64,000 nt of DNA from Paramoeba atlantica (lineage: Eukaryota; Protista; Discosea): NCBI GenBank assembly GCA_977017575.1, contig CDRNVI010000056.1, positions 124,001-188,000 of the forward strand, in the 5' to 3' direction. The position numbers and the translations under genes were made by a program. Of the stretch, positions 1-64,000 are shown piece by piece (the stretch's first letter is position 1; every line of letters begins with the position of its first letter). The notes under the pieces are model-generated. The model searched no databases and was not told the origin of the DNA. It saw only the letters and a program-made list of their open reading frames with translations.

Positions 1-211
1 TAAAAAATGTCTTTGAAATTAATTTAAATTAAATCTTTTTAGAAATTCTTAAAAATGACATCAAAATCAGTCCACCAAAACGTTACACGAAAATACTGTT
101 ACGTAGTCTCTAATGCGCAACTTTTAACCTTGAAACTTCCCTAACTCCTTAGCGTCTTTAACATTTGCGGAAAAAACTTTATCTTTCTTAACTCCTTACC
201 GTCTTTAACAC

Positions 212-1380
212 TTACGCATTAAACTTTAATACATTAGAAGGCGACGAAGTAGCTACAATTGTCTTACGGATGCGTTTTGTTCTGGGGGACACTTCCGAAT
301 CTTCGGCTAAATCTATTTCTTGGCGTGGATTTTGTCGCGGAGGGCGTGTGATATGAAGTAGACGACTTCCAAAGGCTTTCTCCTTTATTACGCCCATGCT
401 TTTGAGCATCTCAAGCTGGTGGTTCTGTGTTTCACGGGTCGCTGCATTGCCGATGCTTAGCAAATCTTCCTCTTGGACAAGATGAAGAGATGAGTAGCAG
501 ATACGCATCTCCTTTGACCGGGCTGAAGCGCGTAGTAATTCCTTTAGAGCCACTGCAACACGTTCACGCATCCTTTTTTCCCCGCTGATGCATCTGCCTT
601 GTAAGACGCCCACATGTTGGCAAGAAAATTTTTTGCCTCGCGCATCTGCGGCTTGCTGATCGCACGATCTAAGTACCGTCCAACAGATTATGCAGCACGG
701 ACGTACGCCTTTTCCTTCGAAACATTAAATCGCTTTTTAATTAATACGAGCATGTTCCCAATATGCCCGAACTTAAGCGTGACACCGTTGAAAGTAACTC
801 CAACATAGGCAATACAAGTACGCATGACCCTCTCCTCGTCCATGCCTTCGCACCTAATTTGATCCACTACAGAGGTTGGAAGTCCTTCAACTTCTTGTGG
901 AGTCAAGCACAGTGGGCAGTACTGTGCACCAAGAGGCACACCTACTTGCTTACAAGATACGCAAAGTTCTGTGTCGCTGCCGTCTATGCGACACGCACAA
1001 ACAAGACAACGCTTTGGTGCAACAAGTGAGACGTTGCGCAAAACCTTACATCTCGGGCACATTTCCTTAGTGGCAGGCTCGGGCATCGTGCTAAAAAATG
1101 CGTTTAAAGACATCTTAAATAGCACTGCTTTAAGAAATATAAATATTGATTGAAGTATGATTGAGGAAATTTGTAAAACAGCTGATTTAAATCCATGAAC
1201 AAAAGCATAAATTTTGCAAAATAGTGGCAGATGGTGGCAGACAAAACCATACACTTCTGCAGTACATCCAAAGAGGTAATGCCACGGCTCTTTGTGGGAT
1301 ATTAGGGGGTTGTCTTCTCTTTTGTCATTCCATCCTTCTACGTACTCACCCTGTTTGAGGTTAGAGGGTCTGGTCTTCAT
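212..1380 (-). pseudogene. Cys-rich (double zinc-ribbon-like) protein of unknown function, probably split over ORFs 688-1380 and 212-613
   Basis: Clustered CxxC pairs (CPRC, CLVC, CVSC, CPLC). The two ORFs are collinear on the same strand 75 bp apart and lie inside an element whose end is at about 1740. Confidence 0.4.
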
Positions 1381-1559
1381 AATGTAGAGGTGTTGACTAT
1401 ATTAAATTAGGCAATAGAGAGGGTACTAGGCATAGCTTTAAAATTATCAATTTAAAAACACTATTACTCGTACTTACAAGTGCAAAATATATAGAAAATC
1501 GGAAAAACGAGGCAAAAAATGGTTGTGTACACAGAAAACGCCCAAAAAACAGTGTTTAT

Positions 1560-1740
1560 TTGATCCAGGGGGCACCAGGGGGTCTCTATGAAAAAAAGGC
1601 GGCAAAGCTCTTCGCTAGGAAGACAAGATCTCTCCAATGCTGCAAAGTTTAGCAAAAACAGATAAAAAAATCAAAATTCCGAGGGGGGGGGGGGGGGAAG
1701 ATCAACTGAAACCACTGTACGTGATCAACTGAAACCACTG
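1560..1740. mobile_element. Terminus of a DNA-transposon family; terminal 18-mer GATCAACTGAAACCACTG present twice
   Basis: About 150 bp is closely similar to 16850-16997 (ggcggcaaa...gatctctccaatgctgcaaa...poly-G...gatcaactgaaaccactg). The 18-mer occurs at 1700-1717 and 1723-1740; its reverse complement begins CAGTG. Confidence 0.6.
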
Positions 1741-1868
1741 TATGTGTTTGTATTACTTTTTTCTCCGGTTAATGTTTTTTCCATACCTAGTACCATACCA
1801 TATCACCTGTCCCATTCCATATCACCTGTACCATACCTGCTAGAGCCTCTTCATCTAACAGCCCTACG

Positions 1869-2732
1869 ATGTTCCCCACAGCTGTATCCCGCGTTGATTT
1901 GGCTGACGCACCGCAACCCTCCCCGAAGCGCCGAAAACGAAATGATCAGGACTCTCGTCAGAGCGCTGAAATACATGCCGTGGATGGTCCAGTCGCTCGC
2001 ACCGGTAAAGTGCGAGGTGCAAATTTACCGCAGGAATATGAACTTATGCGACTGATCGCCGGACTTCAGCATCCGCATGCAGCGTGGAACACATCCACTC
2101 CCGCCTGTGAGTGGCCTGGCGTGATGTGCAAAGAGCAAACCATCATCCAGATTGACTGGGGTCATCGCAGCCTTTTTGGAACAATGCAGTGGGAATGCCT
2201 GCCAAAGAGTTTAGAGAAAATGAAAGCCAACAGTGCTCGTCTGAATGGAACCCTCCCGCTGGATATGATGGCTCCGAATCTCGTCCTTCTTTACTTGTTC
2301 ACAAACGAGCTCAGCGGGGAGCTTGATCTGCGACACCTCCCCACCAGTATGCGAAAACTGTGCGTAGGGGACAATAAATTGGAAAGGGAGGTAGATTTGA
2401 CACAACTTCCGCCCAACTTCGCGGTGCTGACGATCCAAATGAACGAACTGTCCGGGGAGATATGTCTCAGTGAGCTTCCCCAAACCCTTCGTATTTTGTA
2501 TATAGGAAACAATGAATTTACGGGGGCGCTGGATCTTTCTCACCTCCCTCCGTTATTGGAAGAGCTTGATGCACAGTACACGGAGTTTGAGGGAACAGTC
2601 TTACTGGACTCTCTTCCCAAAAGCTTAGATACACTTAATCTTGAGGGGTGTGCAGTCTGTGGTGAAATCAAAGAGGAGAATGCGCCCTCTAATTTGAGCA
2701 TAGACGGTACTGATATCACTGTTTTGGAATAG
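1869..2732 (+). CDS. LRR-only protein (array paralog 1) with KRRKR basic motif
   Basis: 287 aa; GKVRGANLPQEYEL leader, CEWPGVMC cap, repeated LxxLxLxxNxLxGxxDLxxLP units. Confidence 0.92.
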   Translation: MFPTAVSRVDLADAPQPSPKRRKRNDQDSRQSAEIHAVDGPVARTGKVRGANLPQEYELMRLIAGLQHPHAAWNTSTPACEWPGVMCKEQTIIQIDWGHRSLFGTMQWECLPKSLEKMKANSARLNGTLPLDMMAPNLVLLYLFTNELSGELDLRHLPTSMRKLCVGDNKLEREVDLTQLPPNFAVLTIQMNELSGEICLSELPQTLRILYIGNNEFTGALDLSHLPPLLEELDAQYTEFEGTVLLDSLPKSLDTLNLEGCAVCGEIKEENAPSNLSIDGTDITVLE

Positions 2733-3219
2733 TCCTATTTGGGGATCAGGAAGTTCAAAAGTCCCTCAAAAACCCGCACAGCCACATTATAATCTTCTCG
2801 GATCCAATTTTGAAAATTCTGATTATAAAAAAATTTACGTCAGCCCTCTTTTCCTTCCTCAGCGCGGAATATACGTGCTTGCATCTGTCCCGACAAGAGC
2901 ACCGAGTTCCGTTAGGTCCTACATAGATAGTATAGCTTCTTTCCGTATTTCCAAGCTCCTGGTATTTTTTTTACGAAATTCTGTTTCGTCGAGAAAATGC
3001 GTTTGCATGACGTGTCGTGTGATTCCAGACCAGAATTATGTATCCTCAGAAATTGAAATTGAACATTCGGGAAATTGCTTTACAGATTTCTTATCGTTTG
3101 TATAAATGATTAGACTGCATAAATTGTCACTGTATCTAATAATGACAGTGGAAAATACGCATATCCAGTAGATTTCAGTAGTGTAGATTTCACCTTCATT
3201 TACGAGCGCGTATTCTTAA

Positions 3220-4053
3220 ATGCTTATGCTAATCGCCATCATATCGGCTTCGGTTTGTCGTGCAGCTGATGACGACGCCAACGCGGCAGTGCAACATATC
3301 CGTCCGGGTAAAATACGAGGAGCCAATTTACCGCAGGAATACGAACTGACACGATTAACTTGCGAGATTGCCAACCCCCCTTCCTCCTGGAACACATCCA
3401 CAAAGGCGTCTGATTGGATGGGCGTGAGTTGTGATGAGAATTCGCGTGTGACAAGGATAAACTGGAGCTATATGGATCTCATCGGCACGCTGCAATGGGA
3501 TTACCTGTGCAGTACGCTACAAGAATTTCAGGTATGGCAGAACGGTTTCTCTGGAAATGTACCGCTTAATAAATTGCCCGCAGAAATGACCAAACTAGAG
3601 ATATTATGCAATGCCTTTTCTGGAGAGTTGGATTTTTCGCATCTTCCCGAAAAAATGGATACAATTATATTAACCCAAAACAACTTTGAGGGTTGCGTGG
3701 ACCTGACCCGTTTGCCTGAAGCTTTGACGTTTTTTAATATCAATGAAAACAACTTTTCCGGGTCTGTGTGCTTGAGTAACTTGCCTAGCAACCTGAGACT
3801 CCTGGGACTTGCAAGGAACCATTTTACGGGACCCCTTGACCTCCAACATTTGCCTCTCTCTCTCCAAGTGTTTGAGGGCCATGGAAATCTATTCAGTGGT
3901 ATTGTGCTCCTCGACTGTCTTCCGGAAGGACTGCGTAAGCTTACTTTGGAAGAAAATACGAAACTGGTCGGCGAAATTGACAAAGCCGTTATTCCCACGT
4001 CTTTGCGACATATTCGTGTGGACGGTACACAAATATCTACCAACATTGAATAA
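3220..4053 (+). CDS. LRR-only protein (paralog 2) with hydrophobic N-terminus
   Basis: 277 aa; MLMLIAIISASVC, RPGKIRGANLPQEYEL, cap SDWMGVSC, about 7 LRRs. Confidence 0.93.
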   Translation: MLMLIAIISASVCRAADDDANAAVQHIRPGKIRGANLPQEYELTRLTCEIANPPSSWNTSTKASDWMGVSCDENSRVTRINWSYMDLIGTLQWDYLCSTLQEFQVWQNGFSGNVPLNKLPAEMTKLEILCNAFSGELDFSHLPEKMDTIILTQNNFEGCVDLTRLPEALTFFNINENNFSGSVCLSNLPSNLRLLGLARNHFTGPLDLQHLPLSLQVFEGHGNLFSGIVLLDCLPEGLRKLTLEENTKLVGEIDKAVIPTSLRHIRVDGTQISTNIE

Positions 4054-4753
4054 ATAGATTTCCTTCTACACGTATGTGTACAAAATGTCGCAACATTCAA
4101 AGTCGACCGTCTTTAGACTACCTGTTTCGCATCGTGGCGTTCGACAGTCGGCTTTTTTTGATCAGCTTTTTTCGCCTAGGTACTTGTACCTTATTTTCAG
4201 TTGATAAAATTTATCCATGATTTATTAAATCATTCTATCGTCCTTAGTTTTGCTTTTCTTTGAGTAAAGAGTATTGGGCTTTGCGCTATATTATGTATAC
4301 CGCTATGTTATGGCATAGAAGGCCCTCCCGTAGGCCCTCCGTACGTAGCCCCCCCCCCTATAAGGGAGTGGTTTTAGGTCAAATCTCTCTTACTTATGCT
4401 TTTCTCCCCAACTTGTTTGACAACTTTTTCTTATTCTTTTCTCTGAAAACGTGTTAAAAAGCTTATTTCGGTACCCCCGAGGCCCCATAAAACTTCATTC
4501 CTGCTTCCCGATGAGATTCCGTTTCTCCTCGAAAATGAATTTTATCTTTTCGCATACGGTTGGCGGCTTCCACTGTACTTCCTCAGGCGCGGGGACCTAC
4601 TCCTTGCTATGACTGATCGAGGGCTCACCAAAGGCATCAGACCCGGCCGCCCTTCTATACGCTGAAGAACATGCATTCGCAACGGCCGGAGAGCTCTCAT
4701 GCTGATGCACGACCAAGTGTAACACCGACAGCAACAAATGTCATTCTAATAGA

Positions 4754-5653
4754 ATGACAATAATAGAATCTATTCTTTCTTTCGACAGAGAGGTGACTTT
4801 CGGTTACATTCAAGAATATTTAGCCTTTTCACCTTTTCCGCAATTTTACATTTCTCACGCTATGGATCTTCCGGACCGCAGAATCACAGAGAAACGTCCC
4901 AGTAAAGTACGAGGAGCCCAATTACCTCAAGAATACGAACTCTCACAATTTATTCAACACATACACAAGACGAAGCCCACATGGAATACATCCAATCCCG
5001 CATGTGAGTGGGAAGGCGTTACGTGTGATGAAGAGTTAAATGTCATGGAGGTGAATTGGGGCTTTATGTTTCTTTCCGGATCCCCTTCTTGGGGGGATCT
5101 GTGCCGCACAGTACGTAATTTTTCTGTGTGGGAAAACGGACTTACTGGAGGGGTATCATTTAGTGAGCTGCCTCCAGGACTGAGCTATCTGCAGCTCTCG
5201 ACCAATGCTTTTTCGGGAGAATTGGATCTGACTCATTTGCCGGCCCGCCTGGAGTCACTTTTGCTGAAAGATAATAAGTTTGAAGGAAATGTTGATCTAA
5301 CCCATTTGCCCTCCACCTTGAGAAAGCTCTGTATGAGCGAGAACCAAATTTCCGGGAAAGTAAATCTTACCGGGCTGCCGAGAAAATTGAGCGATTTATC
5401 TTTTCCGGATAACAAACTAACGGGACCTCTGGACTTAGAGCATTTGCCTCCCTCGCTCGTACATCTGGATTGTGAAAATAATAACTTTACTGGCGTTGCC
5501 AAGTTTGATCGTCTTCCTCGAAATTTCGAAATACTTCGGGTTACGAACAACCCTATGCTGTCCGGATATATTGAAACGTCAAAGTTGCCAAAGACGTTGA
5601 AATGTATTTGGGTTGGAAATACTCGCATAACTTCAAACATAAAACGTGCGTAA
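4754..5653 (+). CDS. LRR-only protein (paralog 3); true start may be Met at 4862
   Basis: RPSKVRGAQLPQEYEL, CEWEGVTC cap, about 7 LRRs. The first 36 codons are pyrimidine-rich and look like UTR. Confidence 0.92.
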   Translation: MTIIESILSFDREVTFGYIQEYLAFSPFPQFYISHAMDLPDRRITEKRPSKVRGAQLPQEYELSQFIQHIHKTKPTWNTSNPACEWEGVTCDEELNVMEVNWGFMFLSGSPSWGDLCRTVRNFSVWENGLTGGVSFSELPPGLSYLQLSTNAFSGELDLTHLPARLESLLLKDNKFEGNVDLTHLPSTLRKLCMSENQISGKVNLTGLPRKLSDLSFPDNKLTGPLDLEHLPPSLVHLDCENNNFTGVAKFDRLPRNFEILRVTNNPMLSGYIETSKLPKTLKCIWVGNTRITSNIKRA

Positions 5654-5945
5654 GTTTGTACAATCTACATCGCTACTTTTATTTCATCTTAATTACAAAA
5701 TGTTTTCTTGTCCAGAAAGGGGTCCGTGTTATCATATCCAGTACACCAATATTCTTGCATATCCAGTGCACCAAAAAAATTGGAAAAAGAAGCCCGTTCA
5801 CAGGTGTCAAACATTTTTTCATATTCAGTGCACCAAGATTATTTATAAAAAAGAACTTTATTGAGCAGTAAAATGATGGGTATAAATTCATACATGGAAC
5901 TGGCATCAGACATCAGAAAAGATGACTTGGAAACTTAAACAAGTA

Positions 5946-6556
5946 CTGTACCCCCCCTAGTTATCTGTCGCTACTTTCCGAGAAAAGGTGAGAGATAACT
6001 AGGGGGGTAGCGGTGCGACAGATAACTAGGGGGGTCAAAGTGCGACAGATAACTAAGGGGGTCCGTCGCCAAAAAAAGCAAGGGAACGAAATGTTACAGA
6101 AACGGTATCTTTATTGCCTAGGAAGATTCCTTTTTACCCCAATGGGGTACTATAAGCTGAAGACATGCGTCTACGGGTTAAAAGAAGCCCAGAGAGTAAT
6201 TCACACACATTTTATTGGGTTAAAATATTGATTACGTTACATCCATGGGTTAAAGTAAAACATCGGGAGCTATCGGACTCCAATCACACGATGGAGGGGA
6301 TACCGAAGCGGACGATGATGGGGATGATGAAGGGGATGATGATCCAGTTTTCCAATTTTGACCGTAGAACGCCACGCAAAACCATTACCCTAAAAGCAGA
6401 ACAGAAACGAAATTGAAGTCTCGCTTCCAATTTTATAAATTTTTAGAAAGGCGACAGATAACTAGGGGGGGGAGTCGACAAAAAAATATTCGAAGGGCCG
6501 AAAAGCTACAGATAACTAGGGGGGGTGGGGGGTGACCGATAACTAGGGGGGTACAG
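5946..6556. mobile_element. Tc1/mariner-type MITE, 611 bp, TA TSD
   Basis: TA|CTGTACCCCCCCTAGTTATC ... GATAACTAGGGGGGTACAG|TA; about 6 internal GATAACTAGGGGG repeats. Confidence 0.85.
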
Positions 6557-6649
6557 TATATTGATGAGAAACGAAACATTAGTCTCGACCTTCCAGAAAT
6601 ACGACTTTCTTCTTTTATGCTTTCGACTTACCTACATAACGTCACTCTT

Positions 6650-7581
6650 CAAACTTTAACAAACAGGTTTTCGAATTTCTTCGGACATTCTCACCGTACA
6701 ACCTTTCTCGGCCGCTTGTTCAACTTTTTTGCTGTCTTGGTGACCTCCGCGAGGCTGAGAAAATCAAAAGAGTCGGTCGCCTTGTGGTATTGATGAATTA
6801 GACCATTCATGTTTTCCACCGCTCCGTTTTCCCATGAATGGTACGGAGCGCGGAAGTATGAATTGCAACGAAGCTTTTCATGCACCCGTTCATGTTTCGA
6901 AAATTATGTCCCGTTGTCGTATGTAATGGTACAAACTTTATACTTGTTTAACTCCTTTATAATTTTATTTGAAACTTCGTCCGCATGCTTTGATCGTAGC
7001 ACACGTCGTACAACGAACCGACTCTTTCTCTAACACAAGGTCAGAATGTACCCTGAGTGATTTTTTCCTTCTACTAGGTCCGCTTCCCAATCCCCATACC
7101 GATGCCTCTTGTTAACTGTCTGAGGGCGAAGACGGATGGGGACTCTGTTTGGGATCGTTGGGCGACCTCAATTGAAGCGACGCCTTGCCACGAATCCGAA
7201 GGGACTTGTAGAGCTTCCCGCTGTCGTCTTTGTCGCGTGCCACATGACGATAAATAGTGGTCACAGACGGTGAAGCCTGTCAGCCAACAACTAAGGTGTT
7301 GGCTACCTGTTCGGGGCTGTGAAGTTGTCCTAAGCACTTCCTCCATAGACCCACGGATAAACCGGGGACGCACAGCCTTGCTTACCAGGCAGCGCTTTGA
7401 CATTGTGTGCGCGGCTGACTTCGTAACACCGACCCCGTTTCTTGTTACGGGCCAGCTCACGGCTAACGGTGTTATGGGATTTACCGATAGCAGTGCCAAT
7501 CTCACGCCATGTCGCGCCTGCCTCAAACATCTCTTGTATGGTGACTCTGTCTCTTTGCCCGAGCCTCTGATATTTTGACAT
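6650..7581 (-). pseudogene. IS30-family DDE transposase pseudogene
   Basis: Manual translation: MSKYQRLGQRDRVTIQEMFEAGATWREIGTAIGKSHNTVSRELARN (HTH), then LHSPEQ..TTIYRH, GDWEADLVEG, LTLC*RKSRF, TITYDNGT*F, YFRAPYHSWENGAVENMNGLIHQY and LNKRPRK. These match IS30 motifs in order, with 4 stops and at least 1 frameshift. Confidence 0.9.
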
Positions 7582-7605
7582 GAGGAATAAAGAAAAAAAC
7601 AATTA

Positions 7606-7920
7606 CTATCCCCCCCTATTTAATAGGGCTACGTGTCACCCCCCCTTTAGTAGGGCTATTTTGTCTGGAAGGCCAAAAAAAAATTCGGGGAAAGTGCCAA
7701 TAAATTGTCGAATGCGCCGCGAAGCGGCGGTTTTTTTTTCCGTATCTACTCCAACAACCACAAGTGTATCAAAAGGGAGTAGGACATTGTTTCACAACGA
7801 TAACAAAGGCGCTGCGAAGCGGCGCCGATTTTTTTTCTTTCACATTATTTTCCATGCCCCCCCCTTTATTAGGGACTTTTGCCCAAAATCGGAGTCCTAT
7901 TAAATAGGGGGGGGGGATAG
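7606..7920. mobile_element. MITE, 315 bp, TA TSD, inserted just upstream of the IS30 ORF
   Basis: TA|CTATCCCCCCCTATTTAATAGG ... CCTATTAAATAGGGGGGGGGGATAG|TA; contains two GC hairpins with GAA loops. Confidence 0.85.
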
Positions 7921-8399
7921 TAGAGTACTGGTATGTGTATACTTGGAGTATACAGTATAGATATTGGGATTATAAAAATATTAGTAGAATAGAATTTACA
8001 AAAACAGACTTTTGGTGCACTGGATATGATAATTTGGTGCACTGGATATGATAATCCACCCTCTTCAGGTTCCAGTCCATGACGCTCGCCCAAGCGAGCA
8101 ATCGCTGTGCCTCGCTTAATAATGTGAGCTACATTCTGTATATCTTTTGTTTTCGAAGAAATAGGAAAGACCTGAAGAGCACATTAAGCAGTTTCTCATG
8201 GATATCGCTCCTCTCAATACCGAAGATCCCTGGTTGCCGAAGATCCCAGACCGAAGATCCCTGGTTGGGATAGGAAATTCAATCCAAATCTCGGGCGGAA
8301 TTTTCGCCATGCAGCACATCAACGTAAGCAGCCAACAACATTCATTCTACAGAATTGCATCGACATGAAACGTCATTCTAACGTCGAAACTGTGTCTAT

Positions 8400-8585
8400 G
8401 GAGGGGGGCATACCGCACGAAATTTCTTTTTGAAATTATTTCTTTCGAAATTTCTTTTTGAAAAAATTATTTTTCGAAAAGAAAGCCGCAGAGGGGGTAG
8501 CCGAGGGCTTGGCGCACATTTTCCACCCCCTTACACGGGGGTGACCCCCCCCCCGCGTACCCGCAGGACGGGTTAGCCAAGTACG
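8400..8585 (+). repeat. Partial copy of dispersed fold-back repeat family A
   Basis: ggggggcataccgcacgaaatt...gtagccg..cttggcgc.catt..ccac...ccgcaggacgggt is shared with 39480-39640 and 50360-50510. Confidence 0.75.
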
Positions 8586-8709
8586 GATTAGTTAGGAATA
8601 AAAAACTAATAAAAAATTCGAGGAGGGGCGGCATCCCTCGTAGTCTGATGCGCAACTATCGGAACTGACTTCTTCAAATTCTTCGTGGGTGGGAAATCCT
8701 TAGTTGTCC

Positions 8710-9144
8710 TTAATGCACTTCATGATGTTCACGAAGCGACTCTCTCGAGACTGTTCGCTGCCATCGTGGGTATCCCCATACTTTACGCTCCGCAGTGCGA
8801 TGTTTCGCTGCAACCAACGTTGTCGCCCCAAAATTATAGTGTTGGAGTCGTACCCAACACTTAATAGTGCTGTGGACACTCTCAGCACCATTAGTACGGT
8901 ACCCCTTCTCGTTCACAAACTCCCTACTATGATTCACGGAGTAGCGGCAACAAACTTGGTCCAAACCATTATAAGCCCCCCAATAGTCGCTCACTACCAC
9001 GGATCGCGCACTGGCAAGATGGGGAATGATGAAGCCATGTAAGGTAGGCGTATCACGACGATTCACCAATATCCAATGGGTCCGCCCCGTTTTGCCAGTA
9101 TCACGAGATTCCGTGGCAGTTGATACGTCCCGATACCTTTTCAT
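8710..9144 (-). pseudogene. Merlin/IS1595(ISXO2)-like transposase C-terminal fragment
   Basis: VNRRDTPTLHGFIIPHL..SVVVSDYWGAYNGL...SVNHSREFV...YRTNGAESVHSTIK matches the Merlin SD.w.aY / vNHs..Fv / TN.iEs motifs. Confidence 0.8.
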
Positions 9145-9452
9145 GTATTTACTTTTTTTTATAAAGTGAATCAGTGTTCTATTAGGATCTATTCATTTGT
9201 CGTTTTTCAAGGTTTGTAAAGAGCACAAAAACGTTACAAAACTTAACGGGGCAATTTTTTTGAAAAAATCAAACGTTTTCCGCACTTTTGTCCCTATCAC
9301 CCTTAGAGGTCAGAGCAAAAAATCGAAAAATAATTAAATTTTAATTCGTAATCCAGAAAAGGGTAAAAAGTAGGTGTTCAGTAGGGAGTGCTACGTGCTA
9401 CAGTATCGTATCCTATGTATTGTAGCTTACTGCAGCAAATCAGCTTGTATAC

Positions 9453-10388
9453 TTGCACTTGTTAGCATATTTGTTGAAGCACATTTATTTTGCAGTTGCA
9501 ACGGAGATACGACTTAGAGATATATCAGTTTTACCCATGCGTGTGGCGCTTTTTGCAGATTTTTTTTCTCGGAAACCACAAAAAGCAACGCGTGCGCTTT
9601 TACCTCAAGAAGTTCAGCTCTCTGCGTTTGTGTCGAACTTTTCCAAAACACATAAGACGTGGAACGCTCACGTACAAGCATGTGAGTGGAGTGGGGTAAC
9701 GTGCGATACGCATAAAAGGGTCGTTACTGTGTCCTGGTGCGGGCGTGCCCTCCGTGGCGACCCTTCCTGGTGCCATTTACCCGACAGCATTCATACGTTA
9801 GAGCTGGGGAGACTTAATTATGGTTGCGGAAATCAACTCTCGGGACCGATTCCCACCGCCTTGTTTCCCCATCCCTCTGTACGGATTGCTCTGGACTATA
9901 ATGTGCTATGCGGGAAAGTTGAGCTTCACGACCTTCCCGTGAATCTGCAAAGTTTTGACATAAGTGGGAATGCTTTGGAAGGAGAGCTTGCGTTAGAGCA
10001 GCTGCCAACGTTCATTAGTATGTTTAACGCCGCAAACGCGGGATTCAGTGGCGGGATCTCATTATCATTGATGCCGGCAAATATTAAAAAGTTGGTTATT
10101 TCTCTCAACCGATTAAGTGGTGAAGTGGATCTTCGCGATCTCCCCACGAGCTTAGCTGAGCTCTACCTGCATAAAAATAATTTCTCGGGGGCGGTCGATC
10201 TTAGCCGCCTTCCCTCTAATTTGGAGCGGTTGACACTTGACACGAATCATTTTTCTGGAGTCCTTGATCTGTCTAGCCTCCCAAAGAATCTAAAGTACTT
10301 GAATTACGCCGAAAACAAGTTCGATCATGTAATTGTAAACGATGATAAGGAACACCATTTTAAAACGGGTTCGGTAACGACAAAGTGA
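9453..10388 (+). CDS. LRR-only protein (paralog 4); likely start Met at 9537
   Basis: MRVALFAD..KPQKATRALLPQEVQL, CEWSGVTC cap, about 8 LRRs. Confidence 0.9.
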   Translation: MHLLAYLLKHIYFAVATEIRLRDISVLPMRVALFADFFSRKPQKATRALLPQEVQLSAFVSNFSKTHKTWNAHVQACEWSGVTCDTHKRVVTVSWCGRALRGDPSWCHLPDSIHTLELGRLNYGCGNQLSGPIPTALFPHPSVRIALDYNVLCGKVELHDLPVNLQSFDISGNALEGELALEQLPTFISMFNAANAGFSGGISLSLMPANIKKLVISLNRLSGEVDLRDLPTSLAELYLHKNNFSGAVDLSRLPSNLERLTLDTNHFSGVLDLSSLPKNLKYLNYAENKFDHVIVNDDKEHHFKTGSVTTK

Positions 10389-10479
10389 TGATTATTGTTG
10401 ACTATGCTGTAATCCCCGACATTAATGCAGTCAGTAAAACCGCTTTCGATTTTGATTGTTTATTCTTAGTTTTGTGCGC

Positions 10480-11400
10480 TAACATTGAGTAAATACCAAC
10501 GTCGCGCTAGTGATGCGTGCTAGTAGTGTACCCGGCCGCAGATCTGCATCTGGGTGTGGGTAGCGGAGAGAGGTTCGATAGTGGGAGGGGGGGTTCACTG
10601 ACGTCGAGACCCACGCTTTCGTTTGAGAAAGCTTTCGAGAAAGCGCCAAACTGAAGAACAATCCGGTGTAATTCTTGGAGGAAGGACGAATGGAGCTCTG
10701 AAGCGGGGGTCCTTTGTTGTGTAGCAATACCGGAAGCGCCTGAACCGCTCTCTTCATCTGAATCAAGCTCTGAAGATGAGATAGTGACCCCGGACCCAAA
10801 GCGATCAAAGCGGAACGAGCGGCACAAGATGACGGTGAAGTCTTTGTCTGGGCATTTCAATTTGGCTTATTGCCCGCCAAACTGTCCACACGAACATGCG
10901 GATGTTCTCACAGACCCCCTTAAACAAAAAATACACTTTATGTGCACTACAGAGGGTTGCGCGTTTCAACTGCATTACCATTAAGCATGTCCGCGAGTGT
11001 CGTGAGGGCAAACAGGAACTTGGCGACTAGGAGAGGTCAGTGGGGTGAGGGGAGGCGTGATTTCGGAATTTGCACTTTTCAAGGTGTGAGACCTGCCTTA
11101 CCCTCGTAATTTTTACCACATGAACCGCAGATGAAGCGATCTTGTTCATCCCACCACTGTTCACAAACCGCGTCATCGTGTCGGAGGGCGACGTGATTGT
11201 AGAAGGCCTGTCACTGCCCTCCATGGGACGTTGTACTCCAAGCGCATCCGTCCGCGGGACGAACACGAGATTCTGTGGGCATGAAGAGAGGAAGTGTGGT
11301 TGCGGAGAGATTACTTGAATGGAGAAGAAACGATCGTCGTGCCGAATACGGGGTATCGGGTCCCGGATTCTGTTCCACTCCGCCTCGCACGAGTTCGTTT
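10480..11400 (-). pseudogene. Decayed ORF beginning with a 2A-like peptide and C2H2 zinc fingers; probable non-LTR retrotransposon 5' part
   Basis: ELVRGGVEQNPGP (GGVEQNPGP at 11358-11384), then in frame through one TGA: P.DGCAW...AFYNHVALRH and FICGSCGKNYEGKAGL. Confidence 0.5.
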
Positions 11401-11774
11401 TTTTTTTTAAATTGACCAAATAAAACAATTATTTGGTTTAGGGGATAGAAAAGGGGGTAAACGGATGAAGGATGGATTTTTCCCTCTATGGAATGTGATA
11501 CTGTTTCTGTAGCTACAACTTGCTCAGCAAAGTTGGCACACTCATCGAGCTTCATTGTAGTACGGGATCGTATGGTTGGTTGGCAAATCAGGGTGAAAGC
11601 GGGTAAATGGGTCAATGACCCGGGTAAATTACCCGCGTTTACCGCAATGTAGGTAATTACCCATTTACCCGACAGGGATATGAAATTTGGGTTAAAATTT
11701 CGCAATTCTCGCCGAAACATCGAGCCCTTTTACCCCCAAAAATAGGTTGTTCATGATTTTTTCACGATTTTTAT

Positions 11775-11881
11775 TTTTTAGTGGCTTCGTTAAACGCGGA
11801 GGTAGTTTTCAACGCGAAGCGCGCAGCATGAGTGACTTCTAAGTTGAAAACAACCACCGCGTTTAGCGAAGCCACTAAAAA
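11775..11881 (+). repeat. Dispersed hairpin repeat family B, copy 1
   Basis: 39-nt inverted arms with 3 mismatches around the loop GCGAAGCGCGCAGCATGAGTGACTTCTAA. Other copies lie at 41979, 42658, 50972 and 60562. Confidence 0.85.
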
Positions 11882-12769
11882 GGAAATTTTATTTTTTTTG
11901 CTATGCTCCTAAAAATACTCTATCTTAAAAGATATGATATCATCATCACGACCATCCTGGAGACCATCATCCGGGCCTGGGAGCGCATGTTCGTCACGTT
12001 CAACTCTTTTAAGAGTTCATTTCGAGCCTGTGTGTCCGTAAGAAGACCGTTTGATGCACTGGCGCGTAGCTAGCGCCCCCACCTTTCACAAGACTTTTAA
12101 AAGCGGGCCGGGGGGCGCGCCACGCGCATTGTACAACAAGATATACTGACACTGTATTCTCAATCAGGGTACCAGGAGGGCTGCGTAACATTGTGTAACT
12201 AAAGGTACTCATAAGGGAGGATGTATACTCACTGCACTCGTACAATGTGTACTCATGTAGTATACTCATATTACATTGTACTCATGTACCCGTTGGATTT
12301 ACTGCGGCAAGTCAGAAGACGTTAGTAGTATTAGCAAATGGAAAGAAACTAGAAAATCAGGCTGTCAGGATGATCCTCGTCGAGCATCGGGGAGCATCTG
12401 ACCTCGGCCTGCGAAGTGCGCATAACGTTCCTAATGAGTAGTCATGCATTACTTCCTTTCATGGGCATTGGTCTCCTTTAACCCTGACGGTGCAAAGCTA
12501 AGGTCGAATGTACTACCCGCTCCCCCTTTGTCCGGGCGTATGTATCCATCCTTCCATCACCTTTCCACATTTCTCTGAGAAGAAATGTGGCCCCGGGCTT
12601 TGGACCGGAATTGAGGGGTTAAAGGAAACCGATGCCCACGAAAGGAAGTGTTTTCACCTACACTGTAAACTGTGGGCCACGGCATGATTGTAGGCTGCAA
12701 AAACCATACTTTCACACATTTTTATTCAAAATGTATGCGTAATGGAAGTTATATTTCATGCAGGGCAAA

Positions 12770-13050
12770 ACCTGCAGGGTGGGTGCCTGTCGTGTACGAC
12801 GACCGTTATCAACGGCCATTACAGCGCAGTCAACGCTTGTCGTACGTAGGGATTGAGGACCACGCCGCGTGGTCCTCAAGGGAGGTCCTGCAGCGCATGG
12901 GAGGGGGTGAAGGAGGCACTGGACTTCCACTGGGGGGGGGGGGGCGTCGTTGAGAAGCTGCAAGAAGCCTTTGGGCTACACAAAGTCGTTGAGAGGCTCT
13001 CCCCGGCGATCATCCAGCGGGGGCATTCAGCGCGTCTGACGCGCTGCACG
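12770..13050 (+). pseudogene. Possible C-terminal (RLE endonuclease region) remnant of a CRE/R2-like non-LTR element
   Basis: VVERLSPAIIQRGHSA resembles the QRLS.A.QRGNA end motif. Upstream WVPVVYDD...HAA is in another frame. Confidence 0.3.
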
Positions 13051-14227
13051 GGTCTGCGAAGCGGCGGTCCCTATTCAACAGAAAGAGGAGTTTCCGGCCC
13101 TAGCGCCATCCGGAAACGGACATACATAAAAGTACATATAAGGTTAAGAGCATGCCCGCTTCTGGGAAAGGAAAAGATGAGCTAGGGAAAAAGTACAACA
13201 AGGTATAGAAACTGTATTGAAAATTAAAAGTAAATAAAGATTTAGTGTTCATTTCATTGGGTAATTGTTCTAATCCAGGATGACAGAGGGTTCTCCTCCA
13301 GTGTCGATTCAAGAAACAACATACAAGTGTACGTCTCCGCCTTTTTGGTTTTTTCGTCAAATGACCCCTGTACTCTTCACGTGGTTTTTTAAAGTACTTT
13401 CCCTTCTTTGTCCCCACACGATCTTCGACACAGAACATTCGAGAAAACTACGTCTAGAGTTTCCTAATTGTAAGATCAGCGTATTGTAAAATACACGTTC
13501 GGGTCTGTAAAATATTCTTCCTTTAAATAAAATGTAAAATATTCTGCATGATGATATTTTAATTAGAAGTTTGAACAGTTACATGAAACATCTTTTCGAG
13601 GCTTTGCATGGACTGATTTATGAAATGCATCTATCTCCGCAAAGTTTTTTTACGGCACATCATTTTTACACATAACCCGTCTCAAAAATAATGCAACCAT
13701 TCCCTAGGGACCTATCAATTTATTTTGAATAATTACAAGCGTAATCTTAGAGAACAAACCTCTTAGAAGGTCAACATCTTAGACCTGACAAAATGTTTAT
13801 TTCGATTCTAAAATTCTTTGAAAAATATTTTTTGAACCACTAAAACTTGTGTTTACCGACCACTTTTTCTACTCTATCCGACAACCGATGTCCAGCTCAT
13901 GCGGGAGAGTACATACGTAGTACAAAAACTGTACCTTTCACTTGCATGGAAGAGTTTCAAAATCGCACGAACAGAAGTGTACAATTTTACTCTTACTGAG
14001 TTACCCCATTCGATTGTAAAGTATTAAATGGGGGTTCACAGAAGGCTTTCGATTTTTGTTCTTTCTTCACATTTACTGGTCACTCAAGTCTTTGGTGAGT
14101 CTCTAAATCATTCGTTCTCTCAAAACTGAATTCATCGACATTTTTCTCACCTACCTAATAGTGGCTCCTAAAAAAGCGCAAGTTAAATTTCAAAAAAAGA
14201 GTAAAGCTCTACTCCTTTCACACCTTC

Positions 14228-14905
14228 ATGGTTCATCCTTTCAATACGGTGCGTGCAATTTTACTTACGAATGCAGATATTTTATCTCGACCAAGTAAAG
14301 TGCGAGGCGCTGTCTTACCACAGGAATACACATTGTCTCGCTTTGTGAGTAATCTTGCGTCCCTAGAGGAATCGTGGACAGAGGCTACTCCCGCATATGT
14401 GTTGTGTAATGCGGAAAAGCAAGTAACTTCACTGGGCTGGGATAGTAAACTGTTTGAAGATGAGACAGATGAAGGTGGTTCGGAATTTCCTATTTTGGTT
14501 GGTCCACTACTGTGGGAGTACATCCCGCATACGCTAATTCTCTTTACAGCATACATGCAGGACTTATCAGGCCCTGTGCCGCTTTCCGTACTACCCAACT
14601 GTTTAACAAAGTTTAACATTCGTACCAATGAATGCAGTGGGCAATTAGATCTGATACATCTACCCTCTGCATTGGAAATCTTGGATTTACGTAACAATCA
14701 ATTTGAAGGGACAATTGATCTCACGCGTCTTCCTGCGCATCTAAAATGTCTCTATCTGGGAGGCAACAATCTGTCTGGTAGCTTGGACTTGACACACATC
14801 TCCGAAAATGTGCAGAATATAAATCTGGAACATAACTTCTTTAACGTTCAGCGGACTGTGCCCAACAATGTAGAATTTGGAACTCAAGCTCTCCCTGGAT
14901 GTTGA
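14228..14905 (+). CDS. Short LRR-only protein (paralog 5); cap degenerate
   Basis: 225 aa; RPSKVRGAVLPQEYTL. The cap lacks CxWxG (ATPAYVLC). Acidic insert FEDETDEGGSE; about 4 LRRs. Confidence 0.85.
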   Translation: MVHPFNTVRAILLTNADILSRPSKVRGAVLPQEYTLSRFVSNLASLEESWTEATPAYVLCNAEKQVTSLGWDSKLFEDETDEGGSEFPILVGPLLWEYIPHTLILFTAYMQDLSGPVPLSVLPNCLTKFNIRTNECSGQLDLIHLPSALEILDLRNNQFEGTIDLTRLPAHLKCLYLGGNNLSGSLDLTHISENVQNINLEHNFFNVQRTVPNNVEFGTQALPGC

Positions 14906-15168
14906 GCGGCACTGCATGGTTTTCATGCAAATTGTTGTAAATGACGCTTTATTTATACTGTTGATGACACTAACATTTCATCTGACGTTTCATAACTTTT
15001 TTTCGGTGTAAATATTCTGGTCTTATTGGTTTCTTTTGCTTCCAGATTTTGCCGCACATAAATTTCTATCTCAGTTCTATGGAATTTCATAAATGTTTCG
15101 AAGGATTCAGTAATTTTATTCCTCAAATAAAACTTTCAAGCCTTGAGACTGTTGTGTTTTAAAATAAC

Positions 15169-15792
15169 ATGTGTATGTATATTCCCTCACATCTATCCCC
15201 CCAGGTTCATATCAAGACCTGTGACACTCCAACCGCTACAAAGGAAGCGCGCCCGAAGAAGGTACGGGGTACTTCTCTTCCGGTGGAATATGACTTTGAA
15301 AAATTCATACAGAACGTCGAGCGTCCAGATGCTTCGTGGCACACGCACACGCCTGCGGCTGAGTGGGCAGGTATATTCTTTGCGCAAGGAACGTATGATA
15401 TCGATTGGGCAGACTATGGCTTGCGCGGCTCATTGTGCTGGGAATATTTGGCTACACTTCCCATAAACAGTGTTGTCGTCCCGGAGAACGAGCTCACTGG
15501 TCATCTTCCTTTGGAGAATTTACCATCCAAACTCACACGGTTTCATGTTCATTGCAACGCGCTTAGTGGTCCAGTGGAGCTCCGCTTCTTGCCTTGTGGG
15601 CTACGGGTTCTGCGACTCGATTACAATCAGTTTAGTGGAGAGGTACACTTTGACGCTCTCCCCGCAAGCCTTCAAGAGTTAGGCTTACAGTGGAATACGG
15701 CACTCGTTGGAGAGTTAGATCACAATATGTTGAGTGAAAGGCATCACGTGTTGTCTCTACGTCTCAACCAGACAGGAATTAAAGAGAATTAA
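15169..15792 (+). CDS. Short LRR-only protein (paralog 6)
   Basis: 207 aa; RPKKVRGTSLPVEYDF; Cys-less cap AEWAGIFF; about 4 LRRs. Confidence 0.85.
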   Translation: MCMYIPSHLSPQVHIKTCDTPTATKEARPKKVRGTSLPVEYDFEKFIQNVERPDASWHTHTPAAEWAGIFFAQGTYDIDWADYGLRGSLCWEYLATLPINSVVVPENELTGHLPLENLPSKLTRFHVHCNALSGPVELRFLPCGLRVLRLDYNQFSGEVHFDALPASLQELGLQWNTALVGELDHNMLSERHHVLSLRLNQTGIKEN

Positions 15793-16849
15793 CGATACCC
15801 CTGTTCTATACAAAATCTGTTATTTCTCTCTTTATTGAACTCAAAATTTGATTTTGCGCGAAACGAAAAAGACTTCTAGCATCATTTCGCCGAAACATTA
15901 TCTTCTGTGTGAAACGGTTCCTGTCGGAAGTTCTACCAGTCTACCCGATGCTCCTATTCATTCGGAACCTGAAGACATTCAACAATACGCCCAGTGTTTT
16001 AAAGATGATTTACTCAGAGAACACGAGGTAGAACTTCTTGAGTCTCTGTATGACGCAGACGATCTCTGTGCGCATCAGATATTGACGACTGGCGTTGTAT
16101 CTGCTTATGCGACGTGAAAAGAAAGCCCACAAAAAAAAACAACTGCACTCTACGTATCTAATACATAAATCATTGGGTTTGTCAAAGCGAACGACGCATT
16201 CTTTTAATCCCACTGTGTCTTGGTCTTTTTTGTGATCCTTTTTATCTCTTCCTATGCACTTCAGAAGGAATGAACCTCATATGTATTCTTAACGTTTCAT
16301 ATCACCAGAAGTCTATGCAGATGGAAGAAGATGAAGCTGAAGAAGATGATGCTGTCTGGTTTGCCCGATTCACTTAAGAAAGGGATCGCGCGTGAGCCGC
16401 CAAGCAATTGACATTTTATTTGTTGGCTTGATCTTCCGAGTCGTTCAACATTATCTTTTCTAATTTTCCTGGGGTTACTGTGACCCCATGTTGTTGAAAC
16501 CGATGAGACACTAATAGGGAACCGAACTTGCATACTAACGCCCGGACGGACAGTCGGGTACTTTCATTTTCCGAATGCGGAATAGGGGAGCCGGCAGGGG
16601 CACTCACCGTGCGCTTATTAGTTATTAAATGGGGAGTCATTCATGGCTCGCAGGAGGCCTTCGTGTTGATGTACCCCGCACCGAGGATTCGCTAGAAAAC
16701 GAAGGCGGACTTTCTGGGTACTAATCTACAAAGTTTAAATCACCTAATTGTACGTACTGATCCGCGTTTTCTGCATTTTCCCACGTAATCTTCAAAATTT
16801 GAGTGCTCTAAAATCTTGTTTTTGGTCGATTTTCTAGCCGTCGTATGAA

Positions 16850-16997
16850 CACTAGGGGGTCCCTATGAATAATAAGGCGGCAAATCGCTTCGCTACGAAA
16901 ACGAGATCTCTCCAATGCTGCAAAAATAAGCAAAAACGGATAAAAAAATCAAATTTTCTTGGGGTGGGGGGGGGGGCAAGATCAACTGAAACCACTG
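16850..16997. mobile_element. Second copy of the transposon terminus seen at 1560-1740
   Basis: Shared sequence ending poly-G then gatcaactgaaaccactg. The partner end was not found. Confidence 0.6.
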
Positions 16998-17228
16998 TGC
17001 CTACATGCATGTTAAGTTAGTAGATGATAAGTTGGTAAGTCGTCTTCCCCTTACTAAGAACCCTACGAAATTTTCGTTTTTCGACTCAGTCGTTCCGAAT
17101 CCGCGAAAAACATCTGTCCGTATTAAAAGGGGTCACTGTACTTATATTTTTTCGTTTATTTTTTTTGCTATGATGTATAAGTTATATACAAACAAATTCC
17201 GTTTTATGCTTTTTTCGTTCTAGACTAA

Positions 17229-18035
17229 ATGCGTCCACTGCCAGCTGCCACGGCAGATCCTGACACAAAGTCAGCACGACTGGGCAAGGCTAGGGCCCCA
17301 CTCCCGCAGGAGTACATACTTGCTGAATTGGTGAAGGACGTGGAGAATCCGCACCCATCGTGGAACACTACAGTACACGCGTGCAAATGGAAAGGGGTCA
17401 CATGTACGGAGGGTGGAGATGTCAGCCAAATAGGCTTTCAGTATGTAGCATTGGATTTCACCTTCTTGCGTGGAAAAATTTGCTGGAAGTTGCCAAGTAC
17501 GTTGCTTTATTTCAGGTCACTTACGCTGGAATTGTGGGGCGAATCTCCTACGGAACATTTGCCTCAGGGATTTCTTTCTATGAGTCTTTACCAAAACAAA
17601 TTTACGGGAGCCATAAATCTATGTGATCTGCCTACCACGTTAGAAAATTTGTCGTTGCATCAGAATAAATTTGAAGGGCCGATTGATCTCAGCCACTTGC
17701 CAGCGACGCTAAAGACCTTGTCCGTCGGAGTGAATAGCTTAACGGGTGAGTTGAATTTCACTCAACTCCCAAGCTCATTGAAGGACATGGACTTCATGAT
17801 GAATCAATTTCATGGCGTAGTGGACTTAGATCACCTGCCGCGCAATCTGTTTTCACTGGAGCTTTCGCGCAATCCAAATTTGCGTGGTTTTTATCGAGCT
17901 TCACGCATGCCGGAGAAAATGCGTACCGAAGAAAAGTCCTTCTTCTTCAGTACGGTATACAAGATACAGTTTCGTAGCGCACGTACCGGAGCCCGGTTCA
18001 ACATCGAAGGGACAGGGATTGTCGAATATAAATAG
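17229..18035 (+). CDS. LRR-only protein (paralog 7)
   Basis: 268 aa; RLGKARAPLPQEYIL, CKWKGVTC cap. A pyrimidine tract plus TAG lies 5 nt before the ATG. Confidence 0.92.
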   Translation: MRPLPAATADPDTKSARLGKARAPLPQEYILAELVKDVENPHPSWNTTVHACKWKGVTCTEGGDVSQIGFQYVALDFTFLRGKICWKLPSTLLYFRSLTLELWGESPTEHLPQGFLSMSLYQNKFTGAINLCDLPTTLENLSLHQNKFEGPIDLSHLPATLKTLSVGVNSLTGELNFTQLPSSLKDMDFMMNQFHGVVDLDHLPRNLFSLELSRNPNLRGFYRASRMPEKMRTEEKSFFFSTVYKIQFRSARTGARFNIEGTGIVEYK

Positions 18036-18361
18036 ATCTACATTGAAAATACAGTGTAATATTTCATAAAGCGATAATTAGTTAGAAATGCAGTCCAGGC
18101 CACATACAGGGTATGATATAAGTTTATTTATAAACACTCAGAAATTTCTTTTAACCAGATTTTACTCTTGTCGTAAGACACGAATAAAATCCCCCTTCCG
18201 CGAAAGCGCGAAGATTCTGTGAGGCTAGAAAATTTTACACTCTTATAAATTTGTCGTTTATAAATTTCATAATAGAGTAACACAATATTAGTTTAATATT
18301 GTGTTAAATTTATTAAAATTTAATAATCCAACATTAACCTAATGCAACATTAACTTCAAAC

Positions 18362-19186
18362 ATGTATAAAATGTATCGCAATGACTGCATCGATGACGGG
18401 TCTGATGTACGTCGGGGTAAGGTTACCTCAATGTTACTACCCCAAGAAGATAGGCTTGAACGTTTTATTTCGAATCTAACAATACGCGATAAGTCTTGGC
18501 GTACGACGAAGAAGAACGCATTCGGACGTGTCAAACGCCTATCCGTGTGTAAGTGGCGAGGCGTGACATGTGATGCATCCCAACAAGCAACGAAAATTAT
18601 ATGGACCTGGATGAAACTTCAAGGTACATTGCAGTGGGATTATTTGCCCGAGTCGGTCTTTCGTTTTGACTCTTCTTTTTGCAGGCTTACCGGACCCGTT
18701 CTGCTTGATGCGCTGCCACCGCGACTCACATACTTCAACTTAGAACGCAACATATTTATCGGTGAGTTAAACTTAAGCGATCTACCCAGAATACTATGTA
18801 CTCTTTGGTTGAATGACAATAAATTCGACGGAAGTGTAGATCTGACGCTTCTGCCTTGTGGGTTAGAATATTTATATTTGCGAAACAACCAACTTTCCGG
18901 TGCCGTCGATCTTTCTCATTTGCCGACGAACTTACGAAATCTCGATCTATCCAGCAACAGATTCACGGGACCGCTTTCGTTGCAACATTTGCCTGCATTA
19001 CTGACTTCTTTGGAGTGTCAACAAAATTCATTATCTGGTTTAGTTCTTTTTGACTGTCTTTCTGAAAACTTGCGAAAACTGTCCTTATATAATAACAAAG
19101 ATCTTTATGGAGAGATAAAGACTTCTCCAAATATTCGAGCCTTCATCGATATACGAAACACGGGCATTCGCTTCCAAGATCCCTGA
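18362..19186 (+). CDS. LRR-only protein (paralog 8), DDGSD/basic-insert subfamily
   Basis: 274 aa; DDGSDVRRGKVTSMLLPQEDRL, WRTTKKNAFGRVKRLSVCKWRGVTC. Confidence 0.92.
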   Translation: MYKMYRNDCIDDGSDVRRGKVTSMLLPQEDRLERFISNLTIRDKSWRTTKKNAFGRVKRLSVCKWRGVTCDASQQATKIIWTWMKLQGTLQWDYLPESVFRFDSSFCRLTGPVLLDALPPRLTYFNLERNIFIGELNLSDLPRILCTLWLNDNKFDGSVDLTLLPCGLEYLYLRNNQLSGAVDLSHLPTNLRNLDLSSNRFTGPLSLQHLPALLTSLECQQNSLSGLVLFDCLSENLRKLSLYNNKDLYGEIKTSPNIRAFIDIRNTGIRFQDP

Positions 19187-19989
19187 TGGTTTACTTTGCG
19201 TGGCAGAAAACACTATTGATGTTGGACCCCTATGGGCCTTAGAAGTCTGGCAGTAAAAGCACTATTACAGATCCTATTGATCCGTATATGCACTTCGGGA
19301 TTCCTAAAATACTACTACTGAAGAGCACGAAAACGAACTTGAAGAACTTTCGTCAATAGTAAAAATCAATAGTAAAAGTTCTGATCTGTCCATATTCCGT
19401 TTTACTTCGAAATTATTTCATATTCATTGTTCTTCGAACCAATGGTCCGCATTCAAATCTCCGGGCGACTTCGGATGGTCACTGGCAAGCCAGACCCTTC
19501 ACCTATTGACTTGTATCCAATAGGCGTCTATGTTTCCCTTTTTCTATTTCCTGGAATACTTGTCCCGTAATTACATGTCTATTCGTTTCTCTGTCCCGTT
19601 TTTCTATCCAAGAGTGCATTTTCCTGTTTCACCTTTCTTACATTTTCACCTTTTTTTCGTACATGCAATCCAGCTTTTGGTCAAAGGGGTATGTTTTGTA
19701 CCAATTTTTTTTTTCAATGAAATTTTTCCCCAACGAGTAGAAAAACGTTCTCAAATTTACAAAAACATTTTATAGATTGTAATACTCTCCTAGGATTCTA
19801 TTAAATTGTTAGAATTTACTCAAATATTATAAAGTCATTTTCAGTCAGTCGGAAGAATTGGTACTAAAATATACCCTTTTCACCCATCTCTTTTAATATT
19901 ATGTATATGTGTAAAAGTTACTCTAAATAATTAATTTCATTAAGGAAATAATTTCGTGCCACTTACTTTAAAAATTCTGTATCCCTCAG

Positions 19990-20820
19990 ATGACTTTCAT
20001 GTTGCTTTGCTTTTTCGAAACAGTGGATCCTTCGAATGCGAACACACAGGAAATGCGACCAGGTAAGGTACGAGGAGCGAACTTACCGCAAGAATATGAA
20101 CTCACACGCTTCGTACAAAACATTGAGAATCCGGATCCATCATGGAATGCTTCCACGCCCGCGTGTGAATGGGAACATGTAACTTGTGATGAAGAGTTAC
20201 ACGTAATATGGATAAATTGGAACGGTATGAATATGAAAGGGTCGCTTCAATGGAACTATCTGTGCCACACAGTACTCGAATTTCGTGCGTGGTTGAACCA
20301 ATTCAGAGGAAATGTCTTACTCGGTGCTCTGCCATCTCAAATCGTAAGATTTGATCTCTCTACTAATGGTTTCTCAGGAGAATTGGATTGGTCACATTTG
20401 CCCGGTGAAATGATAGACCTCTTCTTCAGCGACAACAAGTTTAAGGGATGTGTAGATTTTAAGCACTTGCCTTTGAGTTTGAAAGTTCTGCAGGTACAGT
20501 ACAATCAGTTTTCTGGGGATCTTGATCTTACTCGCTTACCACGCCTAATGACGCATGTAAATCTATCGCAAAACTGTTTTACAGGGCCTCTCAACTTACA
20601 GCACTTGCCTTCATCACTCCAAATTTTGAACTGTCACAGAAATCAGTTCAGTGGCCTTGTGATGTTCAACCGCCTTCCTATCAGCTTAAGTACCCTTAAT
20701 TTAGAAGCCAACGCTGAATTATGCGGTACAGCAGAAAAGTTGACTCTCCCAATCGCGCTGAAGAACTTGGGTGTGGGTGGTACTAAAATTTCATCAAATT
20801 TTACTCCAAAAATCGATTAA
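19990..20820 (+). CDS. LRR-only protein (paralog 9)
   Basis: 276 aa; RPGKVRGANLPQEYEL, CEWEHVTC cap, about 7 LRRs. AG immediately precedes the ATG. Confidence 0.93.
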   Translation: MTFMLLCFFETVDPSNANTQEMRPGKVRGANLPQEYELTRFVQNIENPDPSWNASTPACEWEHVTCDEELHVIWINWNGMNMKGSLQWNYLCHTVLEFRAWLNQFRGNVLLGALPSQIVRFDLSTNGFSGELDWSHLPGEMIDLFFSDNKFKGCVDFKHLPLSLKVLQVQYNQFSGDLDLTRLPRLMTHVNLSQNCFTGPLNLQHLPSSLQILNCHRNQFSGLVMFNRLPISLSTLNLEANAELCGTAEKLTLPIALKNLGVGGTKISSNFTPKID

Positions 20821-21007
20821 AACTTTAATCTTTAATTCTAATTATTGAACCTTACAATTGAAATTTCGGGTCAACCAATGAATCTTTGCCTGTTTCGTTG
20901 TATTGCAAATTTCTATATCTGTTGTACTAGTGAGAGGACTGAGGCTGGGTGGGAGCGCCTGGGAAGGTTTCAACCCTCTAATTACTATTTTTTTAGTTCT
21001 AGTAACT

Positions 21008-21095
21008 GCGGTGGTTGTATAACTACCGCTCTACCCTTGATTATTGAAAAAGGTGAACAAAAACGGTGAAAATAAAGAGGAACACAGTACTATAA
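21008..21095 (+). repeat. Terminal part of repeat family A with hairpin GCGGTGGTT-GTAT-AACTACCGC
   Basis: Matches 50196-50280 and the reverse complement of 39930-40012. A shorter copy lies at 21521-21560. Confidence 0.75.
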
Positions 21096-21344
21096 TAGAA
21101 AAAAAAATATAAACCCCGCGTCATGAAAAGTGACCCCACACTTTTTTTTCGTACAAGCGTCCGTTTGAGCTGATTTTTGTTCCATTTTGCAGATCTCAAC
21201 GCAAAGACTTTGCGCGTGAAGAAACGAAACAAAGAGAAGCGAATACGTATATTTTAGAGAAGAATTACCATTTTGTCACTTTTTCGCCTTTCAATCTTAT
21301 ACACTTATTTAGGCGTGAGTCAAAATTTAAGACGGTATTGCGGA

Positions 21345-21764
21345 TCACATTTTGAAATAAACAAGACCAGGTTTTGCGTTCACATCGGATGAGTGAAGGC
21401 TTATCCGATGGGGTATGTTCGTCCACTGCCTCTTAGACCATAGACCAGACGTTTTCTGTTGAGAAAGATCTTGTGAGTCGGCGGACCAACTTTTTAGAAG
21501 TTCACTCATTGTGCTTTTAATAACTACCGCTCTACCCTCGATTATTGAAAGTGAACAAAATAATGCAAGAAATGCCTTTTGCCAGTTCTTTTTCTGTATT
21601 TTCGTTATAAAAAAGGTAAGGCTTAAAACAGGAAACGACGCATTTTCCACCAGAGGGACTTTCGAGAAAATGATAGTGCATTACGACTCTAATGCACTAT
21701 CATTTTCTAAAATTCGCCAAGTTTTACAGATTTTAGACCCCCCCAGATTTAGCTGCACCCCCCT
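21345..21764 (-). mobile_element. Truncated Tc1/mariner-like element
   Basis: The end ttttagaccccccc...cacccccctg|TA is the same TIR family as 58462-59094. Decayed WSADSQDLS resembles the W..SPDL motif. Confidence 0.55.
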
Positions 21765-21858
21765 GTATGCGTACTACACTATGTATATCTGTCGGTAACA
21801 ACGTGTCCGTCTCTATCTTTATAACATAACGCACGTCAACATCAGTATTCTTTATTAA

Positions 21859-22689
21859 ATGTCGACGTCTTCTCTAGTGCAATTTGCAGATTCACCCCAC
21901 ACTCGAGCACGTCTGGGTAAAGTGCGAGGAGCCATCCTCTCGCAGGACATGCTAATGGCACAATTTATTGAGAACCTGGAGAAGAGGTTTGTCATTACCA
22001 AGAATAAAACACAGGTATGTTTATGGGATGGTGTCATTTGTAATTTCGACGACGAAGTCATAAACATCGACTTTTTGTCCAAGGGACTCAAGGGTAATCT
22101 AACCTGGGGTAGCCTACCCCACACGGTGTGTAGTGTTCGTATCGGAGGTAATAAACTTGACGGATATTTTCGGGTTTGTGAACTTCCCCCCACGCTCATT
22201 AATTTAAACATCTCATACAACTCCTTTCATGGACCGTTTGATACTGGATCCCTACCCCAAGCGTTTGAAGAATTTTGGTCAGCATCTACAAAGTTTTCCG
22301 GTGAGCTTGACCTGACGGGACTTCCTCCTTCTTTGAAAGTGTTTCTTTTGTCTTGTAACTATTTTTCGGGAAAATTGGATTTGACTTTGTTGCCCGGAGC
22401 GCTACTCAAGCTCTATCTTCAAGGAAACCAATTCGTAGGGAGCGTGGATTTAACAAATCTTCCAAACCAACTTGAAGAGTTATACCTGTCACAGAATAGG
22501 CTTGATGGTAAGTTGGTGCTTCGAAATCTTCCGCACGCATTACATACGCTCTCTCTTGCGGACAACGCATTTACGGGGAAAGTGCGGTTTGATGCATTGC
22601 CTTCAGGTATGTATCATTTAGGTCTGAGTGGAAATAAAGGTACTTTGGATGTGAAATCCTCGTCAATTCCAAAATGTGTCCAAATATAA
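21859..22689 (+). CDS. LRR-only protein (paralog 10)
   Basis: 276 aa; FAD..RARLGKVRGAILSQDML, CLWDGVIC cap, about 8 LRRs. Confidence 0.92.
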   Translation: MSTSSLVQFADSPHTRARLGKVRGAILSQDMLMAQFIENLEKRFVITKNKTQVCLWDGVICNFDDEVINIDFLSKGLKGNLTWGSLPHTVCSVRIGGNKLDGYFRVCELPPTLINLNISYNSFHGPFDTGSLPQAFEEFWSASTKFSGELDLTGLPPSLKVFLLSCNYFSGKLDLTLLPGALLKLYLQGNQFVGSVDLTNLPNQLEELYLSQNRLDGKLVLRNLPHALHTLSLADNAFTGKVRFDALPSGMYHLGLSGNKGTLDVKSSSIPKCVQI

Positions 22690-23199
22690 ACTTGAATTTT
22701 AGTACTTTCGTCGGAACTCTGATTTCATTAATTAACGAACAGGCTTAGTTGTGAAAAACTCGTAGTGAAAATCGGCGAACTCTGAAGGAGAAGTGTCTCC
22801 TATAAGGTAAGTTCTTTGAGGCTCAATTTCAGGTTTACGAATAATGTACAAGCAGGTTGTTATCAGTACAGAAAAATATTTTAAGAAACTATTTATCGTA
22901 GTTTCTAGAAAATTGAGATGTAGATATTCATTTTCCATATTTCGAACGAGAATTTTGAAAACAGTCAGTCACATTCAAATGGGAGAAGGTTTGCGCGTGG
23001 CCAAGTTTCGCGCGGTTTCAGAATGGTTCTCAATAGCTACAGTATGTGTATAAACTCCAGTTTCTGTTTTCTAAAGGCTTTTAATTTTATAAACAATTGT
23101 ATAGAAAAAAAATATAATCTTATAAAAATCAAATCGAGTTCTAATAAAGTAGCTTTGGTTTCACAGCACTCCGCTTTTTTGTGATTTTCCGCTTTACTC

Positions 23200-23847
23200 A
23201 TGTTTCCCATCGGTGTCTTCACTGGTGTGTTACGTGCCTCGGATGTGCCAGCTACGCGTCCATCTCGTCCATCAAAAGTGACTTCCGTTGCGCTACCCGA
23301 GGAATACGATTTAGCAAGACTTGTTGAAAAAATCGAAAAAATCCACTCAAGCTGGAACATCGACACCCCTGCGTGTGAGTGGGACGGCATTGAGTGTTAC
23401 CCCTTCGAAAAATACGTGGAACAAATTCGTTGGGGTGCCCGTTGCTTAAAAGGGGAATTGATTTGGAGATATCTCCCATCGCGTGTAGCCACGGTACATG
23501 CATGGCGTACCAGGCTCCATGGTGAGGTTCCCTTCGAAGCGTTGCCCTCCACCACTACACACTTTTGGGTTTCGGATAACGAGTTAAGTGGTCATCTAAA
23601 TCTTGCGCGTCTTCCGTGCTCGATGGAATATTTGAACATGGAAGAGAACAGTTTTTCGGGAACTGTTGACCTGTCGAGACTTCCATCCACTCTGAACGAG
23701 TTGCTGTTATCGAGAAACGGTGATCTCAACGGTGTGTTGAATGCGAGATTATACTCCGATCTCTACTATGATGTTCGACGCACACAGATTACGGTGTTGA
23801 ACGGGGAGCCTTGGGGATATACCAACCTCTGCCTGGACGAGGAGTGA
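23200..23847 (+). CDS. Short LRR-only protein (paralog 11)
   Basis: 215 aa; RPSKVTSVALPEEYDL, CEWDGIEC cap, about 4 LRRs. Confidence 0.9.
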   Translation: MFPIGVFTGVLRASDVPATRPSRPSKVTSVALPEEYDLARLVEKIEKIHSSWNIDTPACEWDGIECYPFEKYVEQIRWGARCLKGELIWRYLPSRVATVHAWRTRLHGEVPFEALPSTTTHFWVSDNELSGHLNLARLPCSMEYLNMEENSFSGTVDLSRLPSTLNELLLSRNGDLNGVLNARLYSDLYYDVRRTQITVLNGEPWGYTNLCLDEE

Positions 23848-24458
23848 AGAGTTTTCCTCTTGTCACAGATGCATGGATATAGAGACTCGAGAATGGGAGG
23901 TAAAGATTTGTTTTTTTATTGTTTTGGAAGAGCTCATTATAATCTTTTTTTCAATTGATTTTCAATCTTTTTATTGACTTGAGAATAGCCTTTGGTTTTC
24001 GAAAATGGGTTTCGTTGTTGTCCCTTCCCCCGTTTGACCGCACTTTCGTGAAAAGTGCGCTTAAACCCGAATATCGACATAAACAGAAGAGTTACATTAC
24101 TATACCCCCCGCTACTCAGGCGCAACCGTTTTACCTGCCCACTTACGCGCAATTTTGACGCATTGTTCAGAAGAACTGTATCAGTATATTTTTTTGTGGT
24201 AAGAGTTTTTGTACTAATTTTCACCTCTGTTGAAACTCTGCTGCAATGGAGAGTCTGCAAGTACACCCCTGCTAATATATTTTTATAAGTGGGTCATTTT
24301 TCGACTTTTATTAAAATATAAGATTTATAAAAAAATATTTCCTTGTATAATTTATAAAAAAAATTGAAAGTTGTATACCGTTTTTGAACACGAAGATGAG
24401 CGCAACGATACAGAATTTTTTGAAGTAGACCCCAGTGTGGATGTGCAGTCCTCGCCCA

Positions 24459-24621
24459 GTCCTTTAGTTTGCTAACCCTTTTTGTATACATTGAAATGGG
24501 ATTAGCTTACTAATATTAGATAGAGCAAGTGCATGAAGTCCTTTAGTTTGTCCTTCAGTTGGTTTTTGGTCTACATTGAATTGGGCTTAGCTTAATAATA
24601 TTAGATAGATCAAGTACATGA
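24459..24621. repeat. Imperfect tandem duplication of about 80 bp
   Basis: gtcctttagtttg...acattgaa.tggg.ttagctta.taatattagataga.caagt.catga occurs twice. Confidence 0.7.
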
Positions 24622-25347
24622 CGTGCGCTTATTATAATCTCTGCGTACTCCCCCAGTCAAAAATAAAGGAAATGAAAAATCCAGAAAAGGAAACTTCTTT
24701 TTCTCATTTTCATTTTGATTTTTTATTTTCCTTTATTATCGTTCTATAAATGTTGGTAGTTTATAGGTTTCTTAGTTTTTGCCCGACTCGTTCGACTTTA
24801 TGCCGTAGGTATGTCGTTCACTGATTGACATACATTGTATGCGGAAACGTACTTTTCCAACTGGATTGGATTCCAACGTTCTTTGCGACTCTGTGCTTCA
24901 CGGGCCGAAATTTCTTTATCCCCAGCTATGGTATAATGTGTTATTGCTTAGCGTCCACCTTCACACTCGATCGGGCGACTTTTCGGGGGCGCCACAATGC
25001 GAATTAAAGTAAGAAATTTTGAAGAATGTGTACTTAAGTGACCGATAAACATGATGAAAGGACAAAAAAAAGAAAAAGGAAAATATCAATCAAAATCCAT
25101 TTTCCTTTATTTTTGGCCAGGGGAGTATACGTTTCTGTAAGATCAGCTTTCTTCGAAAGCTTTTTACACCCTCAAAATAGGAAAGCAAGGTCGGGACCTC
25201 CTCGCGGTCTTCCCTGGCACTGTATTTCTCAGTCAACACAGTCTGCAAGATCTTCCACTCCACATTTGTGCTGCTATCTCACGGATAGTAGGGATGTCAA
25301 CCGATACCACCGCTAATTGATTTTTATAAATTATAAATCCAGGGCCG

Positions 25348-26559
25348 TTATACTGTACCCGTTGTAGTAGCATAAGCTGCGCATTTGTATCGACTAGGTA
25401 CGACTTCGCCGCAAGACTCCTTGAAAAATGTGCGGCGAAGCGAATACAACGTACGATGAGTTTTGTGCTGCGCCATGACGGTCGCGAAAAGATCTTGAGC
25501 TTTATCGAAATGTTCCCAATTCTTCAAAGAATTTTGCGCGTACACTACACTTTTTATTTCCTGATCAACAAAAGTATTTGTTTTGCGTAAGAGTACACTG
25601 CACGTTCCACTATTTAACGACAACATGTGACACAAATCGGCTTGAGAGAAAAAACCCGTGGAATGTAAAACTTTTAGTGTAAAAACGCCAGTCTTTGTGA
25701 GTCTACCCTTTCCCTTCCATATGACGGGTAATCCCAACTGATTAAAATTTCTTTTCTTCCACGGCCTTCCGCTTTTTGGGTTCACTGCTTTCCTGGCTTC
25801 CTGGCTTCTTTGCTCTAAGATGCGGGGAAGCTGCTGTTTTAGAGATTGCAACACCTTGATCGTGTCCAATTGATTTCTCACCATTGCTTCCCTACTGGCC
25901 GTAGATATTTCTAATTTCTGCTTCAGCTCGTTGCACTCCCGCATAGCTATGTCGTATCTGACACTCATGATCTTCGCTTCTTCTTTCGATTTTTTCAAGT
26001 CGTCATGAAGCTGGGAGCACTTGGAAGCAAGACGTTTGTTGTGGGACTTTTGTTTTTGAAGTGCTTTGCGCAATTTTTTTGTTGTGCGGATGGAAGTGTC
26101 AAGCTTCTGCCGCAATGTATTGAGCTCCGCAATTGACACATCACAGGAAATCAAAGGAGTTTCCTGAACGGAGGGCGCTTCAAAAATATGATTTCCCGAG
26201 GGGGGTCTTGTATGGTCCGGAGGAGCAACCAGAGAGAAAGCAATGCATGACTCCTTGAGTTCTGAAACCGTTTTGACCAATTCATGTTCGAAAGGCAAAT
26301 CTTCCTGGATAGGTGTTTCTTTGGGAGAGTCTGCATGGGTAGAATTTGTATCTGTATTAGGAATTTCCGCGCAGGAGCGCAGATTCGTAACATAATCCAT
26401 AAAATCCCTAGATTCCGTGTCACTCGGTGTTGAATCATCACTGTACAAGTCCTCAGAATTCCAATCAGGATCATTGCCCTCGGTAAATATTGTGCACGTG
26501 TAACTGTCGCTAGATGTACAGTCTTCATTGCTTTGTTGAGATTCAGGAGGAGAAACCAC
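25348..26559 (-). CDS. 403-aa protein of unknown function: acidic N-terminus, coiled coil, possible HTH; perhaps a transposase N-terminal part
   Basis: Long open frame. Heptad-like region ELNTLRQKLD...ELKQKLE; FSQADLCHMLSLNSGTCSVLLRK; ends near VVPSRYKC. Confidence 0.55.
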   Translation of the reverse strand: MVSPPESQQSNEDCTSSDSYTCTIFTEGNDPDWNSEDLYSDDSTPSDTESRDFMDYVTNLRSCAEIPNTDTNSTHADSPKETPIQEDLPFEHELVKTVSELKESCIAFSLVAPPDHTRPPSGNHIFEAPSVQETPLISCDVSIAELNTLRQKLDTSIRTTKKLRKALQKQKSHNKRLASKCSQLHDDLKKSKEEAKIMSVRYDIAMRECNELKQKLEISTASREAMVRNQLDTIKVLQSLKQQLPRILEQRSQEARKAVNPKSGRPWKKRNFNQLGLPVIWKGKGRLTKTGVFTLKVLHSTGFFSQADLCHMLSLNSGTCSVLLRKTNTFVDQEIKSVVYAQNSLKNWEHFDKAQDLFATVMAQHKTHRTLYSLRRTFFKESCGEVVPSRYKCAAYATTTGTV

Positions 26560-26819
26560 TTCGGATTCTGAGTCGTAAAAGTTTTCGATAGTTAAAGTAG
26601 AAAAGAAATTTTTAAGTCGTCTAAAATTTTTTTTGGTCGTCCTAAGAAAACGAGGAAAAAATGATGAAAAAAAATGCAGGGGTCGGAAAACTACGAATAA
26701 AAGGTTTTAATAGTTCATTCAGCTTCTCTATGTATATCTGAATACTTTGCAAAAAAGATCAATCAAAAAGTAGTCACGTAGCTCGTAAAATCTTTCCTCT
26801 GTGAATCTCGAACGGCCCT

Positions 26820-26975
26820 GTATAAATATAAATTTATAATAATAAAATATAAGAATAATAAAAATTGTAATAAAATTAATAATTTATTATAATAATAATA
26901 TTATAATAAATTATAATAAAAATAATAATATAATTTATAAATTTAAATGCAAAAAGTTTATAATTTATATTTTTA
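26820..26975. repeat. Extremely AT-rich low-complexity tract
   Basis: About 155 nt of almost only A/T (tataataataat...). Confidence 0.8.
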
Positions 26976-27242
26976 AAGAATAATTAGCCGGGGTGTAGTC
27001 CCTTTGGGCGTTCAAAAATGATCTCCAGCATCTGCCCCTGTGCGGTTAACCTGGGGGGAAGTACGCGTGTGAAGTAGAACGCCGGAGTTTTCGAATTCGA
27101 CAATTTTCTGGAACGAGCTGTACTGTAGCTACAGCTTCTAGTAAGGACATATACGTATGCATCTACAATACATATAGCCAACGCATAACTCTACTTGCCC
27201 TCTCCAATTTGACTTTTTCCACCGAGCTTCTCCATCAAAACG

Positions 27243-28163
27243 ATGCAGCACAGTCTTGTTTTTTCTTTTTTCTTCATTTTTATGTTTCTCACTCCACTTT
27301 CCATTGTTTCTTCTGTGACGCATGACGAGGGACGGTCTGCGAAACGTCGAAAGCGAAATGAGGGCATTTCTCCCGTGAGAGAGGAAGCAATGCCACATAA
27401 AGCCATAAAGGCGCATAAAGTACGAGGCGCCCAATTACCCCAGGAATATGAACTTGCACAATTTGTTCAAGATCTGAAGTATCCCCATCGCACATGGAAT
27501 TCCTCCGTACCTGCGTGTGAGTGGATAGGTGTCACCTGTGATGAGGAGCTACGCGTCACCGATATTGAGTGGTGGTTTATGGGCCTCAAGGGACCTCTTC
27601 AGTGGGACTACTTATGCCACACCGTACGCGATTTTAGTGCGCGGGGGAGTAAAATTCAGGGAAGCGTACCACTCGATGTGTTGCCATCTGAAATGACTAA
27701 GTTCTTGATCATTAATAATGGATTCTCAGGAGAATTGGATTTTTTGCATTTGCCTCACGCGATCAACGGACTGTATCTGAACGATAACAAGTTTCAAGGA
27801 TGTGTGGATCTGACACACTTGCCTGCAACTTTAAGAGTTTTGAAGGTGTATTTGAATCAGCTTTCAGGGGAAGTTGATCTTACTCGTTTGCCGCAACGTA
27901 TGGAAGAGTTGATTCTCACGGCTAATCGTTTCACGGGATCGCTAAACTTACAGCATTTACCTCCGTCACTCAAGATTCTCGAATGCAATCAGAATCTATT
28001 CGTTGGTCTTGTGATGTTTAACCGTCTTCCCATAAACCTACTAAAGCTTGATTTAAGTGAAAACACGGGGCTTTGCGGGGAACTAGACAGAGCTGTTCTC
28101 CCCGCGAACAGCACCGATGTTTCCGTTAGAGATACGGAAATCACCTTGAAGTCCTTAACCTAG
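27243..28163 (+). CDS. LRR-only protein (paralog 12) with KRRKR motif
   Basis: 306 aa; GRSAKRRKRNE, HKVRGAQLPQEYEL, CEWIGVTC cap. Confidence 0.93.
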   Translation: MQHSLVFSFFFIFMFLTPLSIVSSVTHDEGRSAKRRKRNEGISPVREEAMPHKAIKAHKVRGAQLPQEYELAQFVQDLKYPHRTWNSSVPACEWIGVTCDEELRVTDIEWWFMGLKGPLQWDYLCHTVRDFSARGSKIQGSVPLDVLPSEMTKFLIINNGFSGELDFLHLPHAINGLYLNDNKFQGCVDLTHLPATLRVLKVYLNQLSGEVDLTRLPQRMEELILTANRFTGSLNLQHLPPSLKILECNQNLFVGLVMFNRLPINLLKLDLSENTGLCGELDRAVLPANSTDVSVRDTEITLKSLT

Positions 28164-28534
28164 CCTCTACTGTATAATAGAATACCTTACTGTTTCGTAG
28201 AGAAAGTGTCCAAAGCGAATAATGGTGAGTAGGGTTTCTTCAGGATTTAAAACCTCTTCTGCCATTACCCAGCATTCTTTTATGTAAAGAAAGCTCTTTG
28301 TTTCGCCCTTACAAGCGCATATTAGGTACTAATTTTTGATTAACGTTTCTAAATTATTAAATCTCTATTTGTGAATTAAATTTATTTCGGTGTACGTGTG
28401 AAAACTTTACATACTTTGCACGTTGTATATATTATAAAGTCGAATAAGTATTTTAGTCCTCCGGAGAATCGTTTTTATGGAATATACAGCAGAGTAGAAA
28501 AAGAGGTATTTTAAAAAAGTCTACTTTTTGTGTA

Positions 28535-29359
28535 ATGCTCACTGTTTACAACATTGACGACGGCTCCGATCTGCGACGAGGGAAAGTCGCCTCACTGTTG
28601 CTTCCCCAGGAAGATTTGCTGGAGCGTTTGGTAGCGCTCATCCATAACAAGCCTAAGTGTTGGAGAACGACGAAGAAAGGGTGGTTTGGTCGAGTGAAGA
28701 AGGTATCCGTGTGCACATGGGAAGGGGTAGTTTGTGATGAAGCCCAAACGATCACCCGGCTCTTATGGACGAGCACCTATGGCTTTTACCTGCGTGGAGC
28801 ACTATCATGGCCCTACCTTCCTAAAAGCCTTCATCATGTGAACGTAGTGCGTCAACCGGGCCTTCAGGGGGACATTACAGAGATTCAGTACCCGTCCAAT
28901 TTGATTTCCCTCACGGCCGGGCACAGCTCTTTTTCCGGGACGCTGGATCTCATGCACTTGCCGCCTACGCTACTGGAGATGAAATTACAAAAAAATCATA
29001 TTCACGGGGGGCTTGACTTCAGTGCTCTGCCTCTCACACTTCGCGTGCTCCTATTGCATGGAAATCGATTTACCGGATCGGTACAACTCGATAATCTTCC
29101 CGGAACTCTGCAGCGGTTACAACTCGATCATAATCTTCTTGAAGGGGAACTGGATTTAAAAAATTTGTTGGAATCGAAAAACCAAAACTTTGATCTTGAT
29201 GTGCGATACAACCAATTTTCGTCATACGCGCCGAATGTGACATTGCCGGGGAATGTGAGGTATTTACCTCAACGAATGCAGGAGACAAGTGACGACAGTT
29301 CAAGTAGAAGTTCATCATATTCCCTCTCGGACTCCATGACAGATTTACATAGTTACTGA
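28535..29359 (+). CDS. LRR-only protein (paralog 13), DDGSD subfamily, Ser-rich tail
   Basis: 274 aa; DDGSDLRRGKVASLLLPQEDLL, WRTTKKGWFGRVKKVSVCTWEGVVC. Confidence 0.9.
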   Translation: MLTVYNIDDGSDLRRGKVASLLLPQEDLLERLVALIHNKPKCWRTTKKGWFGRVKKVSVCTWEGVVCDEAQTITRLLWTSTYGFYLRGALSWPYLPKSLHHVNVVRQPGLQGDITEIQYPSNLISLTAGHSSFSGTLDLMHLPPTLLEMKLQKNHIHGGLDFSALPLTLRVLLLHGNRFTGSVQLDNLPGTLQRLQLDHNLLEGELDLKNLLESKNQNFDLDVRYNQFSSYAPNVTLPGNVRYLPQRMQETSDDSSSRSSSYSLSDSMTDLHSY

Positions 29360-29705
29360 GATTACTACTAGTTAGCGACGTTTCCTTTTGGAACCCTTGG
29401 ATGTGCGGGTTTCTGAGACCCTTAGGTATGAAAAACGAAAACATTTCAGAAGAAGCCAACAAAAACATTTGCCTGCTGCATTTTCCCCCAAAAAAGCAAT
29501 CCACTCGTTGAGAAAAATTTTACTTTCTTTACTGGGTGGTGTACGGTAATTTAGCCTTAGCAATTTCCTTTTATTGAAGTACACTGATGTAACTGATGTA
29601 TACTTTTGTTTTCTCATTTTACGTGGGTTTTTCGCTCCGTTCTTCTCATTTGCATTGTTTTCCCATTGTAAAAAATGGGAAATTATTTACATATTTATAA
29701 ACCTA

Positions 29706-30375
29706 AACCGGGGTGCATATTATTATCAAAGTGTGATGGGCTTATCACACTTTGATAGCGCTATCAAACTGTGATAATAATGTGCAAGACGCCCAATTGT
29801 GATAAAAATGTGCAAGCAGGTTATTATCACAATTGAAAAATGAAGTACCAAAACTTTTTTTCGTAATCAACAGAAAACTCCGACGTAGATATTCGTTTTC
29901 CGTACTTCGAACGAAGCGCCCCATAGGTTCTACTGTGTAATCCAATTTGTTTGACCAAAATCTCTTTTCGAAGAAGCGCTTGATAATTCCTGAGAATTCT
30001 TTCTATTGTTCAAGATCTCTCTTAAAATCGAAACGGTCGGTGCTCTCTCGAGGTTTTTCACCAAGAAACATTCTTTGTCTTCTTCAACCGACAAGGCATA
30101 TCATGCACCACATTTCTTTTGAATCAAATGCAATCTGCAACGTACATTGTATGACTCGGTAAGGTCATTCTTTCCATGAAGCTCCTTGAGAAACCCAATT
30201 GTGATAATAATGTGAAATGTGATAATAATCCGCAATTGTGATAATAATGTGCCAATTGTGATAATAATCCGCAATTGTGATAATAATGTGCCAATTGTGA
30301 TAATAATCCGCAATTGTGATAATAATACGAAATGTGATAATAATCCGAACTTTGATATTAATCCGCCCCCTGGTT
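29706..30375. mobile_element. MITE of about 670 bp with TA flanks and arrays of TGTGATAATAAT subterminal repeats
   Basis: TA|AACCGGGGTGCATATTATTATCAAAGT ... ACTTTGATATTAATCCGCCCCCTGGTT|TA. About 9 units with a 19/20-bp period at 30195-30345. Confidence 0.75.
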
Positions 30376-30949
30376 TACATACTTGTATACTACCCCTGTG
30401 TGTACGGGGGGATATGAGTACGAAAACTACTCAAACGACAAAGATATCGTTTCTGTAAAGTTGCTTTCTCCGAAAGCCTTTGACCACCTCAAAATGGGGC
30501 AGCAAAGTCAGGACATCCTCGCGTACTTCCCTGGCACTGCCATCTCATTGACAGCACACATTTGAACGTCATTGGTTTAAAAAGCCAAAAGGTGGACAAA
30601 GAATATTTCGTACTCTCTGTAAATTGCGTAAGTGGCTAACTTACACTCTCATTGTGTAAGTGACTAACTTAGCCCGGAAGATATTCGCATAATGCGAATA
30701 ATACTCGCAAATTTCGTCAAATAAAACGGGGCGAATTCGCTCGTTCTCCAAAACGTTCAGCAAATTCTTCATCTTTGCCTCCTGCGTGGCGATGCAGGAA
30801 CTGCAACTCCCTTGAAGGAAGTATAGTATGCTACCCTATATTATTTAGGGCCCGAAGTTATTATTGTCAATTTGGGACCCTACATTGAATATGACTCATA
30901 TGTGCACTGCCAGATGGAGCAAAGGTCGGATCAACCGCTTTATACCCAG

Positions 30950-31635
30950 ATTGGGTAGCCGGGTGTTCGAGGGTAATTCCTCTTGAAGTTTTTACGTAGT
31001 GCACCGCATCTGGGCGGGCGCCTACCGCCTCCCGCACAGTGGGCTTGACGTGTTGCTTTAACCAGGTTCAACGCTGAAACCGCTCTGTGCTAGACACTGG
31101 TGAAGAAGAGGAGCACATCGCGGATTTTCGCGAGTCCCGCTGGTGCCACGAAAAGCCCCTGTCATCTCTTTTGGGGCTCGGTCACTCTTTTGTTCTTCTG
31201 CTCCCGGGTTCGTGGACACCAGGACTTCTGGATTCGCGATTAATGTCGTTTCCTGGGTGCACAGTTTCCTGGATGCACAGAGAACCGGCTGGGAAACGAT
31301 GTGGCTCGATGGTTCACCGCTTTTAGCTCCGCGCATTAACTCCGCGAGCTGTGTCTCAATTTCTGGCTGTCGGGGCATTGGCTGTCGGGGCCAATGGGCA
31401 TCCCTGCCTTGTAAAAGAGAATGGCACCAGTGAGGACTTGAACGAGCTCACTACGGATGGTAAGCCCCATTCGCTTCATGGAGTATGGCTGAAGAAAATT
31501 TGAACGAGCGTCAGCATCTGCGTTGTTCCCAGGGACAAGCTCGGGAGTCATGACGAGTGATACACACCCCCTGTATGGAGATCTACAAAGTGTAGTATCA
31601 ACGTCCCCTGTCTCCTCATACGTCGCTTCATCCAA
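30950..31635 (-). pseudogene. Frameshifted member of an unassigned protein family related to 48933-50040 (repeated at 33660-34345 and 36369-37054)
   Basis: MKRMGLTIRSELVQVL, GTRENPRCAPLLHQCLAQSGFS and, after a frameshift, VREAVGARPDAVHY align with the 48933 ORF. Confidence 0.7.
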
Positions 31636-32549
31636 CGCTTTGTAGTGTCCTTATGACAACCCGCATCGCCCATCCTGATGGTCGGACTTTATGGTGACTG
31701 TTTCACCATTACGAACTCCATAATCCCTAAATTTTAAATGCAAACCTTTACAACCCCCACAGGCAAGCTTTATGCAGCTTGCATCATGCCTAAAAAGGAT
31801 AGAAAGCACTAGATCGTTGTGCTTTCATCTCAGCTGGCCGATTTGCTTGTAACGATTCGGCCTCTTCCACAAGCTACGCATCAAAGCACTTTTGCAGTTC
31901 AGGAAAGGATAAAGAAGAAGCAATGCCTTGATTTGGATATCATAGGAGAGTATGCAGTAGGTCTGTGTAAGTTCGTGTTGATCCGTCACGAGCTGTGTAG
32001 GTTCGTGGTAATCCGTGTAGATTTGCATAGGTTCGCGTAGTTTTTTTTTTGACATTTTTTTAGAAGGTTCAATGACTCGGCCTCTAGGATGATTGCATGT
32101 AGGCAAAGTTGACCGAATTAGTTAAATCACGTCACTTAAATGAAAAGTTGAATAACAGTTGAAAGAATAACAACTGAAGGAATAAACCCGCTTCGGCACA
32201 TGGTTTTACAATGGAGTTGAAAGGCTTTTTTCTGGTCTTTCCAACTTTCTTAACTTATTCAAAATAAATTGACGTAGTTCTCTAGGGAATCGTTTCATTA
32301 TTTTAGAACGGGGTGCATGTCTTCTTTTTCATGTCTTGTACATTGAATACTGTTGTATACATTCTTTGTTTCCAAAAACTCCTTTTTGGGAATCGTAAAC
32401 AAACGACTAAAATTTATATCCTTGTAAACACTGAACTAACAACTTTTTTCCCTATTTTTTTAAACAGCTCATGTTTTCAGCTCATGTTTAACGACTCGTT
32501 GAATCTTTCACAGCACAACCTTTGTACAATAGATTAAGCGACACGAAAG

Positions 32550-33275
32550 ATGGATGACGGCTCCGATATAAGTCTCGATCGGGTGAAATCAACGACTCGG
32601 GTTGCGTTACCTCAAGTTAATATGCTCGAAAAGCTAGTTTCCAACATTACTCAAAAGCATAAATCATGGCGTGCAACAAAAAAGAATATGTTTGGACAAC
32701 TCAAACGAGCATCTGCGTGTAAATGGAAAGGAGTGAGTTGTGATGCGGATCAGCACGTGACCCGAATCGAATGGAATTCCATGAAACTGGGGGGCACACT
32801 CCCGTTGGAGAACCTACCGTTTAAGATACAATATTGTGACGTTCATGGCAACACACTCACGGGGTCGGTTGCGCTGGAGGCGCTGCCCGCCCAGCTTGTC
32901 GATTTGAATTTAGCCTACAACGCTTTCTTTGGTGAGTTAAACTTTACCCAGTTGCCTCGTACACTGCGGGTACTGGAGTTGAATAACAACCAATTCGAGG
33001 GAAGCGTAGATCTTACAAAGTTCCCTCGAGTATTCAGATCTTTGCATCTTAACCATAATGGGCTTTCAGGGGCAGTTGATCTTTCTCATTTCCCCGATAA
33101 AATGCAAGAAATTTATTTGAGTCACAATTGTTTCACGGGACCTCTTCTGCTTCAACATTTGCCTCCGTCACTTTCCTATTTTTGTTGCCAATTTAATGCT
33201 TTCTCTGGTTTGGTTTCGTTCGACTGTCTCGCGTACTTCCCTGGCACTGCCATCTCATTGACAGCACACATTTGA
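32550..33275 (+). CDS. Truncated chimeric LRR (copy 1 of the triplicated gene)
   Basis: 241 aa; the LRR C-terminus is replaced at the junction by AYFPGTAISLTAHI*. Confidence 0.8.
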   Translation: MDDGSDISLDRVKSTTRVALPQVNMLEKLVSNITQKHKSWRATKKNMFGQLKRASACKWKGVSCDADQHVTRIEWNSMKLGGTLPLENLPFKIQYCDVHGNTLTGSVALEALPAQLVDLNLAYNAFFGELNFTQLPRTLRVLELNNNQFEGSVDLTKFPRVFRSLHLNHNGLSGAVDLSHFPDKMQEIYLSHNCFTGPLLLQHLPPSLSYFCCQFNAFSGLVSFDCLAYFPGTAISLTAHI

Positions 33276-35258
33276 ACGTCATTGGTTTAAAAAGCCAAAA
33301 GGTGGACAAAGAATATTTCGTACTCTCTGTAAATTGCGTAAGTGGCTAACTTACACTCTCATTGTGTAAGTGACTAACTTAGCCCGGAAGATATTCGCAT
33401 AATGCGAATAATACTCGCAAATTTCGTCAAATAAAACGGGGCGAATTCGCTCGTTCTCCAAAACGTTCAGCAAATTCTTCATCTTTGCCTCCTGCGTGGC
33501 GATGCAGGAACTGCAACTCCCTTGAAGGAAGTATAGTATGCTACCCTATATTATTTAGGGCCCGAAGTTATTATTGTCAATTTGGGACCCTACATTGAAT
33601 ATGACTCATATGTGCACTGCCAGATGGAGCAAAGGTCGGATCAACCGCTTTATACCCAGATTGGGTAGCCGGGTGTTCGAGGGTAATTCCTCTTGAAGTT
33701 TTTACGTAGTGCACCGCATCTGGGCGGGCGCCTACCGCCTCCCGCACAGTGGGCTTGACGTGTTGCTTTAACCAGGTTCAACGCTGAAACCGCTCTGTGC
33801 TAGACACTGGTGAAGAAGAGGAGCACATCGCGGATTTTCGCGAGTCCCGCTGGTGCCACGAAAAGCCCCTGTCATCTCTTTTGGGGCTCGGTCACTCTTT
33901 TGTTCTTCTGCTCCCGGGTTCGTGGACACCAGGACTTCTGGATTCGCGATTAATGTCGTTTCCTGGGTGCACAGTTTCCTGGATGCACAGAGAACCGGCT
34001 GGGAAACGATGTGGCTCGATGGTTCACCGCTTTTAGCTCCGCGCATTAACTCCGCGAGCTGTGTCTCAATTTCTGGCTGTCGGGGCATTGGCTGTCGGGG
34101 CCAATGGGCATCCCTGCCTTGTAAAAGAGAATGGCACCAGTGAGGACTTGAACGAGCTCACTACGGATGGTAAGCCCCATTCGCTTCATGGAGTATGGCT
34201 GAAGAAAATTTGAACGAGCGTCAGCATCTGCGTTGTTCCCAGGGACAAGCTCGGGAGTCATGACGAGTGATACACACCCCCTGTATGGAGATCTACAAAG
34301 TGTAGTATCAACGTCCCCTGTCTCCTCATACGTCGCTTCATCCAACGCTTTGTAGTGTCCTTATGACAACCCGCATCGCCCATCCTGATGGTCGGACTTT
34401 ATGGTGACTGTTTCACCATTACGAACTCCATAATCCCTAAATTTTAAATGCAAACCTTTACAACCCCCACAGGCAAGCTTTATGCAGCTTGCATCATGCC
34501 TAAAAAGGATAGAAAGCACTAGATCGTTGTGCTTTCATCTCAGCTGGCCGATTTGCTTGTAACGATTCGGCCTCTTCCACAAGCTACGCATCAAAGCACT
34601 TTTGCAGTTCAGGAAAGGATAAAGAAGAAGCAATGCCTTGATTTGGATATCATAGGAGAGTATGCAGTAGGTCTGTGTAAGTTCGTGTTGATCCGTCACG
34701 AGCTGTGTAGGTTCGTGGTAATCCGTGTAGATTTGCATAGGTTCGCGTAGTTTTTTTTTGACATTTTTTTAGAAGGTTCAATGACTCGGCCTCTAGGATG
34801 ATTGCATGTAGGCAAAGTTGACCGAATTAGTTAAATCACGTCACTTAAATGAAAAGTTGAATAACAGTTGAAAGAATAACAACTGAAGGAATAAACCCGC
34901 TTCGGCACATGGTTTTACAATGGAGTTGAAAGGCTTTTTTCTGGTCTTTCCAACTTTCTTAACTTATTCAAAATAAATTGACGTAGTTCTCTAGGGAATC
35001 GTTTCATTATTTTAGAACGGGGTGCATGTCTTCTTTTTCATGTCTTGTACATTGAATACTGTTGTATACATTCTTTGTTTCCAAAAACTCCTTTTTGGGA
35101 ATCGTAAACAAACGACTAAAATTTATATCCTTGTAAACACTGAACTAACAACTTTTTTCCCTATTTTTTTAAACAGCTCATGTTTTCAGCTCATGTTTAA
35201 CGACTCGTTGAATCTTTCACAGCACAACCTTTGTACAATAGATTAAGCGACACGAAAG

Positions 35259-35984
35259 ATGGATGACGGCTCCGATATAAGTCTCGATCGGGTGAAATCA
35301 ACGACTCGGGTTGCGTTACCTCAAGTTAATATGCTCGAAAAGCTAGTTTCCAACATTACTCAAAAGCATAAATCATGGCGTGCAACAAAAAAGAATATGT
35401 TTGGACAACTCAAACGAGCATCTGCGTGTAAATGGAAAGGAGTGAGTTGTGATGCGGATCAGCACGTGACCCGAATCGAATGGAATTCCATGAAACTGGG
35501 GGGCACACTCCCGTTGGAGAACCTACCGTTTAAGATACAATATTGTGACGTTCATGGCAACACACTCACGGGGTCGGTTGCGCTGGAGGCGCTGCCCGCC
35601 CAGCTTGTCGATTTGAATTTAGCCTACAACGCTTTCTTTGGTGAGTTAAACTTTACCCAGTTGCCTCGTACACTGCGGGTACTGGAGTTGAATAACAACC
35701 AATTCGAGGGAAGCGTAGATCTTACAAAGTTCCCTCGAGTATTCAGATCTTTGCATCTTAACCATAATGGGCTTTCAGGGGCAGTTGATCTTTCTCATTT
35801 CCCCGATAAAATGCAAGAAATTTATTTGAGTCACAATTGTTTCACGGGACCTCTTCTGCTTCAACATTTGCCTCCGTCACTTTCCTATTTTTGTTGCCAA
35901 TTTAATGCTTTCTCTGGTTTGGTTTCGTTCGACTGTCTCGCGTACTTCCCTGGCACTGCCATCTCATTGACAGCACACATTTGA
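35259..35984 (+). CDS. Truncated chimeric LRR (copy 2 of the triplicated gene)
   Basis: Protein identical to 32550-33275. Confidence 0.8.
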   Translation: MDDGSDISLDRVKSTTRVALPQVNMLEKLVSNITQKHKSWRATKKNMFGQLKRASACKWKGVSCDADQHVTRIEWNSMKLGGTLPLENLPFKIQYCDVHGNTLTGSVALEALPAQLVDLNLAYNAFFGELNFTQLPRTLRVLELNNNQFEGSVDLTKFPRVFRSLHLNHNGLSGAVDLSHFPDKMQEIYLSHNCFTGPLLLQHLPPSLSYFCCQFNAFSGLVSFDCLAYFPGTAISLTAHI

Positions 35985-37967
35985 ACGTCATTGGTTTAAA
36001 AAGCCAAAAGGTGGACAAAGAATATTTCGTACTCTCTGTAAATTGCGTAAGTGGCTAACTTACACTCTCATTGTGTAAGTGACTAACTTAGCCCGGAAGA
36101 TATTCGCATAATGCGAATAATACTCGCAAATTTCGTCAAATAAAACGGGGCGAATTCGCTCGTTCTCCAAAACGTTCAGCAAATTCTTCATCTTTGCCTC
36201 CTGCGTGGCGATGCAGGAACTGCAACTCCCTTGAAGGAAGTATAGTATGCTACCCTATATTATTTAGGGCCCGAAGTTATTATTGTCAATTTGGGACCCT
36301 ACATTGAATATGACTCATATGTGCACTGCCAGATGGAGCAAAGGTCGGATCAACCGCTTTATACCCAGATTGGGTAGCCGGGTGTTCGAGGGTAATTCCT
36401 CTTGAAGTTTTTACGTAGTGCACCGCATCTGGGCGGGCGCCTACCGCCTCCCGCACAGTGGGCTTGACGTGTTGCTTTAACCAGGTTCAACGCTGAAACC
36501 GCTCTGTGCTAGACACTGGTGAAGAAGAGGAGCACATCGCGGATTTTCGCGAGTCCCGCTGGTGCCACGAAAAGCCCCTGTCATCTCTTTTGGGGCTCGG
36601 TCACTCTTTTGTTCTTCTGCTCCCGGGTTCGTGGACACCAGGACTTCTGGATTCGCGATTAATGTCGTTTCCTGGGTGCACAGTTTCCTGGATGCACAGA
36701 GAACCGGCTGGGAAACGATGTGGCTCGATGGTTCACCGCTTTTAGCTCCGCGCATTAACTCCGCGAGCTGTGTCTCAATTTCTGGCTGTCGGGGCATTGG
36801 CTGTCGGGGCCAATGGGCATCCCTGCCTTGTAAAAGAGAATGGCACCAGTGAGGACTTGAACGAGCTCACTACGGATGGTAAGCCCCATTCGCTTCATGG
36901 AGTATGGCTGAAGAAAATTTGAACGAGCGTCAGCATCTGCGTTGTTCCCAGGGACAAGCTCGGGAGTCATGACGAGTGATACACACCCCCTGTATGGAGA
37001 TCTACAAAGTGTAGTATCAACGTCCCCTGTCTCCTCATACGTCGCTTCATCCAACGCTTTGTAGTGTCCTTATGACAACCCGCATCGCCCATCCTGATGG
37101 TCGGACTTTATGGTGACTGTTTCACCATTACGAACTCCATAATCCCTAAATTTTAAATGCAAACCTTTACAACCCCCACAGGCAAGCTTTATGCAGCTTG
37201 CATCATGCCTAAAAAGGATAGAAAGCACTAGATCGTTGTGCTTTCATCTCAGCTGGCCGATTTGCTTGTAACGATTCGGCCTCTTCCACAAGCTACGCAT
37301 CAAAGCACTTTTGCAGTTCAGGAAAGGATAAAGAAGAAGCAATGCCTTGATTTGGATATCATAGGAGAGTATGCAGTAGGTCTGTGTAAGTTCGTGTTGA
37401 TCCGTCACGAGCTGTGTAGGTTCGTGGTAATCCGTGTAGATTTGCATAGGTTCGCGTAGTTTTTTTTTGACATTTTTTTAGAAGGTTCAATGACTCGGCC
37501 TCTAGGATGATTGCATGTAGGCAAAGTTGACCGAATTAGTTAAATCACGTCACTTAAATGAAAAGTTGAATAACAGTTGAAAGAATAACAACTGAAGGAA
37601 TAAACCCGCTTCGGCACATGGTTTTACAATGGAGTTGAAAGGCTTTTTTCTGGTCTTTCCAACTTTCTTAACTTATTCAAAATAAATTGACGTAGTTCTC
37701 TAGGGAATCGTTTCATTATTTTAGAACGGGGTGCATGTCTTCTTTTTCATGTCTTGTACATTGAATACTGTTGTATACATTCTTTGTTTCCAAAAACTCC
37801 TTTTTGGGAATCGTAAACAAACGACTAAAATTTATATCCTTGTAAACACTGAACTAACAACTTTTTTCCCTATTTTTTTAAACAGCTCATGTTTTCAGCT
37901 CATGTTTAACGACTCGTTGAATCTTTCACAGCACAACCTTTGTACAATAGATTAAGCGACACGAAAG

Positions 37968-38780
37968 ATGGATGACGGCTCCGATATAAGTCTCGATCGG
38001 GTGAAATCAACGACTCGGGTTGCGTTACCTCAAGTTAATATGCTCGAAAAGCTAGTTTCCAACATTACTCAAAAGCATAAATCATGGCGTGCAACAAAAA
38101 AGAATATGTTTGGACAACTCAAACGAGCATCTGCGTGTAAATGGAAAGGAGTGAGTTGTGATGCGGATCAGCACGTGACCCGAATCGAATGGAATTCCAT
38201 GAAACTGGGGGGCACACTCCCGTTGGAGAACCTACCGTTTAAGATACAATATTGTGACGTTCATGGCAACACACTCACGGGGTCGGTTGCGCTGGAGGCG
38301 CTGCCCGCCCAGCTTGTCGATTTGAATTTAGCCTACAACGCTTTCTTTGGTGAGTTAAACTTTACCCAGTTGCCTCGTACACTGCGGGTACTGGAGTTGA
38401 ATAACAACCAATTCGAGGGAAGCGTAGATCTTACAAAGTTCCCTCGAGTATTCAGATCTTTGCATCTTAACCATAATAGGCTTTCAGGGGCAGTTGATCT
38501 TTCTCATTTCCCCGATAAAATGCAAGAAATTTATTTGAGTCACAATTGTTTCACGGGACCTCTTCTGCTTCAACATTTGCCTCCGTCACTTTCCTATTTT
38601 TGTTGCCAATTTAATGCTTTCTCTGGTTTGGTTTCGTTCGACTGTCTGCCGAAAAAATTACTATTTATTTCTGTACATAACAACAACGCTCTCTCTGGTG
38701 AGGTTGACAAATCAGCGCTTCCTCAGAATTTACGGTCTGTAGATTTTAGGAACACAGAAATTCGTTTTAAAAATGTTTAG
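37968..38780 (+). CDS. Full-length LRR-only protein (parent of the triplicated gene), DDGSD subfamily
   Basis: 270 aa with the normal C-terminal LRR cap (..VDFRNTEIRF); NHNR where the truncated copies have NHNG. Confidence 0.92.
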   Translation: MDDGSDISLDRVKSTTRVALPQVNMLEKLVSNITQKHKSWRATKKNMFGQLKRASACKWKGVSCDADQHVTRIEWNSMKLGGTLPLENLPFKIQYCDVHGNTLTGSVALEALPAQLVDLNLAYNAFFGELNFTQLPRTLRVLELNNNQFEGSVDLTKFPRVFRSLHLNHNRLSGAVDLSHFPDKMQEIYLSHNCFTGPLLLQHLPPSLSYFCCQFNAFSGLVSFDCLPKKLLFISVHNNNALSGEVDKSALPQNLRSVDFRNTEIRFKNV

Positions 38781-39103
38781 CGTTACCGAGGAGGCGCGGA
38801 TCCTAATGACACGATAAAAAGCGGTGTGTCGACTTTCTCCATTCGATGTTCAGTTTTCATGAAAACTGAAGTTCAGAACTCGGGCTTATTCAAAGCGTTC
38901 GAAAGGGCGAAGAATACATTTTTGAATAGTTCCTGCGAAAGTGAGTAATAAATTCAAACGCGCGATGATCAACGCTATTTGATCAACAGCATCTATGAAA
39001 CATTACTGGGCTAGTAAAAAAGATTCCTACCTTTAGTGTGTGTTGCCCACCAGACTTTGAATGGAATCGAGATGCATACCTACATTGATAAATAAATTAC
39101 ATT

Positions 39104-40012
39104 GGTTTACTTACTACCTCTCAATCCTCGATTATTGAAAAACAAGTGCATGCAAATACTTGGAGAAATGGGAGGAATTGAATCATGTTTGCACACCTTT
39201 TTAAGTGCGTTTTTTAAAGACGTTTGTATAAGTCCAATATTAAGCATATTAAGCAAACCTTTGAAGAGCGTGCAAATTTGGTTCAATTTGACCGAAAACT
39301 CGAGCAATCCTACGATACATAAGTACAGGCCGAAAACATGCATGTATATACACGAAAACATACACGTATATACAAGAAAACATACATGTATGTATACATG
39401 TATGGGATATACACGTACATGTATATGGGATTTAAAATTGATTCCGAAAAGTAGTTTCCATGTCATGCTCTATCGGGGGGGTCCATGGGGGGGCATACCG
39501 CACGAATTTTCTTTTAAAAGACTAATTCGAAAAAGCCGCGCAGAAGGCGTAGCCGGGGGTCTTGGCGCGCATTTTCCACATCCTACCCGGGAGTAGATAC
39601 CCCATGATGGGTATCCGCAGGACGGGTGCGCCAAGTTCGGATTTTTCACAATTTTTTGAAACTTTTTACCAGTTTTTCCGCCGAGTTGAAATGTTTTTCG
39701 AAAAACAAAATCGTGAAAAATCCGAACATGGCGGACCCGTCCTGTGGATGCCAAGGGGCGTCATCCCCGGGTAGGGGGTGGAAAATGCGCGCCAAGACCC
39801 CGGCTACCCCTTCTGCGTCTTTTTATAAAAATATATTTTAAAAGAAATTGTATACCCCTACCCCTCCAATGGACCCCCCATTTTTTGATTTTGTTTTCAA
39901 TTTTGGACCACCGGAACACCTTTATTAAATTTATGACTGTGTTCCTCTTATATTTTCGCTGTTTTTGTTCACTGTTGTTTATTAATCAAGGTAGAGCGGT
40001 AGTTATGCAACC
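39104..40012. mobile_element. Fold-back element (repeat family A), about 0.9 kb, with long inverted arms
   Basis: Arms of about 165 bp (39476-39640 vs 39715-39880) are inverted copies. Outer ends actacc.ctc.a.cctcgattattgaaaaa and its reverse complement are present. Confidence 0.75.
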
Positions 40013-40323
40013 TTTGCAATTTGTAAAACTTAATGAGGGAGTAATAATAAACTGTCCCCTCTGGACGGCTGTCACGGCGCGGCGGATGGCCTGCGTCCGT
40101 TGAAGGTGTCAAAAGCTTGCGGAGAACTAGTTCGTCGGCGTCTGTACCATCAGTCAGATGGCAGTTCCCGGGAAAACCACGAGGAGATCCCGACCTTGTT
40201 TCCCCATGTCCAAATGCATATGACAGACGTAGTCCTTCCGTGAGTTCTACCCGAGTCTATAGCCACGCTAACAAAACTGCCACGCATGTGTTTCGCAACC
40301 ACTCCTCACAATTTGGATCGTTA

Positions 40324-40636
40324 CCGTATACCCCCCCAGTAAGGTACCCCCCCCTAGTAAGAGAGATTCGGCCCTTTTTGGGCTGACCCCCAGTAAGAAA
40401 GATTTGGCTCGGGAGCCCCACAGGGGGCGTATAGGTGATAGGGGGTGGGTGTCCGCATGTTGGGGGCCTCGGGAGTAACCCAAATAGCGTTTTAACACGT
40501 TTTCAGAAGACCAAATAGAAACAATAGTCAAAAAAGTTGAGAGAAAAGGCAAAACTGGCCAAAAAAGCATACCCCCCAGTAAGAGAGATTAGGCCATTTC
40601 GATTCAAAACCCATTCTCTTACCGGGGGGTATACGG
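40324..40636. mobile_element. MITE family C, 313 bp, TA TSD
   Basis: TA|CCGTATACCCCCCCAGTAAG ... CTTACCGGGGGGTATACGG|TA; internal TTTTGGGCTGACCCCCAGTAA. Confidence 0.88.
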
Positions 40637-40969
40637 TAATTCTTTTCAAGTGCATGAGGGCCTAGGAGTAGGAGACTCGAATCTCCTTTTCCCAAAAAGA
40701 AATTTTGTGTTTTCTTCCTTTTTTCATGCACACTGTGAATAGCGTCACTATGTAAACACGGAATTATCTAAATGCCGTGCATTTCCGTTCTTTATCATTC
40801 GATTATGGTTAGCAAACCATATCCAAAGAATTAATTATTCATAGGTTTTTTCATAAACACTCAGAAAAGGAATTACTCAGATTTCGCGCATTTCCGTTCA
40901 TTGTTTTAATTCTGAACTACGCTTCTATACATCTGTATCAATAATCATCTGTATCAATAAAAATCTCGT

Positions 40970-41777
40970 ATGGCCCCCGTAAACTCCTTAAGCGTCTTTT
41001 TTGGGTCGTGTGCCGACGATATCAATCTCAATTCGCATGCGAAACGTCCAGGTAAGGTGCGAGGCGCCAAGCTGCCACAGGAATATGAACTCGCACAATT
41101 TCCAAGATACTATGAATCCTGTCGCTTCATGGGATACGTCCATCCCTGCATGCAATTGGAATCATGTGTTTTGTAATGCTGAATTACAAGTGACAAAGAT
41201 TAGTTGGGGTTATCTGTCTCTTTCAGGATCATTGAAATGGCAATATTTATGCCACACAGTACGCGAGGTTACGTTATGGCGAAACAGACTTACCGGAACT
41301 GTTCCACTTGATGTATTACCTTTGCTAGAAAACAACAAATTTTCAGGAGAACTCGATCTGTCTCATTCGCCTTGCGGAATGGAAGCACTATTATTGACCG
41401 AGAACAAGTTTCGTGGGTATTTGGATCTCACCCATTTGCCTTCGACTATGACACGGTTGCAAATTGCCCATAATCAGCTTTGTGGGGAGGTTGGCTTTAC
41501 GCACTTGCCGGACGAAATGGAACACCTGAACTTATCGCAGAACCTTTTCACTGGGCCCCTTGATTTACAACGTTTGCCCCCAGCCATTCGTTTTTTCAGG
41601 TGCCACAACAATCGATTCAGTGGTCTTGTGAAATTTGATCGTCTTCCGGAACACTTAGTTGAACTTGATTTGGTAAACAATGCGAAACTTTATGGGGATG
41701 TGGACAAGGCACTACTCCCTAAAAATTTGAAGCACGTTCTCGTGAGCGGTACTAACATTTCTTCGAACATAAAATAA
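40970..41777 (+). pseudogene. Frameshifted LRR paralog 17 (or a sequencing indel)
   Basis: RPGKVRGAKLPQEYELAQF is in one frame; the cap CNWNHVFC and the LRRs are in another (shift near 41100). There is also a short in-frame deletion after LDVLP. Confidence 0.85.
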
Positions 41778-41978
41778 TGTAATAATAATAATAATCCGAA
41801 CTTCCCAGACCGTATAAAAACGTTCTTTGTATACAGTGTAGTGTATAGACCTATTCGAGGGTTTAATTCGTTCAAGTGGATTATAAGTACTGTGACCCCC
41901 TTTAATAGATACTAATAGACAAAAAATTGGGGGAAGCACAAAGGAAAACAAAATACTTCGAATTCACAGAACATTCAA

Positions 41979-42080
41979 TTAGTCGCTTCTTTAAGCGACT
42001 CTTCGCTTGCAATATAGAAGTCACTCATGCTGCGCGCTTCGCGTTGAAAACTACCTCCGCGTTTAACGAAGCGACTAAAA
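41979..42080 (-). repeat. Hairpin repeat family B, copy 2
   Basis: Reverse complement of the B core; outer stem TTAGTCGCTTC/GAAGCGACTAA. Confidence 0.8.
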
Positions 42081-42188
42081 GGAAAACTTTGGCCTGCGAA
42101 GCCGAAGAAAACGGGGCCAAAAAAAATATTTTTGGGTAATCAACCCTTTACATTAAGAGGGGCGAACCGGGCTTAAGCAGCGAGATAG

Positions 42189-42590
42189 CTAGGCATTGCT
42201 CGTAAGAAGCAAGTATCGTCCTAATAAACACGTAGCCTTTTTTGTATTGTCGTAATAAGCTTCGCAGGCACGCTTGATTTTACGTTCTGAAATTGGACAC
42301 TTACGATTCAATTCGTTTACAGTAGATGAAAAATTCGTCAAAAATTTGGTAAAATCGCACCAATGATAAAAAACATGCCCGTTACCTGCAATGGCCCCCC
42401 AAATTATTATTTTTGTCGGATAATGCGTTCCCTGATTTATAAATAATATCAATTTCGCTTCGCGCCTCTTGAAAAATCCCCTGCCTCCATCCAAGATTCA
42501 TCGGAAAACACCAGTCGACTGAAAAATTATTTTCCAGGCTCAGAACCGGAATCAAGGTAGAGCTCATAAATTTTCTTGTTTGGTACATTT
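42189..42590 (-). pseudogene. Tc1/mariner DDE transposase fragments
   Basis: FSRLVFSDESWM (manual frame) followed by HYPTKIIIWGAIAGNG. Confidence 0.7.
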
Positions 42591-42657
42591 CTTTAAGGGA
42601 AGTACGAGGTTAAAAGTTTTTGGGGGAAAAAAGTCCCTTTTGACCTCGAACTGTGAA

Positions 42658-42779
42658 TTAGGCTCTTCGTTAAACACGGTGGTTGTTTTCAACTTAGAAG
42701 TCACTCATGATGCGTGCTTCGTGTTCAAAACTACCACCGCATTTAACGAAGAGCCTAAAAAAGAAAAATCGCCAAAAGA
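42658..42779 (-). repeat. Hairpin repeat family B, copy 3
   Basis: TTAGGCTCTTCGTTAAA ... TTTAACGAAGAGCCTAA around the reversed core. Confidence 0.8.
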
Positions 42780-43085
42780 GCCACTTCGTTGACAGTCGGA
42801 TTTACTGTCAACGAAGTGGGGGCCAATTGGTTGACCCGTCAACGAAGTAGAGACATAGCCGTCGTAATGCATATTGCACTTCCGGATCCCAGGAGTTCTT
42901 CTAGAACTCTCGTTTTCACCAAGTCTTTTCTTCCACGTAAATTCAATCAGGACAGGGATTCAATCGGCCGGGATCGGTCGGAATCGTAAATCCCTAGTTT
43001 CAACCCTCTTATCCTCAGCGGCATATACAAAACTACGGTAAGCTTCTAGTGCCGCATGGCGCTTGTTTCTGTTCTCTTTATAATA

Positions 43086-44373
43086 GAGGGGTTGCGGGTC
43101 GCAGGTTGAAAAAAAATCCTCTGAAAGCATACGAAATTAGTCGGAGCTGCAGACATTGAAGGAGAAAAATAGTTAGATCGAAGGAGAAATCATAATGTGC
43201 GACATACATAGTGTACATAATATACGATATTAACAAAAATTTATAAGCCATGTATACGATATGACTACGTAGTTTACATTTCGCAATTCATCGAAAACGA
43301 CTAGATACTTAATTCTATTTAGTTTTTGATCCATGCTGTGGTTTCTTGGGAACATATCCCACATCGTATATGTGTTGAGCCAATCCCTCCGTTGATCAAT
43401 CGGTTTGACTAAACCACACCCTTTGCTACACCAACAAAAAGATGAGTCATCGATATTTTGTAAGTGTACATTTATTTCACTATCAAAGTCGTATTGGGGT
43501 TCTGATGCAAGCAAACCATAAACTGCAACAGATACAATCTGAACGGCATCCTTTACCCACGTAATATCGTGGTCCGTTCCATGAAAAAAACGAAATTTAT
43601 CGAAATGAGCGAAACAACGCTCGATTCTTGAACGAATCCAAGAATGCATGCGGTTGAACCGATCCTGGTGTTCATCAAGGCAACCTTTGCATGGTGCCTT
43701 GAATGGAACAATAAAAAAAGAATGATATAAAGGTTTATAAAGGTTGCCCCTCGTGGCAGACAATCCAAGAGAAGGTGTCCTCGGCGCTCCACAAGGTGGA
43801 AGATGACACGCTGCAGCACTTGGGAGCTAACCTCCACGCCACACACAGAGCGTGTGGCATGTAAGTAGCTGTCCATCGTGCGCGATACGCGCCTCATGCA
43901 TTCTTCCACCTTGGCTCCCAACTCCTCCTCAGTGACAACGAGCGCTGGGGGGGCGAAAGGAGTTTTGCGCTTCGTGAAGGTGCGCATAAGCGATGCGACA
44001 ATGACGTCGTATACGTCATCATCCCTCGCAGATGTTACCTTCATACGTGAAGTGAAATCTTCGTTGCTCTCAACAGGGCTCATCATATAAAAAGGAGGAT
44101 AATGTAAAAGAATTATGCATGTATTGTGGAGGGTATATTAATTATGCATTTGATTTGTGTAATACATACACCGTTCGTATACAGCACCGTATACAGCGTA
44201 CACCGTATTTTCACAGTAAGGCGGCTATGTACGGTAGCAAACTAAACAAACTACACTTTAAGCTACTTTGTACGTGTACAATCCATTTTTTTAGGCTAAA
44301 ATAGACCTCGTTCGACCTCAAATGTAAAGCGCGGGTTCGGTGCGGGTTCGGTGATGCACACCCGCAGCCCCTC
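43086..44373 (-). mobile_element. PIF/Harbinger-like element carrying a C-terminal transposase fragment (43230-43720)
   Basis: Ends GAGGGGTTGCGGGT / ACCCGCAGCCCCTC. The ORF contains FIVPFK..CLDEHQDRFNRMHSWIRSRIERCFAHF, which matches the DDE_Tnp_4-like P.K..fN..h...R..iE..F motif. The TSD is not clean. Confidence 0.7.
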
Positions 44374-44527
44374 AATACTTCATCGCCTTTAAAAATTCTA
44401 CAAAGGACACCTCATTGCGTACAGAAAGTAAAATTTCGCTTCGTAACCATGCTCAGAGTTTCTCATGCGTTCGGTGTCGCTCGGTCTTCCCAAGATTGCC
44501 TCGAAAGTGAGAACGGAGAGAATCTTT

Positions 44528-45340
44528 CTACATACCATTATCCCGTTCAACACGATTGGTATATACACCTTGCGGAGATACGAACCCTGTCTTATGGTCC
44601 ACTGTTAATTGCTTGCGGCTACGTATCTCCACTCCCCGATAGGGTCGAATACAGGCGACAGTGACAGTACTCCGGGAGGTTGCCCTGAGATCAATGGTGA
44701 GTATGGTACTTGCAGCCTTGCGATTAGGCAGTTCCGTAATAGTAAAGTCAGTTGTCTCATTCTTGCTTTCAATTTTTTCGATGCGACAAACATTTCTCCA
44801 CGGCTCTGCGCCACTCGCCACCCCGGGGAGAAAATCGGCGGACGCAGTTGGGAGCAGTCGGCGGACGCAGGTGGGAGCTCGCGCACGTCCCGGGGCGCGG
44901 CAGTTAACATACAATGGGAATTGAGTCTGTCGACGATTTTGACGCGCGACGTTAGCCGTCTCCATCATTATCTTGCCGTACGTATCCTCAGGAGTATTCA
45001 CCTGATGCAGACGTTCTTGTACCCGTTCCACCGGCGCCTCAGCTGCTGTCCAATAGTTGATGACGAGATGTTGATGTTTTGTGGTATCGAATCCTCCTTC
45101 TTTTACCAAACCACAAAAGCTCACGCATACTCACGACATCCCGGATTCCTTCCCAAAGTTCGCAAGTCAGTTGTGCTTCTTTGACATGGAAAGTTTTGGG
45201 GCGCGGTAGGCCGGTAATTGTGGACATTGGTGTGTCGCTTGGTCGCATTTCTTCGTATAGTGTAAGTGCGGATGAAGGACAACAAACCCTCAGTGGACGT
45301 ATGTAATTTTCTCGTTGAAACAATGCGCTTTGGATACAAC
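44528..45340 (-). pseudogene. Decayed Merlin-like transposase
   Basis: WRNVCRIEKIESK..TDFTITELPNRKAAS is clearly homologous to WSENVCRIEEIDGK..TDFCISPLPNRKATS in 57460-57906. Confidence 0.65.
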
Positions 45341-46103
45341 CTATTTTTTCATGGTATGCCCGTTAACTGGATCATCCAGTGTCGTACATCTATTTATAAA
45401 TATATACACAAACGTATGTACGCTCTGAAAAATGGTGAAACACATGTTGCGCACTGCGTGACGCTTCTGATTTGCAGGGTCTTTGAGATACATTGTATGT
45501 GCCGGTATCTCATCTACGCTCTAATTCTTTTTTACATGATTTTGATTTGAGCTTTTTCCCCTTGATGGGGAAAAGGAGGATCAAATGATGTAGAAGCCTG
45601 CACGGAGGAATTCCCAGAACTACAGCTTTCCTTGTTGACCTCAATAGGGATACATTTTACGGTGAGGGAAAAGGGATCGAGGCCCGTATACTCCGACTCC
45701 AGCTCCTTTTTGGCATTTATGAGTTCAGTTTCTGTGGTTTTCACTTTCTCTTTACTTTTTAGACATATTGTTGATTGCCACACAAAACATGTATCATCCA
45801 AAATATGTACAGTCCAGGACACAACGTTTGCCCCCTAGGCCACAGAGTACACCATAAGAGCTTTTGACCTAATTCCTTCAGCATTCGACAGATCTCAAAA
45901 AAGTGGAACGTTTCACGTATTTTTTCATCCCCAGAGGCCCCTAGACCCCCTCCGTGCACCCCCAAAGTTAGGTTTTTCCCCTTAAAAAACAGATCTTTTA
46001 GACAAAAATAATGAAGAAACTCATTCAAACCAGATTTTTTAGAAAACTGTTTTAGAAATTCATTCAAAAACAGATCTTTTAGGCAAAAATAAATGAAGAA
46101 ATA

Positions 46104-46954
46104 CTGTCCCCCCCACTTATGCGCAACCGTTTGACACGGCTACTTAAGCGCAATATTGAGGCATGACGAACACGGCGCCGCGAAGGGGCGCGATTTTTTT
46201 TAAGATGATTTTTTTATAGTTTATATCGCTTTATATTTTTTTTATGGCATGTACGATTTTTTGTTCATCGACTCATTACACTCTGGCTAGCTTTTTTTTA
46301 TTTCTTTGGTTTTTTCCCATTATGGTTCTCTCTCCACCTTCAGCTCAATCCTCAGCAGAGAATGTCACCCCCCCTATTCAACCCCCTTCATTGCTCTCCC
46401 CACCTTCAGCTCAATCCTCAGCACAAACTAGAAAATTGACTGACTGGGTACAGATACAGGAGCCCCATCCCCGTATCGCTGTGTACTACTACAGCCTTCT
46501 ACTGCATCATACATAAATATACATGGATATACATGTATAAATTTATTACTGCGGCTACAAAAGTTGTTAAAAAATAATTTACAAGCAGTCTCCTTTTTAA
46601 AGCAACTTCACTTTTAGTCATTTTCTGTTTCTTTTAACGAATCGTAGCTACAATATGCAAATACACAGAATCGTCAAACATGTTGTATCCCATCCCATCC
46701 CCCCCCCGCACTTACCGAGGACACGAAGGTGAGGAACAGCTTGAAGCCGGGACCGATTAGAAGATGACTCACGAAACATAAGTAGACAACACAAATACTA
46801 AGAAGCACAGATGATATCCGCGCCGCGAAGCGGCGCGACTTCTTTTATGTTTTTTTGTCCGAAATATCTTTTCCCCTTGAGGTATTTCTGACCCGGCTAC
46901 TTAAACGCAATTTTCGGCCAAAAACCCGGTTGCGCTTAAGTGGGGGGGGGGCAG
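46104..46954. mobile_element. MITE, 851 bp, TA TSD
   Basis: TA|CTGTCCCCCCCACTTATGCGCAACCG ... CGGTTGCGCTTAAGTGGGGGGGGGGCAG|TA; two GAA-loop GC hairpins; an internal 29-bp duplication. Confidence 0.85.
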
Positions 46955-47289
46955 TACTTATTTGAAGTACTTATCTGTAAGAATAAATCAGTATCCTGTA
47001 TGGTCCCTCTTTACACGCTGCACAATTTGCATGCATTTGAAGTTATGCTAGAAATTAGAAATCAATAAATTTTTGGGTACGAAGTAGTTAACATTGGTAA
47101 ACAAATACAGTTCTGTATATTCACAGACTTTTATTTAGGGGGTAATCCTATTATTCGCAGAAAGAGTAAGAAATGCATGGGGATTTCATTTCGCTGTATA
47201 TCAAGATTTTTTTCTTCCCTTAGCGTAGGCACCATTATTCTTTGCGCAAGGATCATTAGCAGAAACGTATTATTTATATCGCGTTCTAA

Positions 47290-48150
47290 TTGATGCTCAC
47301 CTCTCTTGTGATAATCTCTTCTTGGACACAGGACGATGGACGCTCTACGAAACGTAGAAAGCGAAATGAGGACACATATATCCCTCCTCCGGGTGGGACA
47401 ACAAAGGCGCATAGAGTACGGGGAGCAAATTTACCACAAGAATATGAACTTGCACGATTCGTCCAAAATATTTCGAATTTGGATCCTTCATGGAATACGT
47501 CCACCCATGCATGTGATTGGAAGGGTGTGAATTGTGATGCTGAATTACACGTGTCAAAAATAATGTGGATGTTTATGGGTCTCTCGGGGTCATTGGAATG
47601 GAATTATCTATGCCGTACACTACGTGAGTTTGCTGGATGGGATAACAAATTTACCGGAAGCATGCCACTTGATGTTTTGCCTTTACAAATGACAATGTTG
47701 AACGTATGCGTCAACTCGTTTTCGGGCTCATTAGATCTGCCCCATTCGCATGGCGCAATGGATATGCTTATTTTGCACGAAAACAACTTTGAAGGGGATC
47801 TGGACCTCATCCACCTGCCTTTGAATTTGAAGTGGCTTCAAGTTAATTCGAATCAACTTTCTGGTGAAGTCGATCTTACTGGCTTACCCTCCAACATGGA
47901 ACACTTGAATATTTCGCACAATCGTTTTACAGGACCGTTGAATTTAGAACACTTGCCTTCATCACTTCAGTATTTCGAATGTCAGGGAAATCAATTCAGT
48001 GGTGCTGTGACGTTTGACCATCTTCCTGAATTCTTACTTTCATTTAGTTTGGCGGACAACACGGATCTTTACGGGGAAGTCGACAAAGCCATTGTCAACA
48101 TCCCCTCGCTGTGCGTGAGCGGTACTCAGATAACTTTACATGATCGTTAG
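47290..48150 (+). CDS. LRR-only protein (paralog 18) with KRRKR motif
   Basis: 286 aa; GRSTKRRKRNE, HRVRGANLPQEYEL, CDWKGVNC cap. Confidence 0.93.
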   Translation: MMLTSLVIISSWTQDDGRSTKRRKRNEDTYIPPPGGTTKAHRVRGANLPQEYELARFVQNISNLDPSWNTSTHACDWKGVNCDAELHVSKIMWMFMGLSGSLEWNYLCRTLREFAGWDNKFTGSMPLDVLPLQMTMLNVCVNSFSGSLDLPHSHGAMDMLILHENNFEGDLDLIHLPLNLKWLQVNSNQLSGEVDLTGLPSNMEHLNISHNRFTGPLNLEHLPSSLQYFECQGNQFSGAVTFDHLPEFLLSFSLADNTDLYGEVDKAIVNIPSLCVSGTQITLHDR

Positions 48151-48375
48151 CTCGGTTCCTTAACGCGTGCTACATGCGCATGTATGTGAATTTACAAACA
48201 GCTATGAAACAACGTTTATGGATCGGCATCTACAGAAGGGAAACCATCATTTGTTTAAAATGTCCATTGTGCATGAAAACGAATGTTAAACTCTTCATTC
48301 GTTTGCGGGTCGTACTACAGTATTATTAAAATGTCAATCAATCTCTCAGTAGTTTGTTTGCGCTGCGCAGCTCAA

Positions 48376-48465
48376 ATGATGACGTGCAAGCGTCCACGCA
48401 AAATACGAGGCGCTACCTTACCTCTGGAATACGAAGTCACGCGACTTAAAATTATTTTAGGATAA
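48376..48465 (+). pseudogene. 5' relic of an LRR paralog (leader motif only)
   Basis: MMTCKRPRKIRGATLPLEYEVTRL then stop. Confidence 0.7.
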
Positions 48466-48932
48466 AATATTTTAATAAAATATTTACCTAAACATTGAAG
48501 CAAAAAAAGTAACCTAAAATATTAGAAATCGTATCGCTTCATGTATACTTGGGACTCCAACTGGATTCCAATTTGAGGTTGGAATTATTTTGTGCTGATG
48601 GACCATACTTCGGAAAGATAAATGCAGATACAATTCGATAGAGAAAGATTATAAAAGGTCTATAAGTGTTGACTCTTTTACGTAACTCATTGTAGACGCA
48701 CTACGTGTCCATTGAATACGTTAAGGTTTCACATTTGCGACCTGAGGTTGCAGGAATGACAGCTACCCTACTTATTTAGTGCCTCGTTATGCTGACACCG
48801 GGTAGTGTCATCCGCATGACCTTGATCATCCTCACCCGAGTAATCTAGCGTCTTGTTACTTTTATGTTGACATTACATCAGTCGGATGCCCTGACCTTAA
48901 CTCACACGTGCTTAGGAGGTTGAACAGAACGT

Positions 48933-50040
48933 TTATGTTCGCACAGTTCTTCTTAGCTCATCGCAAGTTGAATATTGCCCGGGACTGCGCTTCATCTTTA
49001 ATGACGGCAGTGTAACTCCCGATCGCACATTTGATCCGTTGGTCCACAACATGTAGGCCCTTCTATCGAAGCAAGTCTGACAGGTGTTTTCTGTAGCGTG
49101 TGGAATTCGGTATCGTGGAGGAGCTTCCCGTGAGCCAACTGATGGGTTCATTCCTCCGTTCGTTCGCTCATTCACTTTTGATAAAGCACGGGCCTGGTTC
49201 TCGATATAGGAAACAATGGTTTTGTTTCCCTTATCGGCCGTCTCATTCAGCATCGATTTTTCGAGAGCGTTAGCCAAAACGGAAGCTGCTTCAAGCTCAA
49301 GACGTCGTGCAAGAAAAATGGATCCTGGCTTACACAGAAGCGTCCACAATCCTAAGCAAACACCTGCTTCTCCGACATTCGGAAGAGTGGAGTCCGCCGG
49401 ATTTTCCATCAACACGTTCGCGTAGTGGACCACGTCGGGGCGCGACCCCACCGCGTCCTTTACCTTTTGTTTCAGATCGGCTGTTAGCCACGCCTCCGTG
49501 CTGAAACCTTTTTGAGACAAGCTTTGATGCAGTAAGGTCCCGCAGCGAGGGTCCTCTCGAGTCCCTATAATGGGACGAAATACCTCCTCGAGGTCTTTTC
49601 GCTCGTTGTCTTTTGTCTTGCGGTCCTCGGGGATGGATGCGGTGTCATGCTTTACCACTAGCTCTTGCTCCAAGGCACAGAGTTTATTCCGTATCGCAAC
49701 AACAACTTCATTGGAAACGTCACTAGAGGACAAGTTTCCGGCTTCCAACGCAAGTAGACGTTTAATGACTTGGGATCCGCGGACACCACTGGCAGCGTGC
49801 CCAGCAGCGGTCTCAAGAATTCTTCGATTCTGTTTGATTCTTCGGTTCTGTTTGACATATTCGACTGCCAAGAGGATTACTTCTAGGAGGTCCTGCCGAA
49901 CCATTCGTTTCATTCCGCATTCCGCAGAGCTTTCGTTTCGTTCCGCTGCATTCGTTTCATTCCGCAGTGCTTGGTAAAGGCTTCCTTTAGGCCAGGAGTG
50001 CTGTACTCATCAGGAACAAGATTTAGAGCCGCCTCCGTCT
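48933..50040 (-). pseudogene. Unassigned, largely helical protein (326-aa ORF plus disrupted 5' part); possibly a gag-like ORF of a retroelement
   Basis: Homologous to the triplicated remnant at 30950-31635. The 5' part is disrupted by a duplication of cggaatgaaacgaatg and abuts a MITE end at 50052. Confidence 0.55.
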
Positions 50041-50051
50041 GGATACAAGTA

Positions 50052-50145
50052 CCGTAGACCCCCCTAGCAATAGACCCCCCCCCCTAGTAACAAGGATTTG
50101 ACCCTTTTTGGGCTGACCCCCAGTACAAGGATTTGACCCTCCTGT
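50052..50145. mobile_element. Orphan left end of MITE family C
   Basis: TA|CCGTAGACCCCCCTAGCAATAGACCCCC... plus TTTTGGGCTGACCCCCAGTA. Confidence 0.65.
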
Positions 50146-50195
50146 AACAAAGGATATGTCTTGTCACACATATCCTCCAATATGAAGAGGGTATT

Positions 50196-50530
50196 GCGGT
50201 GGTTGTAAAACTACCGCTCTACCCTCGATTATTGAAAAAAAGTGAACAAAAACGGTGAAAATATAAAGAGAAACACAGTAATATAATGTAATATAAAAAA
50301 AGAAGAAAAATTTATAAAAGGGGGCTCCGGTGGTCCAAAATTGAACAAAATGGGGGGTCTAGGGGTGGGGGGCATACCGCAAGAAATTTTTTTAAAAAAA
50401 TTATTTTTCGAAAATAATCCGCAGAAGGGGTAGCCGGGGTCTTGGCGCGCATTCTCCACCCCCCTACCTGGGGGTGACCCCCCCGCGTATCCGCAGGACG
50501 GGTCCGCCAAGTTCGGATTTTTTCGGAAAA
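50196..50530 (+). repeat. Repeat family A arm with terminal hairpin
   Basis: GCGGTGGTTGTAAAACTACCGC followed by the whole arm seen at 39476-39640 and 39880-40012. Confidence 0.8.
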
Positions 50531-50971
50531 AAAATTAAAAAGAAATTCAACTTGGCGAAAAAAATGGCAAAAAAATCATTTTTCCAAAATCTTTTACCCT
50601 GTTGTATTTTGAGAGTTTGTGACCTGTATACTAGATTTCTCGGAAGTTGGTTTCGCCAGGTATCCCTTCTTCGAGGCGTGGTGCGCCCCTCAAAATGACC
50701 CATTTTTGACTAAAAAAGGTGAAAAAGTATTTTTCGGACCCCAAGGAGCCTTTTTGGGTCGAAAGAATGGTGTGGTTGGAGTCGCATTCTCTACCCAATA
50801 CGTTCGGTACGCTTTCACTCCCGCCTACGAGTGCTTTCCCGCACGCAAATGTCGTATTTAGTGCTTTGAGAGCAAAAGTATCCAAACATCGCCCGATTTT
50901 TACCCGAAAATCGGCTATTTTTGGCTATAATGTTTCCGTTTTCGTCACCTTTCCAGGCTAAATTTTATTTT

Positions 50972-51050
50972 TTATGCTCTTCGTTAAACGCGGTGGTAGT
51001 TTTCAAAGCGAAGAGCGCAGCATGAGTGACTTCTAAGTTGAACTTAGAAG
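50972..51050 (+). repeat. Hairpin repeat family B, copy 4 (truncated)
   Basis: Left arm and loop are intact, then a perfect fold-back CTTCTAAGTT-G-AACTTAGAAG. Confidence 0.75.
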
Positions 51051-51559
51051 AAGAAGAGTTTGCTTTTAACCAAAACCAGGCAACGCTAGGATAGGGGGGG
51101 GGAGTATTAAGGGGGGTGGCGTAAGAGAGGGCAGAACAAATATTTACTAAAATTTATTATTTGTAAGTTGCAGCTCATATTTTTAATACATGAAGTAAAT
51201 GTCGTGTATGGTGAAACACGAAGAAGAGCGCGCGTACTAATGCAACAAGAAGCTAGTGCGGGGAAAAAGTGTAGAAGCATCGAACAAAACATGAAAAAAA
51301 ACACACAAAAAAAATCAGTGTAAAAATGAGTATAATAGCGCGCATACAGACTTATTTTGGATAGGAATTTGTATCCGTCATTAATTTTTCGGCCAGCTCC
51401 CATCCATCCGCGGTTGCACCTTCAAGCTGTACACTTCCTATCAAATTGGTTGTATATTCATAATCGGAATCTGAGTCACGGAGCGCTCCGACGGTTTCTT
51501 CGTTAGCACTTTGTTTTTCAGGAAGTGATGGAATTCCTGGTCCGCACGGCCACCATGAC

Positions 51560-51890
51560 TTAGAAAGATTCTTTCGGGTCAAAACATTTATTCACCCTAC
51601 TGAATGTGGCAGGATAGAACAGGAATGAACATAAATTGTTCACTACATGTATTCCACATTCATTTATCGTAGGCTCCTGCTGCATGACCGGAGCATGTCG
51701 AAGACGAACATCCTCCTTTGATTGACCAAGAAGGGGACAGAATAATTTTAGAAAGCACTGGAGGAAATCTTGACGAGCAATTGGAGAATAATCCTTGTAA
51801 CTATCAAATATTGTCAACAGATGCTTTCGGAGTTCGACAAAAAAAAATTGTTAAAAAGGAGCACCGCAATAATCCGTGAGTCGGGGAAAA
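51560..51890 (-). pseudogene. Ulp1/C48-like cysteine protease C-terminal fragment
   Basis: TIFDSY ... VMQQEPTINECGIHVV resembles the y.DS / QQ.N..dCG.fv motifs. The catalytic His was not found. Confidence 0.5.
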
Positions 51891-52717
51891 TTTGAGTAAA
51901 CACAGCGCTGAAAATCTAAAAGTTAGAGTCTTACCTGTGTTCAAAAGTTTCCTGTGTTTTGTTAGGGGCCGCGTGAGCCTTCTTCTGCCAAAGCTGAAGA
52001 CGCCGGGCTTGTGACCGCTATCAAGCGTGCTTCCCCCCTAGAGAGGTCTTCCTAAGAAGATAGTTTCATTCTAATGTCTTAGAATTGCTTCCATAATGAA
52101 ACTGACACAATTCCCTACAACGTAGACACATCTACTCTTCAAACGCCCCAACAAGCACACCCGAAGCGCCACGCAGCGCACCATTGTATTCCCCCCCACC
52201 GCATGCTTGTCGACCAGATAGAGAGTGTTTGAGGGGGGTGCCCTTTTTTTTGGTTCTCATAAAATTTTTAAAGTACTGTTCAAACTTTTTTTTAAGCTTT
52301 CAGCTTACTAATTCGCGTCTTATTTTGCGCCTTTCTTACTTCCTTGGCTCCGCAAGTCTTATATTGTTCTCCCGCTCTCTCTCCTTCCGAATCCTGACAT
52401 TGAACTTGACATTGAACGCAAATGAGGCACATGACTGCGCTGCACGTTGGCAATTTCGTTCTTATGCGCATCTTCGTGCAACACATCAAAAACAGTCCGA
52501 GCAGAAAAGGGGATTAGATGCTCAAGCACGGAATTCGACATACACTGTATCTCCGAGTACATACACTGTATCTCCGAAAATATGAAGTGGTTCTGCAGTT
52601 TGCCCACATGCGTGCCATTCCGAATCACCTCCCAAGATCTCCACGTTTCCGACGGGACTGCAGCCCACAGCGCGAGCAGAAAAAGACTTTAAAGGCTCTA
52701 GCACCGCGAATGCTATC

Positions 52718-53230
52718 TCATTCGAAAACAAGCCCCGATGAAAATTTAGGCCTATGGTAACCTGAAGTCAGATGTGTTCCTGGGCGATCTATGCCTGGGC
52801 GATCCATGCTAGGGAGCACTCGAATATCATCGAGGCATTGTGCTCTAGATATTGCTACTGTGAGCTTGGCGAGTTCCGGTCTCTTAGACCACGCCTTATC
52901 ATTTAAGTCAAGAATAACACCGTTCTTCACAATTATACCTTGTACTTTGTGATATACATAGGCAAATCCCAATTCCACTTGAAAGTTTTCTTGGGAAGCA
53001 TTATCATGGTTGAGCGCCGAGAGGCACCTCAGCTCTAATCTGGGGAGACTATAGCCCTTAGTTTCGCCAAAAGGTCTTGAAAGCAGAAACAGAATAGAAC
53101 TTATCATGGTGCTCGCCTTTTTGGCGTAAAATTCTGCACCTGACCCCTTCTCAATGCATTTCATAAAAAAAGGGGCTTTTCGTATATAACGAACACCATC
53201 AATATTGTCGTATGACAAATCGTCTGACAC
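52718..53230 (-). pseudogene. PIF1-like (SF1B) helicase C-terminal fragment, Helitron/TE-type
   Basis: FQVELGFAYVYHKVQGIIVKNGVILDL...LTVAISRA resembles FPl.lafA.TiHKsQG / YVAlSR (motifs V-VI). Confidence 0.65.
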
Positions 53231-53981
53231 AAGGTCTTCTTAGAACAGTGTTCCTGTATTTATAATCTACATACTATACAGGGTATATCATACCCTGGAC
53301 GGTAATAGGTGGTAATTACCACATGCGTGGTAATAGGTGGTAATTACCACTTTTCTATTACCCAATTACCATGACAGAACGTGGGCTGAAATTTACATTC
53401 AGGAAAAAACCATATGTTTACAGAAACGGTATCTTTACCTTTAGAGATCGCTTGCCTCTTTTCTCCATAATGCCCCCCTATACTGTACTTTGACAAGTCT
53501 TGTAACAAGCAACACCTACAGGTATTGTATGGAATGCAATGCAGTGACAAATAGTAAGTACTAATTTAAAAATTTACATGTATGAGTTTACAAAGGAAAA
53601 ACAATGAGAAAATTATAGACTGACGGAAAAAAACCTAGGTAAATCTACATGTATTTATTATTTATGTATTTATTATGTATGTATGTGTTATTATGTATGT
53701 ATTTATTATGTGGTTATTGAATGTATTGAATATAACGTTGCTAAATATAATGTGTACGTTTCGACAAATTATTATCACGATCATAACATGACACGCCATC
53801 ATGCTCGTCTGAAAAATCGAATTTCAAATATAAATAAACTATGAATCGAACAAGCAAAAAAGGGTGAAAGTGAAGCATTATAAAAAATATTTTTTATGTT
53901 TTTTAAATATTGATTTAAAACAAATGTGTTTTCTTTTAGAGTGTCTCAAATCAATAAAAACTTTTTTCACGGTTTCTCACT

Positions 53982-54302
53982 ATGAACTGCGCTCGTTGCA
54001 ATGATTTCGCGTGTACTGACACTTTTTCCTATAGTCTGCTCAGTTCAAAGGAGGAATCTCGCGTTGTTGAATGGATGAAGAACCATGGACTCTTGTACAA
54101 AGCAGTTACTTGCGCGAAACAGCATGCTCCTCTCCCTTGCAACCTTGTAGGAGAGCACTGGATATGCCCTGAGAGGAAAAACTGCCGAGGAAAACTCTAC
54201 TACCTACAACCTCTTCTTACTGCATTTAAGCGACGAACAGCAAAACAGGTGCTTCACGTTCTTTACGGAATGAACCCATTACCCATTAAGACGACTGTGT
54301 GA
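53982..54302 (+). pseudogene. Cys-rich fragment resembling a Merlin-type N-terminal zinc-binding region
   Basis: EWMKNHGLL...C...C...HWICPERKNC pattern. Confidence 0.3.
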
Positions 54303-54470
54303 AGACCTCAAATTAGTTTGCAGACTCGGCTTTCTGGAAGCGAAACCATAAGAAATAAGTAGTAGCGGTCGAAAAATAGAAAATTAAAAAAATGTTACTT
54401 TTTTTCAAAAAAGGCGCAATAATGCTTCAGTTTGACCCAAAAAAGGTTAAACTATCAGGGATATTTTAAT

Positions 54471-56330
54471 TCATATGCTCAGCTCCGATTCGCTCGTATC
54501 TGTATCACTAGGCGAACCATCTAAATCTGGTACTGTTTCGACCCTGCTGGGACCAACATAATCCAATTTATTTAAATTACCGCGAATAAACATCTGTGTG
54601 GCGATCACATCGCTGTCCAGAGAAGCCTGACGTGGGTTGTATTTCCATCCCATTATGGAAAGAAGAGAATCGCACGCGGTGACTATGGGTGGGACCCACA
54701 AATAGTGCTGAGCGGCACAAAAAATTGGAAACTGGACGGTGCCAACGTCTTCCCACCACTTCCACACCGAGGTATGCAACAAAGGTTTCAAGTGAAAATT
54801 TTTGCAACATGTGTACGAACACCACTCCTCCTCTGTAATGTGAAAAAGAGGTTGATCGCTTTGAAAAAGGTGCTTAGCAACTTCGACAGTGATAATTGGC
54901 CGTTCTTCCACGCGGATATGTCGACTTGACAATATACAATGTGTATGTTTCGGAGAAAAACTCATTACACCTTTCCAATAATACATGTAGGCTTTGTTTT
55001 CAAGTCGTTGTTTGTTCTTCTTCAGTGATTCCAATAGCGTTGTATTGCCATCCGTATTCTCTCCTTCTGCTATTAATCCCTGTATTATGGGGTAGGGAAT
55101 TAAGGCCATTGGTTCATCTGGCATGTCAGACAATTGCTTTAGTGAATTATGAACAATATTCAAATGTGTTAATATTTCATGCACTTGGTTCATGAGCTCT
55201 TGAGTACCATGATCCCTTATAATTTCGGCACATTTCTTGACTGATTCAGATGCACATCCCGAGTTGACTTCATCGGCATGACTTCATCGAGTTGGCTTCA
55301 TCGTTGGTAAATTTTCTTCGATGTACTTCAAACTTTCAAAATGTCCAATGCACCATCTTGTAGCCCCTCCCAATTTAGGGGCTGGAATTTTGTTCATACG
55401 TTTGGCGTGCTCAAGTGCTTCCAGAACTAGTGGATCCTTTTCGTGGAGAGAGTCAGTTCCACGCAACGTCAAAAGCAGCGATCCCACGGGCTGCAAAGAA
55501 AGCGAAGAAAATTTCTCTAGGGAAGTTATCTCTAAGACGCATAACGGGGAGTTTTTGAAAGGGGTTCATTGAATCTCGCGCTATAAGATTAAGAATATGT
55601 CCAAAGCATGATAACTCCTTAACGCAAGGGAGGGCCAAACGGATTCCATTGCATACATTACTCGTGTCCTCTGTGCCCACAGGTGAAATTCGATCATATA
55701 GCTCTTTTAGTTCACGCTCTGTGGCAGCTCGCGCAACGTGGTTGACACCACATCCATCTACCATAAGGTAACGTAGCTTCTGAATCGAATCTCCGAGTCC
55801 ACTTTTTGCAATCTCCAGTCCTTTGAATGCCTTGTAGCGTTTGTGATAAATTGGAGGAAGAACAAATGACTGATTTCCTGCGTATAAGACACTAATCAAC
55901 ACATTCTGGTGCTTTATGTTATCGATGCCGCCGTCAACAGCCAAGCCAAAAAAAGATGTATCGGAAACAGTCAGGTATATTTTATCCCAAATTTCTGTGG
56001 CCAAGCTCTTTTCTGAGCGATGGTACGTCTTTGGACTAGGAAGACATCTCAGGATATGCTCCGGAGGAGCGTGCGGGCGTGATTCTTCGTATGACTTAAC
56101 GAACTTTAAAAGAGCCTCCGTAGATAACTTAGATTTCGCACCCAGACACGGTAAAGTTTTCTCGGTAAAGCATCCGTACCTTTATTTAAGGCAGTTAGCT
56201 GCGGATTAGAGAGTTCCTTTTCTTTCAGAGACTTGCAAGTGGTATTCTTATGAGTGTAATAAGTTTGCTTACAGCGACCGTGAAAAACAGCGCCGCAAGC
56301 TCGACACACAACGTAGCATCTCTGGTTAGC
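54471..56330 (-). pseudogene. hAT transposase pseudogene (frameshifted)
   Basis: In order: CRACG..CKQ..H (BED-like), LPSPKT, LAVDGG, LMVDGCGVN, CFGHILNL (CxxH), ATRW and YLWVPPIVTACDSLLS...MFIR (dimerisation-like). Confidence 0.85.
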
Positions 56331-57034
56331 GGCATCTTTTAAAAAGGATGCAGATCCCTAACGATGATCCGTTTCCTTAAAGCACAATTTCGAAGAAGTA
56401 CTGTTAGTATTCTTGAAATCACACAAGACGTAATAAAAATAACAGGATAAATCTCCAAATTTAAGCGGGTCCTCAACGTTCCCAGACTGAACTTTCTTCG
56501 TATTGTTTGAAATATCAGTGACCTTTCTCATTGTGGTCAAGCTTAATTGGCTTGGTCCATCAGCCACCCGCTGATTAACAGCATCGCGCAGTTCGTTGTT
56601 AATACGACGTGCTGCTCGCTTCCGAGACCTTGGAGTAATATCTGCCTCTTCCGGTCATATCAGGATAGTAACTTGATTAATGAACAGTTTAAAGTAACTA
56701 ACAGTTATGACTTTGATTAAAAGTATACGAGCGTGGGAAAAAGTATGGGGAATAGTAAAAAGTTGGATAAAAGGTACGAACGCCCTTACGTAGGTCCCAG
56801 AGGCACAATAACATCGTATTTTGCACCACAAGAAAGCAGAAGCTCTGTATTAGTAGCGAAAAAAGCCCCCTGTATCACTTAGAACACAATTAGATAGGAT
56901 AACGTAAGACTTTTTAGAAGTCACTCTGTAGACTAAAATATGTGGTAATAGGAGGTAATAGGAGGTAATTACCGTCCAGAGTATGATATATACCCAAATA
57001 TAATCTACATACACCCAAATTGTATATAAAAATA

Positions 57035-57339
57035 CCGTATACCCCCCCCCAGTAACAGAGATTTGGCCATTTTTGGGCTGACCCCCAGTAACAGAGATTT
57101 GGCTCGGGAGGGTGGTTGGAGGGGGGAGGGGGTGTTTGAGCGGGTGGGGGTCGCTGGGCTGGGTGAGGGTGGTTGCGCGGCAGCGATTGGCGTAGTTGCG
57201 GGGATGTCTGGCCAGAAAATCAACGCACCCATGAACAAAAAAGGTCTTTTCCCACCAAAAAAGCATACCCCCCCTAGTAACAGAGATTCGGCCATTTTGG
57301 CCCAAAACCCATTCTATTACTCGGGGGGGGGGTATACGG
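57035..57339. mobile_element. MITE family C, 305 bp, TA TSD
   Basis: TA|CCGTATACCCCCCCCCAGTAA ... TTACTCGGGGGGGGGGTATACGG|TA. Confidence 0.88.
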
Positions 57340-57459
57340 TACCCAAACTGTATATACCCAAATTATCACGGCCAAGCTTAAGGTTCATCTAATAACAATC
57401 CTTAGTTGTTCTCTTTTTTTCCCTTTATGTCAATGCAATATCGATAAAGCGCATCCTCC

Positions 57460-58206
57460 CTAACGGTACAGTTGCGCACCACCACGAATGCGCATCACAT
57501 CACTTCGGAGGATTCGGAACACAAAACACAGAGAAAGAAAATAGAAACTGTGCGAGGCGGTCTTGTCGATCACAGGAATTACACTTGTTGCTTTCCGATT
57601 CGGAAGGGGGGAGATACAGAAGTCCGTAATTTTCTTTTTACCATCGATTTCCTCAATCCTGCACACATTTTCACTCCATTGGACGCCGCCACGTCTTGCA
57701 CGATGTCCTCTTTCATACTTTCGCTTTGACACGGCGACTTCATCGGCCTGGACATCGCGCCAGTTTTCGGGAAGTGACATGCCCAGCCAAGCGACGAAGG
57801 CGATTCCATAATCCAAAGTTTGAGTGAGGCGTGTAATAGTCTTTGGGTCAGCACCTGCTTCTTCACATATCGCTTTGCGCGTGGTCCCTCGATGCATCGC
57901 AATCAAGGTGAAAATCAGTTACTTAAAAGTTACGGATGATCGTTGACCTCGCCCAGATGGTATGTACGGGCATTCGAAAGGAAGTCTTTTCTTACACCGA
58001 GAAAGGCATAGGAAGCACTTGCGTCCCCCTTCCTTCATTAAAGCCATGATATGATTTTTACATTTCGAGCAAAGTGGTGATACATACGTTGGACCGTGTC
58101 GACGGGCCCACTTGTTTATTATTGCATCTTTCACTTTTCCTAACTCCATGACCTTTAGACCATTAACGCAATCAAACGTTTCGCATCCATCACAATCAAA
58201 GTTCAT
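57460..58206 (-). pseudogene. Merlin/IS1595-like transposase, N-terminal two thirds (split ORFs)
   Basis: Cys-rich ORF 57919-58206, then VQADEVAVSKRKYERGHRARRGGVQW...LPNRKATSVIPVID, matching the Merlin DE..KRKY.RG motif. Confidence 0.82.
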
Positions 58207-58461
58207 TCAGTTTTATTGCTTAGCAAGGGAAAAATAATTATGGAAAAGTCTGTAGAACACTGTAGAACATATTACTACTGCAAAAAACATTTTACAATTT
58301 TTTTTTGGGGGGGAAAAAAAGTCCCTTTTCACCAACGTTTTTTTGGAATCAGTTTCTATACCTTCGAAACCTGGTTCTTCTTCAGGTTGAACTGCCTCCG
58401 CAAGAGACATGCATCGACCAAAGAAAGGTCTTGCGGCTCATCTTCTAGAAGTGTGAGTATA

Positions 58462-59094
58462 CAGGGGTTGGCACTTGCACCTGGGGGGGTCTAAAATTTG
58501 TAAACACTGTCCAATTTTGGAAGCTAATAGCGCATTCGAGAGCTCTCTCAGAGTTACATGTCTTACAAAAATGTCTTACAAAAAACTATTAGAACACGGG
58601 GTAGAAATTCAAATCGTCAGATGGCTCCCAAACGAGATTTGTCATTTACATTTTATTCAATTTACCTTAAAAAAAGCTTGCCTTTTCTCTGGACAACGAT
58701 GGAACAACGCTTTCGAAAGCTACGAAGCGTGCTTTGGCGATCTGTGTTTTGCTCGTTTTCGTTGGCCACCACAACCGGGTATACCCTTTCTCTTGGGCTT
58801 TGGCACGTGCCTTGTTATGAACAGGGGCGTTGTCCATCGCTACATACGCGCGGTGCCTCCGCAAGTACTGAAACTCGCTTTCGTGGCATAAAAAGGGGGG
58901 AAAAAGAAAAATTGCCGAATTTTCACATCAAAAAAAATAATGGTTTTTATCATCGGATTAAATCGTTTAATTTGAGCGATCCGAATAAGCCAAAGACATA
59001 CAATTCTGAGAGAGCTCTCCAAAGCGCTATTGTTTTACAAAATTGAGCAAATTTTACAAATTTTAGACCCCCCAGGTTTGAGTGCCACCCCCTG
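58462..59094 (-). mobile_element. Tc1/mariner deletion derivative, 633 bp, TA TSD
   Basis: TIRs of about 43 bp: CAGGGGTTGGCACT..CCTGGGGGGGTCTAAAATTTGTAAA. Internal VAMDNAPVH motif at 58667-58864. Confidence 0.88.
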
Positions 59095-59173
59095 TATGTA
59101 TGTCTATGTGTGAGTATATCTACTTGTATGTCTGATTCTAGAAATTCGGTGACAGGATCTAATAAGATTTACT

Positions 59174-59434
59174 TCATCGCCGGGTTCTGTATGAAGAACA
59201 ATACCCCAGATTAATGACTTCTATTCCACACGCAAGTTTGAAGCCCATGGGTAAGACCCGAGGCCGTAAAACCCGGCTCCCTATTCGTACGCAGCACGCG
59301 TTACCAAGTGCTGCAGATACGGGAATTTGATAATAATAATTTCGCACATCGGCGTGTAGGAAATATGTCTGTGTTTGTGAACAGTCGCCTAAGGAAACTA
59401 GTGCCCGAATTATAGTTACAAACCGGTGACACAC
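59174..59434 (-). pseudogene. Reverse transcriptase fragment (DIRS/LTR-type)
   Basis: FLHADVRNYYYQIPV...VLPMGF corresponds to RT motifs A and B. Confidence 0.75.
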
Positions 59435-60561
59435 TTTTTAACGCAATTTAATGTACGTTTTTTTAATTAACGTACTACCTAGTAGCATTAATTAACGTAA
59501 TACAGTTACCCCCCTTACTTCGCCTCCCCCCTTACTTCACCACAGTTAGTCACTGGACGTGTGGTGAAGTAAGGGGGATGTCAGATTTTTCCCCAGGCAA
59601 CTTACCACCTCTTTACACAGCCGGAAGGGTGCACTGCAACCGACCGTTACATCGGGGTAAGGCGAGGCAGAGCCCACGCCCAGTGGTCTTCAAAGGAGGG
59701 ACACAGATGGCACACAAAGATCGATGCACAAAGGTTCTTGGTGCAACTTTTTTGGTGAAGACGACGCTGTCATACCGGGATTTTAAACCACAGTCCGGTT
59801 TAACGTTCCGAGGGGGGATGTTAACGGCTACAGGAACTGCTAATGCTACTTTGCTGCAGGAATAATAACTTTTGAAGATTGTCTTGGGTTCATCGACGCA
59901 ACGGGTTGGTAGCAGCACGTTGTTGCCGCCTTGTACTAACGAAATCGGTAGAGGACTTCGGCCTCGAAACTTCCAAATCTACATGTATAAGTGAAGAGTC
60001 TGGCCTGCCAGTGACCGATCGGAGTAACCCGGAATGATTTAGATTTGTTGAACGATTTCTAATTCAGAACGATTTTCTTCCATGTGAGTTTCATCATCGC
60101 TTTGATCATAAAGTTGCGCCACAGCGTCTTGTAGTTCTTAAATTGGTGTTCAATAGGTTACGTTCTGCGACATTTAAATTTTACGATGTAGGAAATTTTC
60201 ATGGGGAGAAGGTTCAAAACGCATGGGACATCGTAGACAAGTTAAAAGAAACATAAAAGATAGAATGCAACACGAGGTATTACAACACTCAAGAAAAGGA
60301 AATTATGCTCAATGTCGATAGCATAGTGTACTTCAATAATTTGCGGATTTCCGAGAGAACCATAAATTGATCGAACTTTGAATCACTTATTCACCCCCCT
60401 TAGAGGGCTGAAACCACCTGTGTTTGCCTAGGTTTGCCTGGGTTTGCTAATTTTCAATATTGTATTAGGCAACTCATTTTCTTCCTTGGCGAAAAGCACA
60501 GTATATTCTTTAATGCTCTTTTCGCACAATAACTTATTTTTCTTAGATTCACCCAAAAAAA

Positions 60562-60732
60562 AATATTATTCATGATCTTTTGGCGGTTTTTCTTTTTTAG
60601 GCTTTTCGTTAAACGCGAAGGCAGTTTTAAACACGAAGCGCGCAGCATGAGTGACTTCTAAGTTGAAAACAACCACCGCATTTAACGAAGAGCCTAAAAA
60701 AGAAGAATCGCCAAAAGATCATGAATAATATT
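60562..60732 (+). repeat. Hairpin repeat family B, copy 5 (longest, about 170-bp palindrome)
   Basis: AATATTATTCATGATCTTTTGGCG ... CGCCAAAAGATCATGAATAATATT around the B core. Confidence 0.85.
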
Positions 60733-60733
60733 A

Positions 60734-60823
60734 CTGTGACCTTTTACAGAGGAAAAACATCAAACCCCCACTTTATACTTCGTTACTGTTCAAAATGGGC
60801 GAAGTATAAAGGGGGGATCACAG
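60734..60823. mobile_element. 90-bp mini-MITE remnant with TA flanks
   Basis: TA|CTGTGAC...TTTATACTTCG ... CGAAGTATAAAGGGGGGATCACAG|TA. Confidence 0.6.
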
Positions 60824-60942
60824 TAATATTAGTAGTTGATACTGAAAGTAATGCTAATTTCGTATGATTCGAACATTTCTTTAAGCGTACATGTAGAACA
60901 CTATTACCCTATTGTCGAACCCCCTACATGGACCCCGAACTA

Positions 60943-61240
60943 CCGTAGACCCCCCCCAGTAATAGAATCGATTTTGGGCCAAAATGGCCGAATCCTTGTT
61001 ACTGGGGGGGTATGCTTTTTGGGTGAGAAAGGACCTTTTTTATTCATGAGTTCGTTGACTTTCAGCACATCCAACCCCGCAACCACGCCATTCGCTCCCT
61101 CGCAACCGCCCTCACCCCGCCCAAACACCCCCTCCCTCCTGCAACGACCCTCCCGAGCCAAATCTTTGTTACTGGGGGTCAGCCGAAAAAGGGTCGAATC
61201 CCTTTTACTGGGGGGGGTCTATTACTAGGGGGCTCTACGG
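60943..61240. mobile_element. MITE family C, 298 bp, TA TSD, inverted relative to the 57035 copy
   Basis: TA|CCGTAGACCCCCCCCAGTAA ... TTACTAGGGGGCTCTACGG|TA. Confidence 0.85.
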
Positions 61241-61858
61241 TAGTCTCCGTACTCGCTCCCTACACACTTCCTGCACCCCCTGTACCCGACTGCACCCCCT
61301 AGACCCGACTTCCACCCCCTGGAACCCCCACCCGGATCCTCCAGCGAACTCCATAGCCGAAAAAACTCCAAGTACCATTGCCATTGGTCTCTCTTGGGAC
61401 CTGACTGGGTTTGCATTTTACTGGTTTCAGCCCTCTTACTTCACCACCCCCCTTACTTCACCAAAAAGTACGGGTTTTGGACCAAAAATTGGGGGCTAAG
61501 TAGGGGGGATAACGGTAACTCACGTAGAATTACGAAATTTGTTGAATTTTACTAAGAGAAAACTAAAATTCGGGCCGCTTCGCGGCGCGTGTATTTCAAG
61601 GGAATAAAGATAAAGGGTACCTTGAAGGGGACACTACATATTCCAAGTATAACGTAACATAACCACCACGCGGTGCAGTGTTTTTGAATCCCCCCTGATA
61701 GGCAGAATATGGCAGAATACGGCAGATTGAGCGACCGCCTCCCCTCTTTTTGTAAGTTTTATTCCATTTTTTGGAATCAAAAAGAAAGGAATTGGAATCG
61801 TCCATTTCATTTACATTTAGAGAGTAGTACTTTGAACTAACACTCGTACTTCGACACC

Positions 61859-62560
61859 ATGCAACGTGCCGTACGCGTGGCCGATGTCCCCTCTCGACCC
61901 AGTAAGGTGCGAAACGCGGTCCTCCCACAAGAATACAATATGTTTCGACTACTGAGTAACGCCAGTTTTTCTGAGGAATCATGGAACGAGAAAACGCCTG
62001 CTTGTGTGTGGAAACATGTGGAGTGTAGCGATGAGAGAGAGGTGACAAAGATACAATGGCGCAAATACGAAAGCGCATATGGAGACAAAGAGGAGAGAGT
62101 CTCTCTACAAGGTTCACTGCGATGGAATTTCCTACCCGACACTCTGATCTCCTTCGATGTTTCCTTGCAGGAGGTTTTGGAGGGGCACGTAGACTTGTCG
62201 ATACTACCGGCAAGATTGAAAAAGTTTGACATTGGTAGCAATCAGTTTAGCGGAAGTTTGGATTTAACGCATTTGCCGTCTACTCTGAAAGATTTGCGTT
62301 TGGGATGGAATCGTTTTGAAGGTGAAGTTGATCTTACACGCCTCCCCGATACTTTGAAAAATCTCGACCTGTGTCATAATAGTCTGTGCGGAAAACCTGA
62401 TCTCACAAAGCTTCCGAAGGCGCTAATGTGGGCCAGGCTCCTTGTCAACAATTTCGTCATACCTGACTTTATTCCGGAAGGTGTTCACATCAAGCCGTAT
62501 GTGAGTAGAAGACGACCCTGTGGATTCAATCCGTACAAAGTACGATATAACCATAAATGA
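61859..62560 (+). CDS. LRR-only protein (paralog 20)
   Basis: 233 aa; ADVPSRPSKVRNAVLPQEYNM, CVWKHVEC cap, charged insert, about 5 LRRs. Confidence 0.9.
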   Translation: MQRAVRVADVPSRPSKVRNAVLPQEYNMFRLLSNASFSEESWNEKTPACVWKHVECSDEREVTKIQWRKYESAYGDKEERVSLQGSLRWNFLPDTLISFDVSLQEVLEGHVDLSILPARLKKFDIGSNQFSGSLDLTHLPSTLKDLRLGWNRFEGEVDLTRLPDTLKNLDLCHNSLCGKPDLTKLPKALMWARLLVNNFVIPDFIPEGVHIKPYVSRRRPCGFNPYKVRYNHK

Positions 62561-63246
62561 TGTATTCTAGCTGTACGTGTACTCTACTTGTATTAAGAAG
62601 ACTAAGGCAGAAAGTTATTTCTTTTTCTAGTACTTGTAAATATTTTCTAGTAGTTGTAAATATTGTTTGAAGGCCAAATGGAGGATTTGCAATGTATGTT
62701 TTAAACGGAAGGGTGTGTGAAATAAAACTTTGAATAAAAAGTGGGATTGAACGAATAGTTGTTGTTGTTGTTGTTGGTAACAAGAGCGCCTGCAATCCCC
62801 ACATGCAAACGCCGCAAGTACCACTCCGGCTCCCGAAATTGTTCCGGGTACGGGGACGCAAGGCTCTCCTAGGTCCTTCACCAATGACAGAGAACACTCC
62901 GTAGTTAGCCTACCATGTGTCAATCCCACTGGGAGGGTTCCTGATCAAGCACGAGTGCCGCTTTTACGCTTTAGAGTAGTGTAGCTTTTATGTTTCGGAG
63001 GTTCTTCAATTAATTATGCATGTGTAAGCAAGGAATTTACGTAGTGAGACGTCTATGTCAATGTGTGAATGTAGATATTGTGTGGTATATAGAGCATGTA
63101 TTTGTGCACCCGCTCAGGAGAAAACAAAATTATTAAAGGATATTTTGTACAGTATAATGACATGCAGGACCGTAAGTGAAAGTATGAAAATAGCTGATGT
63201 CGTATTCTATTTTACGTTTGTATGCTCAGCGGATACCTAAATGTCT

Positions 63247-64000
63247 TCAGTCTCTTGATATGAATGTGAGGCCCTGTTCTGTGAAAAGTCTCCATGCTTT
63301 CTGCAAGCGTTTCCATGAATTGTACAATCTGAAGTTCAATTCATCACTAGAGAACATCCTTTTCAGACGAGTGCCTATGTCAGCTACATTTTCTTCTGTA
63401 GGTATATCACAAATGATGAGATTACCCGCAAAGCACTCATGCTGGCTGATGACCTCGTCCAAGGGATGCACACGAGAGTACCCCTTGTCAAAAGCACGAG
63501 AAGCCGCGAGATTGTCGCTTGCGATCACCATATTAGCGTATCCATGCTCGGTAGCCATGGTGATCGCTTGTGATATGGCTGTCGCTTCTGCAAGCGCAAT
63601 CGGCAGGTCGCACGACTGCTCGAGTAGGCGGTCCTTACAGATATTTCCGTTTTCCATAGGCCACACCGCCCAGCGAGAGGTGGTTGCATCAACCGCAGTG
63701 TAGAAAACACGTTTCTTGTATGTCAATCTGGAAAACATGGCCCAGTCCCGGGGCTTATTATTCATAGAAAGAACGCGACACATTCCTGCCTGTATCAGAG
63801 ACCGACATGGCTTATCAACCGGTACGCTCCAGTCGGAGATTTCGCCCAAGATACTTTGTTGCTTGGAAATTCGACCTAGATTTCTTGTCGCCACGCCCAG
63901 TATAGCGTAAGCATGGCGCAAGTAACCTGCGAATTGATACAGTTTCCTTGCAGATACAATATCCATACGGCCCGCTGCAAGTGCCCAACTCTTTACAATA
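63247..64000 (-). mobile_element. RT-connection plus RNase H of a DIRS/YR-like retrotransposon, cut by the window edge
   Basis: YTAVDATTSRW (D), IALAEATAI (E), IASDNLA (D), IPTEENVADIGTR (D); upstream RKLYQFAGYL. Confidence 0.8.

Follow-up and report, generated by a model that had tools for sequence, protein, structure and literature searches.

What does a short N-terminal leader do when it is shared by a whole array of small leucine-rich repeat (LRR) proteins that carry a plant-type cap and no anchor? The question is raised by a 64,000-nt stretch of DNA, hereafter the window, which an earlier note had read as a one-strand array of about 20 LRR genes whose basic leader motif, found in place of a signal peptide, might act in sorting, export or processing, or else form a structural extension of the N-cap. 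The array itself stands: a family HMM run against the six-frame translation recovers 20 loci of one LRR family, all on the + strand, made up of 16 intact genes, two truncated by tandem duplication, one frameshifted and one relic. This one-strand stretch is presumably polycistronic. In each of its proteins the leader is followed by a plant-type LRRNT cap and then by 23-residue LRRs in series, and a C-terminal cap closes the chain.

1869..2732, + strand: LRR gene, 287 aa, LRRNT_2 E=2.4e-4; weak apolar head MFPTAVSRVDLA-D13, NLS-like KRRKR (nt 1926-1940), then TGKVRGANLPQEYEL
3220..4053, + strand: LRR gene, 277 aa; signal-peptide-like head MLMLIAIISASVCRAA-D17 (12-residue hydropathy 2.64), then RPGKIRGANLPQEYEL
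4754..5653, + strand: LRR gene, 299 aa counted from the first ATG, motif RPSKVRGAQLPQEYEL; the true start could be the internal Met37-Asp38
9537..10388, + strand: LRR gene, MRVALFA-D8 from the first ATG, motif degenerate (KPQKATRALLPQEV)
14228..14905, + strand: LRR gene, 225 aa; MVHPFNTVRAILLTNA-D17, then RPSKVRGAVLPQEYTL; partial deletion in the cap cysteine region
15169..15792, + strand: LRR gene, 207 aa; RPKKVRGTSLPVEY; lacks both cap cysteines
17229..18035, + strand: LRR gene, 268 aa; minimal head MRPLPAATA-D10
18362..19186, + strand: LRR gene of the 'DDGSD' subtype, 274 aa; head without hydrophobic core, basic insert in the cap
19990..20820, + strand: LRR gene, the modelled one, 276 aa; MTFMLLCFFETV-D13 ... 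RPGKVRGANLPQEYEL
21845..21858, + strand: 5' UTR; the spliced-leader tail GTTTCTGTACCTTGTT joins a transcript contig exactly at 21845
21859..22689, + strand: LRR gene, 276 aa; N-terminus MSTSSLVQFA-D11 verified by the spliced-leader junction
23200..23847, + strand: LRR gene, 215 aa; MFPIGVFTGVLRAS-D15, then RPSKVTSVALPEEYDL
27243..28163, + strand: LRR gene, 306 aa, LRRNT_2 E=3.7e-5; long signal-peptide-like head of 27 residues before D28, NLS-like KRRKR (nt 27342-27356), motif AHKVRGAQLPQEYEL
28535..29359, + strand: LRR gene of the 'DDGSD' subtype, 274 aa; MLTVYNI-D8, then RRGKVASLLLPQED
30518..38780, + strand: tandem repeat with a 2,709-nt unit, compared segments 100% identical, holding three copies of one 'MDDGSD' LRR gene
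32550-33275 and 35259-35984, + strand: 'MDDGSD' copies truncated at the repeat junction, 241 aa each
37968-38780, + strand: complete 'MDDGSD' copy, 270 aa
40961..41777, + strand: frameshifted LRR gene, broken directly after ...RPGKVRGAKLPQEYELAQF; an intact version, P0015, is present in ENA data
47293..48150, + strand: LRR gene; MLTSLVIISSWTQ-D14, NLS-like KRRKR (nt 47350-47364), then AHRVRGANLPQEYEL
48331..48465, + strand: relic ORF, leader and start of the cap helix, then a stop, MSINLSVVCLRCAAQMMTCKRPRKIRGATLPLEYEVTRLKIILG; the motif-only relic noticed earlier near 48376 is thus real
61859..62560, + strand: LRR gene, 233 aa; minimal head MQRAVRVA-D9, then RPSKVRNAVLPQEYNM

With high confidence, the DNA is a stretch of the nuclear genome of a Perkinsela-like kinetoplastid living inside the marine amoeba Paramoeba atlantica. 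Two transcripts begin with the leader tail ...GTTTCTGTACCTTGTT(G), which we take to be a kinetoplastid-type spliced leader; the junction is an AG acceptor that lies 31 nt upstream of the first ATG in one transcript and 14 nt upstream in the other. Protein P0040 is identical between the ENA assembly and EukProt Paramoeba atlantica, homologues of the LRR family occur in Perkinsela sp. CCAP 1560/4 (P0037, E=2.5e-59 against the profile of the window family) and among Paramoeba aestuarina transcripts, and the nearest Atlas clusters belong to Euglenozoa and Discosea. The genes are live, as judged from a pN/pS of 0.35 over six LRR genes, measured against a near-identical second contig, and from transcripts: contigs span 17238-17759 of gene 17229, and one contig covers 21845-23070, giving gene 21859 a 5' UTR of 14 nt. 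Four spliced-leader junctions confirm that the short N-termini of family members are real. The motif is carried by spliced-leader-capped transcripts, and the possibility that it is missing from mature mRNAs, which would have told against the earlier note's idea, is thereby set aside.

These small LRR proteins are the endosymbiont's largest gene family, and an N-terminal profile matches 2,087 clusters (50% identity), 884 of them at E<=1e-10. The Perkinsela genome of Tanifuji et al. reportedly holds 5,252 genes. The family as such is already known, since the 'leucine-rich proteins' of Perkinsela sp. belong to it and are likewise highly multi-copy, expressed and found almost only in these endosymbionts; Supplementary Note 1.4 of Tanifuji et al. 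(2017, Sci Rep 7:11688) counts 462 or more genes, speaks of 'hundreds of leucine-rich proteins, significance unclear' and deals with gene number and divergence only. The leader is absent from that note, which describes neither cap type nor N-terminal verification, and the window differs further in its host species and in its tandem arrays mixed with transposons.

The assignment of the cap to the plant type is borne out by Pfam, where LRRNT_2 is matched just above the cut-off in two of the five LRR genes scanned, and by Foldseek, whose top matches to the gene 19990 model come from plant LRR ectodomains such as those of PSKR, PGIP and FLS2. The plant LRRNT_2 ectodomains (PGIP, PSKR1, FLS2, SERK, LRX) share the fold at E of about 1e-8, with a query-normalised TM-score of up to 0.77, as well as the cap signature W..CxWxGVxC and a helix that precedes the paired cysteines. 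At the sequence level the family resembles solved plant caps marginally (E of about 0.01), and the match leaves the leader uncovered. The window family differs from them in its 23-residue repeat, in mostly lacking a canonical signal peptide, and in having no transmembrane segment, kinase or GPI anchor. Beyond residue 30 the 19-residue hydropathy never exceeds 1.35, and none of the complete copies ends in a hydrophobic C-terminus, in agreement with the earlier claim that transmembrane and GPI tails are absent. Unlike in the plant proteins, the cap disulphide has been lost in a third of the family; its two cysteines are kept or lost together (both in 41 members, neither in 25, discordant in 5), which hints at folding in the ER. 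Many unpaired cysteines lie within the repeats.

The leader consists of two modules, a head and a junction joined by a variable linker, rather than one motif. The junction (module 2) follows the consensus G-[KR]-[VLI], four residues, L-[PS]-Q-[EQ], and every copy in the window has [RK]xxK[VI]RGxxLPQEY or a recognisable variant before its cap, so that the conserved basic motif first noticed there holds throughout, sometimes as a variant. Conserved positions are written with several codons (four for Arg, four for Val, four for Leu, three to four for Pro; GAT 10 times and GAC 6 times for the conserved Asp), and conservation therefore acts at the protein level, the synonymous changes reported earlier being genuine. 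The motif had been placed directly before the cap; it does adjoin the cap, but LPQEYEL already lies inside it, as Pfam LRRNT_2 starts at about NLPQEY, with profile position 8 aligned to the L of EYEL, and as the AlphaFold model of gene 19990 makes LPQEYEL the first cap helix (Q34-F41) with pLDDT above 90, rising above 94 beyond it. In the same model residues 1-30 score 55-66, and the block holding KVRG averages 55 in the window's subfamily (group A) against 85 for the equivalent stretch LGRLDY in the sister subfamily (group B), although low pLDDT of head or junction is not proof of disorder. Whether the motif is an ordered part of the cap, a point on which the earlier idea was said to turn, is thus answered by halves: LPQEYEL is, whereas the KVRG block is not modelled as such.

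The earlier note's main idea, spelled out in full, would make G-[KR]-[VLI] (KVRG) a PEXEL-, TEXEL- or RXLR-like motif, cut by a protease beside the domain and licensing export to the host. PEXEL (Plasmodium), TEXEL (Toxoplasma) and RXLR-dEER (oomycetes) likewise combine a short conserved basic N-terminal motif with a large diversified family in an intracellular or host-associated eukaryote, and the idea draws on the retention of [KR] in 69 of 71 sequences despite the low-confidence stretch in which it lies in the window's subfamily, on a protease-accessible boundary between flexible leader and fold, and on the dibasic or NLS-like clusters found upstream in some members. Those known motifs, however, come after a canonical signal peptide, are embedded in disordered linkers whose distance to unrelated effector domains varies, and are common to unrelated cargo, whereas the window motif keeps an essentially fixed distance from the cap helix across 71 diverse members, belongs to a single family in the sample (the leader occurs on no non-LRR ORF in the 141 kb of endosymbiont DNA searched) and mostly lacks an upstream canonical signal peptide. 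Its sequence matches neither RxLxE/Q/D nor RxLR, and AlphaFold renders its counterpart in the sister subfamily as ordered. Cap-helix position, fixed spacing, restriction to LRR genes and scarcity of signal peptides make the analogy weak and protease-licensed export unlikely; the basic motif is in itself probably no PEXEL-like signal, a structural reading fits it better, and module 2, comprising junction and first cap helix, would be mainly structural.

Extending that structural reading to the whole leader, head included, as an N-cap extension that covers the first repeat with a strand or serves oligomerisation and has no part in sorting, appears improbable. The leader is confined to the LRR family, and in the sister subfamily head, Asp and LGRLDY run together as a single block some 20 residues long that adjoins the helix, with pLDDT reaching 85 from residue 11; yet residues 1-10 in group B and 1-30 in group A are without secondary structure at pLDDT 55-66, despite alignments of 60-71 sequences behind the models. 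Between Asp and G-[KR] the family accommodates inserts of as many as 36 residues, heads vary from 5 to 27 residues, and headless members exist.

The head (module 1), mentioned only in passing by the earlier note as a short apolar N-terminus ending in (A)D, consists of Met, about nine uncharged apolar residues, small residues and a nearly invariant Asp (67 of 70 sequences), with a modal length of 10 residues. It behaves like a targeting peptide in being strictly N-terminal, depleted of charge (Asp/Glu 0.1-0.2-fold and Lys 0.3-fold, with Ala enriched 3.3-fold), set at a variable distance from the domain (4-36 residues from Asp to G-[KR]) and not modelled as ordered, its pLDDT being low in both AlphaFold models; it may have a role in targeting. 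In a subset of members the linker carries a classical NLS-like cluster, KRRKR or PPxKRRKQ. That the head stands in place of a signal peptide is true of most copies: a 12-residue hydropathy window of at least 2.0 is reached by 4% of members, compared with 63% of the plant LRR controls, the core spans only 5-6 residues in many heads (e.g. MLLILAD, MQRAVRVAD), gene 19990 has a short one of about seven, and genes 17229, 21859, 61859 and 1869 have almost none. It is not true of genes 3220 and 27243, whose full-strength cores, shared by P0013, match those of signal peptides. By eye only, and unscored, the gene 47293 head looks apolar and that of gene 9537 (MRVALFAD) nearly coreless. In about 35% of members the Asp is preceded by V, I, L or M. 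Signal peptidase is not expected to accept these at -1, and an invariant +1 residue is not a signal-peptidase feature.

The best explanation, to which we give a probability of about 0.4, is a two-module leader in which a structural junction is coupled to a head serving as an atypical secretion or targeting signal. We infer, with low to moderate confidence, that the head is a targeting pre-sequence reduced to a minimum at the N-terminus, and most likely an ER/secretion signal, atypical and shortened, that goes back to the signal peptide of an ancestral secreted LRR protein of plant type; the endosymbiont would release members at its surface or into the cytoplasm of the host, those with an NLS might go on to a nucleus, and the repeats would supply a diversified binding surface. 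Consistent with this are the full-strength cores that some members carry on the same LRR scaffold, the atypical nature of kinetoplastid signal peptides, which generic predictors miss (PMC10903960), and an endosymbiont with a single bounding membrane and retained exocytosis genes (PMC5601477).

Secretion is opposed by the scarcity of canonical-strength cores, the misfit at -1 and the losses of the cap disulphide, and the same facts speak for a doubtful but possible alternative, in which the proteins stay in the endosymbiont cytosol, or in the nucleus if they bear an NLS, and the head is a family-specific non-secretory element such as a reused vestigial signal peptide, a weak membrane tether, a degron or a docking peptide. 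For entry through Sec61 most heads lack the necessary length and hydrophobicity, the disulphide is dispensable in part of the family, with unpaired cysteines in the repeats, and predictors had assigned to the 'cytosol' two members listed in a glycosome-candidate table (Tanifuji et al. 2017). Around ten members begin directly with 'MD...' and lack the apolar peptide, one of them (P0232) having an NLS-like cluster, as would suit proteins residing in the cytosol or nucleus of the endosymbiont. Against internal residence, no obvious internal role presents itself for so large a family in a genome described as reduced, signal peptides of canonical strength occur on the same scaffold, gene 27243 even pairing one with an NLS-like cluster, and the family shares its fold and cap with plant LRRs that are extracellular.

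Large, expanded host-exposed families, of LRR and other proteins, also exist in microsporidia and further intracellular eukaryotes; they mostly have recognisable signal peptides, and no sequence relationship to the window family was found for them. The window family resembles such expansions in its lineage-specific small repeat proteins, reduced genome and family-specific N-termini.

Along the entire window, an ORF listing and a motif scan find + strand ORFs of 200-310 aa with a common layout, in which ...[RK]xxK[VI]RGxxLPQEY... is followed by SWNTSTPACEWxGVTC and then by 23-residue repeats of the form LPxxLxxLxLxxNxFSGxLDL. An HMM of this family, built from 17 ORFs and run against the six-frame translation of the window, returns 20 loci, all on the + strand, which bears out the earlier note's description of a one-strand array of about 20 leucine-rich repeat (LRR) genes. 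These comprise 16 distinct intact genes, two truncated extra copies, one frameshifted gene and one relic. The irregular features of the array are the following:

About 41.1 kb, + strand: LRR gene split by a frameshift
48331-48465, + strand: relic ORF reduced to the leader and the first part of the cap helix
30518-38780: tandem repeat with a 2,709-nt unit and its junction inside an LRR gene

The relic is thus the locus in which the motif had been said to survive alone. The tandem repeat, whose units are 100% identical in the 300-nt segments compared, either arose very recently by duplication or is an artefact of the assembly, and because its junction falls inside the LRR gene, two of the three copies of this gene lose the C-terminal cap (241 aa versus 270 aa). 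Past residue 30, no copy in the window shows a 19-residue hydrophobic stretch, and a hydrophobic C-terminus is absent from all complete copies. The LRR genes thus carry neither a transmembrane segment nor a GPI signal, in agreement with the earlier note. Synonymous variation under the motif is equally real: the conserved positions are encoded by several synonymous codons in the window genes, the conserved Asp, for example, by GAT in 10 genes and GAC in six.

The window is nuclear DNA of a Perkinsela-like kinetoplastid endosymbiont of Paramoeba atlantica, as follows from a spliced leader, the identity of one protein across data sets, the relatives of the family in Perkinsela and Paramoeba, and the nearest Atlas clusters. 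A JGI transcript (L002) encodes one family member exactly, and its 5′ GTTTCTGTACCTTGTTG has no counterpart in the genomic copy (L001); transcript and genome meet at an AG acceptor 31 nt upstream of the first ATG, and we take the GTTTCTGTAC core to be the 3′ part of kinetoplastid spliced leaders. When a contig set from 2015, probably a transcriptome (that it is RNA is a guess), was aligned to window positions 17150-23149, genes 17229 and 21859, named by their start positions, were both covered. One of its contigs spans 21845-23070 and has GTTTCTGTACCTTGTT as its 5′ loose end, which places the trans-splice site of gene 21859 14 nt ahead of its ATG. All the read-type evidence consists of contigs, which show presence and junctions, not the level of expression. 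The protein P0040 is identical in an ENA assembly, which also holds near-identical copies of window genes, and in the EukProt set of Paramoeba atlantica MMETSP0151, while the family profile is matched by P0037 from Perkinsela sp. CCAP 1560/4 (NCBI; E=2.5e-59) and P0045 from Paramoeba aestuarina (E=2.8e-55), and the nearest Atlas clusters belong to Euglenozoa and Discosea. The one-strand arrangement of the genes is that expected of kinetoplastid polycistronic units.

The short N-termini of these proteins are real in the four cases with a spliced-leader junction, in all of which the annotated start coincides with the first ATG downstream of the junction:

P0006 (a family member): N-terminus MSTPAAIFIFSCMLYSTAD, spliced-leader junction
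Gene 21859: N-terminus MSTSSLVQFAD, spliced-leader junction
Two transcripts of a second Paramoeba data set: shared 5′ CTTAATTG tail, which we take to be the spliced-leader end of that species, and starts MLLILADD and MSIAVHFFTVD

The junctions exclude a hidden upstream exon with a signal peptide in these four cases. The deposited start of P0037 lies 37 residues upstream of an internal Met with a family-typical head, MFSEVCFACV-D, and its annotated N-terminus is probably too long. The putative spliced-leader 3′ tails also differ by data set, being ...GTACCTTGTTG in P. atlantica (L002 1-17) and ...CTTAATTG in JGI sample 3300017225 (L005 1-9, L006 1-9), a difference that could be used as a species marker to sort endosymbiont transcripts. 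A scan of metagenome contigs with the 17-nt leader tail gave 97 matches, which were chance-like and in unrelated metagenomes.

Alignments of 71 diverse members (A2) and, separately, of 46 N-termini (A4) resolve the leader into two modules. The first, the head, consists of Met, a median of nine residues and an Asp that is present in 67 of 70 sequences and hence conserved like the Trp of the cap (68/70, W61). The segment before the Asp is 3.3-fold enriched in Ala and depleted of Asp and Glu (0.1-0.2-fold) and Lys (0.3-fold), and its length including Met peaks at 8-12 residues among 173 N-termini, plus a separate peak formed by about ten genuine 'MD...' starts. The second module, the junction, reads [LP]-G-[KR]-[VLI]-x4-L-[PS]-Q-[EQ], with [KR] in 69, V/L/I in 61, Leu in 63 and P/S in 69 of 71 sequences, and it is continuous with the cap helix in the alignments, with no indels and with a spacing of four residues from [VLI] to the cap Leu in nearly all 71. 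The form RxGKVRGxxLPQEYEL of the window's subfamily is equivalent to LGRLDYxSLSxQxLMEL in a large sister subfamily. The modules lie 4-7 residues apart, measured from Asp to [KR], in the sister subfamily and 7-36 in that of the window. In a further Perkinsela-like assembly (ENA ERZ25071330, a 1.42-Mb contig), many of the genes called on both strands of a 20.9-kb locus belong to the LRR family. Several of these LRR genes keep the M-apolar-AD head while the G-[KR]-[VLI]/LSxQ block is replaced by unrelated sequence, and the two modules are therefore once more separable. The linker contains KRRKR in window genes 1869, 27243 and 47293 and PPxKRRKQ in the proteins P0213, P0232 and P0239, in a cluster placed 5-9 residues after the Asp that, as a sequence pattern, fits the classical monopartite nuclear localization signal (NLS), K-[KR]-x-[KR].

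The scaffold that follows the leader is of plant type. Foldseek places the fold among the plant LRR ectodomains PSKR1, PGIP, FLS2, LRX and SERK, and the family has the helix and CxWxGVxC of plant LRRNT_2-capped proteins, with Pfam LRRNT_2 bit scores of 21.8 and 24.4 against a cut-off of 20.7; in sequence comparison, solved plant caps show a marginal similarity that starts only downstream of the leader. The cysteine pair of the cap is found in 41 of 71 members and tends to be kept or lost jointly (41 both, 25 neither, five discordant), a count that is confounded by subfamily structure.

In the AlphaFold model of gene 19990, computed from the 71-sequence alignment (mean pLDDT 93.2), residues 1-30, MTFMLLCFFETVDPSNANTQEMRPGKVRGA, have no secondary structure and block pLDDT values of 66, 59 and 55, before confidence reaches 94 for residues 31-40; the first helix spans Q34-F41 (QEYELTRF), and together with this jump it identifies LPQEYEL as cap. 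KVRG is not modelled as ordered in the window's subfamily. In P0071, a protein of the sister subfamily (mean pLDDT 92.1), residues 1-10 (MIQIFLAIDP) have 59, residues 11-20 (SLGRLDYASL) 85 and the rest about 98, which predicts a fairly ordered cap extension for the junction, the head again not being modelled as ordered. The suggestion that the motif is an ordered part of the cap therefore stands for LPQEYEL and for the sister junction, but not for KVRG in the model of gene 19990. A leader that is structural throughout, head included, seems improbable, as the head is not modelled as ordered in either protein.

The alternative offered by the earlier note was a shared sorting, export or processing signal comparable to PEXEL or RXLR, and it was set against the cargo of 162 ORFs of 90 aa or more in 141 kb of endosymbiont DNA (the window, three loci of the same assembly, of which one is a near-identical second contig, and one locus of another assembly). 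In this small sample, 47 ORFs are members of the LRR family, hits of the leader HMM with E<0.5 fall on LRR genes only, and 17 of the 47 LRR ORFs and one of the 115 others match the pattern ^M[uncharged 5-16]D, so that nothing points to unrelated cargo carrying the leader. PEXEL- and RXLR-type motifs, in contrast, are common to unrelated cargo, stand downstream of a canonical ER signal peptide, a feature that a minority of members show here (genes 3220 and 27243 and the proteins P0006 and P0013), and lie within a disordered linker at a variable distance from the effector, whereas here the spacing to the cap Leu is fixed. A PEXEL-like role for KVRG is hardly likely on these three counts, and we infer that the basic motif is chiefly a structural junction of the cap. 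What remains of the proposed sorting signal is the apolar-Asp head, which appears to be a better targeting candidate than the basic motif.

Canonical signal peptides are usual in plant-type LRRNT_2-capped proteins, whereas the heads mostly lack them: a Kyte-Doolittle mean of at least 2.0 over 12 residues within the first 30 is reached by 4% of the family and 63% of the plant LRR proteins from the same search, some of these controls being fragments. The hydrophobic core is of full strength in genes 3220 and 27243, P0013 and P0006. Position -1 before the Asp is A in 40%, S in 8% and V, I, L or M in about 35%, and about 70% have A, T, S or C at position -2; acceptance of V, I, L or M at -1 by signal peptidase is not expected. 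Signal peptides of kinetoplastids are themselves reported to be atypical, Ala- and Val-rich and often missed by generic predictors (PMC10903960), and none of BiP, PDI, calreticulin or Sec61, looked for as typical endosymbiont signal peptides, is listed in the 2017 supplements.

Other targeting signals fit the leader poorly. A PTS2 ([RK][LVI]-x5-[HQ][LA]) is contradicted in the alignments by wrong spacing and a wrong final residue, both in KV-x6-QE of the window's subfamily and in RL-x7-Q[AT] of the sister subfamily; a mitochondrial presequence is ruled out by the scarcity of Arg and Lys in the head and by the invariant acidic residue at its end; and N-terminal palmitoylation is not compelling, head Cys being just 1.75-fold enriched and present in 21 of 68 sequences. 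The 'MD' starts, considered as a sign of cleavage before the Asp, are weakened in this role because Met at -1 is tolerated in full-length heads.

We tentatively favour secretion or targeting by the head, with a probability of roughly 0.4. Most economically, the head would be a secretion pre-sequence, shortened and atypical, that was inherited together with the extracellular scaffold of plant type. An internal, non-secretory role inside the endosymbiont is somewhat unlikely, yet almost as likely as secretion, in view of the great weakness of most heads, the poor fit of position -1 to signal peptidase, the 'MD' starts and a cap disulphide that a third of the family has lost. If the proteins are cytosolic, a plant-type 'extracellular' LRR scaffold would have been re-used intracellularly on a massive scale. 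Were they secreted through the head, the single membrane that bounds the endosymbiont and its retained exocytosis genes (PMC5601477) mean that they would arrive in the host cytoplasm, from which NLS-bearing members could go on to a nucleus. Gene 27243 combines a strong signal-peptide-like head with the NLS-like cluster, a pairing that makes most sense if the nucleus is that of the host. The endosymbiont always sits against the host nucleus. The full proposal, in which the 10-residue apolar head with its invariant Asp would be a lineage-specific export signal that delivers hundreds of diversified LRR proteins to the host cytoplasm and a subset with a KRRKR-type NLS to the host nucleus, is unlikely as a whole; if true, it would amount to an effector system of one eukaryote inside another that uses a targeting code of its own. 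An N-terminal Asp, once exposed, might also act as a conditional N-degron. The permanent residence of Perkinsela, a non-photosynthetic eukaryote, within another eukaryote, Paramoeba, has been described as unique (PMC5601477), and communication between the partners was explicitly left as a hypothesis in the 2017 genome paper. Three results turn a curious feature into a testable one: a verified non-canonical N-terminal module, NLS-like clusters in a subset of members and a basic motif that is mostly cap structure.

In Perkinsela, 462 leucine-rich proteins were found by BlastP, and more by tBLASTn; they are unrelated to bodonins, many are expressed, two family members are labelled 'cytosol' in a table, and their 'significance ... 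unclear' was the verdict (Tanifuji et al. 2017). The leader is mentioned neither there nor in the other literature searched. A profile search of 1.84 billion representatives of public data matched 2,087 clusters at 50% identity, and among the 150 listed, nearly all are 90-430 aa long, with a match that begins within the first 15 residues or so and the same head. The window genes belong to the Perkinsela/PLO leucine-rich protein family, with its hundreds of divergent copies per genome, which by the 2017 count of 462 or more genes may be the largest of the endosymbiont.

Six genes compared with the near-identical contig L003, which is probably the other haplotype or a strain copy, show 61 differences in 60 codons, 28 synonymous and 33 non-synonymous (pN/pS 0.35). 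This is purifying selection, but relaxed, which fits the expectation for a fast-evolving family, and together with the transcripts it rules out an array of pseudogenes. Apparent deletions of 96 nt and 39 nt on L003, in the genes matching 21859 and 27243, are merely different start-codon calls.

The ORFs at 6165-6416, 7270-7578 and 7580-7903, within 5709-8074, have no Pfam match at E<=0.01. On the - strand, two overlapping ORFs at 43230-44086, one with a weak match to DDE_Tnp_4 (PIF/Harbinger-type transposase; E=1e-4, below the Pfam cut-off), are probably a decayed DNA transposon inside the array, and an ORF at 63247-63966 has a weak match to RVT_3 (RNase H-like; E=0.008). A 403-aa ORF with no Pfam match lies on the - strand inside the one-strand array at 25348-26559, and a gene of similar size (386 aa) occupies the corresponding place on L003 (8172-9332, - strand). 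A gene on the opposite strand is unexpected inside a kinetoplastid polycistronic unit, and this one may be carried by a mobile element.
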